A program made the translations under genes and the position numbers. The notes beneath the pieces were generated by a model. The model searched no databases. It saw nothing but the letters and a program-made list of their open reading frames with translations, and had not been told where the DNA came from. Positions 1 to 64,000 of a DNA stretch of 64,000 nt are shown here, piece after piece. Within the stretch, counting starts at the first letter, position 1, and the number at the start of each line of letters is the position of its first letter. Source of the DNA: an uncultured Thermus sp. (lineage in GTDB: Bacteria; Deinococcota; Deinococci; Deinococcales; Thermaceae); contig CAMTVD010000014.1 of assembly GCA_947085095.1 (NCBI GenBank), positions 192,001 to 256,000 on the forward strand. Direction: 5' to 3'.

Positions 1-685
1 GGCGGCGGTCTCCGGTCTCCAGGATGGCCCTGAGGCTCTCCGGGGGCCGCTTGCCCAGGCCCACCTGCAAAAGCGTCCCCACCATGCCCCGCACCTGGCC
101 GCGGAGGAAGCTTTTGCCCCGGAAGTAGAAGCGGACCTCGGGGCCCGCCTCCCCTTCCAGGGCCTCGAGGCGGGCCTCCAAAAGCTCCCGCACCCCTTCC
201 CGGGTCTCCTCCTTGGCGAAGCCCAGGAAGTTGTGCCTGCCCAGAAGGAGGGGGAGGGCCTCCCGGATGGCGGCGAGGTCCAGGGACTTCCTGAGCCAGA
301 GGGCCCGGTGGCGGAGGAGGGGGGAGGGGTGGGGCCTCAGGAGGACCCGGTAGCGGTAGGCCCGCCAGAGGGCGTCCCTCCTGGCGTGGAAGCCCGGGGC
401 CACCTCCTTTGCGGCCACCACCTTCAGGTCCTCGGGGAGGAGACGGTTTAGGGCCTCGGGCACCTTCTCCGTGGGGATGGGGCTTTGCAGGTCTATGTGG
501 AAGGGCATGAGGAGGGCGTGGACCCCGGCGTCCGTACGCCCCGCCGCCACCGCCTTGGGGAGGGCTCCGATGTGGGGAAGGGCCTTTTCCAGCTCGCCCT
601 GCACGGTGCGCAGGCCCTGCCGCTGCCTTTGGAGGCCGGCGAAGTGGGTCCCGTCGTACTCGGTGAGGAGGAGGATGCGGCGCAC
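1..685 (-). CDS. truA: tRNA pseudouridine(38-40) synthase TruA (3' end runs off the window)
   Basis: Manual translation from GTG at 685: [21 protein letters not shown]...TVQGELE...[10 protein letters not shown]...FHAR. Not in the ORF track because it is open at the window edge. Confidence 0.95.
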
Positions 686-694
686 AGGCCTAGC

Positions 695-1735
695 TTAGTC
701 GGTGCCCACCAGGGTTTTGCTCCCCTCGAGGGCCACCCCTTCCCCCACCACCTTGAGGCTCACCCGGTCCCCCACCCGGTAGGGGGTGGTGGGGTTTTCC
801 TGGACCAGAACCTCCCGCTCCAGGCCGAGGAGGCGGACCCGGTAGGTGAGGTCGTGCCCCTTGAACTCCCGGGCCACCACCTCGCCCAGGGGGCCCTGTC
901 CAGGGGGGGCTAGCCTCAGGGTCTCGGGCCTTAGGGAAAGGAGGAGGGGGCCGGTGGCGGGCTCGGCCAAGGGCACGGAGCCCAGGCAGGTTTCCGCATA
1001 CCGCCCCCGCCCTTCCCCGGGGAGGAGGTTGGTGCGCCCCAGGAACTGGGCCACGAAGGGGGTTCTGGGCCTTAGGTAGACCCCCTCGGGGGTCCCCACC
1101 TGCTCCAGCCTCCCCCCCCGCATGACCCCCAGGCGGTCGGCGAAGGAGAGGGCCTCCTCCTGGTCGTGGGTGACCAGCAGGGCGGTGGTGCCCGTGGCCT
1201 TCAGGATCCTGCGCACCTCTTCCCGGGTGGCGGCCCTAAGCCCTGCGTCCAGGCTGGAAAAGGGCTCGTCCAGGAGGACCAGCTTGGGCCCCGGGGCCAG
1301 GGCGCGGGCCAGGGCCACCCGTTGCTGTTGCCCCCCGGAGAGTTCCCCCGGCCTCCGGTTCTGGAAGAGGGTCATGCCCACCCGCTCCAGGGCCCTTCTG
1401 GCCCGCTCCAGGCGGTCCTCTCCCTTCAGGCCGAAGGCCACGTTGCCCAGGGCGGTGAGGTGGGGGAAGAGGGCGTAGTCCTGGAAGACGAAGCCGATGC
1501 CCCGCCTTTCCGGGGGTAAGGGGGTGATGTCCCGGCCCTCGAGGTGGACCCGTCCCGAATCGGGGCTCTCCAGCCCGGCGATGACCCTTAAGAGGGTGGT
1601 CTTGCCGCACCCCGAGGGGCCCAGGAGGGCCAGGATCTCCCCGGGATAGACCTCCAGGTCTATCCCCTTGAGCACCTCGTGCTCCCCGAAGCGCTTGCGA
1701 ACCCCTTGCAGTTCTAGAAGCGGCGCTCGCTCCAA
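695..1735 (-). CDS. fbpC: Fe3+ ABC transporter ATP-binding subunit (FbpC-like)
   Basis: Walker A GPSGCGKT, signature LSGGQQQR, Walker B LLDEP, C-terminal TOBE-like region; last gene of the operon. Confidence 0.88.
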   Translation of the reverse strand: MERAPLLELQGVRKRFGEHEVLKGIDLEVYPGEILALLGPSGCGKTTLLRVIAGLESPDSGRVHLEGRDITPLPPERRGIGFVFQDYALFPHLTALGNVAFGLKGEDRLERARRALERVGMTLFQNRRPGELSGGQQQRVALARALAPGPKLVLLDEPFSSLDAGLRAATREEVRRILKATGTTALLVTHDQEEALSFADRLGVMRGGRLEQVGTPEGVYLRPRTPFVAQFLGRTNLLPGEGRGRYAETCLGSVPLAEPATGPLLLSLRPETLRLAPPGQGPLGEVVAREFKGHDLTYRVRLLGLEREVLVQENPTTPYRVGDRVSLKVVGEGVALEGSKTLVGTD

Positions 1736-3261
1736 AGCAACACCCCCACAAAGGCCGCCGAGAGCAGGACGATGAGGAGGGCGAAGGGGGCGGCCTCGGC
1801 GAACATGGCTTCCTGAGTGTAGCCGAAAACCCGGGTGGCCAGGGTGCTGTAGCCCATGGGGGCAAGGAGAAGGGTGATGGGGAGCTCCTTGACCGCCCCG
1901 ATGAAGGCCAGGGCCCCTCCCGCCGCCGCTCCCCGCCAGAGCAGGGGGAAGGTAACCCGGAAGAAGGCCCCGGTGGGGGTTTCCCCCAGGGTCCTGGCCG
2001 CCTCCTCCAGCCTCCTGGGCACCTGGTGCAAGGCTCCCCGGATGGGCCCCAGGCTCTCCGCCAAAAAGTGGAAGGAAAGGACCAGGACCAAAAGGGGCAG
2101 GCTGCCGTAGAGGAAGGGAAGGCTTTTCAGGCTAAAGAAGACCCAGGCCAGGGCGAAGGCCAGGGGCGGGACAGCGTAGCCCAGGTAGGCGAGGCGTTCC
2201 AGGACCCGGGAGGCGGGGGAAGGGTGGCGCACCGCCAGGTAGGCGATGGGCAGGGCCATGCCCACGGCGAGGAGGGCGGTGGGTGCCGCCGCCAGGGCGG
2301 AGTGGAAGAAGGCCTCGGAGAGCCCCTGGAGGTTTTCCCTGGGGAAGCGGCTGGCCAGGTGCACAAGGGCGTAGAGGGGTAGGAGGAGGGCCAGCAGGAC
2401 GGGAAGGAGGGCGAGGAGGTAGGCCCAGGGGGCGAGGGCCCCCAGGCGTACGGCCCTGGCCCTTCTGCCCGCCCCCTTTCCTGTACGGGCCAGAAAGAGG
2501 CGGCGCAGGAGAAAGCCCTCGAGGAGGAGGAGCCCCCCGGTGAGGAGGAGGAGAAACAGGGCCAGCCAGGCGGCGTAGACCCGGTCAAAGGCGGCGCTGT
2601 ACTGCAGGTAGATGGCGTAGGAGAAGGTCTCGTAGCGGAGAAGGCTCACGGTGCCGAAGTCCCCCAGGACGTGGAGGCCCACCACCAGGTAGCCCGAGAG
2701 GAGGGCGGGGAGGAGCTGGGGGAAGGTGGCCTTGAGGAAGGCCCTGAAAGGGCTTAGGCCCAGGGTGCGGGCCGCTTCTTCCAAAGAGGGGTCCAGGCCC
2801 AAAAAGGCGGCCCTAAGGGAGAGGAAGAGGTAGGGGTAGGTGATGAAGGAGAGGACCAGGAGGGCCCCCCAGTACCCCTCGAGCCGGGGCAGGGGCAGAA
2901 ACCCCCCAGGCCCCGTGGCCGCCAGGAGGACGTAGGCCCCCACGTAGCCGGGGATGGCCAGGGGCAGGGTGAGGAGGGTGGCGAGAAACCGCTTTCCCTT
3001 AAGGTCCGTGCGGGTGGTGAGGAAGGCCAGGGGCAGGGCCAGGAGGGTGGTGAGGAGGAGAACCCCAAGGAGGAGGGTCAGGGTGTTCCCGAGGAGCGCC
3101 AGGTTCTTGGGCCTCAGCAGGATCTCCTGAAGGGCGCCTGGCTGGGCCTCGAGGGCCCTGAGGAGCAGGTAAAGGAGGGGCAGGGCCACCCCGCCCCCGG
3201 TGAGGAGGGCGGGGACCAGGAAGGGAAGAAGCCCCGGGAGGTGGGGAAGCCTTAGGGTCAC
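1714..3261 (-). CDS. fbpB: Fe3+ ABC transporter permease (FbpB-like)
   Basis: Hydrophobic 515 aa with two EAA motifs (LEEAARTLG twice). Confidence 0.88.
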   Translation of the reverse strand: MTLRLPHLPGLLPFLVPALLTGGGVALPLLYLLLRALEAQPGALQEILLRPKNLALLGNTLTLLLGVLLLTTLLALPLAFLTTRTDLKGKRFLATLLTLPLAIPGYVGAYVLLAATGPGGFLPLPRLEGYWGALLVLSFITYPYLFLSLRAAFLGLDPSLEEAARTLGLSPFRAFLKATFPQLLPALLSGYLVVGLHVLGDFGTVSLLRYETFSYAIYLQYSAAFDRVYAAWLALFLLLLTGGLLLLEGFLLRRLFLARTGKGAGRRARAVRLGALAPWAYLLALLPVLLALLLPLYALVHLASRFPRENLQGLSEAFFHSALAAAPTALLAVGMALPIAYLAVRHPSPASRVLERLAYLGYAVPPLAFALAWVFFSLKSLPFLYGSLPLLVLVLSFHFLAESLGPIRGALHQVPRRLEEAARTLGETPTGAFFRVTFPLLWRGAAAGGALAFIGAVKELPITLLLAPMGYSTLATRVFGYTQEAMFAEAAPFALLIVLLSAAFVGVLLWSERRF

Positions 3262-4253
3262 AGGATCCCGAGTTCCCGCAGGAGCCTCAAAGCCTGCTCC
3301 AGGGGGAGCTTCTCAAAGTCCAGCCTGGGGCTCTTGGCCAGGGCCTCTTCCAGGGGCAGGAGGCTGGGGTCGGCCACCACCCCTCTCACCAGGGGGTACT
3401 CCCCCACGTTGCCCACGAAGTACTGCTGGGCCTTAGGGGAGAGGAGGTAGGTGAGGAAGCGGGTGGCGTTGCCCAGGTTCTTGCTGGTCTTCAGGATGCC
3501 CGCCCCCGTGACCAGGGCCAGGTTGCCCACATCGCCGTCCTGGAAGTGGTGCATGCCCAGCTGGTACCCCGCCCGGCGGAAGCGCACCGCGTAGTAGTGG
3601 TTGGTGGAGCCGAGGTCAATCTCCCCCGCCCGGATGGCGTCCAGCATGGCCGGGTTAGAGGCGTAGGTCTTGGGGGCGAGGGCCTTCATCTCCGAAAGCC
3701 ACGCCCTGGTCTGGGCCTCCCCGTGCAGGGCGATCATCCCCGCCACCATGTCCTGGAAGCTGGAGTAGGTGGGGGTCCAGCCCACCCGGCCCACCAGGCC
3801 CTTCTCCCGGGCGAAGCGGGGTAGGTCCAGGATGGAGGGGGGGAGTTCCTCGGGCTTGAACTTTTGGGGGTTATAGGCCAGGACCCTAAGGCGCAGGGTC
3901 ACCGGCACCCAGGACCGGGAGGCGGGGGCGAAGGCCTGGGGGGTCTTGAGGAGGCTATCCCCCAGGGGCCTTAAAAGACCCAGCCCGGCGGCCCGGCCCA
4001 GGGCCCCCGAGGTGTTGCCCCAGAACACATCCGCAGGGGAGCGGCCTCCCTCCTCCTGCAGGGCCGCCAGGATCTGGGCATCGGTGCCGTAGCGCACCTG
4101 GACCCGGATGCCCGTATCCCGCTCAAACTGCTTCACCAAGGGCTCCACCAGGCTCTGGCCCCGGCCCGAGTAGACGGTGAGGGTCTGGGTCTGGGCCAAG
4201 CTAAGGTTTAGGATCGTTAGGCCGATAAGGGTCAGGATCGTTCTGCGCCGCAT
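3258..4253 (-). CDS. fbpA: Fe3+ ABC transporter periplasmic binding protein (FbpA-like)
   Basis: Signal peptide, LTVYSGR, NHYY iron-ligand motif; ATG at 4253 with GGAGG RBS upstream. Confidence 0.9.
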   Translation of the reverse strand: MRRRTILTLIGLTILNLSLAQTQTLTVYSGRGQSLVEPLVKQFERDTGIRVQVRYGTDAQILAALQEEGGRSPADVFWGNTSGALGRAAGLGLLRPLGDSLLKTPQAFAPASRSWVPVTLRLRVLAYNPQKFKPEELPPSILDLPRFAREKGLVGRVGWTPTYSSFQDMVAGMIALHGEAQTRAWLSEMKALAPKTYASNPAMLDAIRAGEIDLGSTNHYYAVRFRRAGYQLGMHHFQDGDVGNLALVTGAGILKTSKNLGNATRFLTYLLSPKAQQYFVGNVGEYPLVRGVVADPSLLPLEEALAKSPRLDFEKLPLEQALRLLRELGIL

Positions 4254-4312
4254 TCGAACCTCCAAGGGTGATTCCCGGGAGACCCCGGGGTGAGGGCGCC
4301 CTCTGCCTGGGC

Positions 4313-4341
4313 ACTCTATCCCAGGAGGAGGAGAAAGTCAA
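4313..4341 (-). promoter_or_regulatory. sigma70-type promoter of the fbpABC operon
   Basis: TTGACT (4341-4336), 17-bp spacer, TAGAGT (4318-4313) on the minus strand. Confidence 0.7.
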
Positions 4342-4358
4342 GTATTCCGGTCGGGTTT
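4334..4358. promoter_or_regulatory. Putative Rrf2/IscR type-1-like operator overlapping the fbp -35
   Basis: Minus strand AAACCCGACCGGAATACTTGACTTT matches ATASYYGACTRWWWYAGTCRRSTAT at 19/25 positions by manual alignment. Confidence 0.5.
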
Positions 4359-5114
4359 TATAAGTTTAGAAACGATAATCACTTGCAACCAGGGAAGGAA
4401 CCCCGCCAGGTCCTCGGGGGGAGGAGGAGCCTGCCCCGTGTAGACCAGGGGTACTGGGTTTCGGGTGTGCCGGGGGTGCCAGGGCTCCTCGGCGTTGCCG
4501 TGGTCGGAGGTGAGGAGGAGTTCCCCTCCTTCTTCCAGGAAGCCCCGCAGAAACAGGGTGAGCTCCCGGAAACGCTCCGGCAGGCGTTCTGGGTCCCGAT
4601 GGGCAAAGAGGTCCAGGGCCCAGTACTCCAGGACCACCAGGTCAAAGCGCCGGGTGAGGGCCGCCGCCTTAGCCCCCACGCCGTAAGGGTCTTCCCAGAA
4701 CCCGGGGGGGAGGGCCAGGGGATGGCCCAGGGGCAGAAGGGGTAGACCCGCAAGGCGGGCCGACTGGGCGAAGGCGGAAAGGAGAAGGCGCCTGCCCCCC
4801 ATGGCCCTTTCCAGGTACTCCGGGCGGTAGGCGTTGGCGTGAAGGAGGGAAAGGCCTTGCCCCTGGGCCCAGGCGTAGAGGCCCCTTTGCAGGAGGGGGC
4901 GGAGCCTGGGGCTGGGGAAAGGGCCCTGGTGGTGGCCCAGGAGCCTGGCGGCGTTCATCCCGGTGAGGAGGGTGGTCTGGCCCGTGCCCGACTGGGGCAG
5001 GCCCTCCACCCCCAGGGTGGCGTCCAGAGGGTGGGGGCGAAGCTCCAAAAGGAGGGGGAAGAGGTTCTCCAAGGTCCCTCCCAGCCCCAGCCCGTCCACG
5101 AAGAGGAAGAGCAC
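4338..5114 (-). CDS. Alkaline phosphatase-superfamily metalloenzyme (phosphomutase/iPGM-like)
   Basis: FVDGLG, PQSGTGQT, D..AH, TSDHGN, HTRNPVP metal-binding motifs; start uncertain (GTG 5114 or 5147). Confidence 0.75.
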   Translation of the reverse strand: MLFLFVDGLGLGGTLENLFPLLLELRPHPLDATLGVEGLPQSGTGQTTLLTGMNAARLLGHHQGPFPSPRLRPLLQRGLYAWAQGQGLSLLHANAYRPEYLERAMGGRRLLLSAFAQSARLAGLPLLPLGHPLALPPGFWEDPYGVGAKAAALTRRFDLVVLEYWALDLFAHRDPERLPERFRELTLFLRGFLEEGGELLLTSDHGNAEEPWHPRHTRNPVPLVYTGQAPPPPEDLAGFLPWLQVIIVSKLIKPDRNT

Positions 5115-5192
5115 CTCTCCAGTTTGGCAGAAGGTGGTTTCGTGCACCCAGGGGTTGACCGGGCGGGGTAGTCTGAGGACGGAGGTAAGCCT

Positions 5193-5624
5193 ATGCCGGT
5201 GAGGAAAGCGGAAGCGGTTTGGGAGGGCGGGTTGCGTGCGGGCAAAGGGGTTATGAAGCTAGAGAGCCAGGCCTTCCAGGGCCCCTACTCCTTCCCCTCC
5301 CGCTTTGAGGAGGGGGAGGGGACCAACCCCGAGGAGCTCATCGCCGCGGCCCACGCGGGCTGCTTCTCCATGGCCCTCTCGGCGGCGTTGGAGCGGGAGG
5401 GGTTCCCCCCCAGGCGGGTTTCCACCGAGGCCCGGGTACACCTGGAGATGGTGGAGGGCAGGGCCACCATCACCCGGATAGAGCTCTTCACCGAGGCCGA
5501 GGTGCCCGGGGTTTCCCCGGAGAAGTTCCAGGAGGTCGCCCAGGCGGCCAAGGAGGGGTGCCCCGTCTCCCGGGCCCTGGCGGGGGTGAAGGAGATTCGC
5601 CTCGAGGCCCGCCTTTTGGGCTAG
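5193..5624 (+). CDS. osmC: OsmC-family peroxiredoxin
   Basis: GTNPEELIAAAHAGCF and CPVS motifs. Confidence 0.92.
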   Translation: MPVRKAEAVWEGGLRAGKGVMKLESQAFQGPYSFPSRFEEGEGTNPEELIAAAHAGCFSMALSAALEREGFPPRRVSTEARVHLEMVEGRATITRIELFTEAEVPGVSPEKFQEVAQAAKEGCPVSRALAGVKEIRLEARLLG

Positions 5625-6343
5625 GCCTCCCCTTTCCAGAGGAGGCGGCCGCAGGAGGGGCAGCGGGTAAGCTGCCCCTGGATCACCTTCTGGGCCACGT
5701 GGGTGGGCAGGACCACGTTGCACCCCTCGCAGCGGAAGACCTGGGCCTGCCTCAGCATCCGCACTACCCCGGTGCCCTTCCGGGCCCGGCGGATGGCCTC
5801 GTACTCCTTGAGCACGGGGGCGGGGATGCCCTGGGCCATGGCCTCCCGCACCTCCTTGAGCTTGAGGATCTCCCCCTCGAGGACCTCCACCCGCTTCCGA
5901 TTTTCCCGGAGCAGCTCCTCTAGGCGGGGCCTCAGACCGGCAAGGGCTTCCTCCACCCGGGCGATCTCCGCCTCCACCTCCTCCATGGCCTCCATGATGG
6001 GGGTGGAGAGCTCCAGAAGCTCCCGGATGCGATCCTTGATCTGCTGGATGCGGTTCTCGTACTGGGTCTGCTCGCGGGCGCTTTGGGCCTGGCGCTGTTC
6101 CGCCTCGGCCTGCTTCTCCTTGGCGGTGAGGTCCTCTATGTCCAGGCTGTGCCGGTTGTAGCTCTTCCTGAGCTCCGCCTGGCGCTCCAGGAGGGCTGTG
6201 AGCTCGGCCTCCAGGGCCTCCACCTGGGCCTTCACCGAAAGGAGGTCCTGGGGAAGGGTTTCCGCCTCCTTTTGCAATCGGTCTATCTCCAGGTCCTTAT
6301 CCTGAAGCGCATAGAGTGCCCTCAGTGCCTCCGCCCCGTTCAC
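5621..6343 (-). CDS. Coiled-coil protein with C-terminal C4 zinc ribbon (DUF164/CT398-like)
   Basis: Long coiled coil then CEGC...CPSCGRLL; GTG 6343 is preceded by TAGAAT (alternative start ATG 6352). Confidence 0.85.
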   Translation of the reverse strand: MNGAEALRALYALQDKDLEIDRLQKEAETLPQDLLSVKAQVEALEAELTALLERQAELRKSYNRHSLDIEDLTAKEKQAEAEQRQAQSAREQTQYENRIQQIKDRIRELLELSTPIMEAMEEVEAEIARVEEALAGLRPRLEELLRENRKRVEVLEGEILKLKEVREAMAQGIPAPVLKEYEAIRRARKGTGVVRMLRQAQVFRCEGCNVVLPTHVAQKVIQGQLTRCPSCGRLLWKGEA

Positions 6344-6963
6344 GCCTCCCATTCTAACCCGGTGAGGAAGGGGTTGGTCCGGGCCTCGAGGCCCAAGGTG
6401 GTGCTGGGCCCGTGCCCGGGGTGGACCTGGGTTTCCGGGGGCAGGGAGAGAAGCCGCTTTAGGGAGCGGAAGAGGGCCTTGGGGTCGGCCCCGGGGAGAT
6501 CGTACCGGCCGATGCTTCCCCGGAAGAGGAGGTCCCCGGAGAAGACCTGGCCCCCTTCCCGGTCCAGGAAGGCCACGTGCCCCGGGCTGTGCCCGGGAAG
6601 GTGCCAGACCGCAAACCCGAAGAGGGCCATGCCTTCCTCCAGGGGCTCCACCTTCCGTGGGGGCCTAGGGATCAGGACCCCCCAACGGGCGGCCACCTCG
6701 GCGGCCCTTTCGTAGAGGGGCAGGTCCAGGGGGTGGAGGAAAACGGGGAGGCCCAAGGCCTCCACCAGGGGGGCCACGGCCCCCACGTGGTCAAAGTGGG
6801 CGTGGGTGAGGAGGATGGCCTTGGGGTTTAGCCCAGCCTCTTCCGCCAGGGCCAAGAGCCTTTCCGGATCGTCCCCCGGGTCTATGAAGACCGCCCCTTC
6901 GGGGGTTTCCACCAGGTAGGCGTTCTCCTGGAGGGGGCCGGTGGTGAGGGCGTAGGCTTTCAT
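6340..6963 (-). CDS. MBL-fold metallo-hydrolase (glyoxalase II-like)
   Basis: THAHFDH, PGHSPG, FSGD, HPGHG motifs. Confidence 0.9.
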   Translation of the reverse strand: MKAYALTTGPLQENAYLVETPEGAVFIDPGDDPERLLALAEEAGLNPKAILLTHAHFDHVGAVAPLVEALGLPVFLHPLDLPLYERAAEVAARWGVLIPRPPRKVEPLEEGMALFGFAVWHLPGHSPGHVAFLDREGGQVFSGDLLFRGSIGRYDLPGADPKALFRSLKRLLSLPPETQVHPGHGPSTTLGLEARTNPFLTGLEWEA

Positions 6964-7652
6964 GGCTCCGTGGGCAGACCTTCCTGGAGCCACTCGTGCA
7001 TGGAGCCCAGGTAGTTCCGGGCCTTGACCCCGAGGCTCCTGAGGATGAAGAAGGCTACGGCGCTCCTGGCACCAGAGTGGCAGTAGACCCCCACCTCCTG
7101 ACCCGGCTCAAGCCCAAGCTGCCCCAGAAGCCCCTCGGGCTCCAGGAAGAGGTCCAGGGGGGCGTTGCGGCTTCCGGGAATGCGCCCGCCCCGGGGGCAG
7201 CAGGGGGGGTGGACCTGGCCCCTGTGCTCCTCGGGGCTCCGCACGTCCAGGAGGAAGGGGTGGTGGGCGGCCTCGTCCGCGGTGAGAAGCCAGTCCCGCC
7301 GCAGGCGGGCCACGGCGCCCGTGGGCTCGTACTGGGGCTCTGCCCTCTCCCTGGCGTAGGGCTCCCAGCCCTCGGTCCAAAGCCCCACCTCCAGCCCCCC
7401 AAGCCCCAGGAAGAAGGCGGTGCGGCAGAGGCGGCTGGTGAGGCCCTCGTCGTAGAGGACCACGGGGCTTTGGAGCCCCAGGCTTTGGAAAAGCTCGCTG
7501 AGGCCCGCCTCGAGGGCCTTGAGCTCCGCCTCCTCCCTCAGGCGGAGCCGGGGGGCGGAGAGGTCCAGGTGCCGGGCCCCGGGGAGGTGGCCGGCCTCGT
7601 AGGCGGGGCGGGGCCGGGTGTCCACCAGGACCGCATCCTCGGGAAGCTCCAT
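6960..7652 (-). CDS. Tandem-domain rhodanese/sulfurtransferase
   Basis: GHLPGA, LDVRS, GRIPGS, active-site YCHSGARS, YLGSMHEW. Confidence 0.88.
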   Translation of the reverse strand: MELPEDAVLVDTRPRPAYEAGHLPGARHLDLSAPRLRLREEAELKALEAGLSELFQSLGLQSPVVLYDEGLTSRLCRTAFFLGLGGLEVGLWTEGWEPYARERAEPQYEPTGAVARLRRDWLLTADEAAHHPFLLDVRSPEEHRGQVHPPCCPRGGRIPGSRNAPLDLFLEPEGLLGQLGLEPGQEVGVYCHSGARSAVAFFILRSLGVKARNYLGSMHEWLQEGLPTEP

Positions 7653-7700
7653 GGTTTTGATTATAGGGGGCGCATGGGTAAGCCAATAGCGTTAGGGTAC

Positions 7701-7729
7701 TTGACAAATGTACGCGCATATGATATAAG
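7701..7729 (+). promoter_or_regulatory. Near-consensus sigma70 promoter of hsp20
   Basis: TTGACA-17 bp-TATAAG; GGAGG RBS at 7737-7741. Confidence 0.75.
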
Positions 7730-7749
7730 CGAAAACGGAGGTGATGTGT

Positions 7750-8214
7750 ATGGCCCTGGTGCGTAGGGAGGCGCGTCCCGCCGAGATCACGCCCTTCAGG
7801 ACCTGGGGTCCCTTCTCCCTCCTGGAGGAGGCCAACCGGCTCTTTGAGGAGGTCTTGGGGGAGTTCGGCCGTCCCGTGGCCACCTACGTGGCCCCGGCTG
7901 ACCTCTACGAGACCGACGAGGCCCTGATCCTGGAGATGGCGGTGCCCGGCCTGGCCCCTGAGGACCTGGAGGTGAGCCTCGAGGGCAACAAGCTCACCGT
8001 CCGGGGCCAAGTGAAGCCGGTGGAGGAGCCCAAGGCCCGCCGCTACTACCTGCAGGAGATTCCCCACGGCTCCTTCGTGCGCACCTTCACCCTTCCCGTG
8101 GAGGTGAAGGCGGACGAGGCCAAGGCGGAGTTCCGCCACGGCATCCTCCGGCTCACCATGCCCAAGGTGGCCGAGGCCCGGGCCAAGCGGATCCCCATTG
8201 AGGTGGTCCAGTAG
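7750..8214 (+). CDS. Hsp20/alpha-crystallin small heat-shock protein
   Basis: ADLYET, PGL, GSFVRTFTLP, A.F..GIL.L.MPK, C-terminal IPI motif. Confidence 0.93.
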   Translation: MALVRREARPAEITPFRTWGPFSLLEEANRLFEEVLGEFGRPVATYVAPADLYETDEALILEMAVPGLAPEDLEVSLEGNKLTVRGQVKPVEEPKARRYYLQEIPHGSFVRTFTLPVEVKADEAKAEFRHGILRLTMPKVAEARAKRIPIEVVQ

Positions 8215-8229
8215 GGCCTAAACGCAAAG

Positions 8230-8250
8230 CCCCCGGGCATCCCCCGGGGG
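8230..8250. terminator. GC-rich hairpin between convergent genes (likely terminator)
   Basis: CCCCCGGG-catcc-CCCGGGGG between the hsp20 and aminotransferase stop codons. Confidence 0.6.
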
Positions 8251-9321
8251 TTAGGCTTTCTTCAGGGCCTGGGTGAGTCTCCCGAGGGCCTCCTCCAGGA
8301 CCTCGGGGTAGGTGGCGAAGTTGAGGCGCACGTAGCGGTCGTACCCCTGGCCGAAGTTTTCCCCCGGGTTCAGGGCCACCCGGGCCTCCTTCAGGAGGTG
8401 GGAGGCCGCCTGGGGGAAGGGGGTTTTCAGCCAGGCCAGGTAGGTCCCCTCCGGGGGAAGGTGGAAGAGGCCCATCTCCCTGGCCCAGGCCGCCACCCGG
8501 TCCCGGTTCTGCCGGAGTTTCCCAAGGACCTCCCTGAGCCACCCCTCCCCCTCCAGGAGGGCCGCCTTCCAGGCGGCCATGGCCAGGACGTTGGGGAAGG
8601 TGGGGGGGAGGTGCCGCTTCAGGGCCTCCACCAGGGGCTTGGGCCCGATGGCCGCCCCCATGGGCAGGCCCGCCAGGTTGTAGGCCTTGCCGGGGCCCAG
8701 AAGGGTGAGGGTCCTTTCGGGGAGGAAGCGGGCCAGGGGGACGTGGGGCCTCTCGTAGGTGAGGGGGGCGTGGAGCTCGTCGGAGACCACGATGAGGTCG
8801 TGCTTGCGGGCGATCTGGGCCAAGGCGGAAAGCTCCTCTTCGGTGAAGACCCGGCCCGTGGGGTTCTGGGGGTGGCAGAAGAGGAGGAGGCGGCTGGCGT
8901 AGGCCAGGCGCTCGAGCCCCCCCAGGTCCAGGCGGTAGCCCGCCTCGGTCTCCAGGAGGGGGTTGGCCAGGAGGGTGCGCTTCTGCTCGCGGATGGCGGC
9001 CAGGAAAGGGGGGTAGATGGGCACCTGGGTCAGGACCCCTTGTCCGGGGGCGGTGAAGGCGGCCACGGCGGCGTAGAGCCCCACCACCACCCCGGGCATG
9101 AAGGCCACCTCCCCCTCCAGGCCCGTCTTTTCCAAGAGGAGGGCCTTGAGCTCCCCGTCCCCCTCCCGGGGCGGGTAGCCCAAAAACCCTTCCGCCCGCT
9201 CCTTGATGGCCTTCTGGATGGGTTCGGCCACGGGGAAGTCCATGTCCGCCACCCAGAGGGGCAGGACGTCCTCGGGGTAGGTGCCCCACTTCAGGGAGTC
9301 CTCGCGCGGGGGAAGCCTCAT
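8251..9321 (-). CDS. MalY/PatB-family PLP enzyme (cystathionine beta-lyase-like)
   Basis: [36 protein letters not shown]. Confidence 0.88.
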
Positions 9322-9343
9322 GGGGCTATCTTACCCAAGGCCC

Positions 9344-10279
9344 TTAGGTGTGGTCCTGGACCACCTCGAGGCCCATCGCCTCGAGGGCCCGCACCAGAGC
9401 CTTTACCGCCTCCTTGACCCCTTCGGTGATGAGGGGGTGGCCGAAGCGGCTGACCCCGGCATAAAGGCCGTGGGCGCTCCCCCGCACCTCCAGGAGGAGG
9501 TCCTGGGTGAGGTCCTCCTCCTCCACATGGCTGAGGACGTAGAAGCCCTTTTCCGCTTTGGCGACCTCTAGGAAGACAGCCACCCCTTGGGGGAAGCGAA
9601 CGGGGGCCTTGGGCAGGGAAAGGGCTTCGGGCAGGGTGCCTTTCAGAAGGGCGTGAGCCATGGGGTACCTCCGGATAGGGGGCCAGGGGATGGGGTCCTC
9701 GGCCACCTTGGTAAAGATGGCGTGGAAGAAGGCCCGCCCCATCTCCCGCCACTTGAGGGCGTACTTGGTAAGGAGGTGGGCCTCCGGGGGCGGCGCGGTC
9801 TCTATGCGGTAAAGCCCGGTTCTTTCCGCCTCCTCTATGGCGAAGCGGAAGTATTCCTCGTGGTCGGTGGTGAGGAGGAGCCGGCCCCCTGCGGTGAGGC
9901 GGGTGGAGAGGTGGCGGAAAAACCCCTCCCTCAGGAGCCGCTTCTCCTGGTGGCGCTTCTTGGGCCAGGGGTCGGGGAAGTTGACGATGACCTCCAAAAC
10001 GCTTCTTTCAGGAACCAGGTTTCTGAGGGCAAAGGCGCCCTCCCCCAGGTAGAGGCGGGCGTTGCGGATTCCCTCCCGCTTGAGCCGCCTGAGGGCCCGC
10101 TGGACGCTTCCCGCCGAGACCTCGGCTCCCAGGACCAGGCGCTCGGGGTGGGCCTTGGCGTAGAGGGCGGTGAAGCGGCCGTCGCCAAAGCCCACCTCCA
10201 CCGCCAAGGGCCCCTCCCGGCCGAAGAGGGCCTTGGGGCTTGGGGGAAGGTGGGGAAGGAGGGCCGGCCGGACCAGCAC
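9344..10279 (-). CDS. trmB: tRNA (guanine-N7)-methyltransferase
   Basis: [28 protein letters not shown]; start GTG 10279 (alternative TTG 10297). Confidence 0.92.
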
Positions 10280-10349
10280 GAGGGAGTATTCTAGCAAACT
10301 TTCAAAGGATTTTCACACCCCCTTTCTATGTTGGGGGAAGAGGTGGATT

Positions 10350-10898
10350 ATGGCCCTGGTGGGAAACCTCAAGGATTTACCTCTGGATGAGCTACTGCAA
10401 GCGTTGCGCTCCAGGGAAGGGGCGCTGGAGATTTGGAACGTCAAGGGGGTGGCCTCCACCACCCTTTACCTCAAGCCCGGCTACATCCGCTCCCTGGACC
10501 AGAAGGGGAAGCCCTTGCCTTCCCTGGCGGCCAAAGCGGTGCTTTTGGCCTTGCTCCAGGCGGGGGAAGGGGCCTTTGAGTTTGTCCCCGGGGCCAGACC
10601 CCCCCACAAATACCGCCTCAACTGGCCCATAGAGCGGGCCCTGCTTTCCCTGGTCACCCTCACCGATGAGATGGCCCGTCGTAAGGACCTTCCGCCCCCC
10701 GAGGCCCGCTTCCACCTGGTGAAGGCCGCGGGCCCCCTCCCCTGCCAGGACCTCCTGCAGGCCGCCTCGGACCTCCTCGCCCGGGGGGCCTCTGTGGAGG
10801 GGATCGCCAGGAGGCTTGGGGTCCCCTGGACCTACGTGGCCTTCTGCCTGCGCCGCCTGCAGGACCTGGAGGCCGTGCGCCCCACCCTGGGAGGGTAG
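10350..10898 (+). CDS. DUF4388 (PatA_N-like) domain protein with C-terminal HTH-like segment
   Basis: MALVGNLKDLPLDELLQAL...G.L...EGAFEF pattern typical of DUF4388. Confidence 0.7.
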   Translation: MALVGNLKDLPLDELLQALRSREGALEIWNVKGVASTTLYLKPGYIRSLDQKGKPLPSLAAKAVLLALLQAGEGAFEFVPGARPPHKYRLNWPIERALLSLVTLTDEMARRKDLPPPEARFHLVKAAGPLPCQDLLQAASDLLARGASVEGIARRLGVPWTYVAFCLRRLQDLEAVRPTLGG

Positions 10899-10901
10899 AC
10901 C

Positions 10902-11849
10902 GTGCGGGTGCTCTTGGTGGACGACGAGCCCCTGCAGCGCTTCCTCCTCATGCGGGCCTTGGCGCCTCTGGGGGTGGAGGTAAGCGAGGCCAGGAACGGC
11001 CAGGAGGCCCTGGACCTCCTGGCGGAAAGGCCCTACCACCTGGTCCTCACCGACCTGCACATGCCGGTGATGGACGGGCTGGAGCTCACCCGGGCCATCA
11101 AGGCCCAGGACCCCTTGCTTCCCGTCATCCTCCTCACCGCCGATGGGGAAAGGGAGGTGCGGTTGAAGGGCCTTCAGGCGGGGGCCGACGACTTCCTGAA
11201 CCGCCCCGTGGACCTCAGCGAGCTCAGGCTTCGCATCAATGGGCATTTGGAAAGGCGGCGGCTCCAGGAGGAGCTTGAGGAGCTGGAGAAAACCCTTTTC
11301 GTCCTGGTGCGGGCGGTGGAGGCCAAGGATGCCTACACCGCCGGGCACGGGGAGCGGGTGGCCCGGTACGCCCTCTTTGGTGCGGAGGAGCTGGGGGCCT
11401 CCCCTGAGGAGCTCAAGGACCTGCGCATGGGGGCTTTGCTCCACGATATCGGCAAGATCGGGATTCCCGACCATATCCTGAGGGGAGACTACCCCCTGAC
11501 CGAGGTGGAGTGGGCCCAGCTCCGCAGGCATCCGGTGCTGGGGGACGATATCCTGAAGCCCCTGAAGGCCCACCCCCGCCTCCGGCCCTACGTGCGCTGG
11601 CACCACGAGCGGCTGGACGGCTCCGGCTACCCGGATGGCCTCACCGAGGTCCCCCTCTTGGTGCAGGTGCTGAGTGCGGCGGACATCTACGACGCCCTCA
11701 CCAGCGGGCGCACCTATAGGGTGCCCCTGAAAGAGGAGGAGGCCCTCGAGGTCCTGGAGAGGGAGGCCCGGGAGGGGAGGCTCTCCCGGGAGGCGGTGCG
11801 GGCCCTAAGAAGCGGCCTCCTTCGCAACCGGGTCCTGGCCTCCCGCTAG
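10902..11849 (+). CDS. Response regulator with HD-GYP cyclic-dinucleotide phosphodiesterase domain
   Basis: REC (LVDDE, TDLHMP) plus HDIGKIG and HHERLDGSGYPDGL. Confidence 0.9.
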   Translation: MRVLLVDDEPLQRFLLMRALAPLGVEVSEARNGQEALDLLAERPYHLVLTDLHMPVMDGLELTRAIKAQDPLLPVILLTADGEREVRLKGLQAGADDFLNRPVDLSELRLRINGHLERRRLQEELEELEKTLFVLVRAVEAKDAYTAGHGERVARYALFGAEELGASPEELKDLRMGALLHDIGKIGIPDHILRGDYPLTEVEWAQLRRHPVLGDDILKPLKAHPRLRPYVRWHHERLDGSGYPDGLTEVPLLVQVLSAADIYDALTSGRTYRVPLKEEEALEVLEREAREGRLSREAVRALRSGLLRNRVLASR

Positions 11850-13651
11850 CCCCGCTTCAGGTCCCCCAAGCCGTATTCCTCCCACCGGGCCTCCACCAGG
11901 ACCTTCACCCTGGGGTCCATTTGGATCCGCTCCGGCCAGACCCGGGTGAAGCCCTCCTCGGGAAGCTTGCGGGTGCCGTCCAGGACCAGGACCGGCCCCT
12001 CCACCCCCGGCATGACCCGGGCATCCCGCTCGGGGTCTATGTTGTTGAGGACGGCCCAGAGGAGCTCCTCCGGGGTGAGGGCGGTGTCGGGGTCGGCGAG
12101 GAGCAGAAGCCTGATCCCGGCGCTTTCCGGGTGCCTAAGAAGCCTCTCTGCCAGGGCGAAGGCCTGGAAGGGGCGCTCCTTCCTGAGGGCCACTCCCCAG
12201 ACCCCGGGCCACTGCCGCTGGGCCAGAGCCTCGGGCTCCTGGGGGAGGTGGGCGTGGGCCCTGGGGGTGAAGGGGACTTCCCCTCCCTCCTCGGGGAGCT
12301 TCCGGGTGCCGTCTATAAGGAGCTTCCCCCCATAAGCGAAGGCCCGGGAGCTGTGGTCCAGCACGTCCATGGGGCCCCGAAGGAGGAGGGTGTCCCGCCC
12401 GGGGAGGGCGTGGAGAAGGGCCTTTTGCAGGGCGGAGAATCCCGGCTTCAGGGGCTCCCCCTCGTCCACGGCCACGATGACCTTGGCGAACATCATCTGC
12501 CCCAGGCCCAGCATCCCGTAGGCCACCTTGTAGGCCTGGCCGGGGAACTCCTTCCTTAGGGCCACATTCACCCAGTTGTGGGCCACCCCCTCGGGGGGCA
12601 TGTGGTAGTCGGCGATCTCGGGAAGGACCAGGCGCAGGGCGGGGAGGAAGAGCCTCTCCGTGGCCTCAATGAGGTAGGCGTCCTCCATGGGGGGTACCCC
12701 CACGATGGTGGCGGGGTAGATGGCCCCCTGGCGGTGGGTGATGGCGGTCACGTGGAAGCGGGGGTAGAGGTCTATGGGGGTGTAAAAACCCGTGTGGTCC
12801 CCGAAGGGGCCTTCCTCCACCAGGGGTTCCTCGGGGTCTATGTACCCCTCCAGAACGATCTCCGCCTCCGCGGGCACCGGCAGGTCCACGGTGACCCCCT
12901 GGGCCAGTTCCACGGGGGCGCCGCGGAGGAAGCCCGCCAGGTGGAACTCGCTCACCCCGGGCAGGGGAGGGAGGGGGGCGGTGGCGGCGTAGGTGAGGAC
13001 CGGGTCCCCCCCCAGGGCCACGGCCACCGGGAGCTTTTGGCCGAGCTTCCTGGCCTTCTCCAGGTGGCGGCGGCCCACCTTGTGGAGTTGCCAGTGCATG
13101 GCGGTGCTCCTCCTGTCCAGAACCTGCATCCGGTACATGCCCAGGTTGAGCTCCCCCGTCTCCGGGTCCTTGGTGATGACCAGGGGGAGGGTGATAAAAG
13201 GCCCCCCGTCCAGGGGCCAGCACTTGAGGACGGGAAGCCGGGTGAGGTCCACCGCCTCCCCCTTGAGCACCACCTCCTGGACCGGGGCCCTCCTGACCCG
13301 CCTGGGGAAGAAGCCCTTTAGCAGGGGGAGTTTGGGGAGGAGGCCCATGAGGGCGGAAAGCCCGCCTTTGCCCGCCTTCAGGTCCAAGAGGCGCTCCACT
13401 TTGCGGGCGAGGTCGTCCAGTTCCCCCACCCCCAGGGCGAAGGCCGTCCGCTCCCGGGTGCCGAAAAGCCCAATGGCCACGGGGAAGTCCTTGCCCACCA
13501 CCCGCTCAAAGAGGAGGGCGGGCCCCCCCGACTTCACCATCCGGTCGGCGATCTCGGTGATCTCCAGCTCGGCGCTTACGGGCACCCTGACCCGCTTGAG
13601 CTCACCCCGCTTTTCCAAGGCCTCCAGGTAGGCCCTCAGGTTCCTGAACAC
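11846..13651 (-). CDS. UbiD-family decarboxylase (menaquinone futalosine-pathway type)
   Basis: NLGMYRMQ, EGPFGDHTGFY, PPMED motifs. Confidence 0.88.
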   Translation of the reverse strand: MFRNLRAYLEALEKRGELKRVRVPVSAELEITEIADRMVKSGGPALLFERVVGKDFPVAIGLFGTRERTAFALGVGELDDLARKVERLLDLKAGKGGLSALMGLLPKLPLLKGFFPRRVRRAPVQEVVLKGEAVDLTRLPVLKCWPLDGGPFITLPLVITKDPETGELNLGMYRMQVLDRRSTAMHWQLHKVGRRHLEKARKLGQKLPVAVALGGDPVLTYAATAPLPPLPGVSEFHLAGFLRGAPVELAQGVTVDLPVPAEAEIVLEGYIDPEEPLVEEGPFGDHTGFYTPIDLYPRFHVTAITHRQGAIYPATIVGVPPMEDAYLIEATERLFLPALRLVLPEIADYHMPPEGVAHNWVNVALRKEFPGQAYKVAYGMLGLGQMMFAKVIVAVDEGEPLKPGFSALQKALLHALPGRDTLLLRGPMDVLDHSSRAFAYGGKLLIDGTRKLPEEGGEVPFTPRAHAHLPQEPEALAQRQWPGVWGVALRKERPFQAFALAERLLRHPESAGIRLLLLADPDTALTPEELLWAVLNNIDPERDARVMPGVEGPVLVLDGTRKLPEEGFTRVWPERIQMDPRVKVLVEARWEEYGLGDLKRG

Positions 13652-13694
13652 GCCCCTAAGCTTACCGGAAGGGAGGAGGGGGACGGGTTTAGGG

Positions 13695-14033
13695 CTACAC
13701 TTCCAGGACCAGGTGCTCCAGGTGGAAGGCCTTGGGGCTGCCGTGGACCAGGACGGCCTCGAGGCGCACGGGGAGGTCGTCCCGCCCCAGGAGGAAGCGG
13801 GCGCTCTTGAGGAGGCGCGCCACTTTCCTGGGGGTGATGGCCTCCAAAGGGGTACCGAAGGCGGCCGAACCCCTTTGCTTCACCTCCACCACCACGTAGA
13901 CCCCGTCTTTCTCCAGGAAGAGGTCCACCTCGCCGAAGGGGGTGCGGCGGTTTTTCCAGAGGAGGCGGTAGCCCTCTTCCAGGAGGTGCCTTAGGGCCAC
14001 CTCCTCCGCCCAGCGGCCCTTCAGGGTGCCCAT
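13695..14033 (-). CDS. YraN (UPF0102) family endonuclease-like protein
   Basis: G...E, GEVDL, VEVKQR, EAITPRK. Confidence 0.88.
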
Positions 14034-15355
14034 TCCTGGTAAAGCTCCCCGTCCAGGTAGAGGCGGAAGCGGGCCTCCCCCTGGACCCTGTAACCGCCCT
14101 CCAGCCTCAGCCCTTCCTGGCCTGGCCCCTCGTAGACCACCTGCTCCCCCCTCTCGTCCAGGAGCACCAGGCGCACCTGGCGTCCCGTGGCCTCTGGGGG
14201 CAGGTTCAGGGCCAGGTGGACGGTGCGTCCCTGGGGCTCGGGGGGCGAGGGGGGAGCGGGAGGGAGAAGGACCTCCCCCCGCACCGCCACCCGGATCCGC
14301 ACCCCGCCCCCTGGGGGCATGGGGGTCCCCGGGGCGGGGTCCTGGGCCAGGACCAGGCCCCCGGGGGCCCCGGAGGGCACCTCCTCCACCTGGGTCTGGA
14401 GCCCGGCGGCGTTGAGGAGGAAAAGGGCTTCCTCTCGGAAAAGCCCCGTGAGCTTGGGCAGGGGAACGGTGGCCCCGGTTCCCTGCCCCTGGGAAAGAAG
14501 GAGGCGCACCCCGCTTCCCGGGGGCATGGGGGTTCCCGGGGGCGGATCGCTACCCAGGACCACCCCTAAGGCCTCGGGGCTTTCCACCCAGGCCTTCTTC
14601 TCTACCCGAAGGCCCAGCTCCCTGAGCCTGGCTTCCGCGTCCTCTTCCCTGAGGCCCTGGAGGTTGGGCAGGGGGTTGAGGCGGGCCTGGTTGAGGACGA
14701 GGCGCACGGTGCGCCCCTCCCTCAGCCGGGTGCCGGGAGGGGGTTCCTGGGCCAGGACCACCTCCTTGGGCTTGGTGGGGTCGTTGCCCTCGGCCACCTC
14801 GAGGGCCAGCCCCGTGTCCTTGAGGAGCAGAAAGGCCTCCCGGGCCGTCTTGCCCACCAGGTCGGGGACGGGGTACTCCGGGGGGTTGAGGTAGCGGTAA
14901 AGCCCTTGGGCAAATAGCCAAAGGCCTAGGGCCAGGAGGAGAAGGCCAGGGGCCACCCCGAGGAGGCGGTTCCGGCCCTTGCCCCTCACCCGGTGCTCCC
15001 CCTCCAGGGGCCAGGGGGAGAGGTAGGCCACCCCCTCCTCGGCCATGGCCAGGTGTTCCCGGCCAAAGCCCAGGGGGGCCAGGGCGGCCAGGGCCTCCTT
15101 GGGGGGGGCTTTGCGGGAGCCGCTCTTTTCCGGAAAGAAGACGTAATGCCGCCCGGGTTTTGCCGAGATGTGGGCCTCCAGAAGCCCCAGTTCCTGCAGG
15201 CGGCGCACCGCGGCCCTGTAGCGGTAGAAGCGCTCCTTGTCCTCGGGGGTCTTGACCTCAAAGAAGAAAACCCACCCCCCCTCCACCCGGTAAAGGGTAG
15301 TGCCCCCCTGGGCCTTTAGGGTCTCCAGCACCGGGTAGCGGTCATCCAAGAGCAT
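14021..15355 (-). CDS. PASTA-repeat membrane protein
   Basis: One TM helix, three PASTA repeats (VPDLVG, LPNLQG, LPKLTG...V.AQ.P.PG). Confidence 0.85.
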
Positions 15356-15400
15356 GCGCCGCCGATTATACCTCCTTCCCCACCTTATACTCAGGGTGGT

Positions 15401-15943
15401 ATGTGGGATGTCCTGGTGGTGGGCGGGGGGCCTTCGGGCCTCTCCGCCGCTTTGTTCCTGACCCGGGCGGGCCTGCGGGTGTTGGTTTTGGATGGCGGCC
15501 GTTCCCAGGTCTTGCAGGTAAGCCGGGTTCCCAACTATCCCGGGCTTTTGGAGGAGCCCTCGGGAGAGGAGCTTTTGGAGCGCCTAAAAGAGCACGCCCG
15601 CCGCTACGGGGCGGAGGTCCGCCCTGGGGTGGTGAAAGGGGTGCGGGACATGGGCGGGGTCTTTGAGGTGGAGACGGAGGGGGGGGTGGAGGAGGCGGAA
15701 AGGCTTCTCCTCTGCACCCACAAGGACCCCACCCTCCCCTCCCTCCTGGGCCTGGCCCGTAAAGGTGTCTTCATAGACACCGACGAAGGGGGGCGGACCA
15801 GCTACCCCCGGGTCTACGCCGCCGGCGTGGCCCGGGGCAAGGTGCCAGGCCACGCCATCGTGAGTGCGGGGGACGGGGCCTACGTGGCCGTGCACCTGGT
15901 CTCCGACCTGCGGGGCGAACCCTACAAGGACCACGCTAAGTAA
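15401..15943 (+). CDS. Short thioredoxin-reductase-related FAD-binding protein
   Basis: VVGGGPSG, NYPG, TSYPRVYAAG, AIVSAGDG; only 180 aa. Confidence 0.8.
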   Translation: MWDVLVVGGGPSGLSAALFLTRAGLRVLVLDGGRSQVLQVSRVPNYPGLLEEPSGEELLERLKEHARRYGAEVRPGVVKGVRDMGGVFEVETEGGVEEAERLLLCTHKDPTLPSLLGLARKGVFIDTDEGGRTSYPRVYAAGVARGKVPGHAIVSAGDGAYVAVHLVSDLRGEPYKDHAK

Positions 15944-15964
15944 CCGGTCCCTTTCCCGGGGCCT

Positions 15965-16735
15965 TTAAACGGGCCTTCCCGCCATCATGAAGCTGCTGGT
16001 CATCCCCCCGTCCACGGGGAGGACGGCCCCGGTGACGAAGCTGGCCTTCTCCGAGGCCAGGAAGAGGACCGCCTCCGCCACCTCCTCGGGCCTTCCCAGC
16101 CGCCTTAGGGCGTGGAGGTCCTCCCAGTCCCGCCGGGTCCTTTCCGGGTCCTCGGAGAGGAGGAGGGCCTCGAGGACCGCCTCCGTGGCGATGGCCCCCG
16201 GGGCCACGGCGTTCACCCGGATGCCCAGGGGGGCCAGGTCCAGGGCCAGGGAGCGGGTCAGGTTCACCAGCCCCCCTTTGGAGGCGTTGTAGGCGGCGTT
16301 TTCCTGTTCGGCGAAAAGCCCCTGGACGCTGGCCACGTTCACAATGGCCCCGCCCCCCACCTTGCGCATCTCCCGGGCGGCCAGGGCGGAAAGGTGCATG
16401 GGGGCGGTGAGGTTCACCTCCAGCACCCTGCGCCAGGCGGATAGGGGCACGGTGAGGGCCGAGCCGGGGGCGGAGATGGCGGCGTTGTTGACCAGCACGT
16501 CCACCCGCCCCAGGGCGTGGGCGGCCTCCTCCACAAAGCGCACCCGGTCCCGCTCCTCAGCCAGGTCGGCCTGGACGAAGAACCCGCCGATGGCCTCCGC
16601 CACCTCCCGTCCCTCAGGCCTCAGGTCACAAAGGGCCACCAAGGCCCCCTCCCGGGCGAAGGCCTGGGCGATGGCCCGGCCGATGCCCCGGGCCGCCCCG
16701 GTGACCAGCACCCCTCTTCCTTCAAAGAGCCCCAT
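15965..16735 (-). CDS. SDR-family oxidoreductase
   Basis: [21 protein letters not shown]. Confidence 0.92.
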
Positions 16736-16739
16736 GCCC

Positions 16740-17867
16740 CTAGCTTACGAGCCTGGGGTCCAGGGCCTGGGCCACCTTGTCTGGGGGCAGGGCACCCTGA
16801 ACCACCTCCTTCCCCCCGCCCTTGCCCCCCAGGGCCTTGAGGGCGGCGAGGACCTGTTCCCTCCCCGGCCCCAGGAGGGCGAAGCGCCCCTCGGGGGAGA
16901 GGAGGAGGAAGGTCTTTTCGCTCCAGGCGAGGAGCTTCTTGGCCAGCTCGGGGAGGACGGGGGCGGGGACCAAAAGGACCCTCTCCTCCAGGGCCCGGGG
17001 CAGAAGGGCCTCCACCAGGGCCTCCTTGAGGGCCAGGTTCTCCCCCTTGAGGGCGTGGACCTCCTCCTGGAGCTTCTTTATGGGCTTTTCCAGGTCCAGG
17101 GCGCTCGTGGAGAAGGCCAGGGCCAGGCGGGAGAGGAGGGCGTGTTTGGCGTGGTAGTCCTCGAGGGCCTCCCACCCCGCCAGGAAGTAGATCCGGGTAC
17201 CCCCTTTGTAGCGCTCCCACTTCTGCACCTTGATGGGCCCGGCCTGGGCGCTGGTCCTCAGGTGGGTACCCCCGCAGGCCGCCAGGTCAAAGTCCCCGAT
17301 CCTGACCAGGCGCACTTCTCCCTGGACCCTGGGGGGGCGGCGGAGGGGGTAGTGGGCCAGCTCCTCCTCGCTCACGAAGAAGGCCTCCACCGGGTAGTCG
17401 GCGTAGACGGCGAAGGCCGCCAGGGCCTCGGCCTCCCGTATCTTGGCCTCTTCCGCCTCCTCCTCGAGGTCTACCGTGCAAAGGGGGGAGTCCAGGCTCA
17501 CCGCCACCGTGTGGTACCCCCCGGCCCGGAGGAGGGCCTGGGAGAGGATGTGCTGGGCGGTGTGGCGCTGCATGTGGTGGAAGCGCCTTTTCCAGTCAAT
17601 CTCCCCCTCCACCTCCTCCCCCTCGGGGATGGGGGCGGAGAGGAGGTGGACCACGTCCCCGAAGGCCTTCTCCTCCTCGTAGGCGTGGAGGACCTGCACC
17701 TCGCCAAAAGCTCCCCTCAGGACCCCGGTGTCCGCGGGCTGGCCCCCAGACTCGGGGTAGAAGAGGGTCTGGGATAAGACGGCGTGGTGGCCCTTCTCAT
17801 CGCTCCAGGCCCTTTCCACCCGGGCCTGGAAGCGGGTGGCGTAGCTGTCCAGCTGGTAGAGCCTCAT
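16740..17867 (-). CDS. AlaX-type aminoacyl-tRNA editing protein with DHHA1-like tail
   Basis: [34 protein letters not shown] 17867. Confidence 0.88.
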
Positions 17868-17885
17868 CCCTTTAGGATAAGGAGG

Positions 17886-18293
17886 ATGGTGCCCTTGGAC
17901 CGGGAGGAGTTCGGCCGCTGGCTTTCCCAGGCCCGGCACACCCTGGGCTCCGCCAAAAGGGATGCCGAGGAGGGGGACTACGACTGGGCCGCCTTCAAAG
18001 CCCAGCAGGCGGCGGAGTATGCCCTGAAGGGTCTTCTTAGGGGGCTAGGCCGCCCCGCCTACGGCCACGCCCTTTCCCGGCTTTTAGAGGGTTTGCGAGA
18101 GGCGGGGGTGGAGGTTCCCGAGACCCTTCTTGAGGCGGCCAAGGAGCTGGACCTCCACTACATCCCCGCCCGCTACCCTGACGCCTACCCCGAGGGAAGC
18201 CCCCATCTCTACTACACGGCCAAGCGGGCCTCCGAGGCTTTGGAGGCGGCGGAGGCCATTTTGGCCTGGGTGGAGGGGCTTTATGCTCCATGA
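17886..18293 (+). CDS. HEPN-domain protein (HEPN-MNT pair)
   Basis: W...A...L..A......G.Y.WAAF.AQQAAE.ALK, HALSRL, YIPARYP. Confidence 0.85.
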   Translation: MVPLDREEFGRWLSQARHTLGSAKRDAEEGDYDWAAFKAQQAAEYALKGLLRGLGRPAYGHALSRLLEGLREAGVEVPETLLEAAKELDLHYIPARYPDAYPEGSPHLYYTAKRASEALEAAEAILAWVEGLYAP

Positions 18294-18612
18294 GGCCCTG
18301 AGGCGGAGGCAGGCGGAATGGGAGGCCCTCCTGGAGGAGGCCAGGGCCTACGCCCATAGGGTACGGGAGGCTTTAGGGGAGGCCAGGGTCTATCTCTTTG
18401 GCTCCGTGGCCCGGGGGGAGTTCAACCTGGAAAGCGACATAGATCTTCTGGTGGTTTCTCCTCACCTGCCCCAAGATCCCTTGGAACGCCTCGCCCTTCT
18501 CCACCGCCTCGGGGGGGGTCGGGTGGAGCCCCGGGGCCTCCTGCCGGAGGAGTTCGCTAAGCTAGAGGCCAAGGGGGCTCTCTGGTGGCTGGAAGACGCG
18601 CGGGAGCTGTGA
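18283..18612 (+). CDS. Minimal nucleotidyltransferase (MNT)
   Basis: LFGSVARGE...SDIDLLVV motif; ATG 18283 overlaps the HEPN 3' end. Confidence 0.88.
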   Translation: MLHEALRRRQAEWEALLEEARAYAHRVREALGEARVYLFGSVARGEFNLESDIDLLVVSPHLPQDPLERLALLHRLGGGRVEPRGLLPEEFAKLEAKGALWWLEDAREL

Positions 18613-19319
18613 GGGGAGAAAGGCTGGACAAGCTCCTGGCCAGGCTCGGCCTGGGAAGCCGCAAGGAGGTGGGGCGGCTCATCCGCTCCGGGAAGGTGCG
18701 CGTGGGAGGCGAGGTGATTCTGGACCCCAGTTTCCACGTGCCGGAGGGGATCGGGCTGGAGGTGGAGGGGAAGCCCCTTTCCGTGCGCCGCCATTTCCAC
18801 CTTCTCCTCCACAAACCCGCGGGGTACGTGACCAGCCGCAAGGAGGGCCCCTCCGTCTACGCCCTCCTCGAGGGTTTCCCCACCCGGGACCTCTCCCCCG
18901 TGGGCCGGCTGGACAAGGACACCGAGGGCCTCCTCCTCTTCACCACCCACGGGGAGCTCCTCCACCGCCTCACCCACCCCCGGCACAAGGTGGAAAAGCG
19001 CTACCTGGTCCGCCTCCTCTACCCGGCCACGGAGGAGGACAGGCGAGCCTTCCAGGAGGGCATCCTGCTGGACGGGGAAAGGACGCTTCCCGCAAGGCTT
19101 TACCTGGGCGAGGACCCCACCCTGGTGGAGCTGGTCCTTTGGCAGGGCCGCTTCCACCAGGTGAAGCGCATGTTCCAGGCCCGGGGCAACCAGGTGATCT
19201 ACCTCAAGCGCCTCTCCCTGGGGCCCCTCACCCTGGGGGACCTTCCCCTAGGCGGGGTTCGCCCCCTAACGCCGGAGGAGGAGGCGGCCCTTTACCGGAC
19301 GGTGGGGCTTGGCCCTTGA
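18609..19319 (+). CDS. RsuA/RluB-family pseudouridine synthase with S4 domain
   Basis: RLDKLLA S4 start, HKPAGY, VGRLDKDTEGLLL, GRFHQVKRMF. Confidence 0.9.
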   Translation: MRGERLDKLLARLGLGSRKEVGRLIRSGKVRVGGEVILDPSFHVPEGIGLEVEGKPLSVRRHFHLLLHKPAGYVTSRKEGPSVYALLEGFPTRDLSPVGRLDKDTEGLLLFTTHGELLHRLTHPRHKVEKRYLVRLLYPATEEDRRAFQEGILLDGERTLPARLYLGEDPTLVELVLWQGRFHQVKRMFQARGNQVIYLKRLSLGPLTLGDLPLGGVRPLTPEEEAALYRTVGLGP

Positions 19320-19366
19320 GGTGTTTTTCACACCGCTTTTGCAAAGGGCGTGGTACCCTCCCCTTC

Positions 19367-20455
19367 ATGAGGCGCCTTCTGGCCCTGGCGCTCCTCCTGG
19401 GCTTGGCCTGGGGGCAGGGGGATCCGGCGCCTTTGGAAGCCCTTCTGGTTCTCCAGGAGGAAGTCATTGAGGAAGGGGCGCTTCGCACCTACACCGGGGT
19501 TCAGCGCTACCCCGTGGCCTCGGAGGAGGAGCTTAGGGCCCTCCTGAAGAAGCTCTCCCGCGAGCCCCGCCCGCCCCGCTTCGTTTACGGGGAAGGCCGG
19601 TGGCGGGGGGTGGAGAAGAAGGGCCTAGCCTTTGACGAGGAGGAGGCCTTGGCCGCCTACCGGCAGGCCTTGGCCCAGGGAAGGAGAAGCTTCCGCCTGC
19701 CCGTCCGCTACACCCCGCCCACCCCCAGCCTGAGGGACCTCTACGCCTTAGGGGTGCGGGAGCACCTGGCCACGGGGGAGACGGACTTCCGGGGCTCCAG
19801 CCGGGCCAGGCTCCACAACCTCCTCCTGGCCAGTAGCAGGCTGGACGGCCTCCTCATCCCCCCCGGCCGCTTCTCCTTCAACCGGGCCCTGGGGCCCGTC
19901 ACCCAGGAGGCGGGGTACCAGGAGGCCTTCGTGATCGTGGGGGACAGGACGGAGCAGGGGGTGGGGGGCGGGGTCTGCCAGGTGTCCACCACCCTATTCA
20001 GGGCCTTCTTCTTCGCGGGCCTCCCCATCCTGGAGCGCCACGCCCACAGCTACCAGGTGGCCTACTACCAGCCCACGGGGCTGGACGCCGCCGTCATCGC
20101 CCCTTACAGGGACCTGAAGGTCCTGAACGACACCCCGGGGCACATCCTGGTGCAGCGCTCCGTGGTGGGAACGAGGCTCCGCTTCCACCTCTTCGGCACC
20201 AAGGACCGGGAGGTGCGCTACGAAGGGCCCTTCATCACCGACCGTAAGCCCCCCCTTCCCCCGCGGGAGATCCTGGACCCCACCTTGCCCCCGGGGGCGC
20301 GCAAGCAGGTGGACTTCGCCGCCGAGGGGGCCCGGGTGGAGTGGCGGCGCCTGGTCCGCTACCAAGACGGCAGGGTGCGGGAGGACAAGGTGGTGAGCCT
20401 CTACCGCCCCTGGGGGGCGGTCTACCTGGTGGGGCCTAGGCGGGAAGCTCCATAA
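19367..20455 (+). CDS. VanW-family protein with G5-like C-terminus
   Basis: Signal peptide; FSFN, GGGVCQVSTTLF, ERHAHS, GLDAAV. Confidence 0.88.
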   Translation: MRRLLALALLLGLAWGQGDPAPLEALLVLQEEVIEEGALRTYTGVQRYPVASEEELRALLKKLSREPRPPRFVYGEGRWRGVEKKGLAFDEEEALAAYRQALAQGRRSFRLPVRYTPPTPSLRDLYALGVREHLATGETDFRGSSRARLHNLLLASSRLDGLLIPPGRFSFNRALGPVTQEAGYQEAFVIVGDRTEQGVGGGVCQVSTTLFRAFFFAGLPILERHAHSYQVAYYQPTGLDAAVIAPYRDLKVLNDTPGHILVQRSVVGTRLRFHLFGTKDREVRYEGPFITDRKPPLPPREILDPTLPPGARKQVDFAAEGARVEWRRLVRYQDGRVREDKVVSLYRPWGAVYLVGPRREAP

Positions 20456-20699
20456 GGATGGCCCGTTCCACGGGAAGGAGGCGGTGGGGTTCCTGCACCC
20501 ATGCTCCTTCCCCCCGCCGAAGGTGGAAGTAGCGTCCCTCAGGGAGGTCAATGACCAGCTCCCCCTCCAATAGGAGGTAGAAGGCGCTCTCCTCCCGCTC
20601 TTCTGGGGCCTTTAGGGTGTAGGCCTTGAGGGGAAGGCCCGGCACCTCTACCTGGCCTTCCCGGGCCAGGCGCAGGAGGTGGAGCTTGAGGCTTGCCAT
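20436..20699 (-). CDS. Small cupin-like protein
   Basis: FYLLLEGELVIDLP...L.RGE...V..PH beta-barrel pattern. Confidence 0.65.
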   Translation of the reverse strand: MASLKLHLLRLAREGQVEVPGLPLKAYTLKAPEEREESAFYLLLEGELVIDLPEGRYFHLRRGEGAWVQEPHRLLPVERAILMELPA

Positions 20700-23197
20700 C
20701 AGGTGGGGGCCACCTCCTTCTTAGCCCGCCCTTTGCGCATGCGAAGCTTGAAAAGGGCCCGCTGGGCCAGCCTGGCCTCCTCCCCGGCCAGGGGCTTTCC
20801 TTGGGCCAGGCCCTCGAGGGCCCGCCTCTCCGCCTCGGGAAGCTCGGGAAGGAAGGGCTTTAGGTCCGCCCAGTCCTTAGGGGGCGCGGGGGCCTTCTTC
20901 CCTTTGACGGCCCTTTGGGGTGGGGAACCCTTGGGGCTTGGCACCAGGCGCGGCTCGTGCTCCGGGCAGGCGGGGTTCATGCAGGCCGCCTTCTTGCCCT
21001 TCTCCACCAGGGGCCAGCCGCAGGCGGGGCAGGGGGTGGGGAGGAGGGGGTAGAAGGAGAGGAAGCCGCAGGCCCGGTTCTCACATTTGTAGTAGGGCTT
21101 GCCCCGCTTGCCCCGCTTTTCCAGGATCCGCCCCCCGCACTTGGGGCAGGCTCTTCCCGTGGGGGTGCCGTCGTCCCGGGTGTAGCCGCACTCCGGGTAG
21201 CCCGAGCAGGCGATGAAGCTCCCGTACCGCCCCTCCTTGCGCACGAGGGGCCTACCGCACTGGGGGCAGGCTTCCCCCAAGGCCTCCGCCTCCTTCTTCT
21301 CCAAGGGCTCGGTGTGGGTGCACTCGGGGTAGCCCGTGCACCCCAGGAACTGGCCGAAGCGGCTCACCTTGAGCTCCAGGGGGCGGCCGCATTTGGGGCA
21401 GGTCTTTTTGGGCACCCGGTTGAGCTCCGCCAAAAAGGGTTCGTAGAACTCCAGGACCACCTGGGGCCAGGGGGCCTGGCCCTCCTCCACCTGGTCCAGG
21501 CGGTCCTCCATGCGGGCGGTGAACTCGTAGGCCACCACCTGGGGGAAGCGCTCCTTGAGGTAGCGGGTCACCTCCCGGCCCAAGGGGGTGGGGAGGAGGG
21601 TGCGGCCCCGCCTTTCCACGTAACCCCGCTTTTCTAGGGTTTCCAGGGTGGGGGCGTAGGTGGAGGGGCGGCCGATGCCCAGCTCCTCCATGGCCTTGAC
21701 CAGGGTGGCGTCGGTGTAGCGGGGCGGGGGCTCGGTGTGGCGCTCCTCGGCCTTCACCTCCAGAAGCTCGGCCCTGGCCCCCTCGGAAAGGGCGGGCACA
21801 GGGGGCTCCGCTTTGGGGCCCCCTTCCCCCAAATGAACCTCTTCCTCCCCCTCCCTGCCCCAGGCCTTCAGGTAGCCCTCAAACCGGAGGACCGAGCCCG
21901 AGGCCCGGAAGAGGAACCGGGGCCCTACCCGGCCCTCGTCCTGAAAAAGCACCACCGTCTGCTCGTAGAGGGCCTCCCTCATCTGGCTGGCCAGAAAGCG
22001 CCGCCAGATCAGCTCGTAAAGGCGGTACTCCTCCTCGGAGAGGTACTTGCGCACTGCCTCGGGGGTGCGCCTGGGGTCCGTGGGGCGGATGGCCTCGTGG
22101 GCGTCCTGCACCCCCTCCTTCCGGTTCCTGTAGACCCTGGGGGCCTCGGGCAGGTACTCGGGGCCGAAGGCCTCCCCGATGACCTCCCGGGCCGCCTGGA
22201 GGGCCTCGGGGGAGACCCGCACCGAGTCCGTGCGCATGTAGGTGATGAGGCCCACGGTGCCCTCGGGCAGGTCCACGCCCTCGTAGAGGCGCTGGGCGAT
22301 GCGCATGGTGCGGCCTGCGGTGTAGCCCAGGCGGCTACTGGCCGCCTGCTGCAGGGTGGAGGTGGTGAAGGGGGGTGGCGGGGCCTTGCGCCGCTCCTTG
22401 GTCTCCACCTGGGCCACCCGGTAGGGGAGTCTGGCCGCCTCCTGGGCCAGCTTCCTGGCTTCCCCCTCCGTGGCCAGGTGGCGTTTCCCCTCCTTCTCCC
22501 CCTGACCTGTCCAGAGGCGCTGGCCCTCCACCTCGTAAAGGGCGGCCCAGACCTCCTTTCCTTCCACCGCAAAGCGGCCGGAAAGGAGCCAGTAGGCCTC
22601 CTTTTGGAAGGCCTCTATCTCCTCCTCCCGCTCCACCACCAGCCTCAAGGCCACGCTCTGTACCCGGCCGGCGGAGAGGGCCCGCTTGCGGAACTCCAGG
22701 GAGAGGAGGGGGGAGAGGTTGTACCCCACCAGGCGGTCCAAAACGCGCCGGGCCTGCTGGGCGTCCACCAGGTTCTGGTCTATGGGCCTGGGCCTCTCCA
22801 CCGCCCCCTTCACTACCTTTGGGGTGATCTCGTGGAACTCCACCCGGATGGGCTCCTTGGGATCCCGTCCCAGAAGGCGGGCCACGTGCCAGCCGATGGC
22901 CTCCCCCTCCCGGTCGGGGTCGGTGGCGATGAGAAGGCGCTTGCCCTGGGCGGCCCGCTTCAACTCTTCCACCACCGGCTTCTTGTCCTTCTTCACCTCG
23001 TAGGTGGGGGCGAAGTCCCGCGCCACGTCCACCCCCAGGGTCCTCTCCGGGAGGTCGGCCACATGGCCCTTGCTGGCCCGGACCTCGTAGCCGGGCCCCA
23101 GCATCTTCTGGATGCTTTTGGCCTTGGCGGGGGACTCCACCACCACCAAGGTGGCGGCCCGGCTCTCTTCCCCCTGGGTCTTGGGCTTCCTCGGCAT
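20699..23197 (-). CDS. topA: DNA topoisomerase I (type IA) with C-terminal zinc ribbons
   Basis: VESPAKAK, ATDPDREGE, SAGRVQS, ITYMRTDS, GIGRPSTY, repeated CPxC...C..YP.C. Confidence 0.97.
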   Translation of the reverse strand: MPRKPKTQGEESRAATLVVVESPAKAKSIQKMLGPGYEVRASKGHVADLPERTLGVDVARDFAPTYEVKKDKKPVVEELKRAAQGKRLLIATDPDREGEAIGWHVARLLGRDPKEPIRVEFHEITPKVVKGAVERPRPIDQNLVDAQQARRVLDRLVGYNLSPLLSLEFRKRALSAGRVQSVALRLVVEREEEIEAFQKEAYWLLSGRFAVEGKEVWAALYEVEGQRLWTGQGEKEGKRHLATEGEARKLAQEAARLPYRVAQVETKERRKAPPPPFTTSTLQQAASSRLGYTAGRTMRIAQRLYEGVDLPEGTVGLITYMRTDSVRVSPEALQAAREVIGEAFGPEYLPEAPRVYRNRKEGVQDAHEAIRPTDPRRTPEAVRKYLSEEEYRLYELIWRRFLASQMREALYEQTVVLFQDEGRVGPRFLFRASGSVLRFEGYLKAWGREGEEEVHLGEGGPKAEPPVPALSEGARAELLEVKAEERHTEPPPRYTDATLVKAMEELGIGRPSTYAPTLETLEKRGYVERRGRTLLPTPLGREVTRYLKERFPQVVAYEFTARMEDRLDQVEEGQAPWPQVVLEFYEPFLAELNRVPKKTCPKCGRPLELKVSRFGQFLGCTGYPECTHTEPLEKKEAEALGEACPQCGRPLVRKEGRYGSFIACSGYPECGYTRDDGTPTGRACPKCGGRILEKRGKRGKPYYKCENRACGFLSFYPLLPTPCPACGWPLVEKGKKAACMNPACPEHEPRLVPSPKGSPPQRAVKGKKAPAPPKDWADLKPFLPELPEAERRALEGLAQGKPLAGEEARLAQRALFKLRMRKGRAKKEVAPT

Positions 23198-23230
23198 CGC
23201 CCCCTATTTAGGGGGGTGGGCCGGGCCTTG

Positions 23231-24553
23231 TCAAGCCCGGTCCTTCCCTTTGAGGTCCACCCCGGGGTAGCTCCGGGGGAGGAGTTTCCGCTCCCAGGCG
23301 GCCTTGTGGAGCTCCTCCCGGAAGTCGGGGTGGGCGATCCCTATGAGGGCCAGGGCCCTTTCCCTGAGGGAGCGGCCGAAGAGCTCGGCCACCCCCCACT
23401 CGGTGACCACGTAGTGCACGTCCGCCCGGGTGGTGACCACCCCGGCTCCCGGCTTCAGGTAGGGGACGATGCGGCTATGTCCCTTGGCGGTGGAGGGGAG
23501 GGCGATGATGGGCTTACCCCCTTCGCTCCGGGCCGCTCCCCGGATGAAGTCCAGCTGACCCCCGAAGCCCGAGTAGATGCGGGTGCCGATGGAGTCCGCC
23601 ACCACCTGGCCGGTGAGGTCCACCTCAATGGCGGAGTTGATGGCCACCATCTTGCGGTTCTGGGCGATGACGAAGGGGTCGTTCACGTAGTCCGCGGGGT
23701 GGAGTTCAAAAAGGGGGTTGTCGTGGACGAAGCGGTAAAGCCTTTCCGAACCCAGGACAAAGGTGCCGATGATCTTCCCCGGGTGGAGGGTCTTTTTGCT
23801 CCCGGTGAGGAGGCCCTTTTCCAGGGCCTCCAGCACCCCGTCGGAGATCATCTCCGTGTGCACCCCGAGGTCGCGGCGCCCCTCGAGGCTGGCCAAGACG
23901 GCGTCCGGGATGGCCCCAATGCCCATCTGCAGGGTGGACCCGTCCTCTATGAGGCCCGCCACGTGCTCCCCGATGCGCCTCTCCACCTCCCCGAAGCCCT
24001 CCCGCTTTAGCTCGGGCAGGGGGTAGTCCATCTCCACGATGGCGGTGAAGCGGGAGACGTGGACGAAGGTGTCCCCCAGGGTCCTGGGCATCCTGGGGTT
24101 CACCATGGCGATGACGATGGGAGCGGCTTCCAGGGCGGCCTTGGAGGCGATGACCTCCACCCCCAAGGAGCAGAAGCCGTGCTCGTCGGGGGGGGAGACC
24201 TGGACGATGGCGGCGTCCAGGGGCAGGACCCGGCGCTTGAAGAGCCAGGGGACCTGGTGGAGCATGATGGGCACGTAGTCGGCCCGGCCCTGGTTCACCG
24301 ACTCCCGGTCGGCGGGGCCCACGAAAAGGGAGCGCCTGCGGAAGTGCCCCTCCATCTCGGGGCTGGCGAAGGGGTCGTGGCCCAACTGCAGAAGGTGGAT
24401 GAGCTCCACCCCTTCCAGTTCGCCCTTGCGGGCGGCCAGGGCCTCCAGGAGGGGCGTGGGGGTGGCGGCGTTGCCGGAGACGAAGACCCGCATTCCCGAG
24501 CGGATCAGGGTGACGGCGTCCTCGGGAGAGGTCAGCTTCTTGCGGTAGCTCAT
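23231..24553 (-). CDS. Acetyl-CoA hydrolase/short-chain CoA transferase
   Basis: LQMGIGAIP, GVHTEM, SGFGGQLDF, VVTEWGVA, IAHPDFRE. Confidence 0.9.
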   Translation of the reverse strand: MSYRKKLTSPEDAVTLIRSGMRVFVSGNAATPTPLLEALAARKGELEGVELIHLLQLGHDPFASPEMEGHFRRRSLFVGPADRESVNQGRADYVPIMLHQVPWLFKRRVLPLDAAIVQVSPPDEHGFCSLGVEVIASKAALEAAPIVIAMVNPRMPRTLGDTFVHVSRFTAIVEMDYPLPELKREGFGEVERRIGEHVAGLIEDGSTLQMGIGAIPDAVLASLEGRRDLGVHTEMISDGVLEALEKGLLTGSKKTLHPGKIIGTFVLGSERLYRFVHDNPLFELHPADYVNDPFVIAQNRKMVAINSAIEVDLTGQVVADSIGTRIYSGFGGQLDFIRGAARSEGGKPIIALPSTAKGHSRIVPYLKPGAGVVTTRADVHYVVTEWGVAELFGRSLRERALALIGIAHPDFREELHKAAWERKLLPRSYPGVDLKGKDRA

Positions 24554-25611
24554 TCTAGGTGGCCTCCTTTCTGGCCCAGGGCCAGGTAAGCTCCCTGGCG
24601 CAGGGCGGGGACCTGGAGAGGGTCGTCCTCCAGCTCCAGCAGGAAGGGGAGGAGGGTGGCGGTGAGGGCGTGGCTGGCGGTGCGGGGCACCAGGGCGGGG
24701 ACGTTGGGCAGGCAGAAGTGGGTGACGCCCATCTCCTGGTAGATGCCCACCCGGCTGGTTTCCGCTATGCCCCCCTGGTCAATGGCGAAGTCCAGGAGGA
24801 CGCTCCCCGGGCGCATGCGGGAGAGGAGGTCCCGGGTGAGGAGGAGAGGGGTGCGCTCCCCCGGCACGGCCACCGCCCCCACCAACACGTCGGCGAAGGC
24901 CACGTAGCGCTCCAAGCGGCTTTGGGTGATGAGGGCGGTCACCGCCCCCGGGGCCTCCTTGGCCGCTTCCTCTAAGGCGGTGAGCTCCTTGTCCAGGAGG
25001 TAGACCAAGGCCCCTGCCCCCAGGAAGGCCCGGGCCGCGGCCCGGCCCAGCACCCCCGCTCCCAGGATCACCACGTCGGCGGGGGGGATGCCGGGAAGGC
25101 CGGAGAGGAGAACCCCGGGGCCCAGGGGGGCCTCGAGGAGCCGCCCGGCGATCTGGGGGGCGAGCCTCCCGGCGATCTCGCTCATGGCCTTGAGGACGGG
25201 GCGCTTTTCCCCGTCCCCCACCAGCTCATAACCGATGGCGGTGAGGCCCTTCTCCGCCATGGCCTCAATGAGGCCCGACTCCGCGGTGGCCAGGTGCAGA
25301 AAGCCCATCAGGGTGGCCTCGGGGCGGAGGAGTTCCACCTCCTCGAGGGTGGGCCTGGCCACCTTCAGCACCACCTCGCCCCGGCCGAAGGCCTCTTCCC
25401 GGCTCACCAGCCGGGCCCCAGCCGCTTCGTAAAGGGCGTCGGGGAAGCCCGCCCTCTCCCCGGCCCCCCGCTCCACGTAGACCCGGTGCCCCTTGGCGGA
25501 AAGCTCCCGCACCCCTTGGGGGGTGAGGGCCACCCGGCCTTCCCGCACCTCCTCCCCGAAAGGGGGGAGGGTCTTGAGCCCTAGGCGTTCCTTGGGCAAC
25601 CCTATGTCCAT
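24550..25611 (-). CDS. Alanine dehydrogenase-like protein (catalytic Lys apparently absent)
   Basis: IGLPKE, EGRVALTP, MSEIAGR, GAGVLG, AIDQGG, NVPALVPRTAS; KVARP in place of KVKEP. Confidence 0.8.
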   Translation of the reverse strand: MDIGLPKERLGLKTLPPFGEEVREGRVALTPQGVRELSAKGHRVYVERGAGERAGFPDALYEAAGARLVSREEAFGRGEVVLKVARPTLEEVELLRPEATLMGFLHLATAESGLIEAMAEKGLTAIGYELVGDGEKRPVLKAMSEIAGRLAPQIAGRLLEAPLGPGVLLSGLPGIPPADVVILGAGVLGRAAARAFLGAGALVYLLDKELTALEEAAKEAPGAVTALITQSRLERYVAFADVLVGAVAVPGERTPLLLTRDLLSRMRPGSVLLDFAIDQGGIAETSRVGIYQEMGVTHFCLPNVPALVPRTASHALTATLLPFLLELEDDPLQVPALRQGAYLALGQKGGHLE

Positions 25612-25696
25612 ACCCACCTCCCACCCGAGCTTACGCCAGGGCGCAAAGGCGGATGTCCCTTTTCCTTCTCATGGGCCTCCCCCTTAGGCTTTTCTC

Positions 25697-26176
25697 GTGG
25701 AGGCCTTTGCCGACTGGCTCTTTGTGGTCCTTTGGGTCCTTGGGGTACTCCTCACCTTTGTCCCCTTCGTCCCGGCCACCCTGGTCGTCCTCCTGGCGGC
25801 CTTTTTGCACGAGCTCCTCGTGGGCTTCCGGGAGCTTTCCTTGGGAACCTGGCTCCTCCTTGGGGTCCTGGCCCTTTTGGCCATGACCCTGGACAACGTG
25901 GCCGCCCTTCTCGGGGCCAAGCGCTACGGGGCGGGACGGGCTGGGCTCTGGGGGGCGTTTATCGGCGGCCTTTTGGGCCTTTTCTTGGGCGTATTGGGAA
26001 TCCTCCTCCTCCCCTTCCTCCTGGCCTGGCTCTTTGAGTACCTCTCGGGCCGGACACCTGGGGAGGCCTTGAGGGCCGCCTGGGGCACCCTGGTGGGCCT
26101 CATGGGGGGCGTGGTGGCCAAGGTTCTGGTCCACCTGGCCATGGGGCTTTTGGTGGTGCGGGCCATCTTCCAGTAG
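25697..26176 (+). CDS. DUF456-family membrane protein
   Basis: Hydrophobic; LGAKRYGAGRAGLWGAFIG pattern. Confidence 0.8.
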   Translation: MEAFADWLFVVLWVLGVLLTFVPFVPATLVVLLAAFLHELLVGFRELSLGTWLLLGVLALLAMTLDNVAALLGAKRYGAGRAGLWGAFIGGLLGLFLGVLGILLLPFLLAWLFEYLSGRTPGEALRAAWGTLVGLMGGVVAKVLVHLAMGLLVVRAIFQ

Positions 26177-26186
26177 GCTTAGGCCC

Positions 26187-26426
26187 ATGGGCTTGGTCTT
26201 GGTCACCCGGGAGGGGTGCGGGCTTTGTGAGAGGGCGGAGCGGGCCCTTTGGACCCTGGGGGTGCCCTACGTGCGGCGGGAAGTGGACCGGGAGCCGGAG
26301 CTTTCCCCCTATGGCCTCCGCGTGCCCGTCCTCCTTTGGGAAAGCGGGGAGGTGCTCTTAGAAGGCGCTTTTGGCGAAAGGGAACTCTTGGCCCTTATGG
26401 AAAGACCCTTAGGAGGTGAGGCGTGA
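26187..26426 (+). CDS. Glutaredoxin-like protein (DUF836)
   Basis: CGLC motif, RVPVL. Confidence 0.8.
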
Positions 26427-27265
26427 ATCCCACCATGATAGAGATCGGTCCTTTGCGCATCCAGTGGTACGGCTTTCTCCTTACCCTGGCCATCCTCATC
26501 GGCTTTGAGCTGGCCAAGCGCCGGCTGAAGGCCTGGGGCTTTGACCCGGAGAAGTTTGAGACCGTGGCCTTCTTTGCCGTGGTCTTTGGCGTGGTGGGGG
26601 CCAGGCTGGGTTACGTCCTCACTTCTCCCGGATACTTCCTGGAAAACCCCGTGGAGATCCTCTACATCTGGCACGGGGGCCTCTCCTTCCACGGGGCCAT
26701 TTTGGGCGGGGCCTTGGTTTTCTTCTACTACCACAAGAAGAAGGGTTACCCCCTCTGGCCCTACCTGGACGCCACCGCCCCGGGGGTGGCCTTGGGCATC
26801 CTCGCCGGGCGCATCGGCAACCTGATGAACGGCTCGGACACTGCAGGCCGCCTCACCACCCTGCCCATCGGCTTCACCTGGCCGGAGTGGGCCAAGGGCT
26901 TTCCTGGGGTCTGCCCCGGGATTGACGACATCACCCAGGTCTACCAGTGCGCGGAGCTCCTCAGGGGCCCGGTCCACCTCACCCAGGTCTACGGGGCCCT
27001 GGTGGGGCTCATCCTCCTGCCCCTGTCCTACTACTGGCTCAGGAAGAAGCCCTTCTACGGCTACGCTTTCTGGCAACTGATCCTCTGGTACAGCGTCTTG
27101 CGCTCGGTTTTGGAGGAGCCCTTCCGCCTCAACCCCCTCTGGCTCCCGGTTTACCGGAACGAGGAGCTGGGGATCGGCCTCTTCACCGCCACCCAGGTGG
27201 TGAGCCTCCCCCTGATCCTGCTTTCCCTCTACATGCTGAGGCGGCTTCGCACCCAGACTGGCTAA
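26423..27265 (+). CDS. lgt: Prolipoprotein diacylglyceryl transferase
   Basis: WYG, GARLGY, GGLSFHG, GRIGN, H.TQ.Y. Confidence 0.95.
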
Positions 27266-27274
27266 GATAGAGGC

Positions 27275-28639
27275 ATGCACGCCCACGTGATTCTGGCCGC
27301 GGGGCAGGGGACCAGGATGAGGTCCCGCCTGCCCAAGGTGCTCCACCCCCTTTTGGGTAAGCCCATGCTGGCCTACGCCGTGGAGGCCGCCTTGGCCTTG
27401 GCCCCGGAGAAGCTGGTGGTGGTGGTGGGCCACGGGGCCGAGGCGGTGAAGGAGGCCCTGAAGGGCTACCCCGTGGTCTTCGCCGAGCAGAAGGAGCAGC
27501 TGGGCACCGCCCACGCCCTCCTGCAGGCGGAAAGCCTCCTGGGGGGTTTCCCTGGCCCCTTCCTGGTCACCCAGGGGGACACCCCCCTCCTCCGCCCCGA
27601 GACCCTGAAGGCCCTTTTGGCGGGGGTGCGGGAGGGGGCGGGCATGGCCCTCCTCACCGTGGAGCTCCCTGACCCCACGGGCTACGGCCGGATCCTTAGG
27701 GAGGGGGAGGAGGTCCTGGGCAACGTGGAGGAGAAGGACGCCCCTCCCGAGGTCAAGGCCCTGAAGGAGGTGAACGCTGGAGCCTACGCCTTGGATGGCT
27801 TCCTCTTCCAGGCCCTCAAGGGGGTGCAGAACGAGAACGCCGCCCGGGAGTACTACCTCCCCGACCTCATCGCCATCTATCGGGCTCATGGGAGGAAGGT
27901 GGTGGCGGTGCGGGGGGTGGCGGAGGAGGCCTTAGGGGTGAATACCCGGGAGGAGCTTTCCCGGGTAGAGGAGATTTTCTTGAGGGCTCTCCGCTCCCAC
28001 TGGATGCGCCAGGGGGTGCGGATGGTCCTGCCGGAGAGCATCTACCTGGAGCCCACGGTGGAGCTTTCCCCCGATGTTACCCTCTGGCCTGGGGTGATCC
28101 TCAAGGGGCGGACCCGGATTGGGGAAGGGTGCGAGGTGGGGGCCTATAGCGTCCTGGAGGACACCATCCTGGAGGCCGGGGCCCGGGTTCACGCCCACAC
28201 CGTGGCCCAGGGGGCCCACCTCTTCCCGGGGGCGGAGGCCGGGCCTTTCGCCCGTTTGCGCCCCGGGGCGGTCCTCAGGGAAGAGGTCCACGTGGGCAAC
28301 TTCGTGGAGGTGAAGAAGAGCCTCCTCCACAAAGGGGTCAAGGCGGGCCACCTCGCCTACCTGGGGGATGCCGAGGTGGGGGAGGGGACGAACATCGGGG
28401 CTGGGGTCATCACCGCCAACTACGACGGGAAGCGAAAGCACAAGACCGAGATCGGCAAGAGGGCCTTCATCGGCTCGGATAGCGTCCTGGTGGCCCCGGT
28501 GAAGGTGGGGGATAAGGCCATGGTGGGGGCGGGGAGCGTCATCACCCAGGACGTGCCGGAAGGGGCCTTGGCCGTGGCCCGGGGGCGGCAGCGGAACCTC
28601 GAGGGCTACGCCCTGAAGAAGCTTTCGGAGGAAGGGTAG
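27275..28639 (+). CDS. glmU: Bifunctional UDP-GlcNAc pyrophosphorylase/glucosamine-1-P acetyltransferase
   Basis: LAAGQGTRM, EQLGTAHA, GYGRI, hexapeptide repeats, GNFVEVK, NYDG. Confidence 0.97.
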   Translation: MHAHVILAAGQGTRMRSRLPKVLHPLLGKPMLAYAVEAALALAPEKLVVVVGHGAEAVKEALKGYPVVFAEQKEQLGTAHALLQAESLLGGFPGPFLVTQGDTPLLRPETLKALLAGVREGAGMALLTVELPDPTGYGRILREGEEVLGNVEEKDAPPEVKALKEVNAGAYALDGFLFQALKGVQNENAAREYYLPDLIAIYRAHGRKVVAVRGVAEEALGVNTREELSRVEEIFLRALRSHWMRQGVRMVLPESIYLEPTVELSPDVTLWPGVILKGRTRIGEGCEVGAYSVLEDTILEAGARVHAHTVAQGAHLFPGAEAGPFARLRPGAVLREEVHVGNFVEVKKSLLHKGVKAGHLAYLGDAEVGEGTNIGAGVITANYDGKRKHKTEIGKRAFIGSDSVLVAPVKVGDKAMVGAGSVITQDVPEGALAVARGRQRNLEGYALKKLSEEG

Positions 28640-28684
28640 CCCCCTTCATCCCCCATTCAGCTTTCCGGTGGTAGACTAGAGGGC

Positions 28685-28909
28685 ATGAACCTGGGCATGC
28701 CGGAAATCCTGGTGATCCTGGTGGTGGCCCTCCTCATCTTTGGGCCCAAGAAGCTTCCCGAGCTGGGGCGCTCCCTGGGCCAGAGCATCCGCGAGTTCAA
28801 GCGGGGGGCCCAGGAGATCCGCGAGGAGCTGGAGAAGAGCGTGGAGGTCAAGGAGGTTAAGGAAGAACCCAAGCAGGGGGCCAAGCCCCAGGAGGAGACC
28901 AAGGCTTGA
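28685..28909 (+). CDS. tatA: Tat translocase subunit TatA
   Basis: LLIFGPKKLPELGRSLG.SIREFK. Confidence 0.95.
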   Translation: MNLGMPEILVILVVALLIFGPKKLPELGRSLGQSIREFKRGAQEIREELEKSVEVKEVKEEPKQGAKPQEETKA

Positions 28910-29649
28910 AGGAAGCCCCCCTGGTAGAACATCTAGAGGAACTCCGCACCCGCCTCATCTGGGCCCTCCTTTCCTGGGCGGTGGGGGTTGGGGTGGCCTG
29001 GACGTTTAGGGTGGAGCTTCTGGAGTGGCTGAGGCGCCCTTTGGACCTGGCGGCCAAGGCCAACAACATCCAGGTGAACCTCATCGTCCTGGACATCACC
29101 GAACCCTTCTTGGTCTCCTTGAAGGTGGCCGCTTTTGGGGGCCTCGTCCTCGCCCTGCCCTTCATCGTTTACCAGGTCTGGGCCTTCATCGCCCCGGGGC
29201 TTTACGAGCACGAGAAGCGCCTGGCCGTCCCCTTCCTGCTGGGGGCGGGCTTCAGCTTCGCCCTGGGGGCCCTCTTCGCCTACTACGGCTTTTTGCCCTT
29301 CGCCATCCCCTTCCTCCTGGGCTTTCTGGGGGACGTGATCACCCCCCAGATCTCCATCGGCCGGTACATGGGCCAGGTCCTCATGATGATGACGGTCTTG
29401 GGTCTGGTCTTTGAGATGCCGGTGGTGAGCTACCTCCTGGCCCGGCTCGGTATCCTCTCCTCGGACTTCCTGGCCCGCAACTGGCGGATCGCCGTGGTTC
29501 TCCTCCTCGCCCTGGCGGCGGTCATCACCCCCACGGTGGACGTGGTGAGCCTCACCATCGTCACCGGGCCCCTCCTGGTCCTTTACTGGATCTCGGTCCT
29601 GGTGGCCCGGGTGGCGGAAAGGAGGAGGCCCAAGGAGGAGACCGCTTGA
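28906..29649 (+). CDS. tatC: Tat translocase subunit TatC
   Basis: HLEELRTR, YQVWAFIAPGLYEHE, FEMP, ITP. Confidence 0.95.
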   Translation: MKEAPLVEHLEELRTRLIWALLSWAVGVGVAWTFRVELLEWLRRPLDLAAKANNIQVNLIVLDITEPFLVSLKVAAFGGLVLALPFIVYQVWAFIAPGLYEHEKRLAVPFLLGAGFSFALGALFAYYGFLPFAIPFLLGFLGDVITPQISIGRYMGQVLMMMTVLGLVFEMPVVSYLLARLGILSSDFLARNWRIAVVLLLALAAVITPTVDVVSLTIVTGPLLVLYWISVLVARVAERRRPKEETA

Positions 29650-29682
29650 CAGCCAGGGGGAGCTTTCCCCATAAAATAGCCC

Positions 29683-30759
29683 ATGGACGAGCGCATCCAG
29701 GCCCTTAGAAGGGAGGTGGACCGGGTCAACCGGGAGCTCCTTCGGCTCCTTTCCGAGAGGGGCCGCCTGGTGCAGGAGATCGGCCGCATCCAGACCGAGC
29801 TGGGCCTCCCCCACTACGACCCCAAGCGGGAGGAGGAGATGCTCGCCTACCTCACCCGGGAGAACCCGGGCCCCTTCCCCAACGAGACCATCAAGAAGCT
29901 CTTCAAGGAGATCTTCAAGGCGAGCCTGGACCTCGAGGAGAAGGAGGACCAGAAGAAGTTCCTCTACTCCAAGAAGGCCAAGCCCGAGCCCACCCAGGTG
30001 CGGGTGAAGGACGTGGTCTTCGGGGAAAGCCCCCTCCTCATCGCCGGGCCCTGCTCCATAGAGGGCGAGGAGCAGATGATGGAAACCGCCCGCTTCCTGG
30101 CGTCCAAGGGGGTGAGGGTCTTAAGGGGCGGGGCCTTCAAGCCCAGGACCAGCCCCTACGGCTTCCAGGGCCTGGGGGTGGAGGGGCTGAAGCTGGGGAG
30201 GTGGGCGGCGGACGCCTTCGGCATGGTCTTCGTCACCGAGGTCATGGACACCCGGGACGTGGAGGTGGTGGCGGAGTACGCCCACATCCTCCAGATCGGG
30301 GCCAGGAACATGCAGAACTTCGCCCTCCTCAAGGAGGTGGGGCGGGTGGGAAAACCCGTCCTCCTCAAAAGGGGGCTTTCCGCCACCATGGAGGAGTGGT
30401 TCTACGCCGCCGAGTACATCCTTTCCCAGGGGAACGAACAGGTGATCCTGGCGGAGAGGGGGATCCGCACCTTTGAGCGCTGGACCAGGAACACCCTGGA
30501 CCTCTCGGCCGTGGCCCTGGCCAAGCAGGAGACCCACCTCCCGGTGGTCGTGGACGTGACCCACGCCGCCGGGCGCACCGACCTCCTGGCCCCCCTGGCC
30601 CGGGCCGCCTTGGCGGTGGGGGCGGACGGGGTGCACGTGGAGGTCCACCCCAACCCCAAGGTGGCCCTCTCCGACAACCAGCAACAGCTGGACTTCGCCC
30701 AGTTTGAGCGCTTCCTGGAGGCCATCCAAGACCTCCTCCAGGCTCCCCCTAGACCCTAG
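29683..30759 (+). CDS. Bifunctional chorismate mutase / DAHP synthase (type I-beta)
   Basis: N-terminal CM (LRREVD, DPKREEEM); IAGPCS, FKPRTSPY, QIGARNMQNF, LKRG. Confidence 0.93.
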   Translation: MDERIQALRREVDRVNRELLRLLSERGRLVQEIGRIQTELGLPHYDPKREEEMLAYLTRENPGPFPNETIKKLFKEIFKASLDLEEKEDQKKFLYSKKAKPEPTQVRVKDVVFGESPLLIAGPCSIEGEEQMMETARFLASKGVRVLRGGAFKPRTSPYGFQGLGVEGLKLGRWAADAFGMVFVTEVMDTRDVEVVAEYAHILQIGARNMQNFALLKEVGRVGKPVLLKRGLSATMEEWFYAAEYILSQGNEQVILAERGIRTFERWTRNTLDLSAVALAKQETHLPVVVDVTHAAGRTDLLAPLARAALAVGADGVHVEVHPNPKVALSDNQQQLDFAQFERFLEAIQDLLQAPPRP

Positions 30760-30773
30760 ACCCCCAATCCCCC

Positions 30774-31712
30774 ATGGGCTTCCTGGATAACCTCTTAAGC
30801 GCCTTCCTCAAGGCCACCGACCCCAGGCCCCGCTACACCGAGGCTCGCTGCCTCCTCTACAAGAACAGCGTGGGGGGGTGCGACCGCTGCTACCAGGCCT
30901 GCCCCAAGGGAGCGGTGCGCCTCGAGGGGTGGCGGGTGGAGCTGGACGAGGCCCTGTGTACGGGGTGTGGCCTGTGCACCGGGGTCTGCCCCGGGGTGGC
31001 CCTGGAGTACCCCTTGGGGGGCATCCAGGAGGCCCTGATCCGGGGGAAGGGGCAGATAAGGTGCTCTAAGGCGGAGGGAAAGGGAGAGGAGGTCCTCTGC
31101 CTGGGTCGCCTCACCCCGGGGCTTCTGGCCGAGGCGGGAAGCCGCTTCGGCAAGGTGGTCCTGGCCCGGGGGGCCTGCGCCTCCTGCCGGATCGGGGGGC
31201 CCTCCGTCCCCGAGCACCTGGAAAGGATGGCCGAGGAGGCCAGGCGCTACCACCCCCTGGAGGTGGAGGTGGTGGAGGGGCCCTTGCCGGGGGAGCCCGT
31301 GGGCCGACGGGAGCTTTTCCAGGCCCTTCTGGGGAGCGCCAAGCGCACCGCCGCCGACCTGGTCCCCGAGTTGCCCCTTCCCGCCCCTGAGGAGGAGAAG
31401 GGCCTTCCCCCCGAGCTCCGCCTGCGCCGCCTGGCGGCGGAGCGGGCTTTTGAGGTGCGCTGGCCCCGGATCCGGGTGGAGGAGGGGTGCACCCTCTGCC
31501 CCGTCTGCACCAACGTCTGCCCCACGGGGGCGGTCCAGCGGGTCAGGGAGGGGGAGGAGTACGTCCTCTACCTCCAGGTGGAGGCCTGCACCGGGTGCGG
31601 GGCCTGTGTGGCAAGCTGCCCGCCCCAGGTGATCCGCCTCGAGGAGGCCTCCAAGGAGGAGCTTGGCGAGTTGGAACTCTTCCGGGGCAAGCCCCCCTGG
31701 TACGACCTTTGA
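30774..31712 (+). CDS. Polyferredoxin-like 4Fe-4S protein
   Basis: Four CxxCxxCxxxCP-type clusters. Confidence 0.85.
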   Translation: MGFLDNLLSAFLKATDPRPRYTEARCLLYKNSVGGCDRCYQACPKGAVRLEGWRVELDEALCTGCGLCTGVCPGVALEYPLGGIQEALIRGKGQIRCSKAEGKGEEVLCLGRLTPGLLAEAGSRFGKVVLARGACASCRIGGPSVPEHLERMAEEARRYHPLEVEVVEGPLPGEPVGRRELFQALLGSAKRTAADLVPELPLPAPEEEKGLPPELRLRRLAAERAFEVRWPRIRVEEGCTLCPVCTNVCPTGAVQRVREGEEYVLYLQVEACTGCGACVASCPPQVIRLEEASKEELGELELFRGKPPWYDL

Positions 31713-31736
31713 ACCTAGTATAATCCCCTTAAACCT

Positions 31737-33377
31737 ATGGATGCGGATGTCCTTGTGGTGGGTGGGGGCTTGGCGGGCCTGGTGGTGGCCACCGAGGTGG
31801 CGGCAAGGGGCAAGCGCGTCCTCCTCCTGGAGCAGGAGCCTTACTTGGGCGGGCAAGCCTTCTGGTCCTTCGGGGGGCTTTTCTTGGTGAATTCCCCCGA
31901 GCAGAGGCGGCTTGGCATCCGGGACTCCCTGGAATTGGCCCGCCAGGACTGGTTCGGCTCGGCGGGCCACGATCGGCCCGAGGACGCTTGGGGGCGGCGC
32001 TTTGCCGAGGCCTACCTGGAGTTCGCCGCCTCGGAGAAGCGGGCCTGGCTCCGTGCCTTAGGGGTGGGGTTCTTCCCCGTGGTGGGCTGGGCGGAGCGGG
32101 GCGGCGGGCTGGCCACGGGCCACGGCAACTCCGTTCCCCGGTTCCACATCGTCTGGGGCACGGGTCCAGGCCTCCTGGAGCCCTTCCTCCGGCGCCTTGG
32201 CTCCCAGGAGGAAAAGGGCTTGGTCCGGGTCCTGCTCCGCCACCGGGTGGAGGAGGTTTTGGTGGAAGGCGGCAGGGCGGTGGGCGTAGCGGGAGTGGTG
32301 CTGGAGCCCGATCCCAGCCCGAGGGGTGCCCCCAAAAGCCGCGAGGCCATAGGAGAGTTCCGCTTCCTGGCTCAGGCGGTGGTCCTGGCCACGGGGGGCA
32401 TCGGGGCCAACCTGGACCTGGTGCGGCGCTACTGGCCTGAGCGCCTGGGTAGGCCACCCGAAAGGCTTCTTTCCGGCGTGCCGGACCACGTGGACGGGAG
32501 CGGGATCTTGGCCGCAGGAAAGGCGGGGGCGCACCTCGTCAACCTGGACCGGATGTGGCACTACCCCGAGGGGGTGGAGAACCACACCCCCATCTGGAGC
32601 CGCCACGGGATCCGCATTCTCCCTGGGCCCTCTGCCCTTTGGGTGGACGCCACCGGAAGGCGCCTTCCCCCACCCCTCTTCCCGGGGTTTGATGCCCTGG
32701 AGACCCTGCGCCACCTCCGGGGTACGGGATTTGACTGGAGCTGGTTCGTGCTCAACCTGCGGATCCTCAAAAAGGAGTTCGCCCTCTCGGGCTCGGAGCA
32801 GAACCCGGACCTCACGGGAAAGAGCCTGGTGCAGGTGCTGCGCAACCGCCTTTTTGGCCCACCAGCGCCGGTCAAGGCCTTCCTGGAGCGGGGGAAGGAC
32901 TTTGTGGTGGCGGGGAACCTCTCCGAGCTCATGCGCAAGATGGACGCCCTGGCCCCAGGGGTCCTGGACCCCGCGCGCTTGGAAAAGGAGGTGAAGGCCC
33001 GGGATTTGGAGTTTTTAAACCCCTTTGCCAAGGACTCCCAGGTCCTGGCCCTCCGGGGCTTCCGCCGCTACCTGGGCGACCGCCTCTTCCGGGTGGCCCC
33101 CCCGGCCCCCATCCTGGATCCCAAGGGCGGTCCCTTGGTGGCCGTGCGCCTTTGGGCCCTCACCCGCAAGACCCTGGGAGGCATACAGACAGACCTCGAG
33201 GGCCGGGCCCTTACCCCCGCGGGAAACCCCCTTCCAGGCCTTTTCGCCGCCGGGGAGGCCGCGGGGTTTGGTGGGGGTGGGGTGCACGGGTACAAGGCCC
33301 TCGAGGGCACCTTCCTGGGAGGGTGCCTCTTTTCGGGCCTCCAGGCGGCCAAGGGGGTGCTGAAGGGTCTAGAATAG
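31737..33377 (+). CDS. FAD-binding dehydrogenase (KsdD/fumarate-reductase-like family)
   Basis: GGGLAG, GGQAFWSFGGLF, HGNSVPRFH, TRKTLGG, LEGTFLGGC. Confidence 0.85.
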   Translation: MDADVLVVGGGLAGLVVATEVAARGKRVLLLEQEPYLGGQAFWSFGGLFLVNSPEQRRLGIRDSLELARQDWFGSAGHDRPEDAWGRRFAEAYLEFAASEKRAWLRALGVGFFPVVGWAERGGGLATGHGNSVPRFHIVWGTGPGLLEPFLRRLGSQEEKGLVRVLLRHRVEEVLVEGGRAVGVAGVVLEPDPSPRGAPKSREAIGEFRFLAQAVVLATGGIGANLDLVRRYWPERLGRPPERLLSGVPDHVDGSGILAAGKAGAHLVNLDRMWHYPEGVENHTPIWSRHGIRILPGPSALWVDATGRRLPPPLFPGFDALETLRHLRGTGFDWSWFVLNLRILKKEFALSGSEQNPDLTGKSLVQVLRNRLFGPPAPVKAFLERGKDFVVAGNLSELMRKMDALAPGVLDPARLEKEVKARDLEFLNPFAKDSQVLALRGFRRYLGDRLFRVAPPAPILDPKGGPLVAVRLWALTRKTLGGIQTDLEGRALTPAGNPLPGLFAAGEAAGFGGGGVHGYKALEGTFLGGCLFSGLQAAKGVLKGLE

Positions 33378-33381
33378 GCCC

Positions 33382-33774
33382 ATGCGGCTTCACCACGTGG
33401 GCATCGCCGTGGAGGACCTGGAAGAGGCCAAGGCCCGCTACCTGCTCCTGGGCTTTAGGGTGGAGGCCGAGGGGGAGGTGGCGGCCCAGGGGGTGCGGGT
33501 GGCCATGCTGAAAGGGGAGGGGGAGGTTCTCCTGGAGCTCCTCGCCCCCTTGGGGCCGGACACCCCCGTGGGCCGCTTTTTGCAGAAGAGGGGCCCTGGG
33601 CTTCACCACCTGGCCTTCGCCACCGAGCGCATAGAGGAGGACCTGGCCCGGCTCAGGGGGGAAGGGGCCAGGCTCATTGACGAGGCCCCTCGCCCGGGGT
33701 TTGGCGGGCATCGGGTGGCCTTCCTCCACCCCACCTCTGGGCTTGGGGTCCTCTGGGAGCTGGTGGAGGTCTAG
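33382..33774 (+). CDS. mce: Methylmalonyl-CoA epimerase (VOC family)
   Basis: HHVGIAV, ELL.P, GLHHLAF, FLHP...GVL.ELVE. Confidence 0.85.
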   Translation: MRLHHVGIAVEDLEEAKARYLLLGFRVEAEGEVAAQGVRVAMLKGEGEVLLELLAPLGPDTPVGRFLQKRGPGLHHLAFATERIEEDLARLRGEGARLIDEAPRPGFGGHRVAFLHPTSGLGVLWELVEV

Positions 33775-33777
33775 GTA

Positions 33778-33805
33778 CCCCGCCGTGGCCTAAGCCACGG
33801 CGGGG
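33778..33805. repeat. Perfect 12-bp-stem palindrome (REP-like element or terminator)
   Basis: CCCCGCCGTGGC-CTAA-GCCACGGCGGGG, no U-tract on the plus strand. Confidence 0.6.
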
Positions 33806-33827
33806 GCCCCTAAATCAGGGAAGACTT

Positions 33828-34184
33828 ATGGGCCAGCGCCGGGCGCGGAGACGCCTATACCTGGGGTTCGCCCTGGGCTGGATGGGGGTCTTGTGGTACC
33901 TTTCCGCCCAGCCCGCCACCGGGGCTGGCCTCCCCCACCCCTGGGACAAGGCCGCCCACTTCGCCGCCTATGCCCTTCTCGGCTTCCTCTGGCGGCGCGG
34001 GCTTGGGCGCTTTCGCCCCGCCTTCCTCCTTTCCGCCCTTTACGGGGTGGTGGACGAGGGGCACCAAAGCTTCGTCCCCGGGCGGGAGGTGTCCTTTGGG
34101 GACCTCCTCGCCGACTTCCTGGGGGCCTACCTGGGGGCTAGGTGGGGGGGTAGAGGGGAAGTTCCAAAAGGCGCCCGCCCTTAG
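33828..34184 (+). CDS. VanZ-family membrane protein
   Basis: DKAAHF.AY, DEGHQSFVPGR, DLLAD. Confidence 0.88.
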   Translation: MGQRRARRRLYLGFALGWMGVLWYLSAQPATGAGLPHPWDKAAHFAAYALLGFLWRRGLGRFRPAFLLSALYGVVDEGHQSFVPGREVSFGDLLADFLGAYLGARWGGRGEVPKGARP

Positions 34185-34821
34185 CCCCCGCGGCCTGCAC
34201 CACCAGCTCGGCCACCAGCTCGGGGGCGATCCAGCGGCTGGGGTCGGCCTCGGGCATGGCCCGGCGGTTGGCCTCGGTGTCCAGGGTGCCCATGGGGTAG
34301 ACCACCAGAAAGCGCACCCCCTCCACCTCCCCCTGCAGGGACCTTAGGAGGCTCGCCAGGGCGGCCTTGGCGGCGGTGTAGAGGGCCCGGCCCGGACCCG
34401 CGCCCGTCCAGGCGGGGCCGGCGGCGAAGGCGGCGAAGAAGCCCTCCCCCCGCTTTTCCATGTAGGGGAGGACAGCCCTTAGGAGGTTATAGGTGGTGCG
34501 CAGGTTCAGGTCCAGCATCCAGTCGTAAAGCCCCGGGTCCGCGTCCAAAAAGCGCCCGGCGGCGAAGCCCCCCACGGTGTGGACCACGCCATAGAGGGGG
34601 GCCTCCCGTTCCACGGAGCGGGCGAGGGCCTGGGCCTCCTCCAGGCGGGTGAGGTCGGCCACAAAGGTCCTGGCCCCCACGGCCTCCGCCCTTTCCGCCA
34701 TGCGCTCCAAGCGGGGGTCGGAGAGGAAGAGCCTGGCCCCCGCCCGGTGGAAGGCGGGGATCAGGGCCCGGGAGAGGGCCCCCCCGGCTCCGGTGATGAG
34801 AAAGGCCTTACCTTCCAGCAT
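34138..34821 (-). CDS. SDR-family oxidoreductase
   Basis: ITGAGG, YTAAK, LDTEANR. Confidence 0.85.
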   Translation of the reverse strand: MLEGKAFLITGAGGALSRALIPAFHRAGARLFLSDPRLERMAERAEAVGARTFVADLTRLEEAQALARSVEREAPLYGVVHTVGGFAAGRFLDADPGLYDWMLDLNLRTTYNLLRAVLPYMEKRGEGFFAAFAAGPAWTGAGPGRALYTAAKAALASLLRSLQGEVEGVRFLVVYPMGTLDTEANRRAMPEADPSRWIAPELVAELVVQAAGAKGGRLLELPLYPPT

Positions 34822-34825
34822 GGCC

Positions 34826-35806
34826 TCATTGTACGGGGAGGAAAGCCAGGGCCTTGGGGGAGAAACCTAAGGAAGGGAGGGCCGCCCTCTGGGGCGGGGA
34901 GGGGACCAGGTCGTAGACGTAGAGTAGGCTCCCCGCCGCCAGGTACAGGTAGGCGTCCTGCCCCACCAGGCCGGCGGCAAAGGTCTGGAAGGCTTCCAAG
35001 TGGGGGGACTCCCTGGGCTCCAGCACCTGGAAGCCCTGGCCAAAGACCGCAAGCCCCGCCACCGGGTCCAGGGCCAGGCGGGCCAGGCGGGGGAAGTCTC
35101 CCAGGACCTTGCGGCTTTGCAGGGCCTCCCCCTGGAGGGTGTAGAGGCGGGTTTCCGTGGCCGTGCCCCCCAGGCCCAGAAGCCTTCCCCGGCTCCCGTC
35201 CGCCCGCAGGTCAAAGGGGCCCTGGCTGAGGGGTCTTTCGGGGAGGAGCTTTTCCAGACGGGGGCTACCCCCGGGGTCATGGGGGGGGCGGAAGCCCAGG
35301 GCGTTTGGGGTCAGGTAGCCCAGGAGGTCCAGGGCTCCCTGGGGGAGGAGGGCGAGGCGCAGGGGGGCCTCCAGCCCGGTGAGGTCGGCCTCGAGGGGGT
35401 CCTCCAGGCCGGGGGGAAAGAGGAAGGCCTTTCCCGCCCCCGGGCAGTGGACCAGGAGGCGGTTCTGCCCTAGGCGCAGGTACCCCCCGGCGCAGCCAGG
35501 GAGGGGCGCTGTGGCCTGGAGGTTCTGGGGGGCGGAAGTTTCGGTGAAACCGGAGGTGTCGTAGGCCTCGAGGCGGTCCAGGAAGAGCAGGTAAAGCCGC
35601 CCCTGGCTTCCCCAGTAGGCCAGGTCCTGGAGGCCGGGCGTGGTCCAGGCGGCCACCGGGGTGGCCAGGCCCCGTTGCAGGTCGGAAGCCTTGTAAAAGC
35701 GCACCTCGTCCCCGCTCCCCGCGGCCAAGAGGGCGGGGAGGGGGGGCTCCTGGCTTCCTGTGCAGGCCGCGAGGAGGAAGAGGAGGAGAAGAAGCCCCTT
35801 TCTCAT
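34826..35806 (-). CDS. Hypothetical lipoprotein
   Basis: MRKGLLLLLFLLAAC lipobox; ATG 35806 overlaps the upstream gene's stop (ATGA). Confidence 0.75.
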   Translation of the reverse strand: MRKGLLLLLFLLAACTGSQEPPLPALLAAGSGDEVRFYKASDLQRGLATPVAAWTTPGLQDLAYWGSQGRLYLLFLDRLEAYDTSGFTETSAPQNLQATAPLPGCAGGYLRLGQNRLLVHCPGAGKAFLFPPGLEDPLEADLTGLEAPLRLALLPQGALDLLGYLTPNALGFRPPHDPGGSPRLEKLLPERPLSQGPFDLRADGSRGRLLGLGGTATETRLYTLQGEALQSRKVLGDFPRLARLALDPVAGLAVFGQGFQVLEPRESPHLEAFQTFAAGLVGQDAYLYLAAGSLLYVYDLVPSPPQRAALPSLGFSPKALAFLPVQ

Positions 35807-38274
35807 GGCAGACCTCCCAGCTTCACGCCCTCCTCGGAGAGGAGGACCCCCGCCGCCTGGCCCCCAAAGAGGAAGGCCAGGCCGAAGCTTCCCTTGCCCG
35901 CATCCACTGTGACCCGCATGGCCCAGCAGCAGCGGTCCAGGACCAAGATAAACCTGGGCTTCAGGGCCTCCCCCGGCAGGTTCTGGGTGAGGAGGGCGGA
36001 GAGGTGGAGCTTGCTCTTCTCCCGGCCCAGGAAGGTGAGGGTGGGGCCGAAGTTGCGCAAGGAGAGGCCATACCCCTCGGGCCGGTCGGGGCGGCGGGTA
36101 TAGGTGAGGCTCCCCGAGAAGGAAAGCCCCGGGATGGCGTTTTCCCCGTTTTCGTCCGGGGGGATGGGCCGCCAAAGCTCGGCCCCCCCGCTGAAGGTGG
36201 CGTCCCTCAGGTAGACCCCGGGGTCCCCCACCTCGGGCAGGTGGAGGTTGGCGGTGAGGCGGAAGCCCACCTCGGGGAGGGCCTGGCTTGCGGAGAGGCG
36301 CAGGTTGGTGCCCCGGAAGCCCTCCTGGTAGCGGCCCGTGAGGGAGAGGTCAAAGAGGGGCCCCGGGGCTACCCCGAAGCGCAGGCCCGCCTGGTAGCCC
36401 AGGGCTTTGGGGTCCAGGTTGGCCTGGAGGGTGAGGCTGGTGGTTTGGAGGATGGTCTGGGCCAAAAGGCTCAGGGTGTCCCGGGTCCAGTCCCGGCGGG
36501 CCTGGAGGGTGTAGGCGTTCAGGCCCTCCCGCAAGGAGAAGGTGAGGCCCGTGTCCAGGGGGCCTTCCCCGTTCAGGCCGTGGCGGTGGCTCAGGTTCAG
36601 GCTGCCCCCGGGGAGGGCGTAGGCGGCCTGGAGGAAGAGGGGGTCAAAGAGGGCCTTGGGGTGGTCGTAGCGGAGGCTCGCCCTCAAGGAAAAGGGGTAG
36701 GGGGTGAGGGCGGCCTCGGCCTGGGTTTCCAGGGGGCCTTCCCCCTCGAGGCCCCGCTTGTGGTAGACCCTTAGGGCATACCCCGGGTCCTGTAGCCGGC
36801 CCTCTCCCTCCAGGGGAAGGTAGCGTTCCCTTTCCAGGTCCCGGCCCCCCTTCAGGTTCAGAAAGAGGGGCCTCTCCGTGTACCCCAGGGCTAGGGTGGC
36901 CTGGTGGCTCCGCCTTCCCGGGAGGGCGTCAAAGCGGAAGGGGCTTTCCCCCTCCTGGAGGCTCCTCCCATAGGCCATTTCCACGCTAAACCCCCCCAGG
37001 GCCTGGCGGAAAAGGGCGGTGGTGGTCCAGTCCACCTGCCTCTCGTGCTCCCCGTCCGGGTTCCTGGTGGTGTAGTAGAAGCCCCGGAAGCGGTTCTCCG
37101 CCCGGAGGGTGGCCCCGGGCCAGGGGGTGAGGGTGAGGGTTTCCCCGTGGGCGAGGAGGACTCTTCCCGCCTCCGCGTAAGGCCCCAGGGCGCGGGCGGA
37201 GCGGTTTAGGGGGCTGGTCTCCGCCAGGTAGCGCCCCAGGACCACGCCCCCCTGGAGGGTGAAGGGGCCTTCCCGGAAGACGGGGCTTTGCGCCTCCAGC
37301 TCGGGGAGGCGTTGCAGGGTGCGGGGCGGGGGGGTGGCGGGGTCGTGGTCCAGGAAGCCCTCCAGCCTCAGGGCGAAGCGCCAGTCCTGGGGCCTGGGGG
37401 TGCCGGGGAGGAGGGCCTCGAGGCGGAAACGGGAGAGCTTCTCCCGGGTGTCGTCCCGCTCCAGGAGGGCGGTGAGGGCGAACTCTTCCCGCTTCAGGCT
37501 GTACTCCCCCCGGTACTGGAAGGTGTCCGGGGGGGTGTGGAGGAAGTAGTAGCGCTCCTTGGCCTCCCCAAGGCCGAAGTGATCCAAGCCAAAACCGTAG
37601 CCCCTTCCCCCGTAGTAGTGGAGGAGGGTGTAGCCCAGGCCCAGCTCGGATACGTAGGGGAGGGCAGTCTTGAGGTAGAAGCCCCGATCGTCCTGGCCCA
37701 CCTCCAGCCTGGGCCGCCTCTCCGAGAGGAAGAGGAGGAGGACGGGAAGCTCCAGGAGGGGCTTTTCCTGGACCAGGAGGACCACCCCCCGGGCCACCAC
37801 CCGGTCCCCGGGGTAGAGGACGATCTCCCGGGCGCGGAAGGCGTAGTCGGGGACCTCCTGGCCGCAGGAGGCGCAGGGGGTGGCGTAGCCCGCCTCCAGG
37901 AGGATGGCCCCCGCCGCCCTTTGGCAGAGGGGCCCGGTGAGGAGGAGTTCCTTGGCCTCTATGCGCACCTCTAGGGCGTCAAAGCTCTCGTCGGAGAGAT
38001 CCACCTGGAGCTCCTCCGCCTCTATGAGGCGGCCCTCCTTGTCCCGGTAGCGCACCTTCCCCGAGAGGAGGAGGAGCCTTCTTTCCCGGAAGTAGACCAC
38101 CCTTTCCGCCTCCAGGGCCTCCCCCTCCCTTTCCAGGCGCACGGGGTTTCCCACCAGCACGAAGACCTCCTCCCCGCCCTCCTCCCGGATCTCCAGGCGG
38201 TCCGCCTCCAGGACCTTCAGGGTCTGGCCCAGGGCCGGGAGAAAGAGGAAGAGGAGGAGGAGGCCCCACCTCAT
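35803..38274 (-). CDS. LptD/OstA-like outer-membrane beta-barrel protein
   Basis: Signal peptide, N-terminal beta-jellyroll-like region (LEADRL, GNPV.L, GKV.Y), TPC..C..PDY.F.A, alternating beta strands; follows lptFG. Confidence 0.7.
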   Translation of the reverse strand: MRWGLLLLFLFLPALGQTLKVLEADRLEIREEGGEEVFVLVGNPVRLEREGEALEAERVVYFRERRLLLLSGKVRYRDKEGRLIEAEELQVDLSDESFDALEVRIEAKELLLTGPLCQRAAGAILLEAGYATPCASCGQEVPDYAFRAREIVLYPGDRVVARGVVLLVQEKPLLELPVLLLFLSERRPRLEVGQDDRGFYLKTALPYVSELGLGYTLLHYYGGRGYGFGLDHFGLGEAKERYYFLHTPPDTFQYRGEYSLKREEFALTALLERDDTREKLSRFRLEALLPGTPRPQDWRFALRLEGFLDHDPATPPPRTLQRLPELEAQSPVFREGPFTLQGGVVLGRYLAETSPLNRSARALGPYAEAGRVLLAHGETLTLTPWPGATLRAENRFRGFYYTTRNPDGEHERQVDWTTTALFRQALGGFSVEMAYGRSLQEGESPFRFDALPGRRSHQATLALGYTERPLFLNLKGGRDLERERYLPLEGEGRLQDPGYALRVYHKRGLEGEGPLETQAEAALTPYPFSLRASLRYDHPKALFDPLFLQAAYALPGGSLNLSHRHGLNGEGPLDTGLTFSLREGLNAYTLQARRDWTRDTLSLLAQTILQTTSLTLQANLDPKALGYQAGLRFGVAPGPLFDLSLTGRYQEGFRGTNLRLSASQALPEVGFRLTANLHLPEVGDPGVYLRDATFSGGAELWRPIPPDENGENAIPGLSFSGSLTYTRRPDRPEGYGLSLRNFGPTLTFLGREKSKLHLSALLTQNLPGEALKPRFILVLDRCCWAMRVTVDAGKGSFGLAFLFGGQAAGVLLSEEGVKLGGLP

Positions 38275-39314
38275 CTCCGCCCTCCCAGGAAGAGGAAAAG
38301 GCCCAGAAGCCCGTAGAGGAGGTTGGGCCCCCAGGCGGCCAGGATGGGGTCCAGGGCGTTCTGCTCCCCCATGATCCGCCCCACGCTCCTGGTGGCGTAG
38401 TAGAAGAAGGTGAGGATGGCCACGCCCACCAGGCCCAGGCTCCGGCTCCCCCCCAGGAGGTAGAAGGCGAGGCCTGTGGCGAAGAGGGCGAAGACCAGGG
38501 CCGCGGCGGGCTCGGCGAAGCGGCGGTGGTAGGTGGTGGCCTCGAGGCCCGCCTTCACCCCCAGGGCCCTTAGCCGCTCCACCTCCTTCTTCAGTTCCCC
38601 CAGGGTCATGCGGTTCGCCGGGTTCTGCCAGGGCTCAAAGGTGAGGTCCTTGAGGAGGATCTCCCCCCTTTGGAAGCGGGTGAGGGTGCGGGGACGGTCC
38701 CCCTCGTAGGTGACCCTTTGCCCCTCTTCCACCTCCAGGACCCCTCCTCGGAACCTGCCCCTTTCCGCCAGGAGCACCTCCTCCCGGGAGAGGACCCTCA
38801 GCTTCCCGATCCGGTCCCCCGCCACCTCCCCCACGTGGACCACCCGCCCCTGGGCGTCCTGGAAGGTGGCTCCCGGGGTAAGGAGGGCCCTTGGCCTTTC
38901 CAGGACCTGCCGCCTCAGGAGGTCCTGCCCCGCGGCCAGGGCCCGGGGCACCAGGCTCTCTCCCAGAAGAAAGCCCACGAGGGCGATGCCAAAGGCGAAG
39001 AGGAGGAGGGGGAGGAGGACCCGCTCCCGCCTCACCCCCAGGGCGAGGAGGGCCTTGAGCTCCGAGTCCTCCGCCATGCGGGAGAGGAGGAGCAAGAGGG
39101 CGAAGAGGTAGGCCACGGGGGCCCCCCGCACCAGGGCCTCGGGGGTGCGGTAGAGGAGGTAGAGGAGGAGGGTGTAGGGGTCGGCCCCCTTGGCCACCAG
39201 GGGGGCCAGGACCTCGTAGACCGCCCCCGCCAGGAAGAGGAGGACGAGGACCAGAAGCCCCCCCAAAAAGAGGAGGAGGGCCTCGCGGAGGAGGTAGCGG
39301 TCCAGGGTCTTCAC
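38271..39314 (-). CDS. LptF/LptG-family permease
   Basis: LDRYLLRE, SELKAL.A.G, AAWGPN. Confidence 0.88.
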   Translation of the reverse strand: MKTLDRYLLREALLLFLGGLLVLVLLFLAGAVYEVLAPLVAKGADPYTLLLYLLYRTPEALVRGAPVAYLFALLLLLSRMAEDSELKALLALGVRRERVLLPLLLFAFGIALVGFLLGESLVPRALAAGQDLLRRQVLERPRALLTPGATFQDAQGRVVHVGEVAGDRIGKLRVLSREEVLLAERGRFRGGVLEVEEGQRVTYEGDRPRTLTRFQRGEILLKDLTFEPWQNPANRMTLGELKKEVERLRALGVKAGLEATTYHRRFAEPAAALVFALFATGLAFYLLGGSRSLGLVGVAILTFFYYATRSVGRIMGEQNALDPILAAWGPNLLYGLLGLFLFLGGRR

Positions 39315-40321
39315 CTGAGCCTCCAGGCGAGGTAGAGGGCGAAAAGGCCGTAGAGGGCGTTGGGCAGGTGGGCCCAAAAGGGGCTCACGTCGTAGCGGGC
39401 CAGCTGGGCTGAGAGGGTCCAGAGGACGTAGTAGCCGAAGATGAGGAGGACCACCCCCAAAAAGGCCCAGGCGGCCTCCCTTAAGGAGAGGCCCAGAGCG
39501 GCGGCGGCGAAGCCCAGGAAGAAGCCCCCAAAGGCGTCCGCCAGGCGGCGGTGGAGGGCGAAGCGGGCCCCTCCTTCCACCCGGGCCCGCTGCCAGAGCT
39601 CCGCCAGGGTGCTGGAGTCGTAGGGGTCCCGGGAGCCCAGGCTCTCCTTGGGGCGGAAGAGGGTGGGAAAGGGGAGGATGCCCTGGAAGGGCTTGAGCTT
39701 GCCCTCCTCCAGCACGTACCCCAGGAACTGCCAGCCCTCCCGGTCCCAGACCCCCTCCTTGGCGCTATAGACCCGCCCCTCTTCGTCCACCACCCGCAGA
39801 GCAAAGAGGCGGTTCTGCCCCACCTCGGGGTGCACCTCCTCGGCGTAGTAGACCCCTTGGCCTTCCAGGGCGTAGACCTGTTGCCTCAGGACGCCGCTTG
39901 GGCTGCCCTCCCCGTAGAGGAGGCGGCCCAGGGCCTGGTCGTAGGCCTCGAGGGCCCTGGGCCTCACCTCGGCCAGGTTGTAGAGGTTCGCCAGGGCCAC
40001 CAGGAGGGAGAGGAGGAGGAGGGGCTTCAGGAGGGCCAGGGGAGGCACCCCGGCGGCGTAGGCCGCTTTGAGTTCCGAGTGGCGGATGAGGCGGGAAAGC
40101 CCCACCAGGATGGCGAAGACCAGGCCCAAAGGCAGGGCCAGGCTCAGGGTCCAGGGGAGGCGGTAGAGGATGAGGAGGGCGATCTCCCCCGCCCCCGCCC
40201 CCCGGCTCAGGAGGACCCCGGAGAGGCTGGAGAGGAGGTCAAAGGTGAGGAGGGCTACGAAGAGGAAGACCCCCACCGCGTAAGGGACGAGGACCTCCTT
40301 GAGAACGTAGCGCTCCAGCAC
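39311..40321 (-). CDS. LptF/LptG-family permease
   Basis: LERYVLKE, SELKAAYAAG, HLPN. Confidence 0.88.
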   Translation of the reverse strand: MLERYVLKEVLVPYAVGVFLFVALLTFDLLSSLSGVLLSRGAGAGEIALLILYRLPWTLSLALPLGLVFAILVGLSRLIRHSELKAAYAAGVPPLALLKPLLLLSLLVALANLYNLAEVRPRALEAYDQALGRLLYGEGSPSGVLRQQVYALEGQGVYYAEEVHPEVGQNRLFALRVVDEEGRVYSAKEGVWDREGWQFLGYVLEEGKLKPFQGILPFPTLFRPKESLGSRDPYDSSTLAELWQRARVEGGARFALHRRLADAFGGFFLGFAAAALGLSLREAAWAFLGVVLLIFGYYVLWTLSAQLARYDVSPFWAHLPNALYGLFALYLAWRLR

Positions 40322-40357
40322 GGGGGCAGTATACGGGAAGGGGATGAGAAACGGCTT

Positions 40358-40771
40358 TTAGGGGTGGGCGATCACGTGGATCACCGGCAGGCCCAAGCGC
40401 TCCGCTCGGGTGTGCACGTCCAGCCTGAGCCAGCGGGAAAGCCCCGGGGGCAGGGTGGCGAGGACGATGGCCTGGTAGGCCCCGGGGTGGGCCAGAAGCT
40501 CCTCCTCTAGGGCAAGAAGGGGGGAGATGTCCCCCGCCTTGGCCTCGGCGATGGGGATGCCCTGGGCCTCGAGGGCCGCCTTGGCCGCCTCGGCCTCCTC
40601 CTCTGCCCGCCTCCTCACCTCGTTCTCTTCATAGACCCACCCGGGCGGGGGTACGGCGGGCACCAGGAGGACGAAGCGGGCCTCGGGGTCATTCTCCAGG
40701 ATGGCCTTCAACTTGGCCGCAAGCTCGGGGCTCTTGGCTGTGCGGTGGGCCACCACCAGGTACTGGGCCAT
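40358..40771 (-). CDS. Universal-stress-protein-like (adenine nucleotide alpha-hydrolase fold) protein
   Basis: YLVVAH...VLLVPA, IVLAT...SRWL, LPVIHV; recalled similarity to a structurally characterised T. thermophilus protein. Confidence 0.65.
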   Translation of the reverse strand: MAQYLVVAHRTAKSPELAAKLKAILENDPEARFVLLVPAVPPPGWVYEENEVRRRAEEEAEAAKAALEAQGIPIAEAKAGDISPLLALEEELLAHPGAYQAIVLATLPPGLSRWLRLDVHTRAERLGLPVIHVIAHP

Positions 40772-40929
40772 GGGGCACCTCCTTGTCCTCTTTCTTCAAG
40801 ATGGCTCTTCCCTCTTTCCCGGGAGGGGCAGGAAGACACATTTGCCCTCAGAGTTTTTTGTATTGGGTTTTGTTAGTTTCCTTTAACCCCGCAAACCCAC
40901 CCTTGGGGAGGGCTTTGCTTGCATACCAC

Positions 40930-40957
40930 TTTACATACCGGCAACCCGTGGTATACT
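40930..40957 (+). promoter_or_regulatory. Plus-strand promoter with no downstream ORF
   Basis: TTTACA-16 bp-TATACT with extended TGG. Confidence 0.5.
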
Positions 40958-40980
40958 GAGGAAGTCAGAGGGAGAAAGAA

Positions 40981-41007
40981 GCCGCCTGTGGGCGGCCGGT
41001 TTTGTTT
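40981..41007. terminator. Bidirectional intrinsic terminator
   Basis: GCCGCC-TGTG-GGCGGC; T-rich tails on both strands (CGGTTTTGTTTT plus; TTCTTTC minus). Confidence 0.7.
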
Positions 41008-42041
41008 TAGGGCACCAGGGCCACCTTGGTGGCCTGCCGCTCATGGAAGAGGCGGTACCCCGTCGCCGCCTCCTCCAGGGGCAGGCGGTGGCTGAAGACA
41101 AAGCTTCCTCTGAGCCTTCCTACCCGCTGGAGGGCAAGCACCTCGGTGATGAAGCGGGGGATGTTGGCCAGGGCGCTTCTCAGGGTAATCCCCCGGCTGA
41201 AGGCGGCTAGCCAAGGGTAGTCCAGCCTTTCCGCCGTGGGCACCCCCAGGCTGGAGACCACCCCGCCCGGGGCCGCCAGCTTCAGGGCGGTCTTCAGGGC
41301 CTCCCCATCCCCGCCCACCGCCTCCACCACCAGCTCCGCCCCCAGGCCTTCCGTGGCCTGGCGCACCCGCCCCACCGCATCCTCCGCTTTGGGGTTGATG
41401 GGGAGGCTTCCCAGCTCCCGGGCCTTCTCCAGGCGGGAGGCTTCCGGGTCTATGGCGAAGACCGGGCCCGCCCCCAGGGCGTGGGCCACCATCTGGGCGA
41501 GAAGGCCCACGGGCCCTGAGCCCACCACGGCCACGCTCATCCCCGGGGCCAGGAAGGGCCTAACCCCCCCGTAGGCGGTGGTGAGGATGTCCCCCGCCAA
41601 AATGGCCTCCTCGGCGGGCAGGTCCCCGATGGGGAAGAGGCTATGGCGGGCGAAGGGGACCCGCACCCGCTCCGCCTGGGCCCCCTGGAGGTTGCCCAGG
41701 GCCAGGCCGAAGCCGTAGACCCCGCCCCTCAAGCAGGCGAAGTACTGTTCCTTGCGGCAGGCGGGGCAGTCCCCGCAGGCCACCTGGAAGCTCCCCACCA
41801 CCCGCTCCCCCAGGGCGAAGGGGACCAGGGGGCCCTTGGCCACGATCCGCCCCACGAACTCGTGGCCCAGGATGGTTCCGGGAAGCACCCCGGCGATCTT
41901 GCCGTGGTAGATGTGGAGGTCCGAGCCGCAGATGGCGGCGAGCTCCACCTCGAGGATGGCGTCCGTGTCCGCCTCCAGCCGGGGTTCCGGGACTTCCTCC
42001 ACGGCCACCTGGAAGGGGCCGTGGTAGACCACCGCCTTCAC
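41007..42041 (-). CDS. Zinc-dependent MDR alcohol/formaldehyde dehydrogenase-like
   Basis: ICGSDLH, GHEFVG, CGDCPAC...C, GSGPVG. Confidence 0.92.
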   Translation of the reverse strand: MKAVVYHGPFQVAVEEVPEPRLEADTDAILEVELAAICGSDLHIYHGKIAGVLPGTILGHEFVGRIVAKGPLVPFALGERVVGSFQVACGDCPACRKEQYFACLRGGVYGFGLALGNLQGAQAERVRVPFARHSLFPIGDLPAEEAILAGDILTTAYGGVRPFLAPGMSVAVVGSGPVGLLAQMVAHALGAGPVFAIDPEASRLEKARELGSLPINPKAEDAVGRVRQATEGLGAELVVEAVGGDGEALKTALKLAAPGGVVSSLGVPTAERLDYPWLAAFSRGITLRSALANIPRFITEVLALQRVGRLRGSFVFSHRLPLEEAATGYRLFHERQATKVALVP

Positions 42042-42430
42042 GCCACCTCCCGCGCCACCTTGACCAGCTCCTGGGCCGCCTGGGCGTAGGGGGCCAGGGC
42101 GGCGATGGTGCCCCTTTTCAGCTCCAAAAGGCCCCGCATCAGGGCGGTGAGGGGCTCCAGGCGGCCCTCCAGGACCTCCTGCCAGGTGGCGAGGTCCGCC
42201 TCAATGACGAAGTCGGCCTCGGCCTCCCCCTCCACCACCCTCACCCCGCGGCAGGCCCCGTGCCAGAGGTCCAGGACCACGGCCGCCCCCTGGGGGAACC
42301 CCGCCTTTGGGTCGGGGCGCAAGGCCAGGGCCAAGGAGCCCTCCCAGGTGCTGGCCGCCTTCTTGTAGGCCTCGCTCTCGTTCAGCTTCTGGCAGTACGC
42401 CTGGGCCCACGCCTCCCCAAACAGCTGCAT
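42038..42430 (-). CDS. SCP2 (sterol carrier/lipid-binding) domain protein
   Basis: W...Y...LN, DLWHG.C, L.G.L.P..ALM.G.L.L.G; stop overlaps the ADH start. Confidence 0.8.
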   Translation of the reverse strand: MQLFGEAWAQAYCQKLNESEAYKKAASTWEGSLALALRPDPKAGFPQGAAVVLDLWHGACRGVRVVEGEAEADFVIEADLATWQEVLEGRLEPLTALMRGLLELKRGTIAALAPYAQAAQELVKVAREVA

Positions 42431-42479
42431 GGCTGCCTCCTTTGCACCGAGTATAAACCGCTTCGGGTAAGCTTGGGAA

Positions 42480-42908
42480 GTGGCCTATCTCCTAGACCTC
42501 TCCGGGGTCTACTGCGAGCCCGTGGAGCCCCGCCTCCTCCACCTCCTGGCCGAGCAAAGTGGGGAGCCCGTCTTTTACTTGTCCCAGGCCTTTTACGATC
42601 TCCTCCCCCGCCTGAAGGCGGAGGGGCCTTGGGTCCTGGAGGCTCTCTTCCCCGGGGCCTCCCGCCTCTACCCTAGGGCTTTTCAGAGGAGGCCCATGGC
42701 CTTCCCCGAGCCCTTTCACCTGGTGGCGGACCTCCCACCCCCGGAGGGGCTTAGGGCCTTCTACCACCCCGAGAAGCTCACCGCCATCCGCCTGGCCCTA
42801 AAGGCCCTGGGCTTGCCCCCGGAGGAGGCCACCTACCTGGACGACAACCCCCTCTGGGTGGCCAAAGCCAGGGAGCTTGGAGTGAGGGCGGAGGTCTTCC
42901 TGCCCTAG
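42480..42908 (+). CDS. HAD-like hypothetical protein
   Basis: LLDLSGV at the N-terminus, YLDDNP..V..A.ELG at the C-terminus. Confidence 0.6.
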   Translation: MAYLLDLSGVYCEPVEPRLLHLLAEQSGEPVFYLSQAFYDLLPRLKAEGPWVLEALFPGASRLYPRAFQRRPMAFPEPFHLVADLPPPEGLRAFYHPEKLTAIRLALKALGLPPEEATYLDDNPLWVAKARELGVRAEVFLP

Positions 42909-45192
42909 GGCTTCTCCGGCCAGGGGTGCTTGGGGTAGCGGCGCATCAGCTCCTTGCGCACCTCGGGGTAGCGCTTTGCCCAAAAGCTTTTCAGGTCCTG
43001 GGTCACCTGCACCGGCCGCCCGGCGGGGGAGAGGAGCGCCACCGCCACGGGGACGCGGCCCTCCAGGACCCTTGGGGTTTCCTTTAGGCCGAAGGCCTCC
43101 TGGATGCGGAGGGAGAGGAGGGGTGGGGCGTCCTCCCGGTAGAGGAGGCGCTTCCTCTTCCCGCTGGGGAGGGCCACGGTTTCCGGGGCGAGCCTTTCCA
43201 AAAGGGCCCGCTTCTCCCCCAGGAGGCCCAGGAGGACCTCCTTCCAGGGAAGGGCCTTCAGGTCCTCCAGGCGGCGCACCCCCTCCGTCCAGGGCAGAAG
43301 CCAGGAGGGGTCCTCGAGGAGAGCCCCCTCGGCGAGCTCGGGCACCTCCACCCCCTGGGACCTCAGGAAGCGGAGGCGGATAAGCACCTGCCTGGCCTCC
43401 TCGGGAAGGGGGAGGCCTCCCTTCAGGGCCTCCTTGAGGTGGGCCGCCGTGGGGGGTCCAGGGTCCACGGGGAGGCGTTCCAGGACCAGGGCCCCCAGGC
43501 GCCTTTCCAGGTAGCCCCTAAGCCTTCCCTCCTCCCACCCCGTCCACAGGGCCACCTCTGCCCGCTTCAGGAGGTCTTCCCGGGAAAGGGGGGCGAAGAG
43601 GAGGACCCGCCCCTCCCTTTCCCCAAGCTCCGCCCCCACGGCCACCAGGTAGGGGGGCCCCTCCTCCAGGCGCAGGGCGGGGCCGGTGGCCAGGCGGTAC
43701 CGCCCCGGGGAAAGGCGCTCCGCCGCCCGGTCGGGGTAGGCGGCGAGGAGGAGCCCGCCCACCGCCTCGGGGTGGGGGAGGGTCCTAAGGGGCCCCACGC
43801 CGAACCGTCCCCGCCAGAGGGCGCTGGTCTTCTCCACCTGGGTGAAACCCCCCGGTCCCCCCTTGCGGGCCAGGAGGAGTTCCTCCAGCTGGACCATGAG
43901 GTCCTTCTCCCCTTCCCAGGGGTTCCGCTCCTCCAAAAGGGCCATGAGGTCGGCGGCCAAAGGGAGGAGCCCTTCCCGTTCCGCCTCCAGGGCCAGCCGG
44001 GCCAGGCGGGGGTGGGTGGGGAGGGTGAGCATCCGCCTTCCCAAAGGGGTGAGGGCTTCCCCCTCCACCGCCCCCAGGAGGCGGAGGAGGTTCCAGGCGG
44101 CCTCCAGGGCCCCCTTGGGGGGCTTGGTGGGCAGGGGCAGCTCCTCCAGCCTCTCCCCGAAGGCCAGGGCCAGAAGCAGGGCCCGGGAGAGGTCGGCCTC
44201 CAGGACCTCCGGCCGCTTGGGGGGAAAGGGGCCTTCAGGGTAGAGGCGGAAGACCCGCCCCGGCCCGGTGCGCCCAGCCCGCCCCGCCCGCTGCCGGGCG
44301 GACTCCTCGGGGATCCGGACCAGGGCCAGGCGGGTGAGGCCGGTCCTGGGGTCAAAGCGGGGCTTCTTGGCCAGGCCCGTGTCCACCACCGCCCGCACCT
44401 GGGGCAGGGTGAGGCTGGTCTCGGCCACGTCCGTGGCCAGGACGATCCTCCTGGGGCCCGGTTTGAGGAGGGCGGCCTGGGCCTCCAGGGGAAGCCCCCC
44501 GTGGAGGGGAAAGGCGGGAAGGTCCTGGAGGAGCCTCCGGGTGCGCTCAATCTCCGCCTTGCCCGGCAGGAAGACCAGGACGTCCCCCTCCCCCTCCAAA
44601 AAGGCCTTGCGGGCGTAGCGGGCGGCCAGGGGCTCCAGAGGTCCCTCGGGGGGCCTTTCCAGGTGGAAGACCTCCACGGGATGGCCTTCCCCCTCCAGGG
44701 CCAGCACCTCCCCTCCCAGGGCCCTTTCCAGGTCCTCGTCGGGGGTGGCGGTGAGGAGGGCCAGCTTGAGGTCGGGGCGGAGGGTCTCCTGAACCTTAAG
44801 GAGGAGGGCCAGGGCCAGGTCCCCTTCCAGGTGCCGCTCGTGGGCCTCGTCCAGGAGGACGGCGGAGACCCCTTCCAAGGTGGGGTCCTCCAGGAGGAGG
44901 CGGAGGAGGAGGCCCTCGGTCATCACCAGGAGGCGGGTTTCCCGGCTCTCCCGACCCTCCAGGCGCACCCGGTAGCCCACGGTCCTCCCCAAAGGCTCCC
45001 CCAGGTTCTCCGCCAGCCTCGCCGCCACCGCCCGGGCCGCCACCCGCCTGGGCTCAAAGAGGAGGACCTTCCCCGGTAAGGCGGAGAGGAGCCTCAGGGG
45101 AAAGAGGGTGCTCTTCCCCGCCCCGGGGTAGGCCTTGAGGAGGAGGCGGCCCTCCTTCTTTAGGAGGGCCACCGCCCGGTCCATCCAGTCCA

Positions 45193-45193
<1 letters not shown>
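42905..45193 (-). CDS. hrpB: ATP-dependent RNA helicase HrpB
   Basis: PGAGKST, EPRR.AA, DEAHER, QRAGRAGR, LSPAGRP.Q.T.DL..FW, RYPKHPWP. Confidence 0.93.
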
Positions 45194-50930
<5,737 letters not shown>

Positions 50931-50966
50931 CGAAGGTGTGTTGGCGCGAAGGCTATCATGGCTTCT

Positions 50967-52652
50967 ATGACGGAAGCGGAGCTCTTGGCCCTGATTAAGG
51001 AGGGAGAGTCCCTCCGCCTCGAGTTCAAGCGCGACGCTCCCCTCTCCGAGGCCGACCTCGTTGAGGCGGTGGCCTGCTTGGCCAACACCGAGGGAGGATG
51101 GCTGCTCCTGGGGGTGGAGGACGGTGGCTCCATCAGCGGCCTGCACGCCAGCCGCCAATCTGTTGATCCGGCACAAATCCAGGCGCTGATCACCAACAGG
51201 ACCTACCCCAGCGTTCCGGTGGAAATCCATGTGGTGCCAACCTCCAAGGGGACCGTCCTCGCCGTAAAAGTGCCCAAAGTTAACGAGCTGGTGGGCCTCA
51301 GCGATGGGCGGGTGCCCAGGCGCTACATCGCCGGCCGAGGCAGGCCTGAATGCAGGTTTTTGCAACTGCACGAGATCGCTTCTCGCTTGGCCGAGATTCG
51401 GCAACAGGACTACACGGCCCAGGTTTTTCCCGACGCGAGTTGGGAGGATTTGGATCCATTAGAGTTTGAGCGTTTGCGGCAGGCTATTCAGCGCAATCCT
51501 TCCGCAGACAAAGAGTTGCTTGGCCTTCCTGACGCGGAGCTGGCCCAGGCCCTGGGCTTGGCGAGGACCTACGAAGGGCGCTTGGCGCCTACGGTGGGGG
51601 GTTTGCTGGTTCTGGGGCGGGAGGAGGCTATCCGGCGTTTGGTACCCACCCACGAGGCGGCTTTCCAGGTGCTGCGAGAGGACCGGAGCGTGGCCTTCAA
51701 CGAGTTTTACCGGGAACCGCTGCTCAGGCTTTTTGAGCGCATGGAGCAGCTTTTTAAGGCCCAAAATCCTGAGGAGGAGGTGACCGTTGGGCTGTACCGT
51801 GTTCCCATTCCCCTCTTCCCACCAGAGGCCTTTCGGGAAGCCCTCGCCAACGCCCTGGTGCACCGGGATTACCGGGTTTTGGGGACGGTGTTCGTGAGGA
51901 TAGATCCGGAGGCTGGGGGTCTGGTGATCAGCAACCCCGGGGGGTTTGTGGAGGGGGTGACTCTGGAGAACCTCTTGGTGGTGGAGCCTCGTCCCCGCAA
52001 CCCCCTTCTGGCCGATGTTTTCAAACGCCTGGGCCTGGTGGAGCGCACGGGGCGGGGTATAGACAGGATCTTCCGGGAGGTCTTGGGGCTTGGGAGGCGG
52101 CCGCCGGATTACTCGGGTACCACGCAGGACATGGTGAAGGTTGTTCTTCCTGGCGGGAAGGCTGACCTGAACTTTGTGAGGCTTATCCTCGAGGTCCAAG
52201 ACCGCTACGGCAGGCAGCTGGGCTGGCCCCATCTCTTAGTGTTGCGCCAGGCGGCCGATGAGGGCGAGCTGAGCGTGCCCGAGGTGGCGCGCCTCACTCA
52301 GCAGGGAGAGGCGCGGGCCCGGAGTTTGGTGGAAGAGATGGTGGAGATGGGGCTTCTCGAGGCCAAAGGGTCCAAGAAGGGACGGGTGTACCATCTGAGC
52401 GCCTGGGTCTTCAAGCGGCTGGGGCGGCCCACGGCCTATGTTCACAGGCGAGGGATAGAGCAGGTTCGCCAGGAGGAGTTGATTATGCAAATAGCCTACA
52501 AATACGGAAAGGTAACCCGGGGGGATGTCCTGCAGCTTTTCCCCAATCTGACCGAGGACCAGGCTTTCCGTTTGCTTCAAAGGCTGGTTCAGTCCGGTCG
52601 GTTGCGTCCAAAGGGAAGCAAAAGGGGGCGTTACTATGAGCCAGCGGAGTAG
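50967..52652 (+). CDS. Schlafen/AlbA_2 - HATPase_c_4 (RecG-C-like) - winged-HTH protein
   Basis: GESLRLEFK...LANTEGG.LLLGVEDGG; REALANALVHRDY, ISNPGG, RNPLLA, ERTGRG; two C-terminal wHTH-like segments; start ATG 50967 (alternative 50958). Confidence 0.85.
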   Translation: MTEAELLALIKEGESLRLEFKRDAPLSEADLVEAVACLANTEGGWLLLGVEDGGSISGLHASRQSVDPAQIQALITNRTYPSVPVEIHVVPTSKGTVLAVKVPKVNELVGLSDGRVPRRYIAGRGRPECRFLQLHEIASRLAEIRQQDYTAQVFPDASWEDLDPLEFERLRQAIQRNPSADKELLGLPDAELAQALGLARTYEGRLAPTVGGLLVLGREEAIRRLVPTHEAAFQVLREDRSVAFNEFYREPLLRLFERMEQLFKAQNPEEEVTVGLYRVPIPLFPPEAFREALANALVHRDYRVLGTVFVRIDPEAGGLVISNPGGFVEGVTLENLLVVEPRPRNPLLADVFKRLGLVERTGRGIDRIFREVLGLGRRPPDYSGTTQDMVKVVLPGGKADLNFVRLILEVQDRYGRQLGWPHLLVLRQAADEGELSVPEVARLTQQGEARARSLVEEMVEMGLLEAKGSKKGRVYHLSAWVFKRLGRPTAYVHRRGIEQVRQEELIMQIAYKYGKVTRGDVLQLFPNLTEDQAFRLLQRLVQSGRLRPKGSKRGRYYEPAE

Positions 52653-52662
52653 CCCGAAACCC

Positions 52663-52737
52663 CGGTTAACCACGGATAACCGCAACTGCCGTTATTTTCG
52701 AGGAGATATAACCGCGTCCGCGGTTATTTGCGGATAA
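52663..52737. promoter_or_regulatory. Tandem palindromic operator-like array
   Basis: ATAACCGC-N4-GCCGTTAT (52676-52695) and ATAACCGC-N4-GCGGTTAT (52708-52727), plus flanking CGG(T/A)TAA half-sites. Confidence 0.65.
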
Positions 52738-52747
52738 AGGAGGACCC

Positions 52748-55513
52748 ATGAGTCACAAACGCCGTCTCATAGAGCACCGCCTGCCCCTCAAGGAAATCTC
52801 CGAGGCCTCGGCCCGGGAGAAGTCCATCCGCCACGGGCACATCTCCACCCTGCACATCTGGTGGGCCAGGCGGCCCCTGGCGGCGAGCCGGGCGGCGGTC
52901 TTCGCCACGCTGGTGCCCGACACCGAGGAGAACTACCAGCTGGTCAAGAAGATCGTGCCCTGGGAGGCGGTGAAGGAGGGGAATAGCCGCGATGTGCTAG
53001 AGGCCCGGCAGAGGGTCCTGGAGGCGAATGGGGGTGTGCCCCCCAAAGTCCTGGACCCCTTCGCCGGGGGCGGGGCCATCCCCTTGGAGGCCCTGCGCCT
53101 GGGGTGCGAGGCCTACGCCCTGGACCTGAACCCCGTGGCCTACCTGATCCTGAAGGCCACCCTGGAATACCCCCAGCGCTTCGGCCAGCCCCATAGCCGT
53201 CCCGTGCCCCCCTACATCCAGGCCCTGGACCAGGCCCACGCCCAAGCCAGGGACCGAGCGGCCCAGGGCAGAACCAGACTCCTCGAGGAGGGAGGAGGGG
53301 TCCGGGATGGTCCTTTTGCCCAGGCCTACCGGCAGAACCCCCTGGCCGCCGAGGTGCGCTACTGGGGGGAGTGGGTGCTGGAAAGGGCAAGGGCCGAGCT
53401 GGCCGAGTTCTACCCCCAAGACCCCGACGGCAGGACTCCCGTGGCCTACCTCTGGGCCCGCACGGTGACCTGCACCAACCCCGCCTGCCGGGCCGAGGTG
53501 CCCCTGGTGCGCCAGTGGTGGCTGGCCAAGAGGAAGAAGAAGCGCATCGCCCTTAGGCCCGTGGTGGACCGGGAGGCCAAGCGGGTGGGCTTCCAGGTGG
53601 TGGAGGTGCCCCAGGGCGAGGACTGGCCCGACCAGGGGACCATCCAGCGGGGCAACGCCGCCTGTTTGGTGTGCGGCACCGTGGTGCCTGTGGAAACCGT
53701 GCGGAGCGAGGCCAGGCGGGGCACCTGGGGGGAGCGCATGCTGGCGGTGGTGCTGGCCGAAGAGGGCGAGGGCAAAGCGTACCGCCCGGCTACGGACAGG
53801 GACAAGGCCATCTTTGAAGGGGCCAAGGCCAGGCTTGCGGAACTCCAAGCGGCCCACACGGGGGAGCCAAGCCTTGTTCCTGAGGAACCCCTACCCCCTA
53901 AGGGGACACTCGGTTTTCGTGTCAATCTTTACGGCATTCAGACCTGGGGCCAGCTTTTCAACCCCCGCCAGGCCCTGGCCCTGGTTACCTTCGCCAGGTG
54001 GGTGCGGGAAGCCCACGCCGAGATGCTCCGGCAGGGCATGGACGAGGAGCTGGCCAAGGCCGTGGCAACGTATTTGGGTTTGGCTGTGGATAGGCTAGCT
54101 GAAGACGATTCATCCTTGTGTCGGTGGAATCCTAACTCGGAAAAAATACAAGGAACGTTCGGGCGGCAAACTATCCCTATGGTTTGGGATTATGCAGAAA
54201 CTAACCCTTTTGGTACGTCTGTTGGTAGCTGGAAATCCTTAGTAGATCTGCAAAACAACTCTATACTTGGTGCTAGTCAAGTTGAGGGGATTGGTCAAGT
54301 TCTGCAGGGAACAGCAGTGAACCCGCCCTATCCGGGGGATTTCTTTGACGCCGTGGTCACGGACCCCCCCTACTACGACGCCGTGCCCTACGCCGACCTC
54401 TCGGACTTCTTCTACGTGTGGCTCAGGCGCACCGTGGGCCACCTCTACCCGGAGCACTTCCGCACCCCCCTTACCCCAAAGGGGCAGGAGGCCGTGCAGA
54501 ACCCCGTGCGCCACGGGGGGGACAACGAGAAGGCCAGGCGCTTCTTTGAGGAGATGATGGCCCAGGCCTTCCGGGAGATGCACCGGGTCCTGAAGCCCGA
54601 GGGCAAGGCCGCCATCGTCTTCGCCCACAAGAGCACCGAGGCCTGGGAGACCCTCATCAGCGCCCTCGTTGGGGCCGGGTTCCAGGTGGAGGCCTCCTGG
54701 CCCATCCACACGGAGATGAAGACCCGCCTGCGGGCTAGGGAGTCCGCCGCCCTGGCCTCCTCCATCTTCCTAAGCTGCACCAAGCGGGTGGGCCAGGGGA
54801 CCGTGGGCCTCTTCGCCCAGGTGCGGGAGGAGATGCGAAGGGCCATCCTGCCCAGGCTGGAGGAGTTCTGGGAGTCCGGCATCCGGGCGGCGGACTTCTT
54901 CGTGTCCGCCATCGGGCCGGGCCTGGAGGCCTTCAGCCGCTACGAGGAGGTGCGCCGGGCGGACGGGAGGCGGGTGGAGGTGGGGGAGTTCCTGGACGAG
55001 GTGCGGAAGATCGTCCTGGACTTTGCCCTGGAGCGGGTCCTGGGGGCCAAGGCCGAGGCGGCGGGGGCCGTGGACGGGCCCACCCAGTTCGCCCTCCTCG
55101 CCCTCTGGGCCTACGGCCTGGAGGTTCCCTCGGACGAGGCCCGCAAGATCGCCCAGAGCACCGGGGTGAGCCTCCCTGAGCTTGGGAGCCTGGTCCGGGT
55201 GGAGGGGGAGAAGACCCGCATCCAGAAGGCCAGGGAAAGGGTAAAGCGGGACCGGGACTTTGGCCTTGCCAAGGGGGGCCTGGTGCCCATGGTGGACACC
55301 CTGCAAAGGGCCATCCTCCTCCTCCGCGAGGGGCGGGAGGCCTTGGCCCAGTACCTGGAGGGCGTGGGCCACCTCAAAAGCCCCACCTTCTGGCTGGTGG
55401 CCCAGGCCCTGGCCGAGGTTCTGGAGGGGGAGGACGAGGGGCGGGACCTGCACGAGCTCCTCACCCTGCGGGAGGGCCTTATGCGGGTGGCGGAGGCGGG
55501 GAGGTTGCTGTAA
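52748..55513 (+). CDS. DUF1156-family adenine-specific DNA methyltransferase
   Basis: TLHIWWARRPL, motif I DPFAGGG, CTNPAC...CLVC, motif IV TDPPYY, FAHK...WE; AGGAGG RBS. Confidence 0.9.
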   Translation: MSHKRRLIEHRLPLKEISEASAREKSIRHGHISTLHIWWARRPLAASRAAVFATLVPDTEENYQLVKKIVPWEAVKEGNSRDVLEARQRVLEANGGVPPKVLDPFAGGGAIPLEALRLGCEAYALDLNPVAYLILKATLEYPQRFGQPHSRPVPPYIQALDQAHAQARDRAAQGRTRLLEEGGGVRDGPFAQAYRQNPLAAEVRYWGEWVLERARAELAEFYPQDPDGRTPVAYLWARTVTCTNPACRAEVPLVRQWWLAKRKKKRIALRPVVDREAKRVGFQVVEVPQGEDWPDQGTIQRGNAACLVCGTVVPVETVRSEARRGTWGERMLAVVLAEEGEGKAYRPATDRDKAIFEGAKARLAELQAAHTGEPSLVPEEPLPPKGTLGFRVNLYGIQTWGQLFNPRQALALVTFARWVREAHAEMLRQGMDEELAKAVATYLGLAVDRLAEDDSSLCRWNPNSEKIQGTFGRQTIPMVWDYAETNPFGTSVGSWKSLVDLQNNSILGASQVEGIGQVLQGTAVNPPYPGDFFDAVVTDPPYYDAVPYADLSDFFYVWLRRTVGHLYPEHFRTPLTPKGQEAVQNPVRHGGDNEKARRFFEEMMAQAFREMHRVLKPEGKAAIVFAHKSTEAWETLISALVGAGFQVEASWPIHTEMKTRLRARESAALASSIFLSCTKRVGQGTVGLFAQVREEMRRAILPRLEEFWESGIRAADFFVSAIGPGLEAFSRYEEVRRADGRRVEVGEFLDEVRKIVLDFALERVLGAKAEAAGAVDGPTQFALLALWAYGLEVPSDEARKIAQSTGVSLPELGSLVRVEGEKTRIQKARERVKRDRDFGLAKGGLVPMVDTLQRAILLLREGREALAQYLEGVGHLKSPTFWLVAQALAEVLEGEDEGRDLHELLTLREGLMRVAEAGRLL

Positions 55514-55541
55514 GTGGTCTAGGGATTGGAGGTTCGTGGCC

Positions 55542-61113
<5,572 letters not shown>

Positions 61114-61218
61114 GCCCCTATCTAACGCCCAAGGCCCCCTTTTTGTCCAGCTCCTCATGGTCCTTTGACAAAGCCGTGCTACCCTGGGTTTGGGGGGTGT
61201 GGTAGCGTTTCCAATCCT

Positions 61219-62109
61219 ATGGGTATGCGGCCTTGGCAGGTGGAGTCAGAAAAGGAGCGCCTGGAGCTTCGGGCCAGGCTCCACGAGCTCTTGCACCGCC
61301 TGAAGGGGGAGCCCAACGCCCTCTTGCCCTTCCACCAGGCCCTGGCCCTGAGGCCCAGGGGGGAGCACCACCTGGGCCTCCGCACCCTTGAGGTGGACAG
61401 GGTGGTGGGCTCCGTGGACCGCTATGAGGAGTTTGACCACACCTTCCTCCCCAAGACCCCCCACACCCTGGAGCGCTGGAAGCGGCTTAGGACTCTCCAG
61501 CTTGAGGGGGTGGAGTTTCCCCCCATAGAGGTCTACCAGGTGGGGGAGGCCTACTTCGTCAAGGACGGCCACCACCGGGTGGCCCTGGCCAAGGCCACGG
61601 GGCAGAGGTACATAGACGCCTACGTCATCGCCCTGGATGTCCCCGTTCCCGTGGAGCCTGGGGACACGCTCAAGGACCTGATCCTCAAGGCCGAGTACGC
61701 CCACTTCCTGGAGAAGACCCGGCTGAAGGAGCTCGTTCCCGCGGCCGAGGAGATCCGCTTCAGCGCCTTGGGCCGTTACGACCTCCTCCTGGACCACATC
61801 GCCACCCGGCGGTACTTCAAGGGGCTGGAAGAAGGCCGGGAGGTCTCCTGGGAGGAGGCGGTGGTGGACTGGTACGAGAACCTCTACCGGCCCACCACGG
61901 AGGCCATCCGCCGCCTGGGGCTCCTCAAGGACTTCCCTGGGCGGACGGAGGCGGACCTTTACCTCTGGATCATGGACCACCGCCACTTCCTGGCCCAGGA
62001 GCTGGGGGTGGACCTCTCCCCCGAGGAGGCGGCCAGGAGCTACGAGGAGCGGTTTGGTCCCTTCTGGAAGCGGCTTGGGGGTGGCCTCAAGCGGCTTCTC
62101 AGACCCTAG
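61219..62109 (+). CDS. ParB/Srx-like domain protein (DUF4032-associated type)
   Basis: VGSVDRY..FD, PPIEVY, YFVKDGHHRV, DLYLWI..H; start ATG 61219 or 61225. Confidence 0.7.
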   Translation: MGMRPWQVESEKERLELRARLHELLHRLKGEPNALLPFHQALALRPRGEHHLGLRTLEVDRVVGSVDRYEEFDHTFLPKTPHTLERWKRLRTLQLEGVEFPPIEVYQVGEAYFVKDGHHRVALAKATGQRYIDAYVIALDVPVPVEPGDTLKDLILKAEYAHFLEKTRLKELVPAAEEIRFSALGRYDLLLDHIATRRYFKGLEEGREVSWEEAVVDWYENLYRPTTEAIRRLGLLKDFPGRTEADLYLWIMDHRHFLAQELGVDLSPEEAARSYEERFGPFWKRLGGGLKRLLRP

Positions 62110-62136
62110 GGTTGCCCGGGGTGCGGGTCCCGGCTT

Positions 62137-62152
62137 ATCCTGTATACAGGAT
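62137..62152. promoter_or_regulatory. Perfect 16-bp palindrome, probable GntR operator
   Basis: ATCCTGTATACAGGAT overlaps the -10 (TATCCT, 62136-62141) and the ATG; -35 TTGCCC at 62112-62117. Confidence 0.7.
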
Positions 62153-62810
62153 GCAGGCCACGGACTTCCGCCGGCCCAACCAGGTGCGCGAGGCGGTCTA
62201 CGGCCACCTCAAGGACCTCCTCCTCTCCGGCCGCTTTGCCCCGGGGGAGAGGCTTTCCGAGCCCCTTCTCGCCAAGGAGCTCGGAGTCTCCCGCACCCCG
62301 GTGCGGGAGGCCCTCATGCGCCTTGCCAAGGAGGGCTTGGTGGAGCTCGTCCCCGGCAAGGGGGCGAGGGTCAGGGCCTTCACCCCGGAGGAGGTGGAGG
62401 AGGTCTACGGGGTGCGGGCCCTCTTGGAGGGGGAGGCGGCCCGGGAGGCGGCCCTCCGGGCCACCCCCTGGGAGCTTTTAGAGCTGGAGGAGCTCCTTAA
62501 GGCCATAGACCAGGCCCCCCGGGAGGACTACCCCGAGCAGATGCGCCGGGACCTGGAGTTCCACCGCGCCCTGGTGCGCCTTTCGGGAAACCGGACCCTC
62601 CTCCGCCTCTATGAGGACCTCCTCGCCACCCTGGCCCTGGCCCGGAGCGCGGTGCCCATGCTCTCCCAGGAGGAGGCCACCCGGCGGGAGCACTGGGCCA
62701 TCCTCAAGGCCCTAAAGGAGCGGGACCCGGAAGGGGCGAAGAGGGCGGTGGAGGCCCACGTCTACCGCTTCCGCGACCTGGTGGTGCGGCGGCTTTTGGA
62801 GGGAATATGA
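62151..62810 (+). CDS. GntR (FCD-type) regulator of the proline utilisation operon
   Basis: [29 protein letters not shown]. Confidence 0.92.
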
Positions 62811-63730
62811 GCCTAGACCTGGCGTACCGGTCTTTCGTCCTGAGCGTGGCGGGGAATAAGGGGGTGGAGCGCCTCATCAAGACCCGGGCCCGGGGCCTGG
62901 TGCGGCGCTACGTGGCCGGGGAGACCCTGGAGGAGGCCCTGAGGGCGGCGGAGGCCCTCGAGGGGGAAGGGGTCCACGCCATCCTGGACCTCCTGGGGGA
63001 GATGGTGAGGAGCGAGGCGGAGGCCCGGGCCTTCCAGGAAAGGATCCTGGAGCTGGTGCGGGCCGTGAGGGAGAGGCCCTGGCCCAAGTACATCTCCGTA
63101 AAGCCCTCCCAGCTGGGCCTGGACCTTTCCGAGGGACTGGCCCGGGAGCTCCTAAGGGGAATCCTCAAGGAGGCCGAGCAGGGGGGGGTTTTCGTCCGCC
63201 TGGACATGGAGGACTCCCCCCGGGTGGAGGCCACCTTGCGCCTCTACAAGGGCCTAAGGGAGGAGGGGTTTTCCCTTCTCGGAATCGTCCTCCAGAGCTA
63301 CCTCTTCCGCACGGAGAAGGACTTCTTTGACCTCCTCCCCTACCGGCCCAACCTGCGCCTGGTCAAGGGCGCCTACCGGGAGCCCAAGGAGGTGGCCTTC
63401 TGGGACAAGCGCCTGATTGACGCCGAGTTTTTGCACCTGGGGAAGCTGGCCTTGAGGGAAGGCCTTTACGTGGCCTTCGCCACCCACGACCCCCGCCTCA
63501 TCGCCGAGGTGAAGCGCTACACAGAGGCCATGGGCATCCCCAGGGGGGGCTTTGAGTTCCAGTTCCTCTACGGGGTGCGCCCCGAGGAGCAAAAGCGCCT
63601 GGCCCAGGAGGGGTATGCGGTGCGGGCCTACGTGCCCTACGGCAAGGACTGGTACCCCTACCTGACCCGGCGCATCGCCGAAAGGCCGGAGAACCTGTTT
63701 CTGGTGCTGAGAAGCCTCTTGGGAGGCTAG
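62807..63730 (+). CDS. Monofunctional proline dehydrogenase
   Basis: DLLGE, RLDMEDS, RLVKGAY, ATHD, YVPYG..WYPY.TRR.AERP. Confidence 0.95.
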
Positions 63731-63742
63731 AAGGAGGACAGG

Positions 63743-64000
63743 ATGACGGTGGAACCTTTCCGTAACCAGCCCATAGAAACCTTTGCCAGCGAAGAGGCCA
63801 GGCGGGAGATGCGGGAGGCCCTGAAGCGGGTCAGGGCCGAGTTTGGCCGCCACTGGCCCCTCTACATCGGGGGGGAGTGGGTGGACACGGGGGAGAGGAT
63901 CCTCTCCCTAAACCCTTCCGCCCCCAGCGAGGTGGTGGGGACGGTGGCCAAGGGGGGGAAGGCGGAGGCGGAGGCCGCCCTCGAGGCCGCCTGGAAGGCC
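63743..64000 (+). CDS. Delta-1-pyrroline-5-carboxylate dehydrogenase (5' part only)
   Basis: Manual translation MTVEPFRNQPIETF...PLYIGGEW...SLNPSAPSEVVG; AGGAGG RBS; follows proline dehydrogenase. Confidence 0.9.
   Translation, partial: MTVEPFRNQPIETFASEEARREMREALKRVRAEFGRHWPLYIGGEWVDTGERILSLNPSAPSEVVGTVAKGGKAEAEAALEAAWKA

Follow-up and report, generated by a model that had tools for sequence, protein, structure and literature searches.

The window, a 64,000-nt stretch of Thermus DNA analysed here as a whole, carries a TaqI-type DNA methyltransferase gene next to an aminotransferase gene, with a defence island that separates it from gyrB and occupies the position held by R.TaqI in other species (Table 1). 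The methylase matches M.TaqI (PDB 2ibs) over residues 6–405 with an E value of 1.8e-170, and PADLOC matches it to MTase_II (2.9e-169).

Table 1. Features of the window discussed in the text
Feature	Position	Strand	Remarks
CCTCGAGG (57 copies) and six other CTCGAG (CCTCGAGC twice, GCTCGAGC, CCTCGAGT, TCTCGAGG, GCTCGAGG)	1..64000	.	63 of 67 TCGA; positions checked
Orphan TaqI-type N6-adenine DNA methyltransferase, 408 aa	58700..59926	-	Eco57I and TaqI_C (Pfam); NPPY at residue 98
Aminotransferase gene	59926..61158	-	conserved; lies upstream of the TaqI-type methylase throughout Thermus
gyrB	45193..47505	-	conserved downstream neighbour of M or M-R in other Thermus
Inserted defence island	47625..58721	+	HmaA helicase, Schlafen/AlbA_2 protein, HmaB DUF1156 methylase, HmaC DUF499 ATPase
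lgt	26423..27265	+	example gene
TTCGAA	4253..4258	.	non-CTCGAG TCGA site; outside tRNA
GTCGAT	60694..60699	.	non-CTCGAG TCGA site within the aminotransferase gene

The initial annotation had proposed that TCGA is avoided outside an abundant CTCGAG, and counting confirmed this, although the statement needs sharpening. Among the 67 TCGA sites of the 64,000 nt, 63 lie in CTCGAG and 57 in the octamer CCTCGAGG. The CTCGAG sites picked out by eye at 164, 725, 1538, 2518, 2878, 3148 and 5601 are all correctly placed, and the few other contexts are exactly four, TTCGAA (4253), ATCGAC (50304), TTCGAG (52697) and GTCGAT (60694), the second and third of which lie in the defence island. In lgt, the pairs ATA-GAG (26438), TTT-GAC (26540), TTT-GAG (26555) and ATT-GAC (26921), cited as choices that prevent TCGA, are all in frame, and NTC is avoided at all nine NTN codons preceding a GA codon (ATA, TTT three times, ATT, CTG twice, GTG and TTG). 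Over 40 of the 41 contigs (the odd contig C41 being excluded), the genome holds 1896 TCGA, whereas composition predicts 6205 and a second-order Markov model 2820. CTCGAG accounts for 1725 of the 1896 and CCTCGAGG for 1576, against 81 (order 0) or 161 (order 3) expected octamers, and GTCGAC occurs once against 708 expected. A codon-aware count of the NTCGAN contexts, based on 1889 gene calls made for this analysis, placed the 15 NTC-GAN codon pairs other than CTC-GAG at 0.00–0.10 of the codon-independent expectation and CTC-GAG at 0.59 (1491 vs 2537). By this measure, therefore, CTCGAG is spared and not in excess. tRNA genes contain 29 of the genome's 320 non-octamer TCGA sites; these are kept by function, and tRNA genes are the main refuge for such sites.

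The word spared in Thermus is the octamer CCTCGAGG, not the hexamer CTCGAG. The exemption claimed for CTCGAG in the initial annotation thus stands for CCTCGAGG and fails for CTCGAG generally: the genome contains 1576 CCTCGAGG vs 108 GCTCGAGG/CCTCGAGC and 3 GCTCGAGC. The effects of the two half-sites are multiplicative, the (C,C):(C,G):(G,G) ratio being 1576:108:3 in this genome and 844:1069:417 in genome G064. Leu is written as CTC in 44.8% (1378/3076) of the Leu-GAG pairs preceded by C and followed by G, and in 0–6% with other flanks; the CTC share before other G-starting codons is 6–15%, a local baseline over which the octamer is enriched 3–7 fold. The frame C-CTC-GAG-G, encoding Leu-Glu, holds 1378 of the 1433 genic octamers (~96%), and the other two reading frames follow the same octamer rule, with a TCG share of 41/64 in CC-TCG-AGG and a share of the rare codon CGA of 14/22 in CCT-CGA-GG, against 0.02–0.05 elsewhere. 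Where a flank had changed between species, TCGA was lost too in 100 of 102 'other Leu-Glu' states.

TCGA avoidance with the octamer exemption was found in 32 of 32 Thermus species, related to one another and not independent, with 1241–2174 copies of CCTCGAGG per genome. GTCGAC occurs 0–30 times per genome in all 32, whereas Deinococcaceae and most sister genera have hundreds. In six sister genomes CTCGAG is the top NTCGAN hexamer, TCGA is not avoided, and CTC-GAG makes up 52–83% of Leu-GAG pairs; the frequency of CTCGAG in Thermales is one per 350–570 bp. Four Thermus phages are also TCGA-poor, with 3–29 sites found vs 16–188 expected. A literature search found no published report of the TCGA/octamer pattern for Thermus, and we know of no reported case of an avoided site with an exempt super-site.

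The conserved locus reads aminotransferase-M-(R)-gyrB, and M adjoins the aminotransferase gene, gyrB or both in 32 of 32 Thermaceae loci examined. M was detected in 23 of 23 other Thermus sampled and in genus g5, and R.TaqI in 9 of 32 species, each time directly downstream of M, the calls of absence resting on draft assemblies. RE_TaqI was not found in the window's genome, which is 93% complete. Within the TaqI methylases of the genus, the orphan M copies group in a subclade of their own that lacks R and sits on a long stem; constraint on them is relaxed (dN/dS 0.28–0.37, against 0.08–0.17 for R-linked copies), and the sequence comparison indicates that the orphan M is under purifying selection. 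ATCGAG numbers 34–143 per genome with R (median 61, n=9) and 42–753 without R (median 322, n=23), about five times more. Non-CTCGAG TCGA reaches 8.2 per 100 kb in R-bearing G030, 101 in R-less G009 and 8.3 in the window's genome, which is R-less yet as strict as R-bearing species (42 ATCGAG); this strictness requires either recent loss of R or a pressure other than a resident R. The exemption is the same in species that kept R.TaqI and its own M, as in G030, with an octamer CTC share of 0.51 and an ATC share before GA of 0.049; the local baseline of CTC before G codons is 0.39 there, so that the octamer share requires little positive force. The long-term avoidance of TaqI-type sites proposed earlier is supported by the syntenic M in 32 of 32, the presence of R in 9 of 32, the looser avoidance without R and the avoidance in phages.

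Octamer spacings below 300 bp make up 11.8% of the total vs 22.3 ± 0.9% under label permutation, with 0 of 1000 permutations as low, and the octamers of G009 and G030 are likewise more evenly spaced than chance; for the hexamer CTCGAG in sister genera, even spacing is absent in three of four genomes. No octamer cluster stands out, the maximum being 4 copies within 600 bp. Density is 0.6–1.1 per kb over the 32 Thermus species, with or without R (762 per Mb here). Third-base identity between species is 69% and 73% for octamers vs 67% and 70% for four-fold sites; octamer positions are thus conserved no better than four-fold sites, which counts against strong selection on individual sites. The suggestion of a possibly functional iterated palindrome draws support from the enrichment in three frames and the even spacing.

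Three Thermales, Meiothermus ruber, M. chliarophilus and Marinithermus hydrothermalis, appear in Tables S3 and S5 of Blow et al. 2016 (PMC4752239) with orphan methylases that place m6A in CTCGAG; no cognate endonuclease is listed for them. Where that paper takes up CTCGAG, it treats it only as replication-origin clusters in Nocardia, not in Thermales or as genome-wide enrichment. The Marinithermus enzyme is an M.TaqI family member. The enzyme of G064, a member of this family at 52–56% identity, is the one credited with CTCGAG-only m6A in a published SMRT methylome. A CTCGAG-specific orphan methylase in the window, as the initial annotation supposed, finds no support in a close M.TaqI homologue (E 1.8e-170) that falls within the R-less TaqI-methylase subclade; since the G064 relative is CTCGAG-only, the orphan clade may nevertheless have a narrowed specificity. 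Octamers made up 5 of 67 unmodified sites in G064 vs 839 of 2860 background sites (p 2.7e-5), and 13.5% of T-flanked half-sites were unmodified against 1.6% each of C- or G-flanked ones, SMRT 'unmodified' calls being possibly context-dependent in both comparisons. With C and G half-sites equally methylated, the C-over-G preference needed for the Thermus pattern is absent from the G064 enzyme. Among 13 genomes of genus g2, 12 gave no strong match to the window methylase at E 1e-10 or better, and another methylase family may thus serve those genera.

Several known systems invite comparison. Avoidance of Type II restriction-modification recognition sites was reportedly described by Gelfand and Koonin in 1997. 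As in such avoidance, the 4-bp palindrome of a chromosomal system is strongly under-represented in host and phages. Rusinov 2015 (PMC4687349) ties avoidance to long-resident orthodox Type II systems, and the Thermus case resembles the avoidance described there in tracking residence time and leaving a trace after system loss; it differs in a 50–100 fold, genus-wide depletion (codon pairs) and in the full exemption, even enrichment, of CCTCGAGG. The octamer also resembles HIP1 (GCGATCGC) as described by Elhai 2015 (PMC4390886) and Xu et al. 2018 (PMC5861425), a GC-rich octameric palindrome at about one per kb (762 per Mb in Thermus, 300–2700 per Mb for HIP1). HIP1 and the alternative highly iterated palindromes are likewise described in coding DNA in several frames, with non-random spacing and variant words in relatives, and the Thermus octamer too contains the target of a clade-conserved orphan methylase. 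Its observed/expected ratio is 20 (composition) or 10 (third-order) against 55–228 given for HIP1. Unlike HIP1 as portrayed there, the octamer is ~96% in one frame in genes, as Leu-Glu, its sites show no conservation beyond that of synonymous positions, and its core is also a strongly avoided restriction site. The window methylase matches the M.TaqI of the TaqI/TthHB8I system (2ibs, 1g38; PMC5587805) over its whole length, and 9 of 32 species have a gene of the R.TaqI family immediately after M at this locus; the window differs in having the Hma island in place of R and an M of the orphan subclade (dN/dS ~0.3). Sampled sister genomes favour CTCGAG, in keeping with the orphan methylases listed by Blow et al. 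(PMC4752239), whereas Thermus admits CTCGAG only as the octamer and has purged TCGA elsewhere.

M.TaqI modifies all TCGA, and the usual view is that both it and R.TaqI act on TCGA whatever the context; a literature search found no paper on the flank kinetics of either. The reading we favour, and consider rather probable, superimposes two forces: a purge of TCGA by a resident TaqI system and a methylase-linked gain of CTCGAG across the Thermales, the octamer escaping through a flank preference of M. A TaqI-type system, cutting TCGA and methylating it to TCGm6A, would have resided at aminotransferase-M-R-gyrB since before the Thermus species diverged, and R.TaqI would have driven TCGA out 50–100 fold through synonymous codon choice. 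Later loss of R, here with the Hma island in its place, would have left an orphan M under purifying selection and a slow return of TCGA. The palindrome CTCGAG would be favoured throughout the order, and published methylomes show that orphan methylases give it m6A in Meiothermus and Marinithermus. The positive force would be limited in Thermus to CCTCGAGG, which every species keeps at ~0.75 per kb, evenly spaced and in all three frames. We infer that the TaqI-type M, as a relative of a CTCGAG-specific enzyme, may act fastest on TCGA where each strand reads TCGAGG, so that in a race between M and R sites in other contexts, new or transiently unmethylated, would be cut by R.TaqI and erased via recombinational repair. 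The positive pull might come from use of regularly spaced methylated sites, or from a methylation-linked repair bias.

The octamer might instead be a functional signal of the chromosome that a protein reads, or an m6A mark used in repair, replication or chromosome organisation. Selection for roughly one site per kb would then outweigh what restriction costs, and the flank rule would come from a reader protein rather than the methylase. We regard this as possible but doubtful: the regular spacing seen in three Thermus genomes, the enrichment of every frame, with use of the rare CGA codon, the near-constant density regardless of R and the retained orphan M speak for it, yet the turnover of single sites matches the neutral synonymous rate, octamers do not cluster (at most 4 per 600 bp) and the sister-genus hexamer is not evenly spaced in three of four genomes. 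To our knowledge, no octamer reader protein has been described. The cyanobacterial HIP1, with its orphan methylases and periodic spacing, offers a parallel (PMC4390886, PMC5861425).

Protection of the octamer by a second, dedicated methylase, with no special part for the TaqI-type M and R.TaqI removing other TCGA, appears unlikely. Such an enzyme could be 8-bp specific, or it could be strand-specific and methylate the A of (TC)GAGG, leaving CCTCGAGG as the only word modified in both strands, and multiplying half-site effects are expected if strands are recognised separately. The genome offers three beta-class N6/N4 methylases, a type I HsdM, a type IIG enzyme and HmaB, but the one candidate traced, the C18 beta-class methylase, occurs in 16 of 23 other Thermus against 32 of 32 for the octamer rule, and the TaqI type is the sole methylase found in every Thermus examined. 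The cognate M already protects all TCGA in R-bearing species, where a further protector would be superfluous unless the race between M and R matters. A by-product of translation, through codon-pair or tRNA effects on Leu-Glu and NTC-GAN with no recognition at the DNA level, is highly improbable. It would account for the predominant Leu-Glu frame (1378/1433), and Thermaceae disfavour NTC for Leu and Val before any G-starting codon; it is contradicted by the same rule in the other two frames, the symmetric, palindrome-like dependence on preceding and following base, the loosening without R.TaqI, the avoidance in phages and the refuge in tRNA genes. In Thermus nearly every TCGA is removed save inside CCTCGAGG, which parallels the still unexplained iterated palindromes found in cyanobacteria.

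Recounting TCGA, the TaqI site, gave 67 copies in the window, of which 63 lie in CTCGAG and 57 in CCTCGAGG, an eight-letter palindrome with CTCGAG at its core (hereafter the octamer), and every position quoted in the initial annotation proved correct, including the four sites outside CTCGAG at 4253, 50304, 52697 and 60694. Over 40 of the 41 contigs of this genome, TCGA occurs 1896 times, versus 6205 expected from composition and 2820 from a second-order Markov model; 1725 of these copies are in CTCGAG and 1576 in the octamer, and just 320 lie outside the octamer. The octamer is the top palindromic 8-mer of the genome (1576 copies, 762 per Mb; runner-up, 812), with 81 copies expected from composition and 161 from a third-order model, equivalent to observed/expected ratios of 20 (order 0) and 10 (order 3), and GTCGAC was found once versus 708 expected. 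One mismatch separates 163 of the 320 non-octamer sites from the octamer, in most at the outermost base (GCTCGAGG and CCTCGAGC together account for 108); GCTCGAGC has only 3 copies, and 29 sites fall within tRNA genes (44 in total), chiefly in T-loops. A concentration of the non-octamer sites in atypical genes was considered, but their density rose only weakly, to 0.19 per kb in the fifth of genes with the lowest codon scores from 0.11 in the fifth with the highest. Contig C41 was excluded from the genome counts for its foreign look. It is 8621 bp long with a GC content of 0.55 (0.68 elsewhere), carries 36 TCGA, 1 CTCGAG, no octamers and a type I HsdM gene, and is probably a newly acquired element or a contaminant. 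AATT is also scarce in the genome (107 copies, versus 1429 expected from composition and 216 from the Markov model), and CGCG, CTAG, CAATTG, ACTAGT, ACGCGT and CGATCG are likewise very rare; these shortages may be traces of other Thermus restriction systems. In Meiothermus, orphan AATT and TTAA methylases are listed in published methylomes (PMC4752239).

Codon choice was analyzed on 1889 genes found by a purpose-made codon log-odds caller, which cover 1.85 of 2.08 Mb with some genes missed and starts approximate. The 15 other NTC-GAN codon pairs were reduced to 0.00–0.10 of their codon-independent expectation (TTC-GAG, 9 vs 537; GTC-GAC, 1 vs 495; ATC-GAG, 25 vs 650), with ATA, ATT and TTT as the substitutes before GA codons, while CTC-GAG stood at 0.59 (1491 vs 2537); on this yardstick CTCGAG is spared, not over-used. 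The proposal in the initial annotation that CTCGAG is exempt from TCGA avoidance thus survived codon correction as far as the other NTC-GAN pairs are concerned, but the spared word turned out to be the octamer and not the hexamer: CTC makes up 44.8% of leucine codons (1378 of 3076) in the context C-Leu-GAG-G, about 5% with one matching flank and 0–1.2% with neither. Leucine and valine NTC codons are disfavoured ahead of any G-starting codon, CTC taking 6–15% before GC, GG and GT, and relative to this local baseline the octamer is enriched 3–7 fold. CTC and GTC are strongly disfavoured before G-starting codons in this genome and in G009, a Thermus lacking the R.TaqI endonuclease (CTC 0.06–0.15), while CTC reaches 0.39 in G030, a Thermus possessing it, so that this codon-junction bias varies among Thermus species.

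The same rule was found in the other two reading frames. In the frame TCG-A, serine TCG was used in 41 of 64 CC-TCG-AGG contexts, compared with a share of 0.32 after CC before non-A codons and 0.002–0.02 before other A-starting codons; in the frame CCT-CGA-GG, the rare arginine codon CGA was used in 14 of 22 contexts, compared with 0.02–0.05 generally. The octamer is enriched in all three frames, with a density of 0.78 per kb in genes and 0.61 outside called genes, a class that includes missed genes. The octamer rule acts at the DNA level, and the avoidance of TCGA is not context-independent, since the octamer is exempt and enriched. C-to-T deamination at TCGA was not supported as a cause, because four-fold codons shift to the G-ending CTG and GTG and not to T-ending ones (CTT-GAG 0.16 and GTT-GAG 0.26 of expectation). 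The genome also gave no PF00145 match that would point to C5 methylation combined with Vsr-type repair as the driving process.

Site turnover was assessed on aligned orthologue pairs, 167 with G009 and 251 with G030 (four-fold-site identity 0.67 and 0.70, respectively). Third-base identity at octamer/CCTGGAGG positions was 69% and 73%, compared with 67% and 70% at four-fold sites overall, showing that the two words interchange at about the synonymous background rate and that individual octamers are not specially conserved. Where a flank differed between species, TCGA was gone too in 100 of 102 'other Leu-Glu' states, which indicates that intermediates are not tolerated. Spacing was evaluated by permuting the labels of the octamer and CCTGGAGG/CCTCCAGG 1000 times. 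Octamer spacings shorter than 100 bp made up 2.1% versus 7.8 ± 0.6% after permutation, those shorter than 300 bp 11.8% versus 22.3 ± 0.9%, and the coefficient of variation was 0.81 versus 1.03, a value reached by none of the 1000 permutations. The same short-range repulsion was present in G009 and G030, and in all three genomes 0 of 1000 permutations reached the observed share below 300 bp. Among genomes of the sister genera, hexamer repulsion was absent from G064, G054 and G079 and weak in G037. Octamer clusters were dismissed as an origin mark, at most 4 copies occurring per 600 bp.

Across the genus, the octamer numbers 1241–2174 per genome in all 32 Thermus species (reversed-word control, 200–587) and GTCGAC 0–30 (control, 175–532). 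Across 121 Deinococcota genomes, octamer abundance and GTCGAC depletion separate. Octamer-rich genomes comprise all of family f1 (598–2174) and, in family f3, genera g8 (2010) and g12 (1817), with fewer copies in g7 (342–586); family f4 has 17–928, and in Deinococcaceae the octamer is scarce (2–269). Among the 121 genomes, strong GTCGAC depletion was seen in Thermus and genus g5 alone. Six sister genomes, each sampled over 100 kb, do not avoid TCGA (574–882 per 100 kb vs 92 in this genome); their commonest NTCGAN hexamer is CTCGAG (176–282), and CTC-GAG accounts for 52–83% of their Leu-GAG pairs. In G037 and G054, CTC takes only 8–14% before other G codons. In five of these sister genomes the flanks shifted the CTC-GAG share by no more than 10 percentage points, the exception being G079 (83% with C and G flanks vs 52% without); octamer density was 0.2–0.87 per kb, similar to 0.76 in Thermus. 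The Deinococcaceae sample (G058) contained 11 CTCGAG. Since the six sisters are rich in CTCGAG and do not avoid TCGA, the ancestral state looks like enrichment of the CTCGAG hexamer, with Thermus later stripping all TCGA but the octamer. On contig C1 of G064, GTCGAC is specifically depleted, with 114 copies in 2.3 Mb and 3 in a 100-kb sample, and other TCGA contexts are common, a pattern suggestive of a SalI-type system there.

The window carries an orphan TaqI-type methylase next to a defence island, as listed below.

Methylase and neighbouring defence genes in the window
Feature	Coordinates	Strand	Description
TaqI-type methylase	58700-59926	-	408 aa; Pfam Eco57I-type PF07669 and TaqI_C PF12950; NPPY at residue 98
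Hma defence island	47625-58721		HmaA SNF2 helicase with NOV_C, HmaB DUF1156 methylase, HmaC DUF499 ATPase with Swt1-like HEPN
Schlafen/AlbA_2 gene	50958-52652		inserted among the Hma genes

The methylase matched M.TaqI structures over its full length (residues 6–405, E 1.8e-170), has the domain make-up of that gamma-class N6-adenine family (an Eco57I-type catalytic domain with NPPY, plus TaqI_C), and is 59–65% identical (tblastn) to the Thermus copies that have the endonuclease gene next to them. TaqI-type methylases were found in all 23 other Thermus of the phylum sample, in g5 and in G064, and also in G005 and G017 (six Thermus genomes lie outside this count). In 32 of 32 Thermaceae loci the gene adjoins the same aminotransferase and/or gyrB. 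RE_TaqI is present in 9 of 32 species, every time directly after the methylase, which is an orphan in most Thermus, and was not found in this genome (93% complete). An XhoI-family endonuclease (PF04555) had no match in the genome either, a negative that says little because the control genomes gave none. Further methylase candidates in the genome are three PF01555 proteins, a type I HsdM, a type IIG enzyme and HmaB. In a quick maximum-likelihood IQ-TREE phylogeny of 69 methylases, the Thermus copies cluster in a group with support 99 that includes one Synergistota MAG row and has one Bacteroidia MAG row nested within, and the copies without an endonuclease form a subclade on a long stem (support 98–100). 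The dN/dS ratio was 0.28–0.37 among orphan copies and 0.08–0.17 among endonuclease-linked ones, indicating that the orphan methylase is still constrained, though less. The Hma island sits exactly between the orphan methylase and gyrB, where other Thermus have R.TaqI or nothing, and this spot looks like an insertion point for defence genes. TaqI-type methylase–endonuclease pairs 58% identical to the window methylase were also present on contigs assigned to Bacteroidia and Caldimicrobium bins (L057 and L055), the Bacteroidia methylase being the one nested among the Thermus copies in the phylogeny. Pairs at about 50% identity are common among Armatimonadota and Chloroflexota MAGs from hot springs. 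These occurrences point to exchange among thermophiles or mis-binning.

The strictness of avoidance tracks the endonuclease. Counted on both strands, ATCGAG occurs 34–143 times (median 61) in the nine genomes with R.TaqI and 42–753 times (median 322) in the 23 without, in a comparison of related, non-independent species in which absence was judged on draft assemblies. G030, with the endonuclease, contains TCGA outside CTCGAG at 8.2 per 100 kb, and its ATC use is 4.9% before GA codons versus 96.7% before other G codons; G009, without it, has 101 per 100 kb, evenly over 400 kb, and uses ATC at 66% before GA. With the locus syntenic throughout the genus, avoidance is tighter among these related species where the endonuclease is present, and octamer counts are independent of it. 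These results showed a genus-wide purge of TCGA linked to R.TaqI. This genome is still strict without the endonuclease (42 ATCGAG, 8.3 non-CTCGAG TCGA per 100 kb), which fits a recent replacement of R.TaqI by the Hma island. Thermus phages follow the same pattern: the first 50 kb of P23-45 and of phiYS40 each contain 29 TCGA versus 106–188 and 70–150 expected, respectively, and P23-77 and IN93 have three TCGA each, two and three of them in the octamer. The first 50,000 bases of P23-45 (L171), at a GC content of 0.57, also contain no GATC, compared with 115–343 copies of other 4-bp palindromes, and this phage encodes a C5 cytosine methylase. Avoidance by hosts and phages agrees with the link between avoidance and residence time reported for orthodox Type II systems in PMC4687349. 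As in such systems, the cognate system is in the lineage, the site is under-represented and avoidance follows the endonuclease; unlike them, Thermus spares one extended context, the octamer.

Published methylation data were available for the sister genera. Table S3 of Blow et al. 2016 (PMC4752239) includes, for Thermales, orphan Type II m6A methylases of CTCGAG that have no cognate endonuclease: M.Mhy14884I of Marinithermus hydrothermalis (Marky_0034, annotated as Eco57I family; 94.6% of CTCGAG detected), M.Mru1279II of Meiothermus ruber (99.5% of CTCGAG) and M.Mch9957IV of M. chliarophilus; no CTCGAG methylase is entered there for M. silvanus, and the CTCGAG discussion in the main text concerns Nocardia only. 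The "unmodified" CTCGAG coordinates in table S5 of that paper landed on CTCGAG in contig C1 of G064 in 67 of 67 cases, and G064 has a homologue of the window methylase (33985–35160; 52–56% identical), so that the M.TaqI family has a CTCGAG-specific member. Judged by homology, the window methylase may target TCGA, or perhaps CTCGAG alone, the only word whose methylation is credited to its G064 relative. Among the unmodified G064 sites, octamers made up 5 of 67 versus 839 of 2860 other sites (Fisher p 2.7e-5), and half-sites were unmodified at 13.5% with a T flank and 1.6% with either C or G. The G064 data thus show that this enzyme family is sensitive to flanks in the cell and give no sign of the preference for C over G required in Thermus. 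The (C,C), (C,G) and (G,G) classes number 1576:108:3 in this genome versus 844:1069:417 in G064, half-site effects multiplying in Thermus. Collectively, these data showed that the preference for CTCGAG across Thermales goes along with orphan m6A methylases of that word. For Thermus, no methylome besides that of T. aquaticus YT-1 turned up in the literature searched, and the PacBio paper on T. parvatiensis is without methylation data.

The analyses showed that in Thermus the octamer escapes the purge, exceeds expectation in every reading frame and has an even spacing. A purely translational cause, with codon usage alone shaping the pattern, is contradicted by the flank rule, by the recurrence of the rule in the other two frames and by the loosening without the endonuclease, as seen in the ATCGAG counts and in ATC use in G009 and G030. 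We favour an escape of the octamer in which the methylase would race the endonuclease at unmethylated sites, a flank preference of the TaqI-type methylase would bias this race, and cut alleles would be wiped by recombination, Thermus being polyploid; a methylation-linked benefit or a repair bias may add to the race. A separate protecting methylase might instead shield the octamer, but the one candidate traced across the genus, a beta-class methylase on contig C18, is not universal, occurring in only 16 of the 23 other Thermus.

Alternatively, selection for a functional word may keep the octamer. In its fullest form, which we regard as possible but rather doubtful, CCTCGAGG would be a true highly iterated palindrome (HIP) of Thermus, an evenly spaced, m6A-marked signal kept by the domesticated TaqI methylase, serving a genome-wide process (MutS/MutL strand choice, replication or chromosome folding) and descended from a CTCGAG system of Thermales and perhaps of wider Deinococcota. 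With HIP1 of cyanobacteria the octamer shares its place as the top palindromic octamer, its abundance of hundreds per Mb and a non-random spacing, which in Thermus takes the form of evenness. It differs in that observed/expected ratios of 55–228 are given for HIP1 (PMC4390886, PMC5861425), above the Thermus values at either order, and in that HIP sites are described as conserved above control words (Xu 2018, PMC5861425), unlike Thermus octamers. For G064, no synteny of the methylase with the Thermus locus was seen, neither gyrB nor the aminotransferase occurring in its first 100 kb.

We know of no earlier case of an exempt super-site within an avoided restriction site. In the literature searched, with most subscription journals outside coverage, no report was found of CCTCGAGG or TCGA avoidance in Thermus, nor of a "highly iterated palindrome" for this genus, and the HIP papers PMC4390886 and PMC5861425 deal, in the parts relevant here, with cyanobacteria only. 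Alongside abundant CTCGAG, the picture here takes in genera in cultivation, methylation data from the literature and an interplay with a restriction enzyme.

The findings mean that a resident restriction system can reshape synonymous codon choice genus-wide, by 50–100 fold, pushing isoleucine and phenylalanine to rare codons before aspartate and glutamate, and they explain why XhoI sites are common and TaqI and SalI sites rare in Thermus genes. Ordinary TCGA becomes a marker of foreign DNA, as seen in C41 and the Hma island, and Thermus offers a natural time series of TCGA recovery once the endonuclease is lost. The exempt super-site points to either a strong in-cell flank preference of TaqI-type enzymes or a functional methylated word, and connects the avoidance of restriction sites with the unexplained iterated palindromes, in an organism that can be cultured and transformed. 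If the octamer were a true HIP, a restriction enzyme and a methylation word with a function would mould each other's sequence space, and the genetically tractable Thermus thermophilus would be the first model for a direct test of the HIP puzzle, unsolved for three decades.
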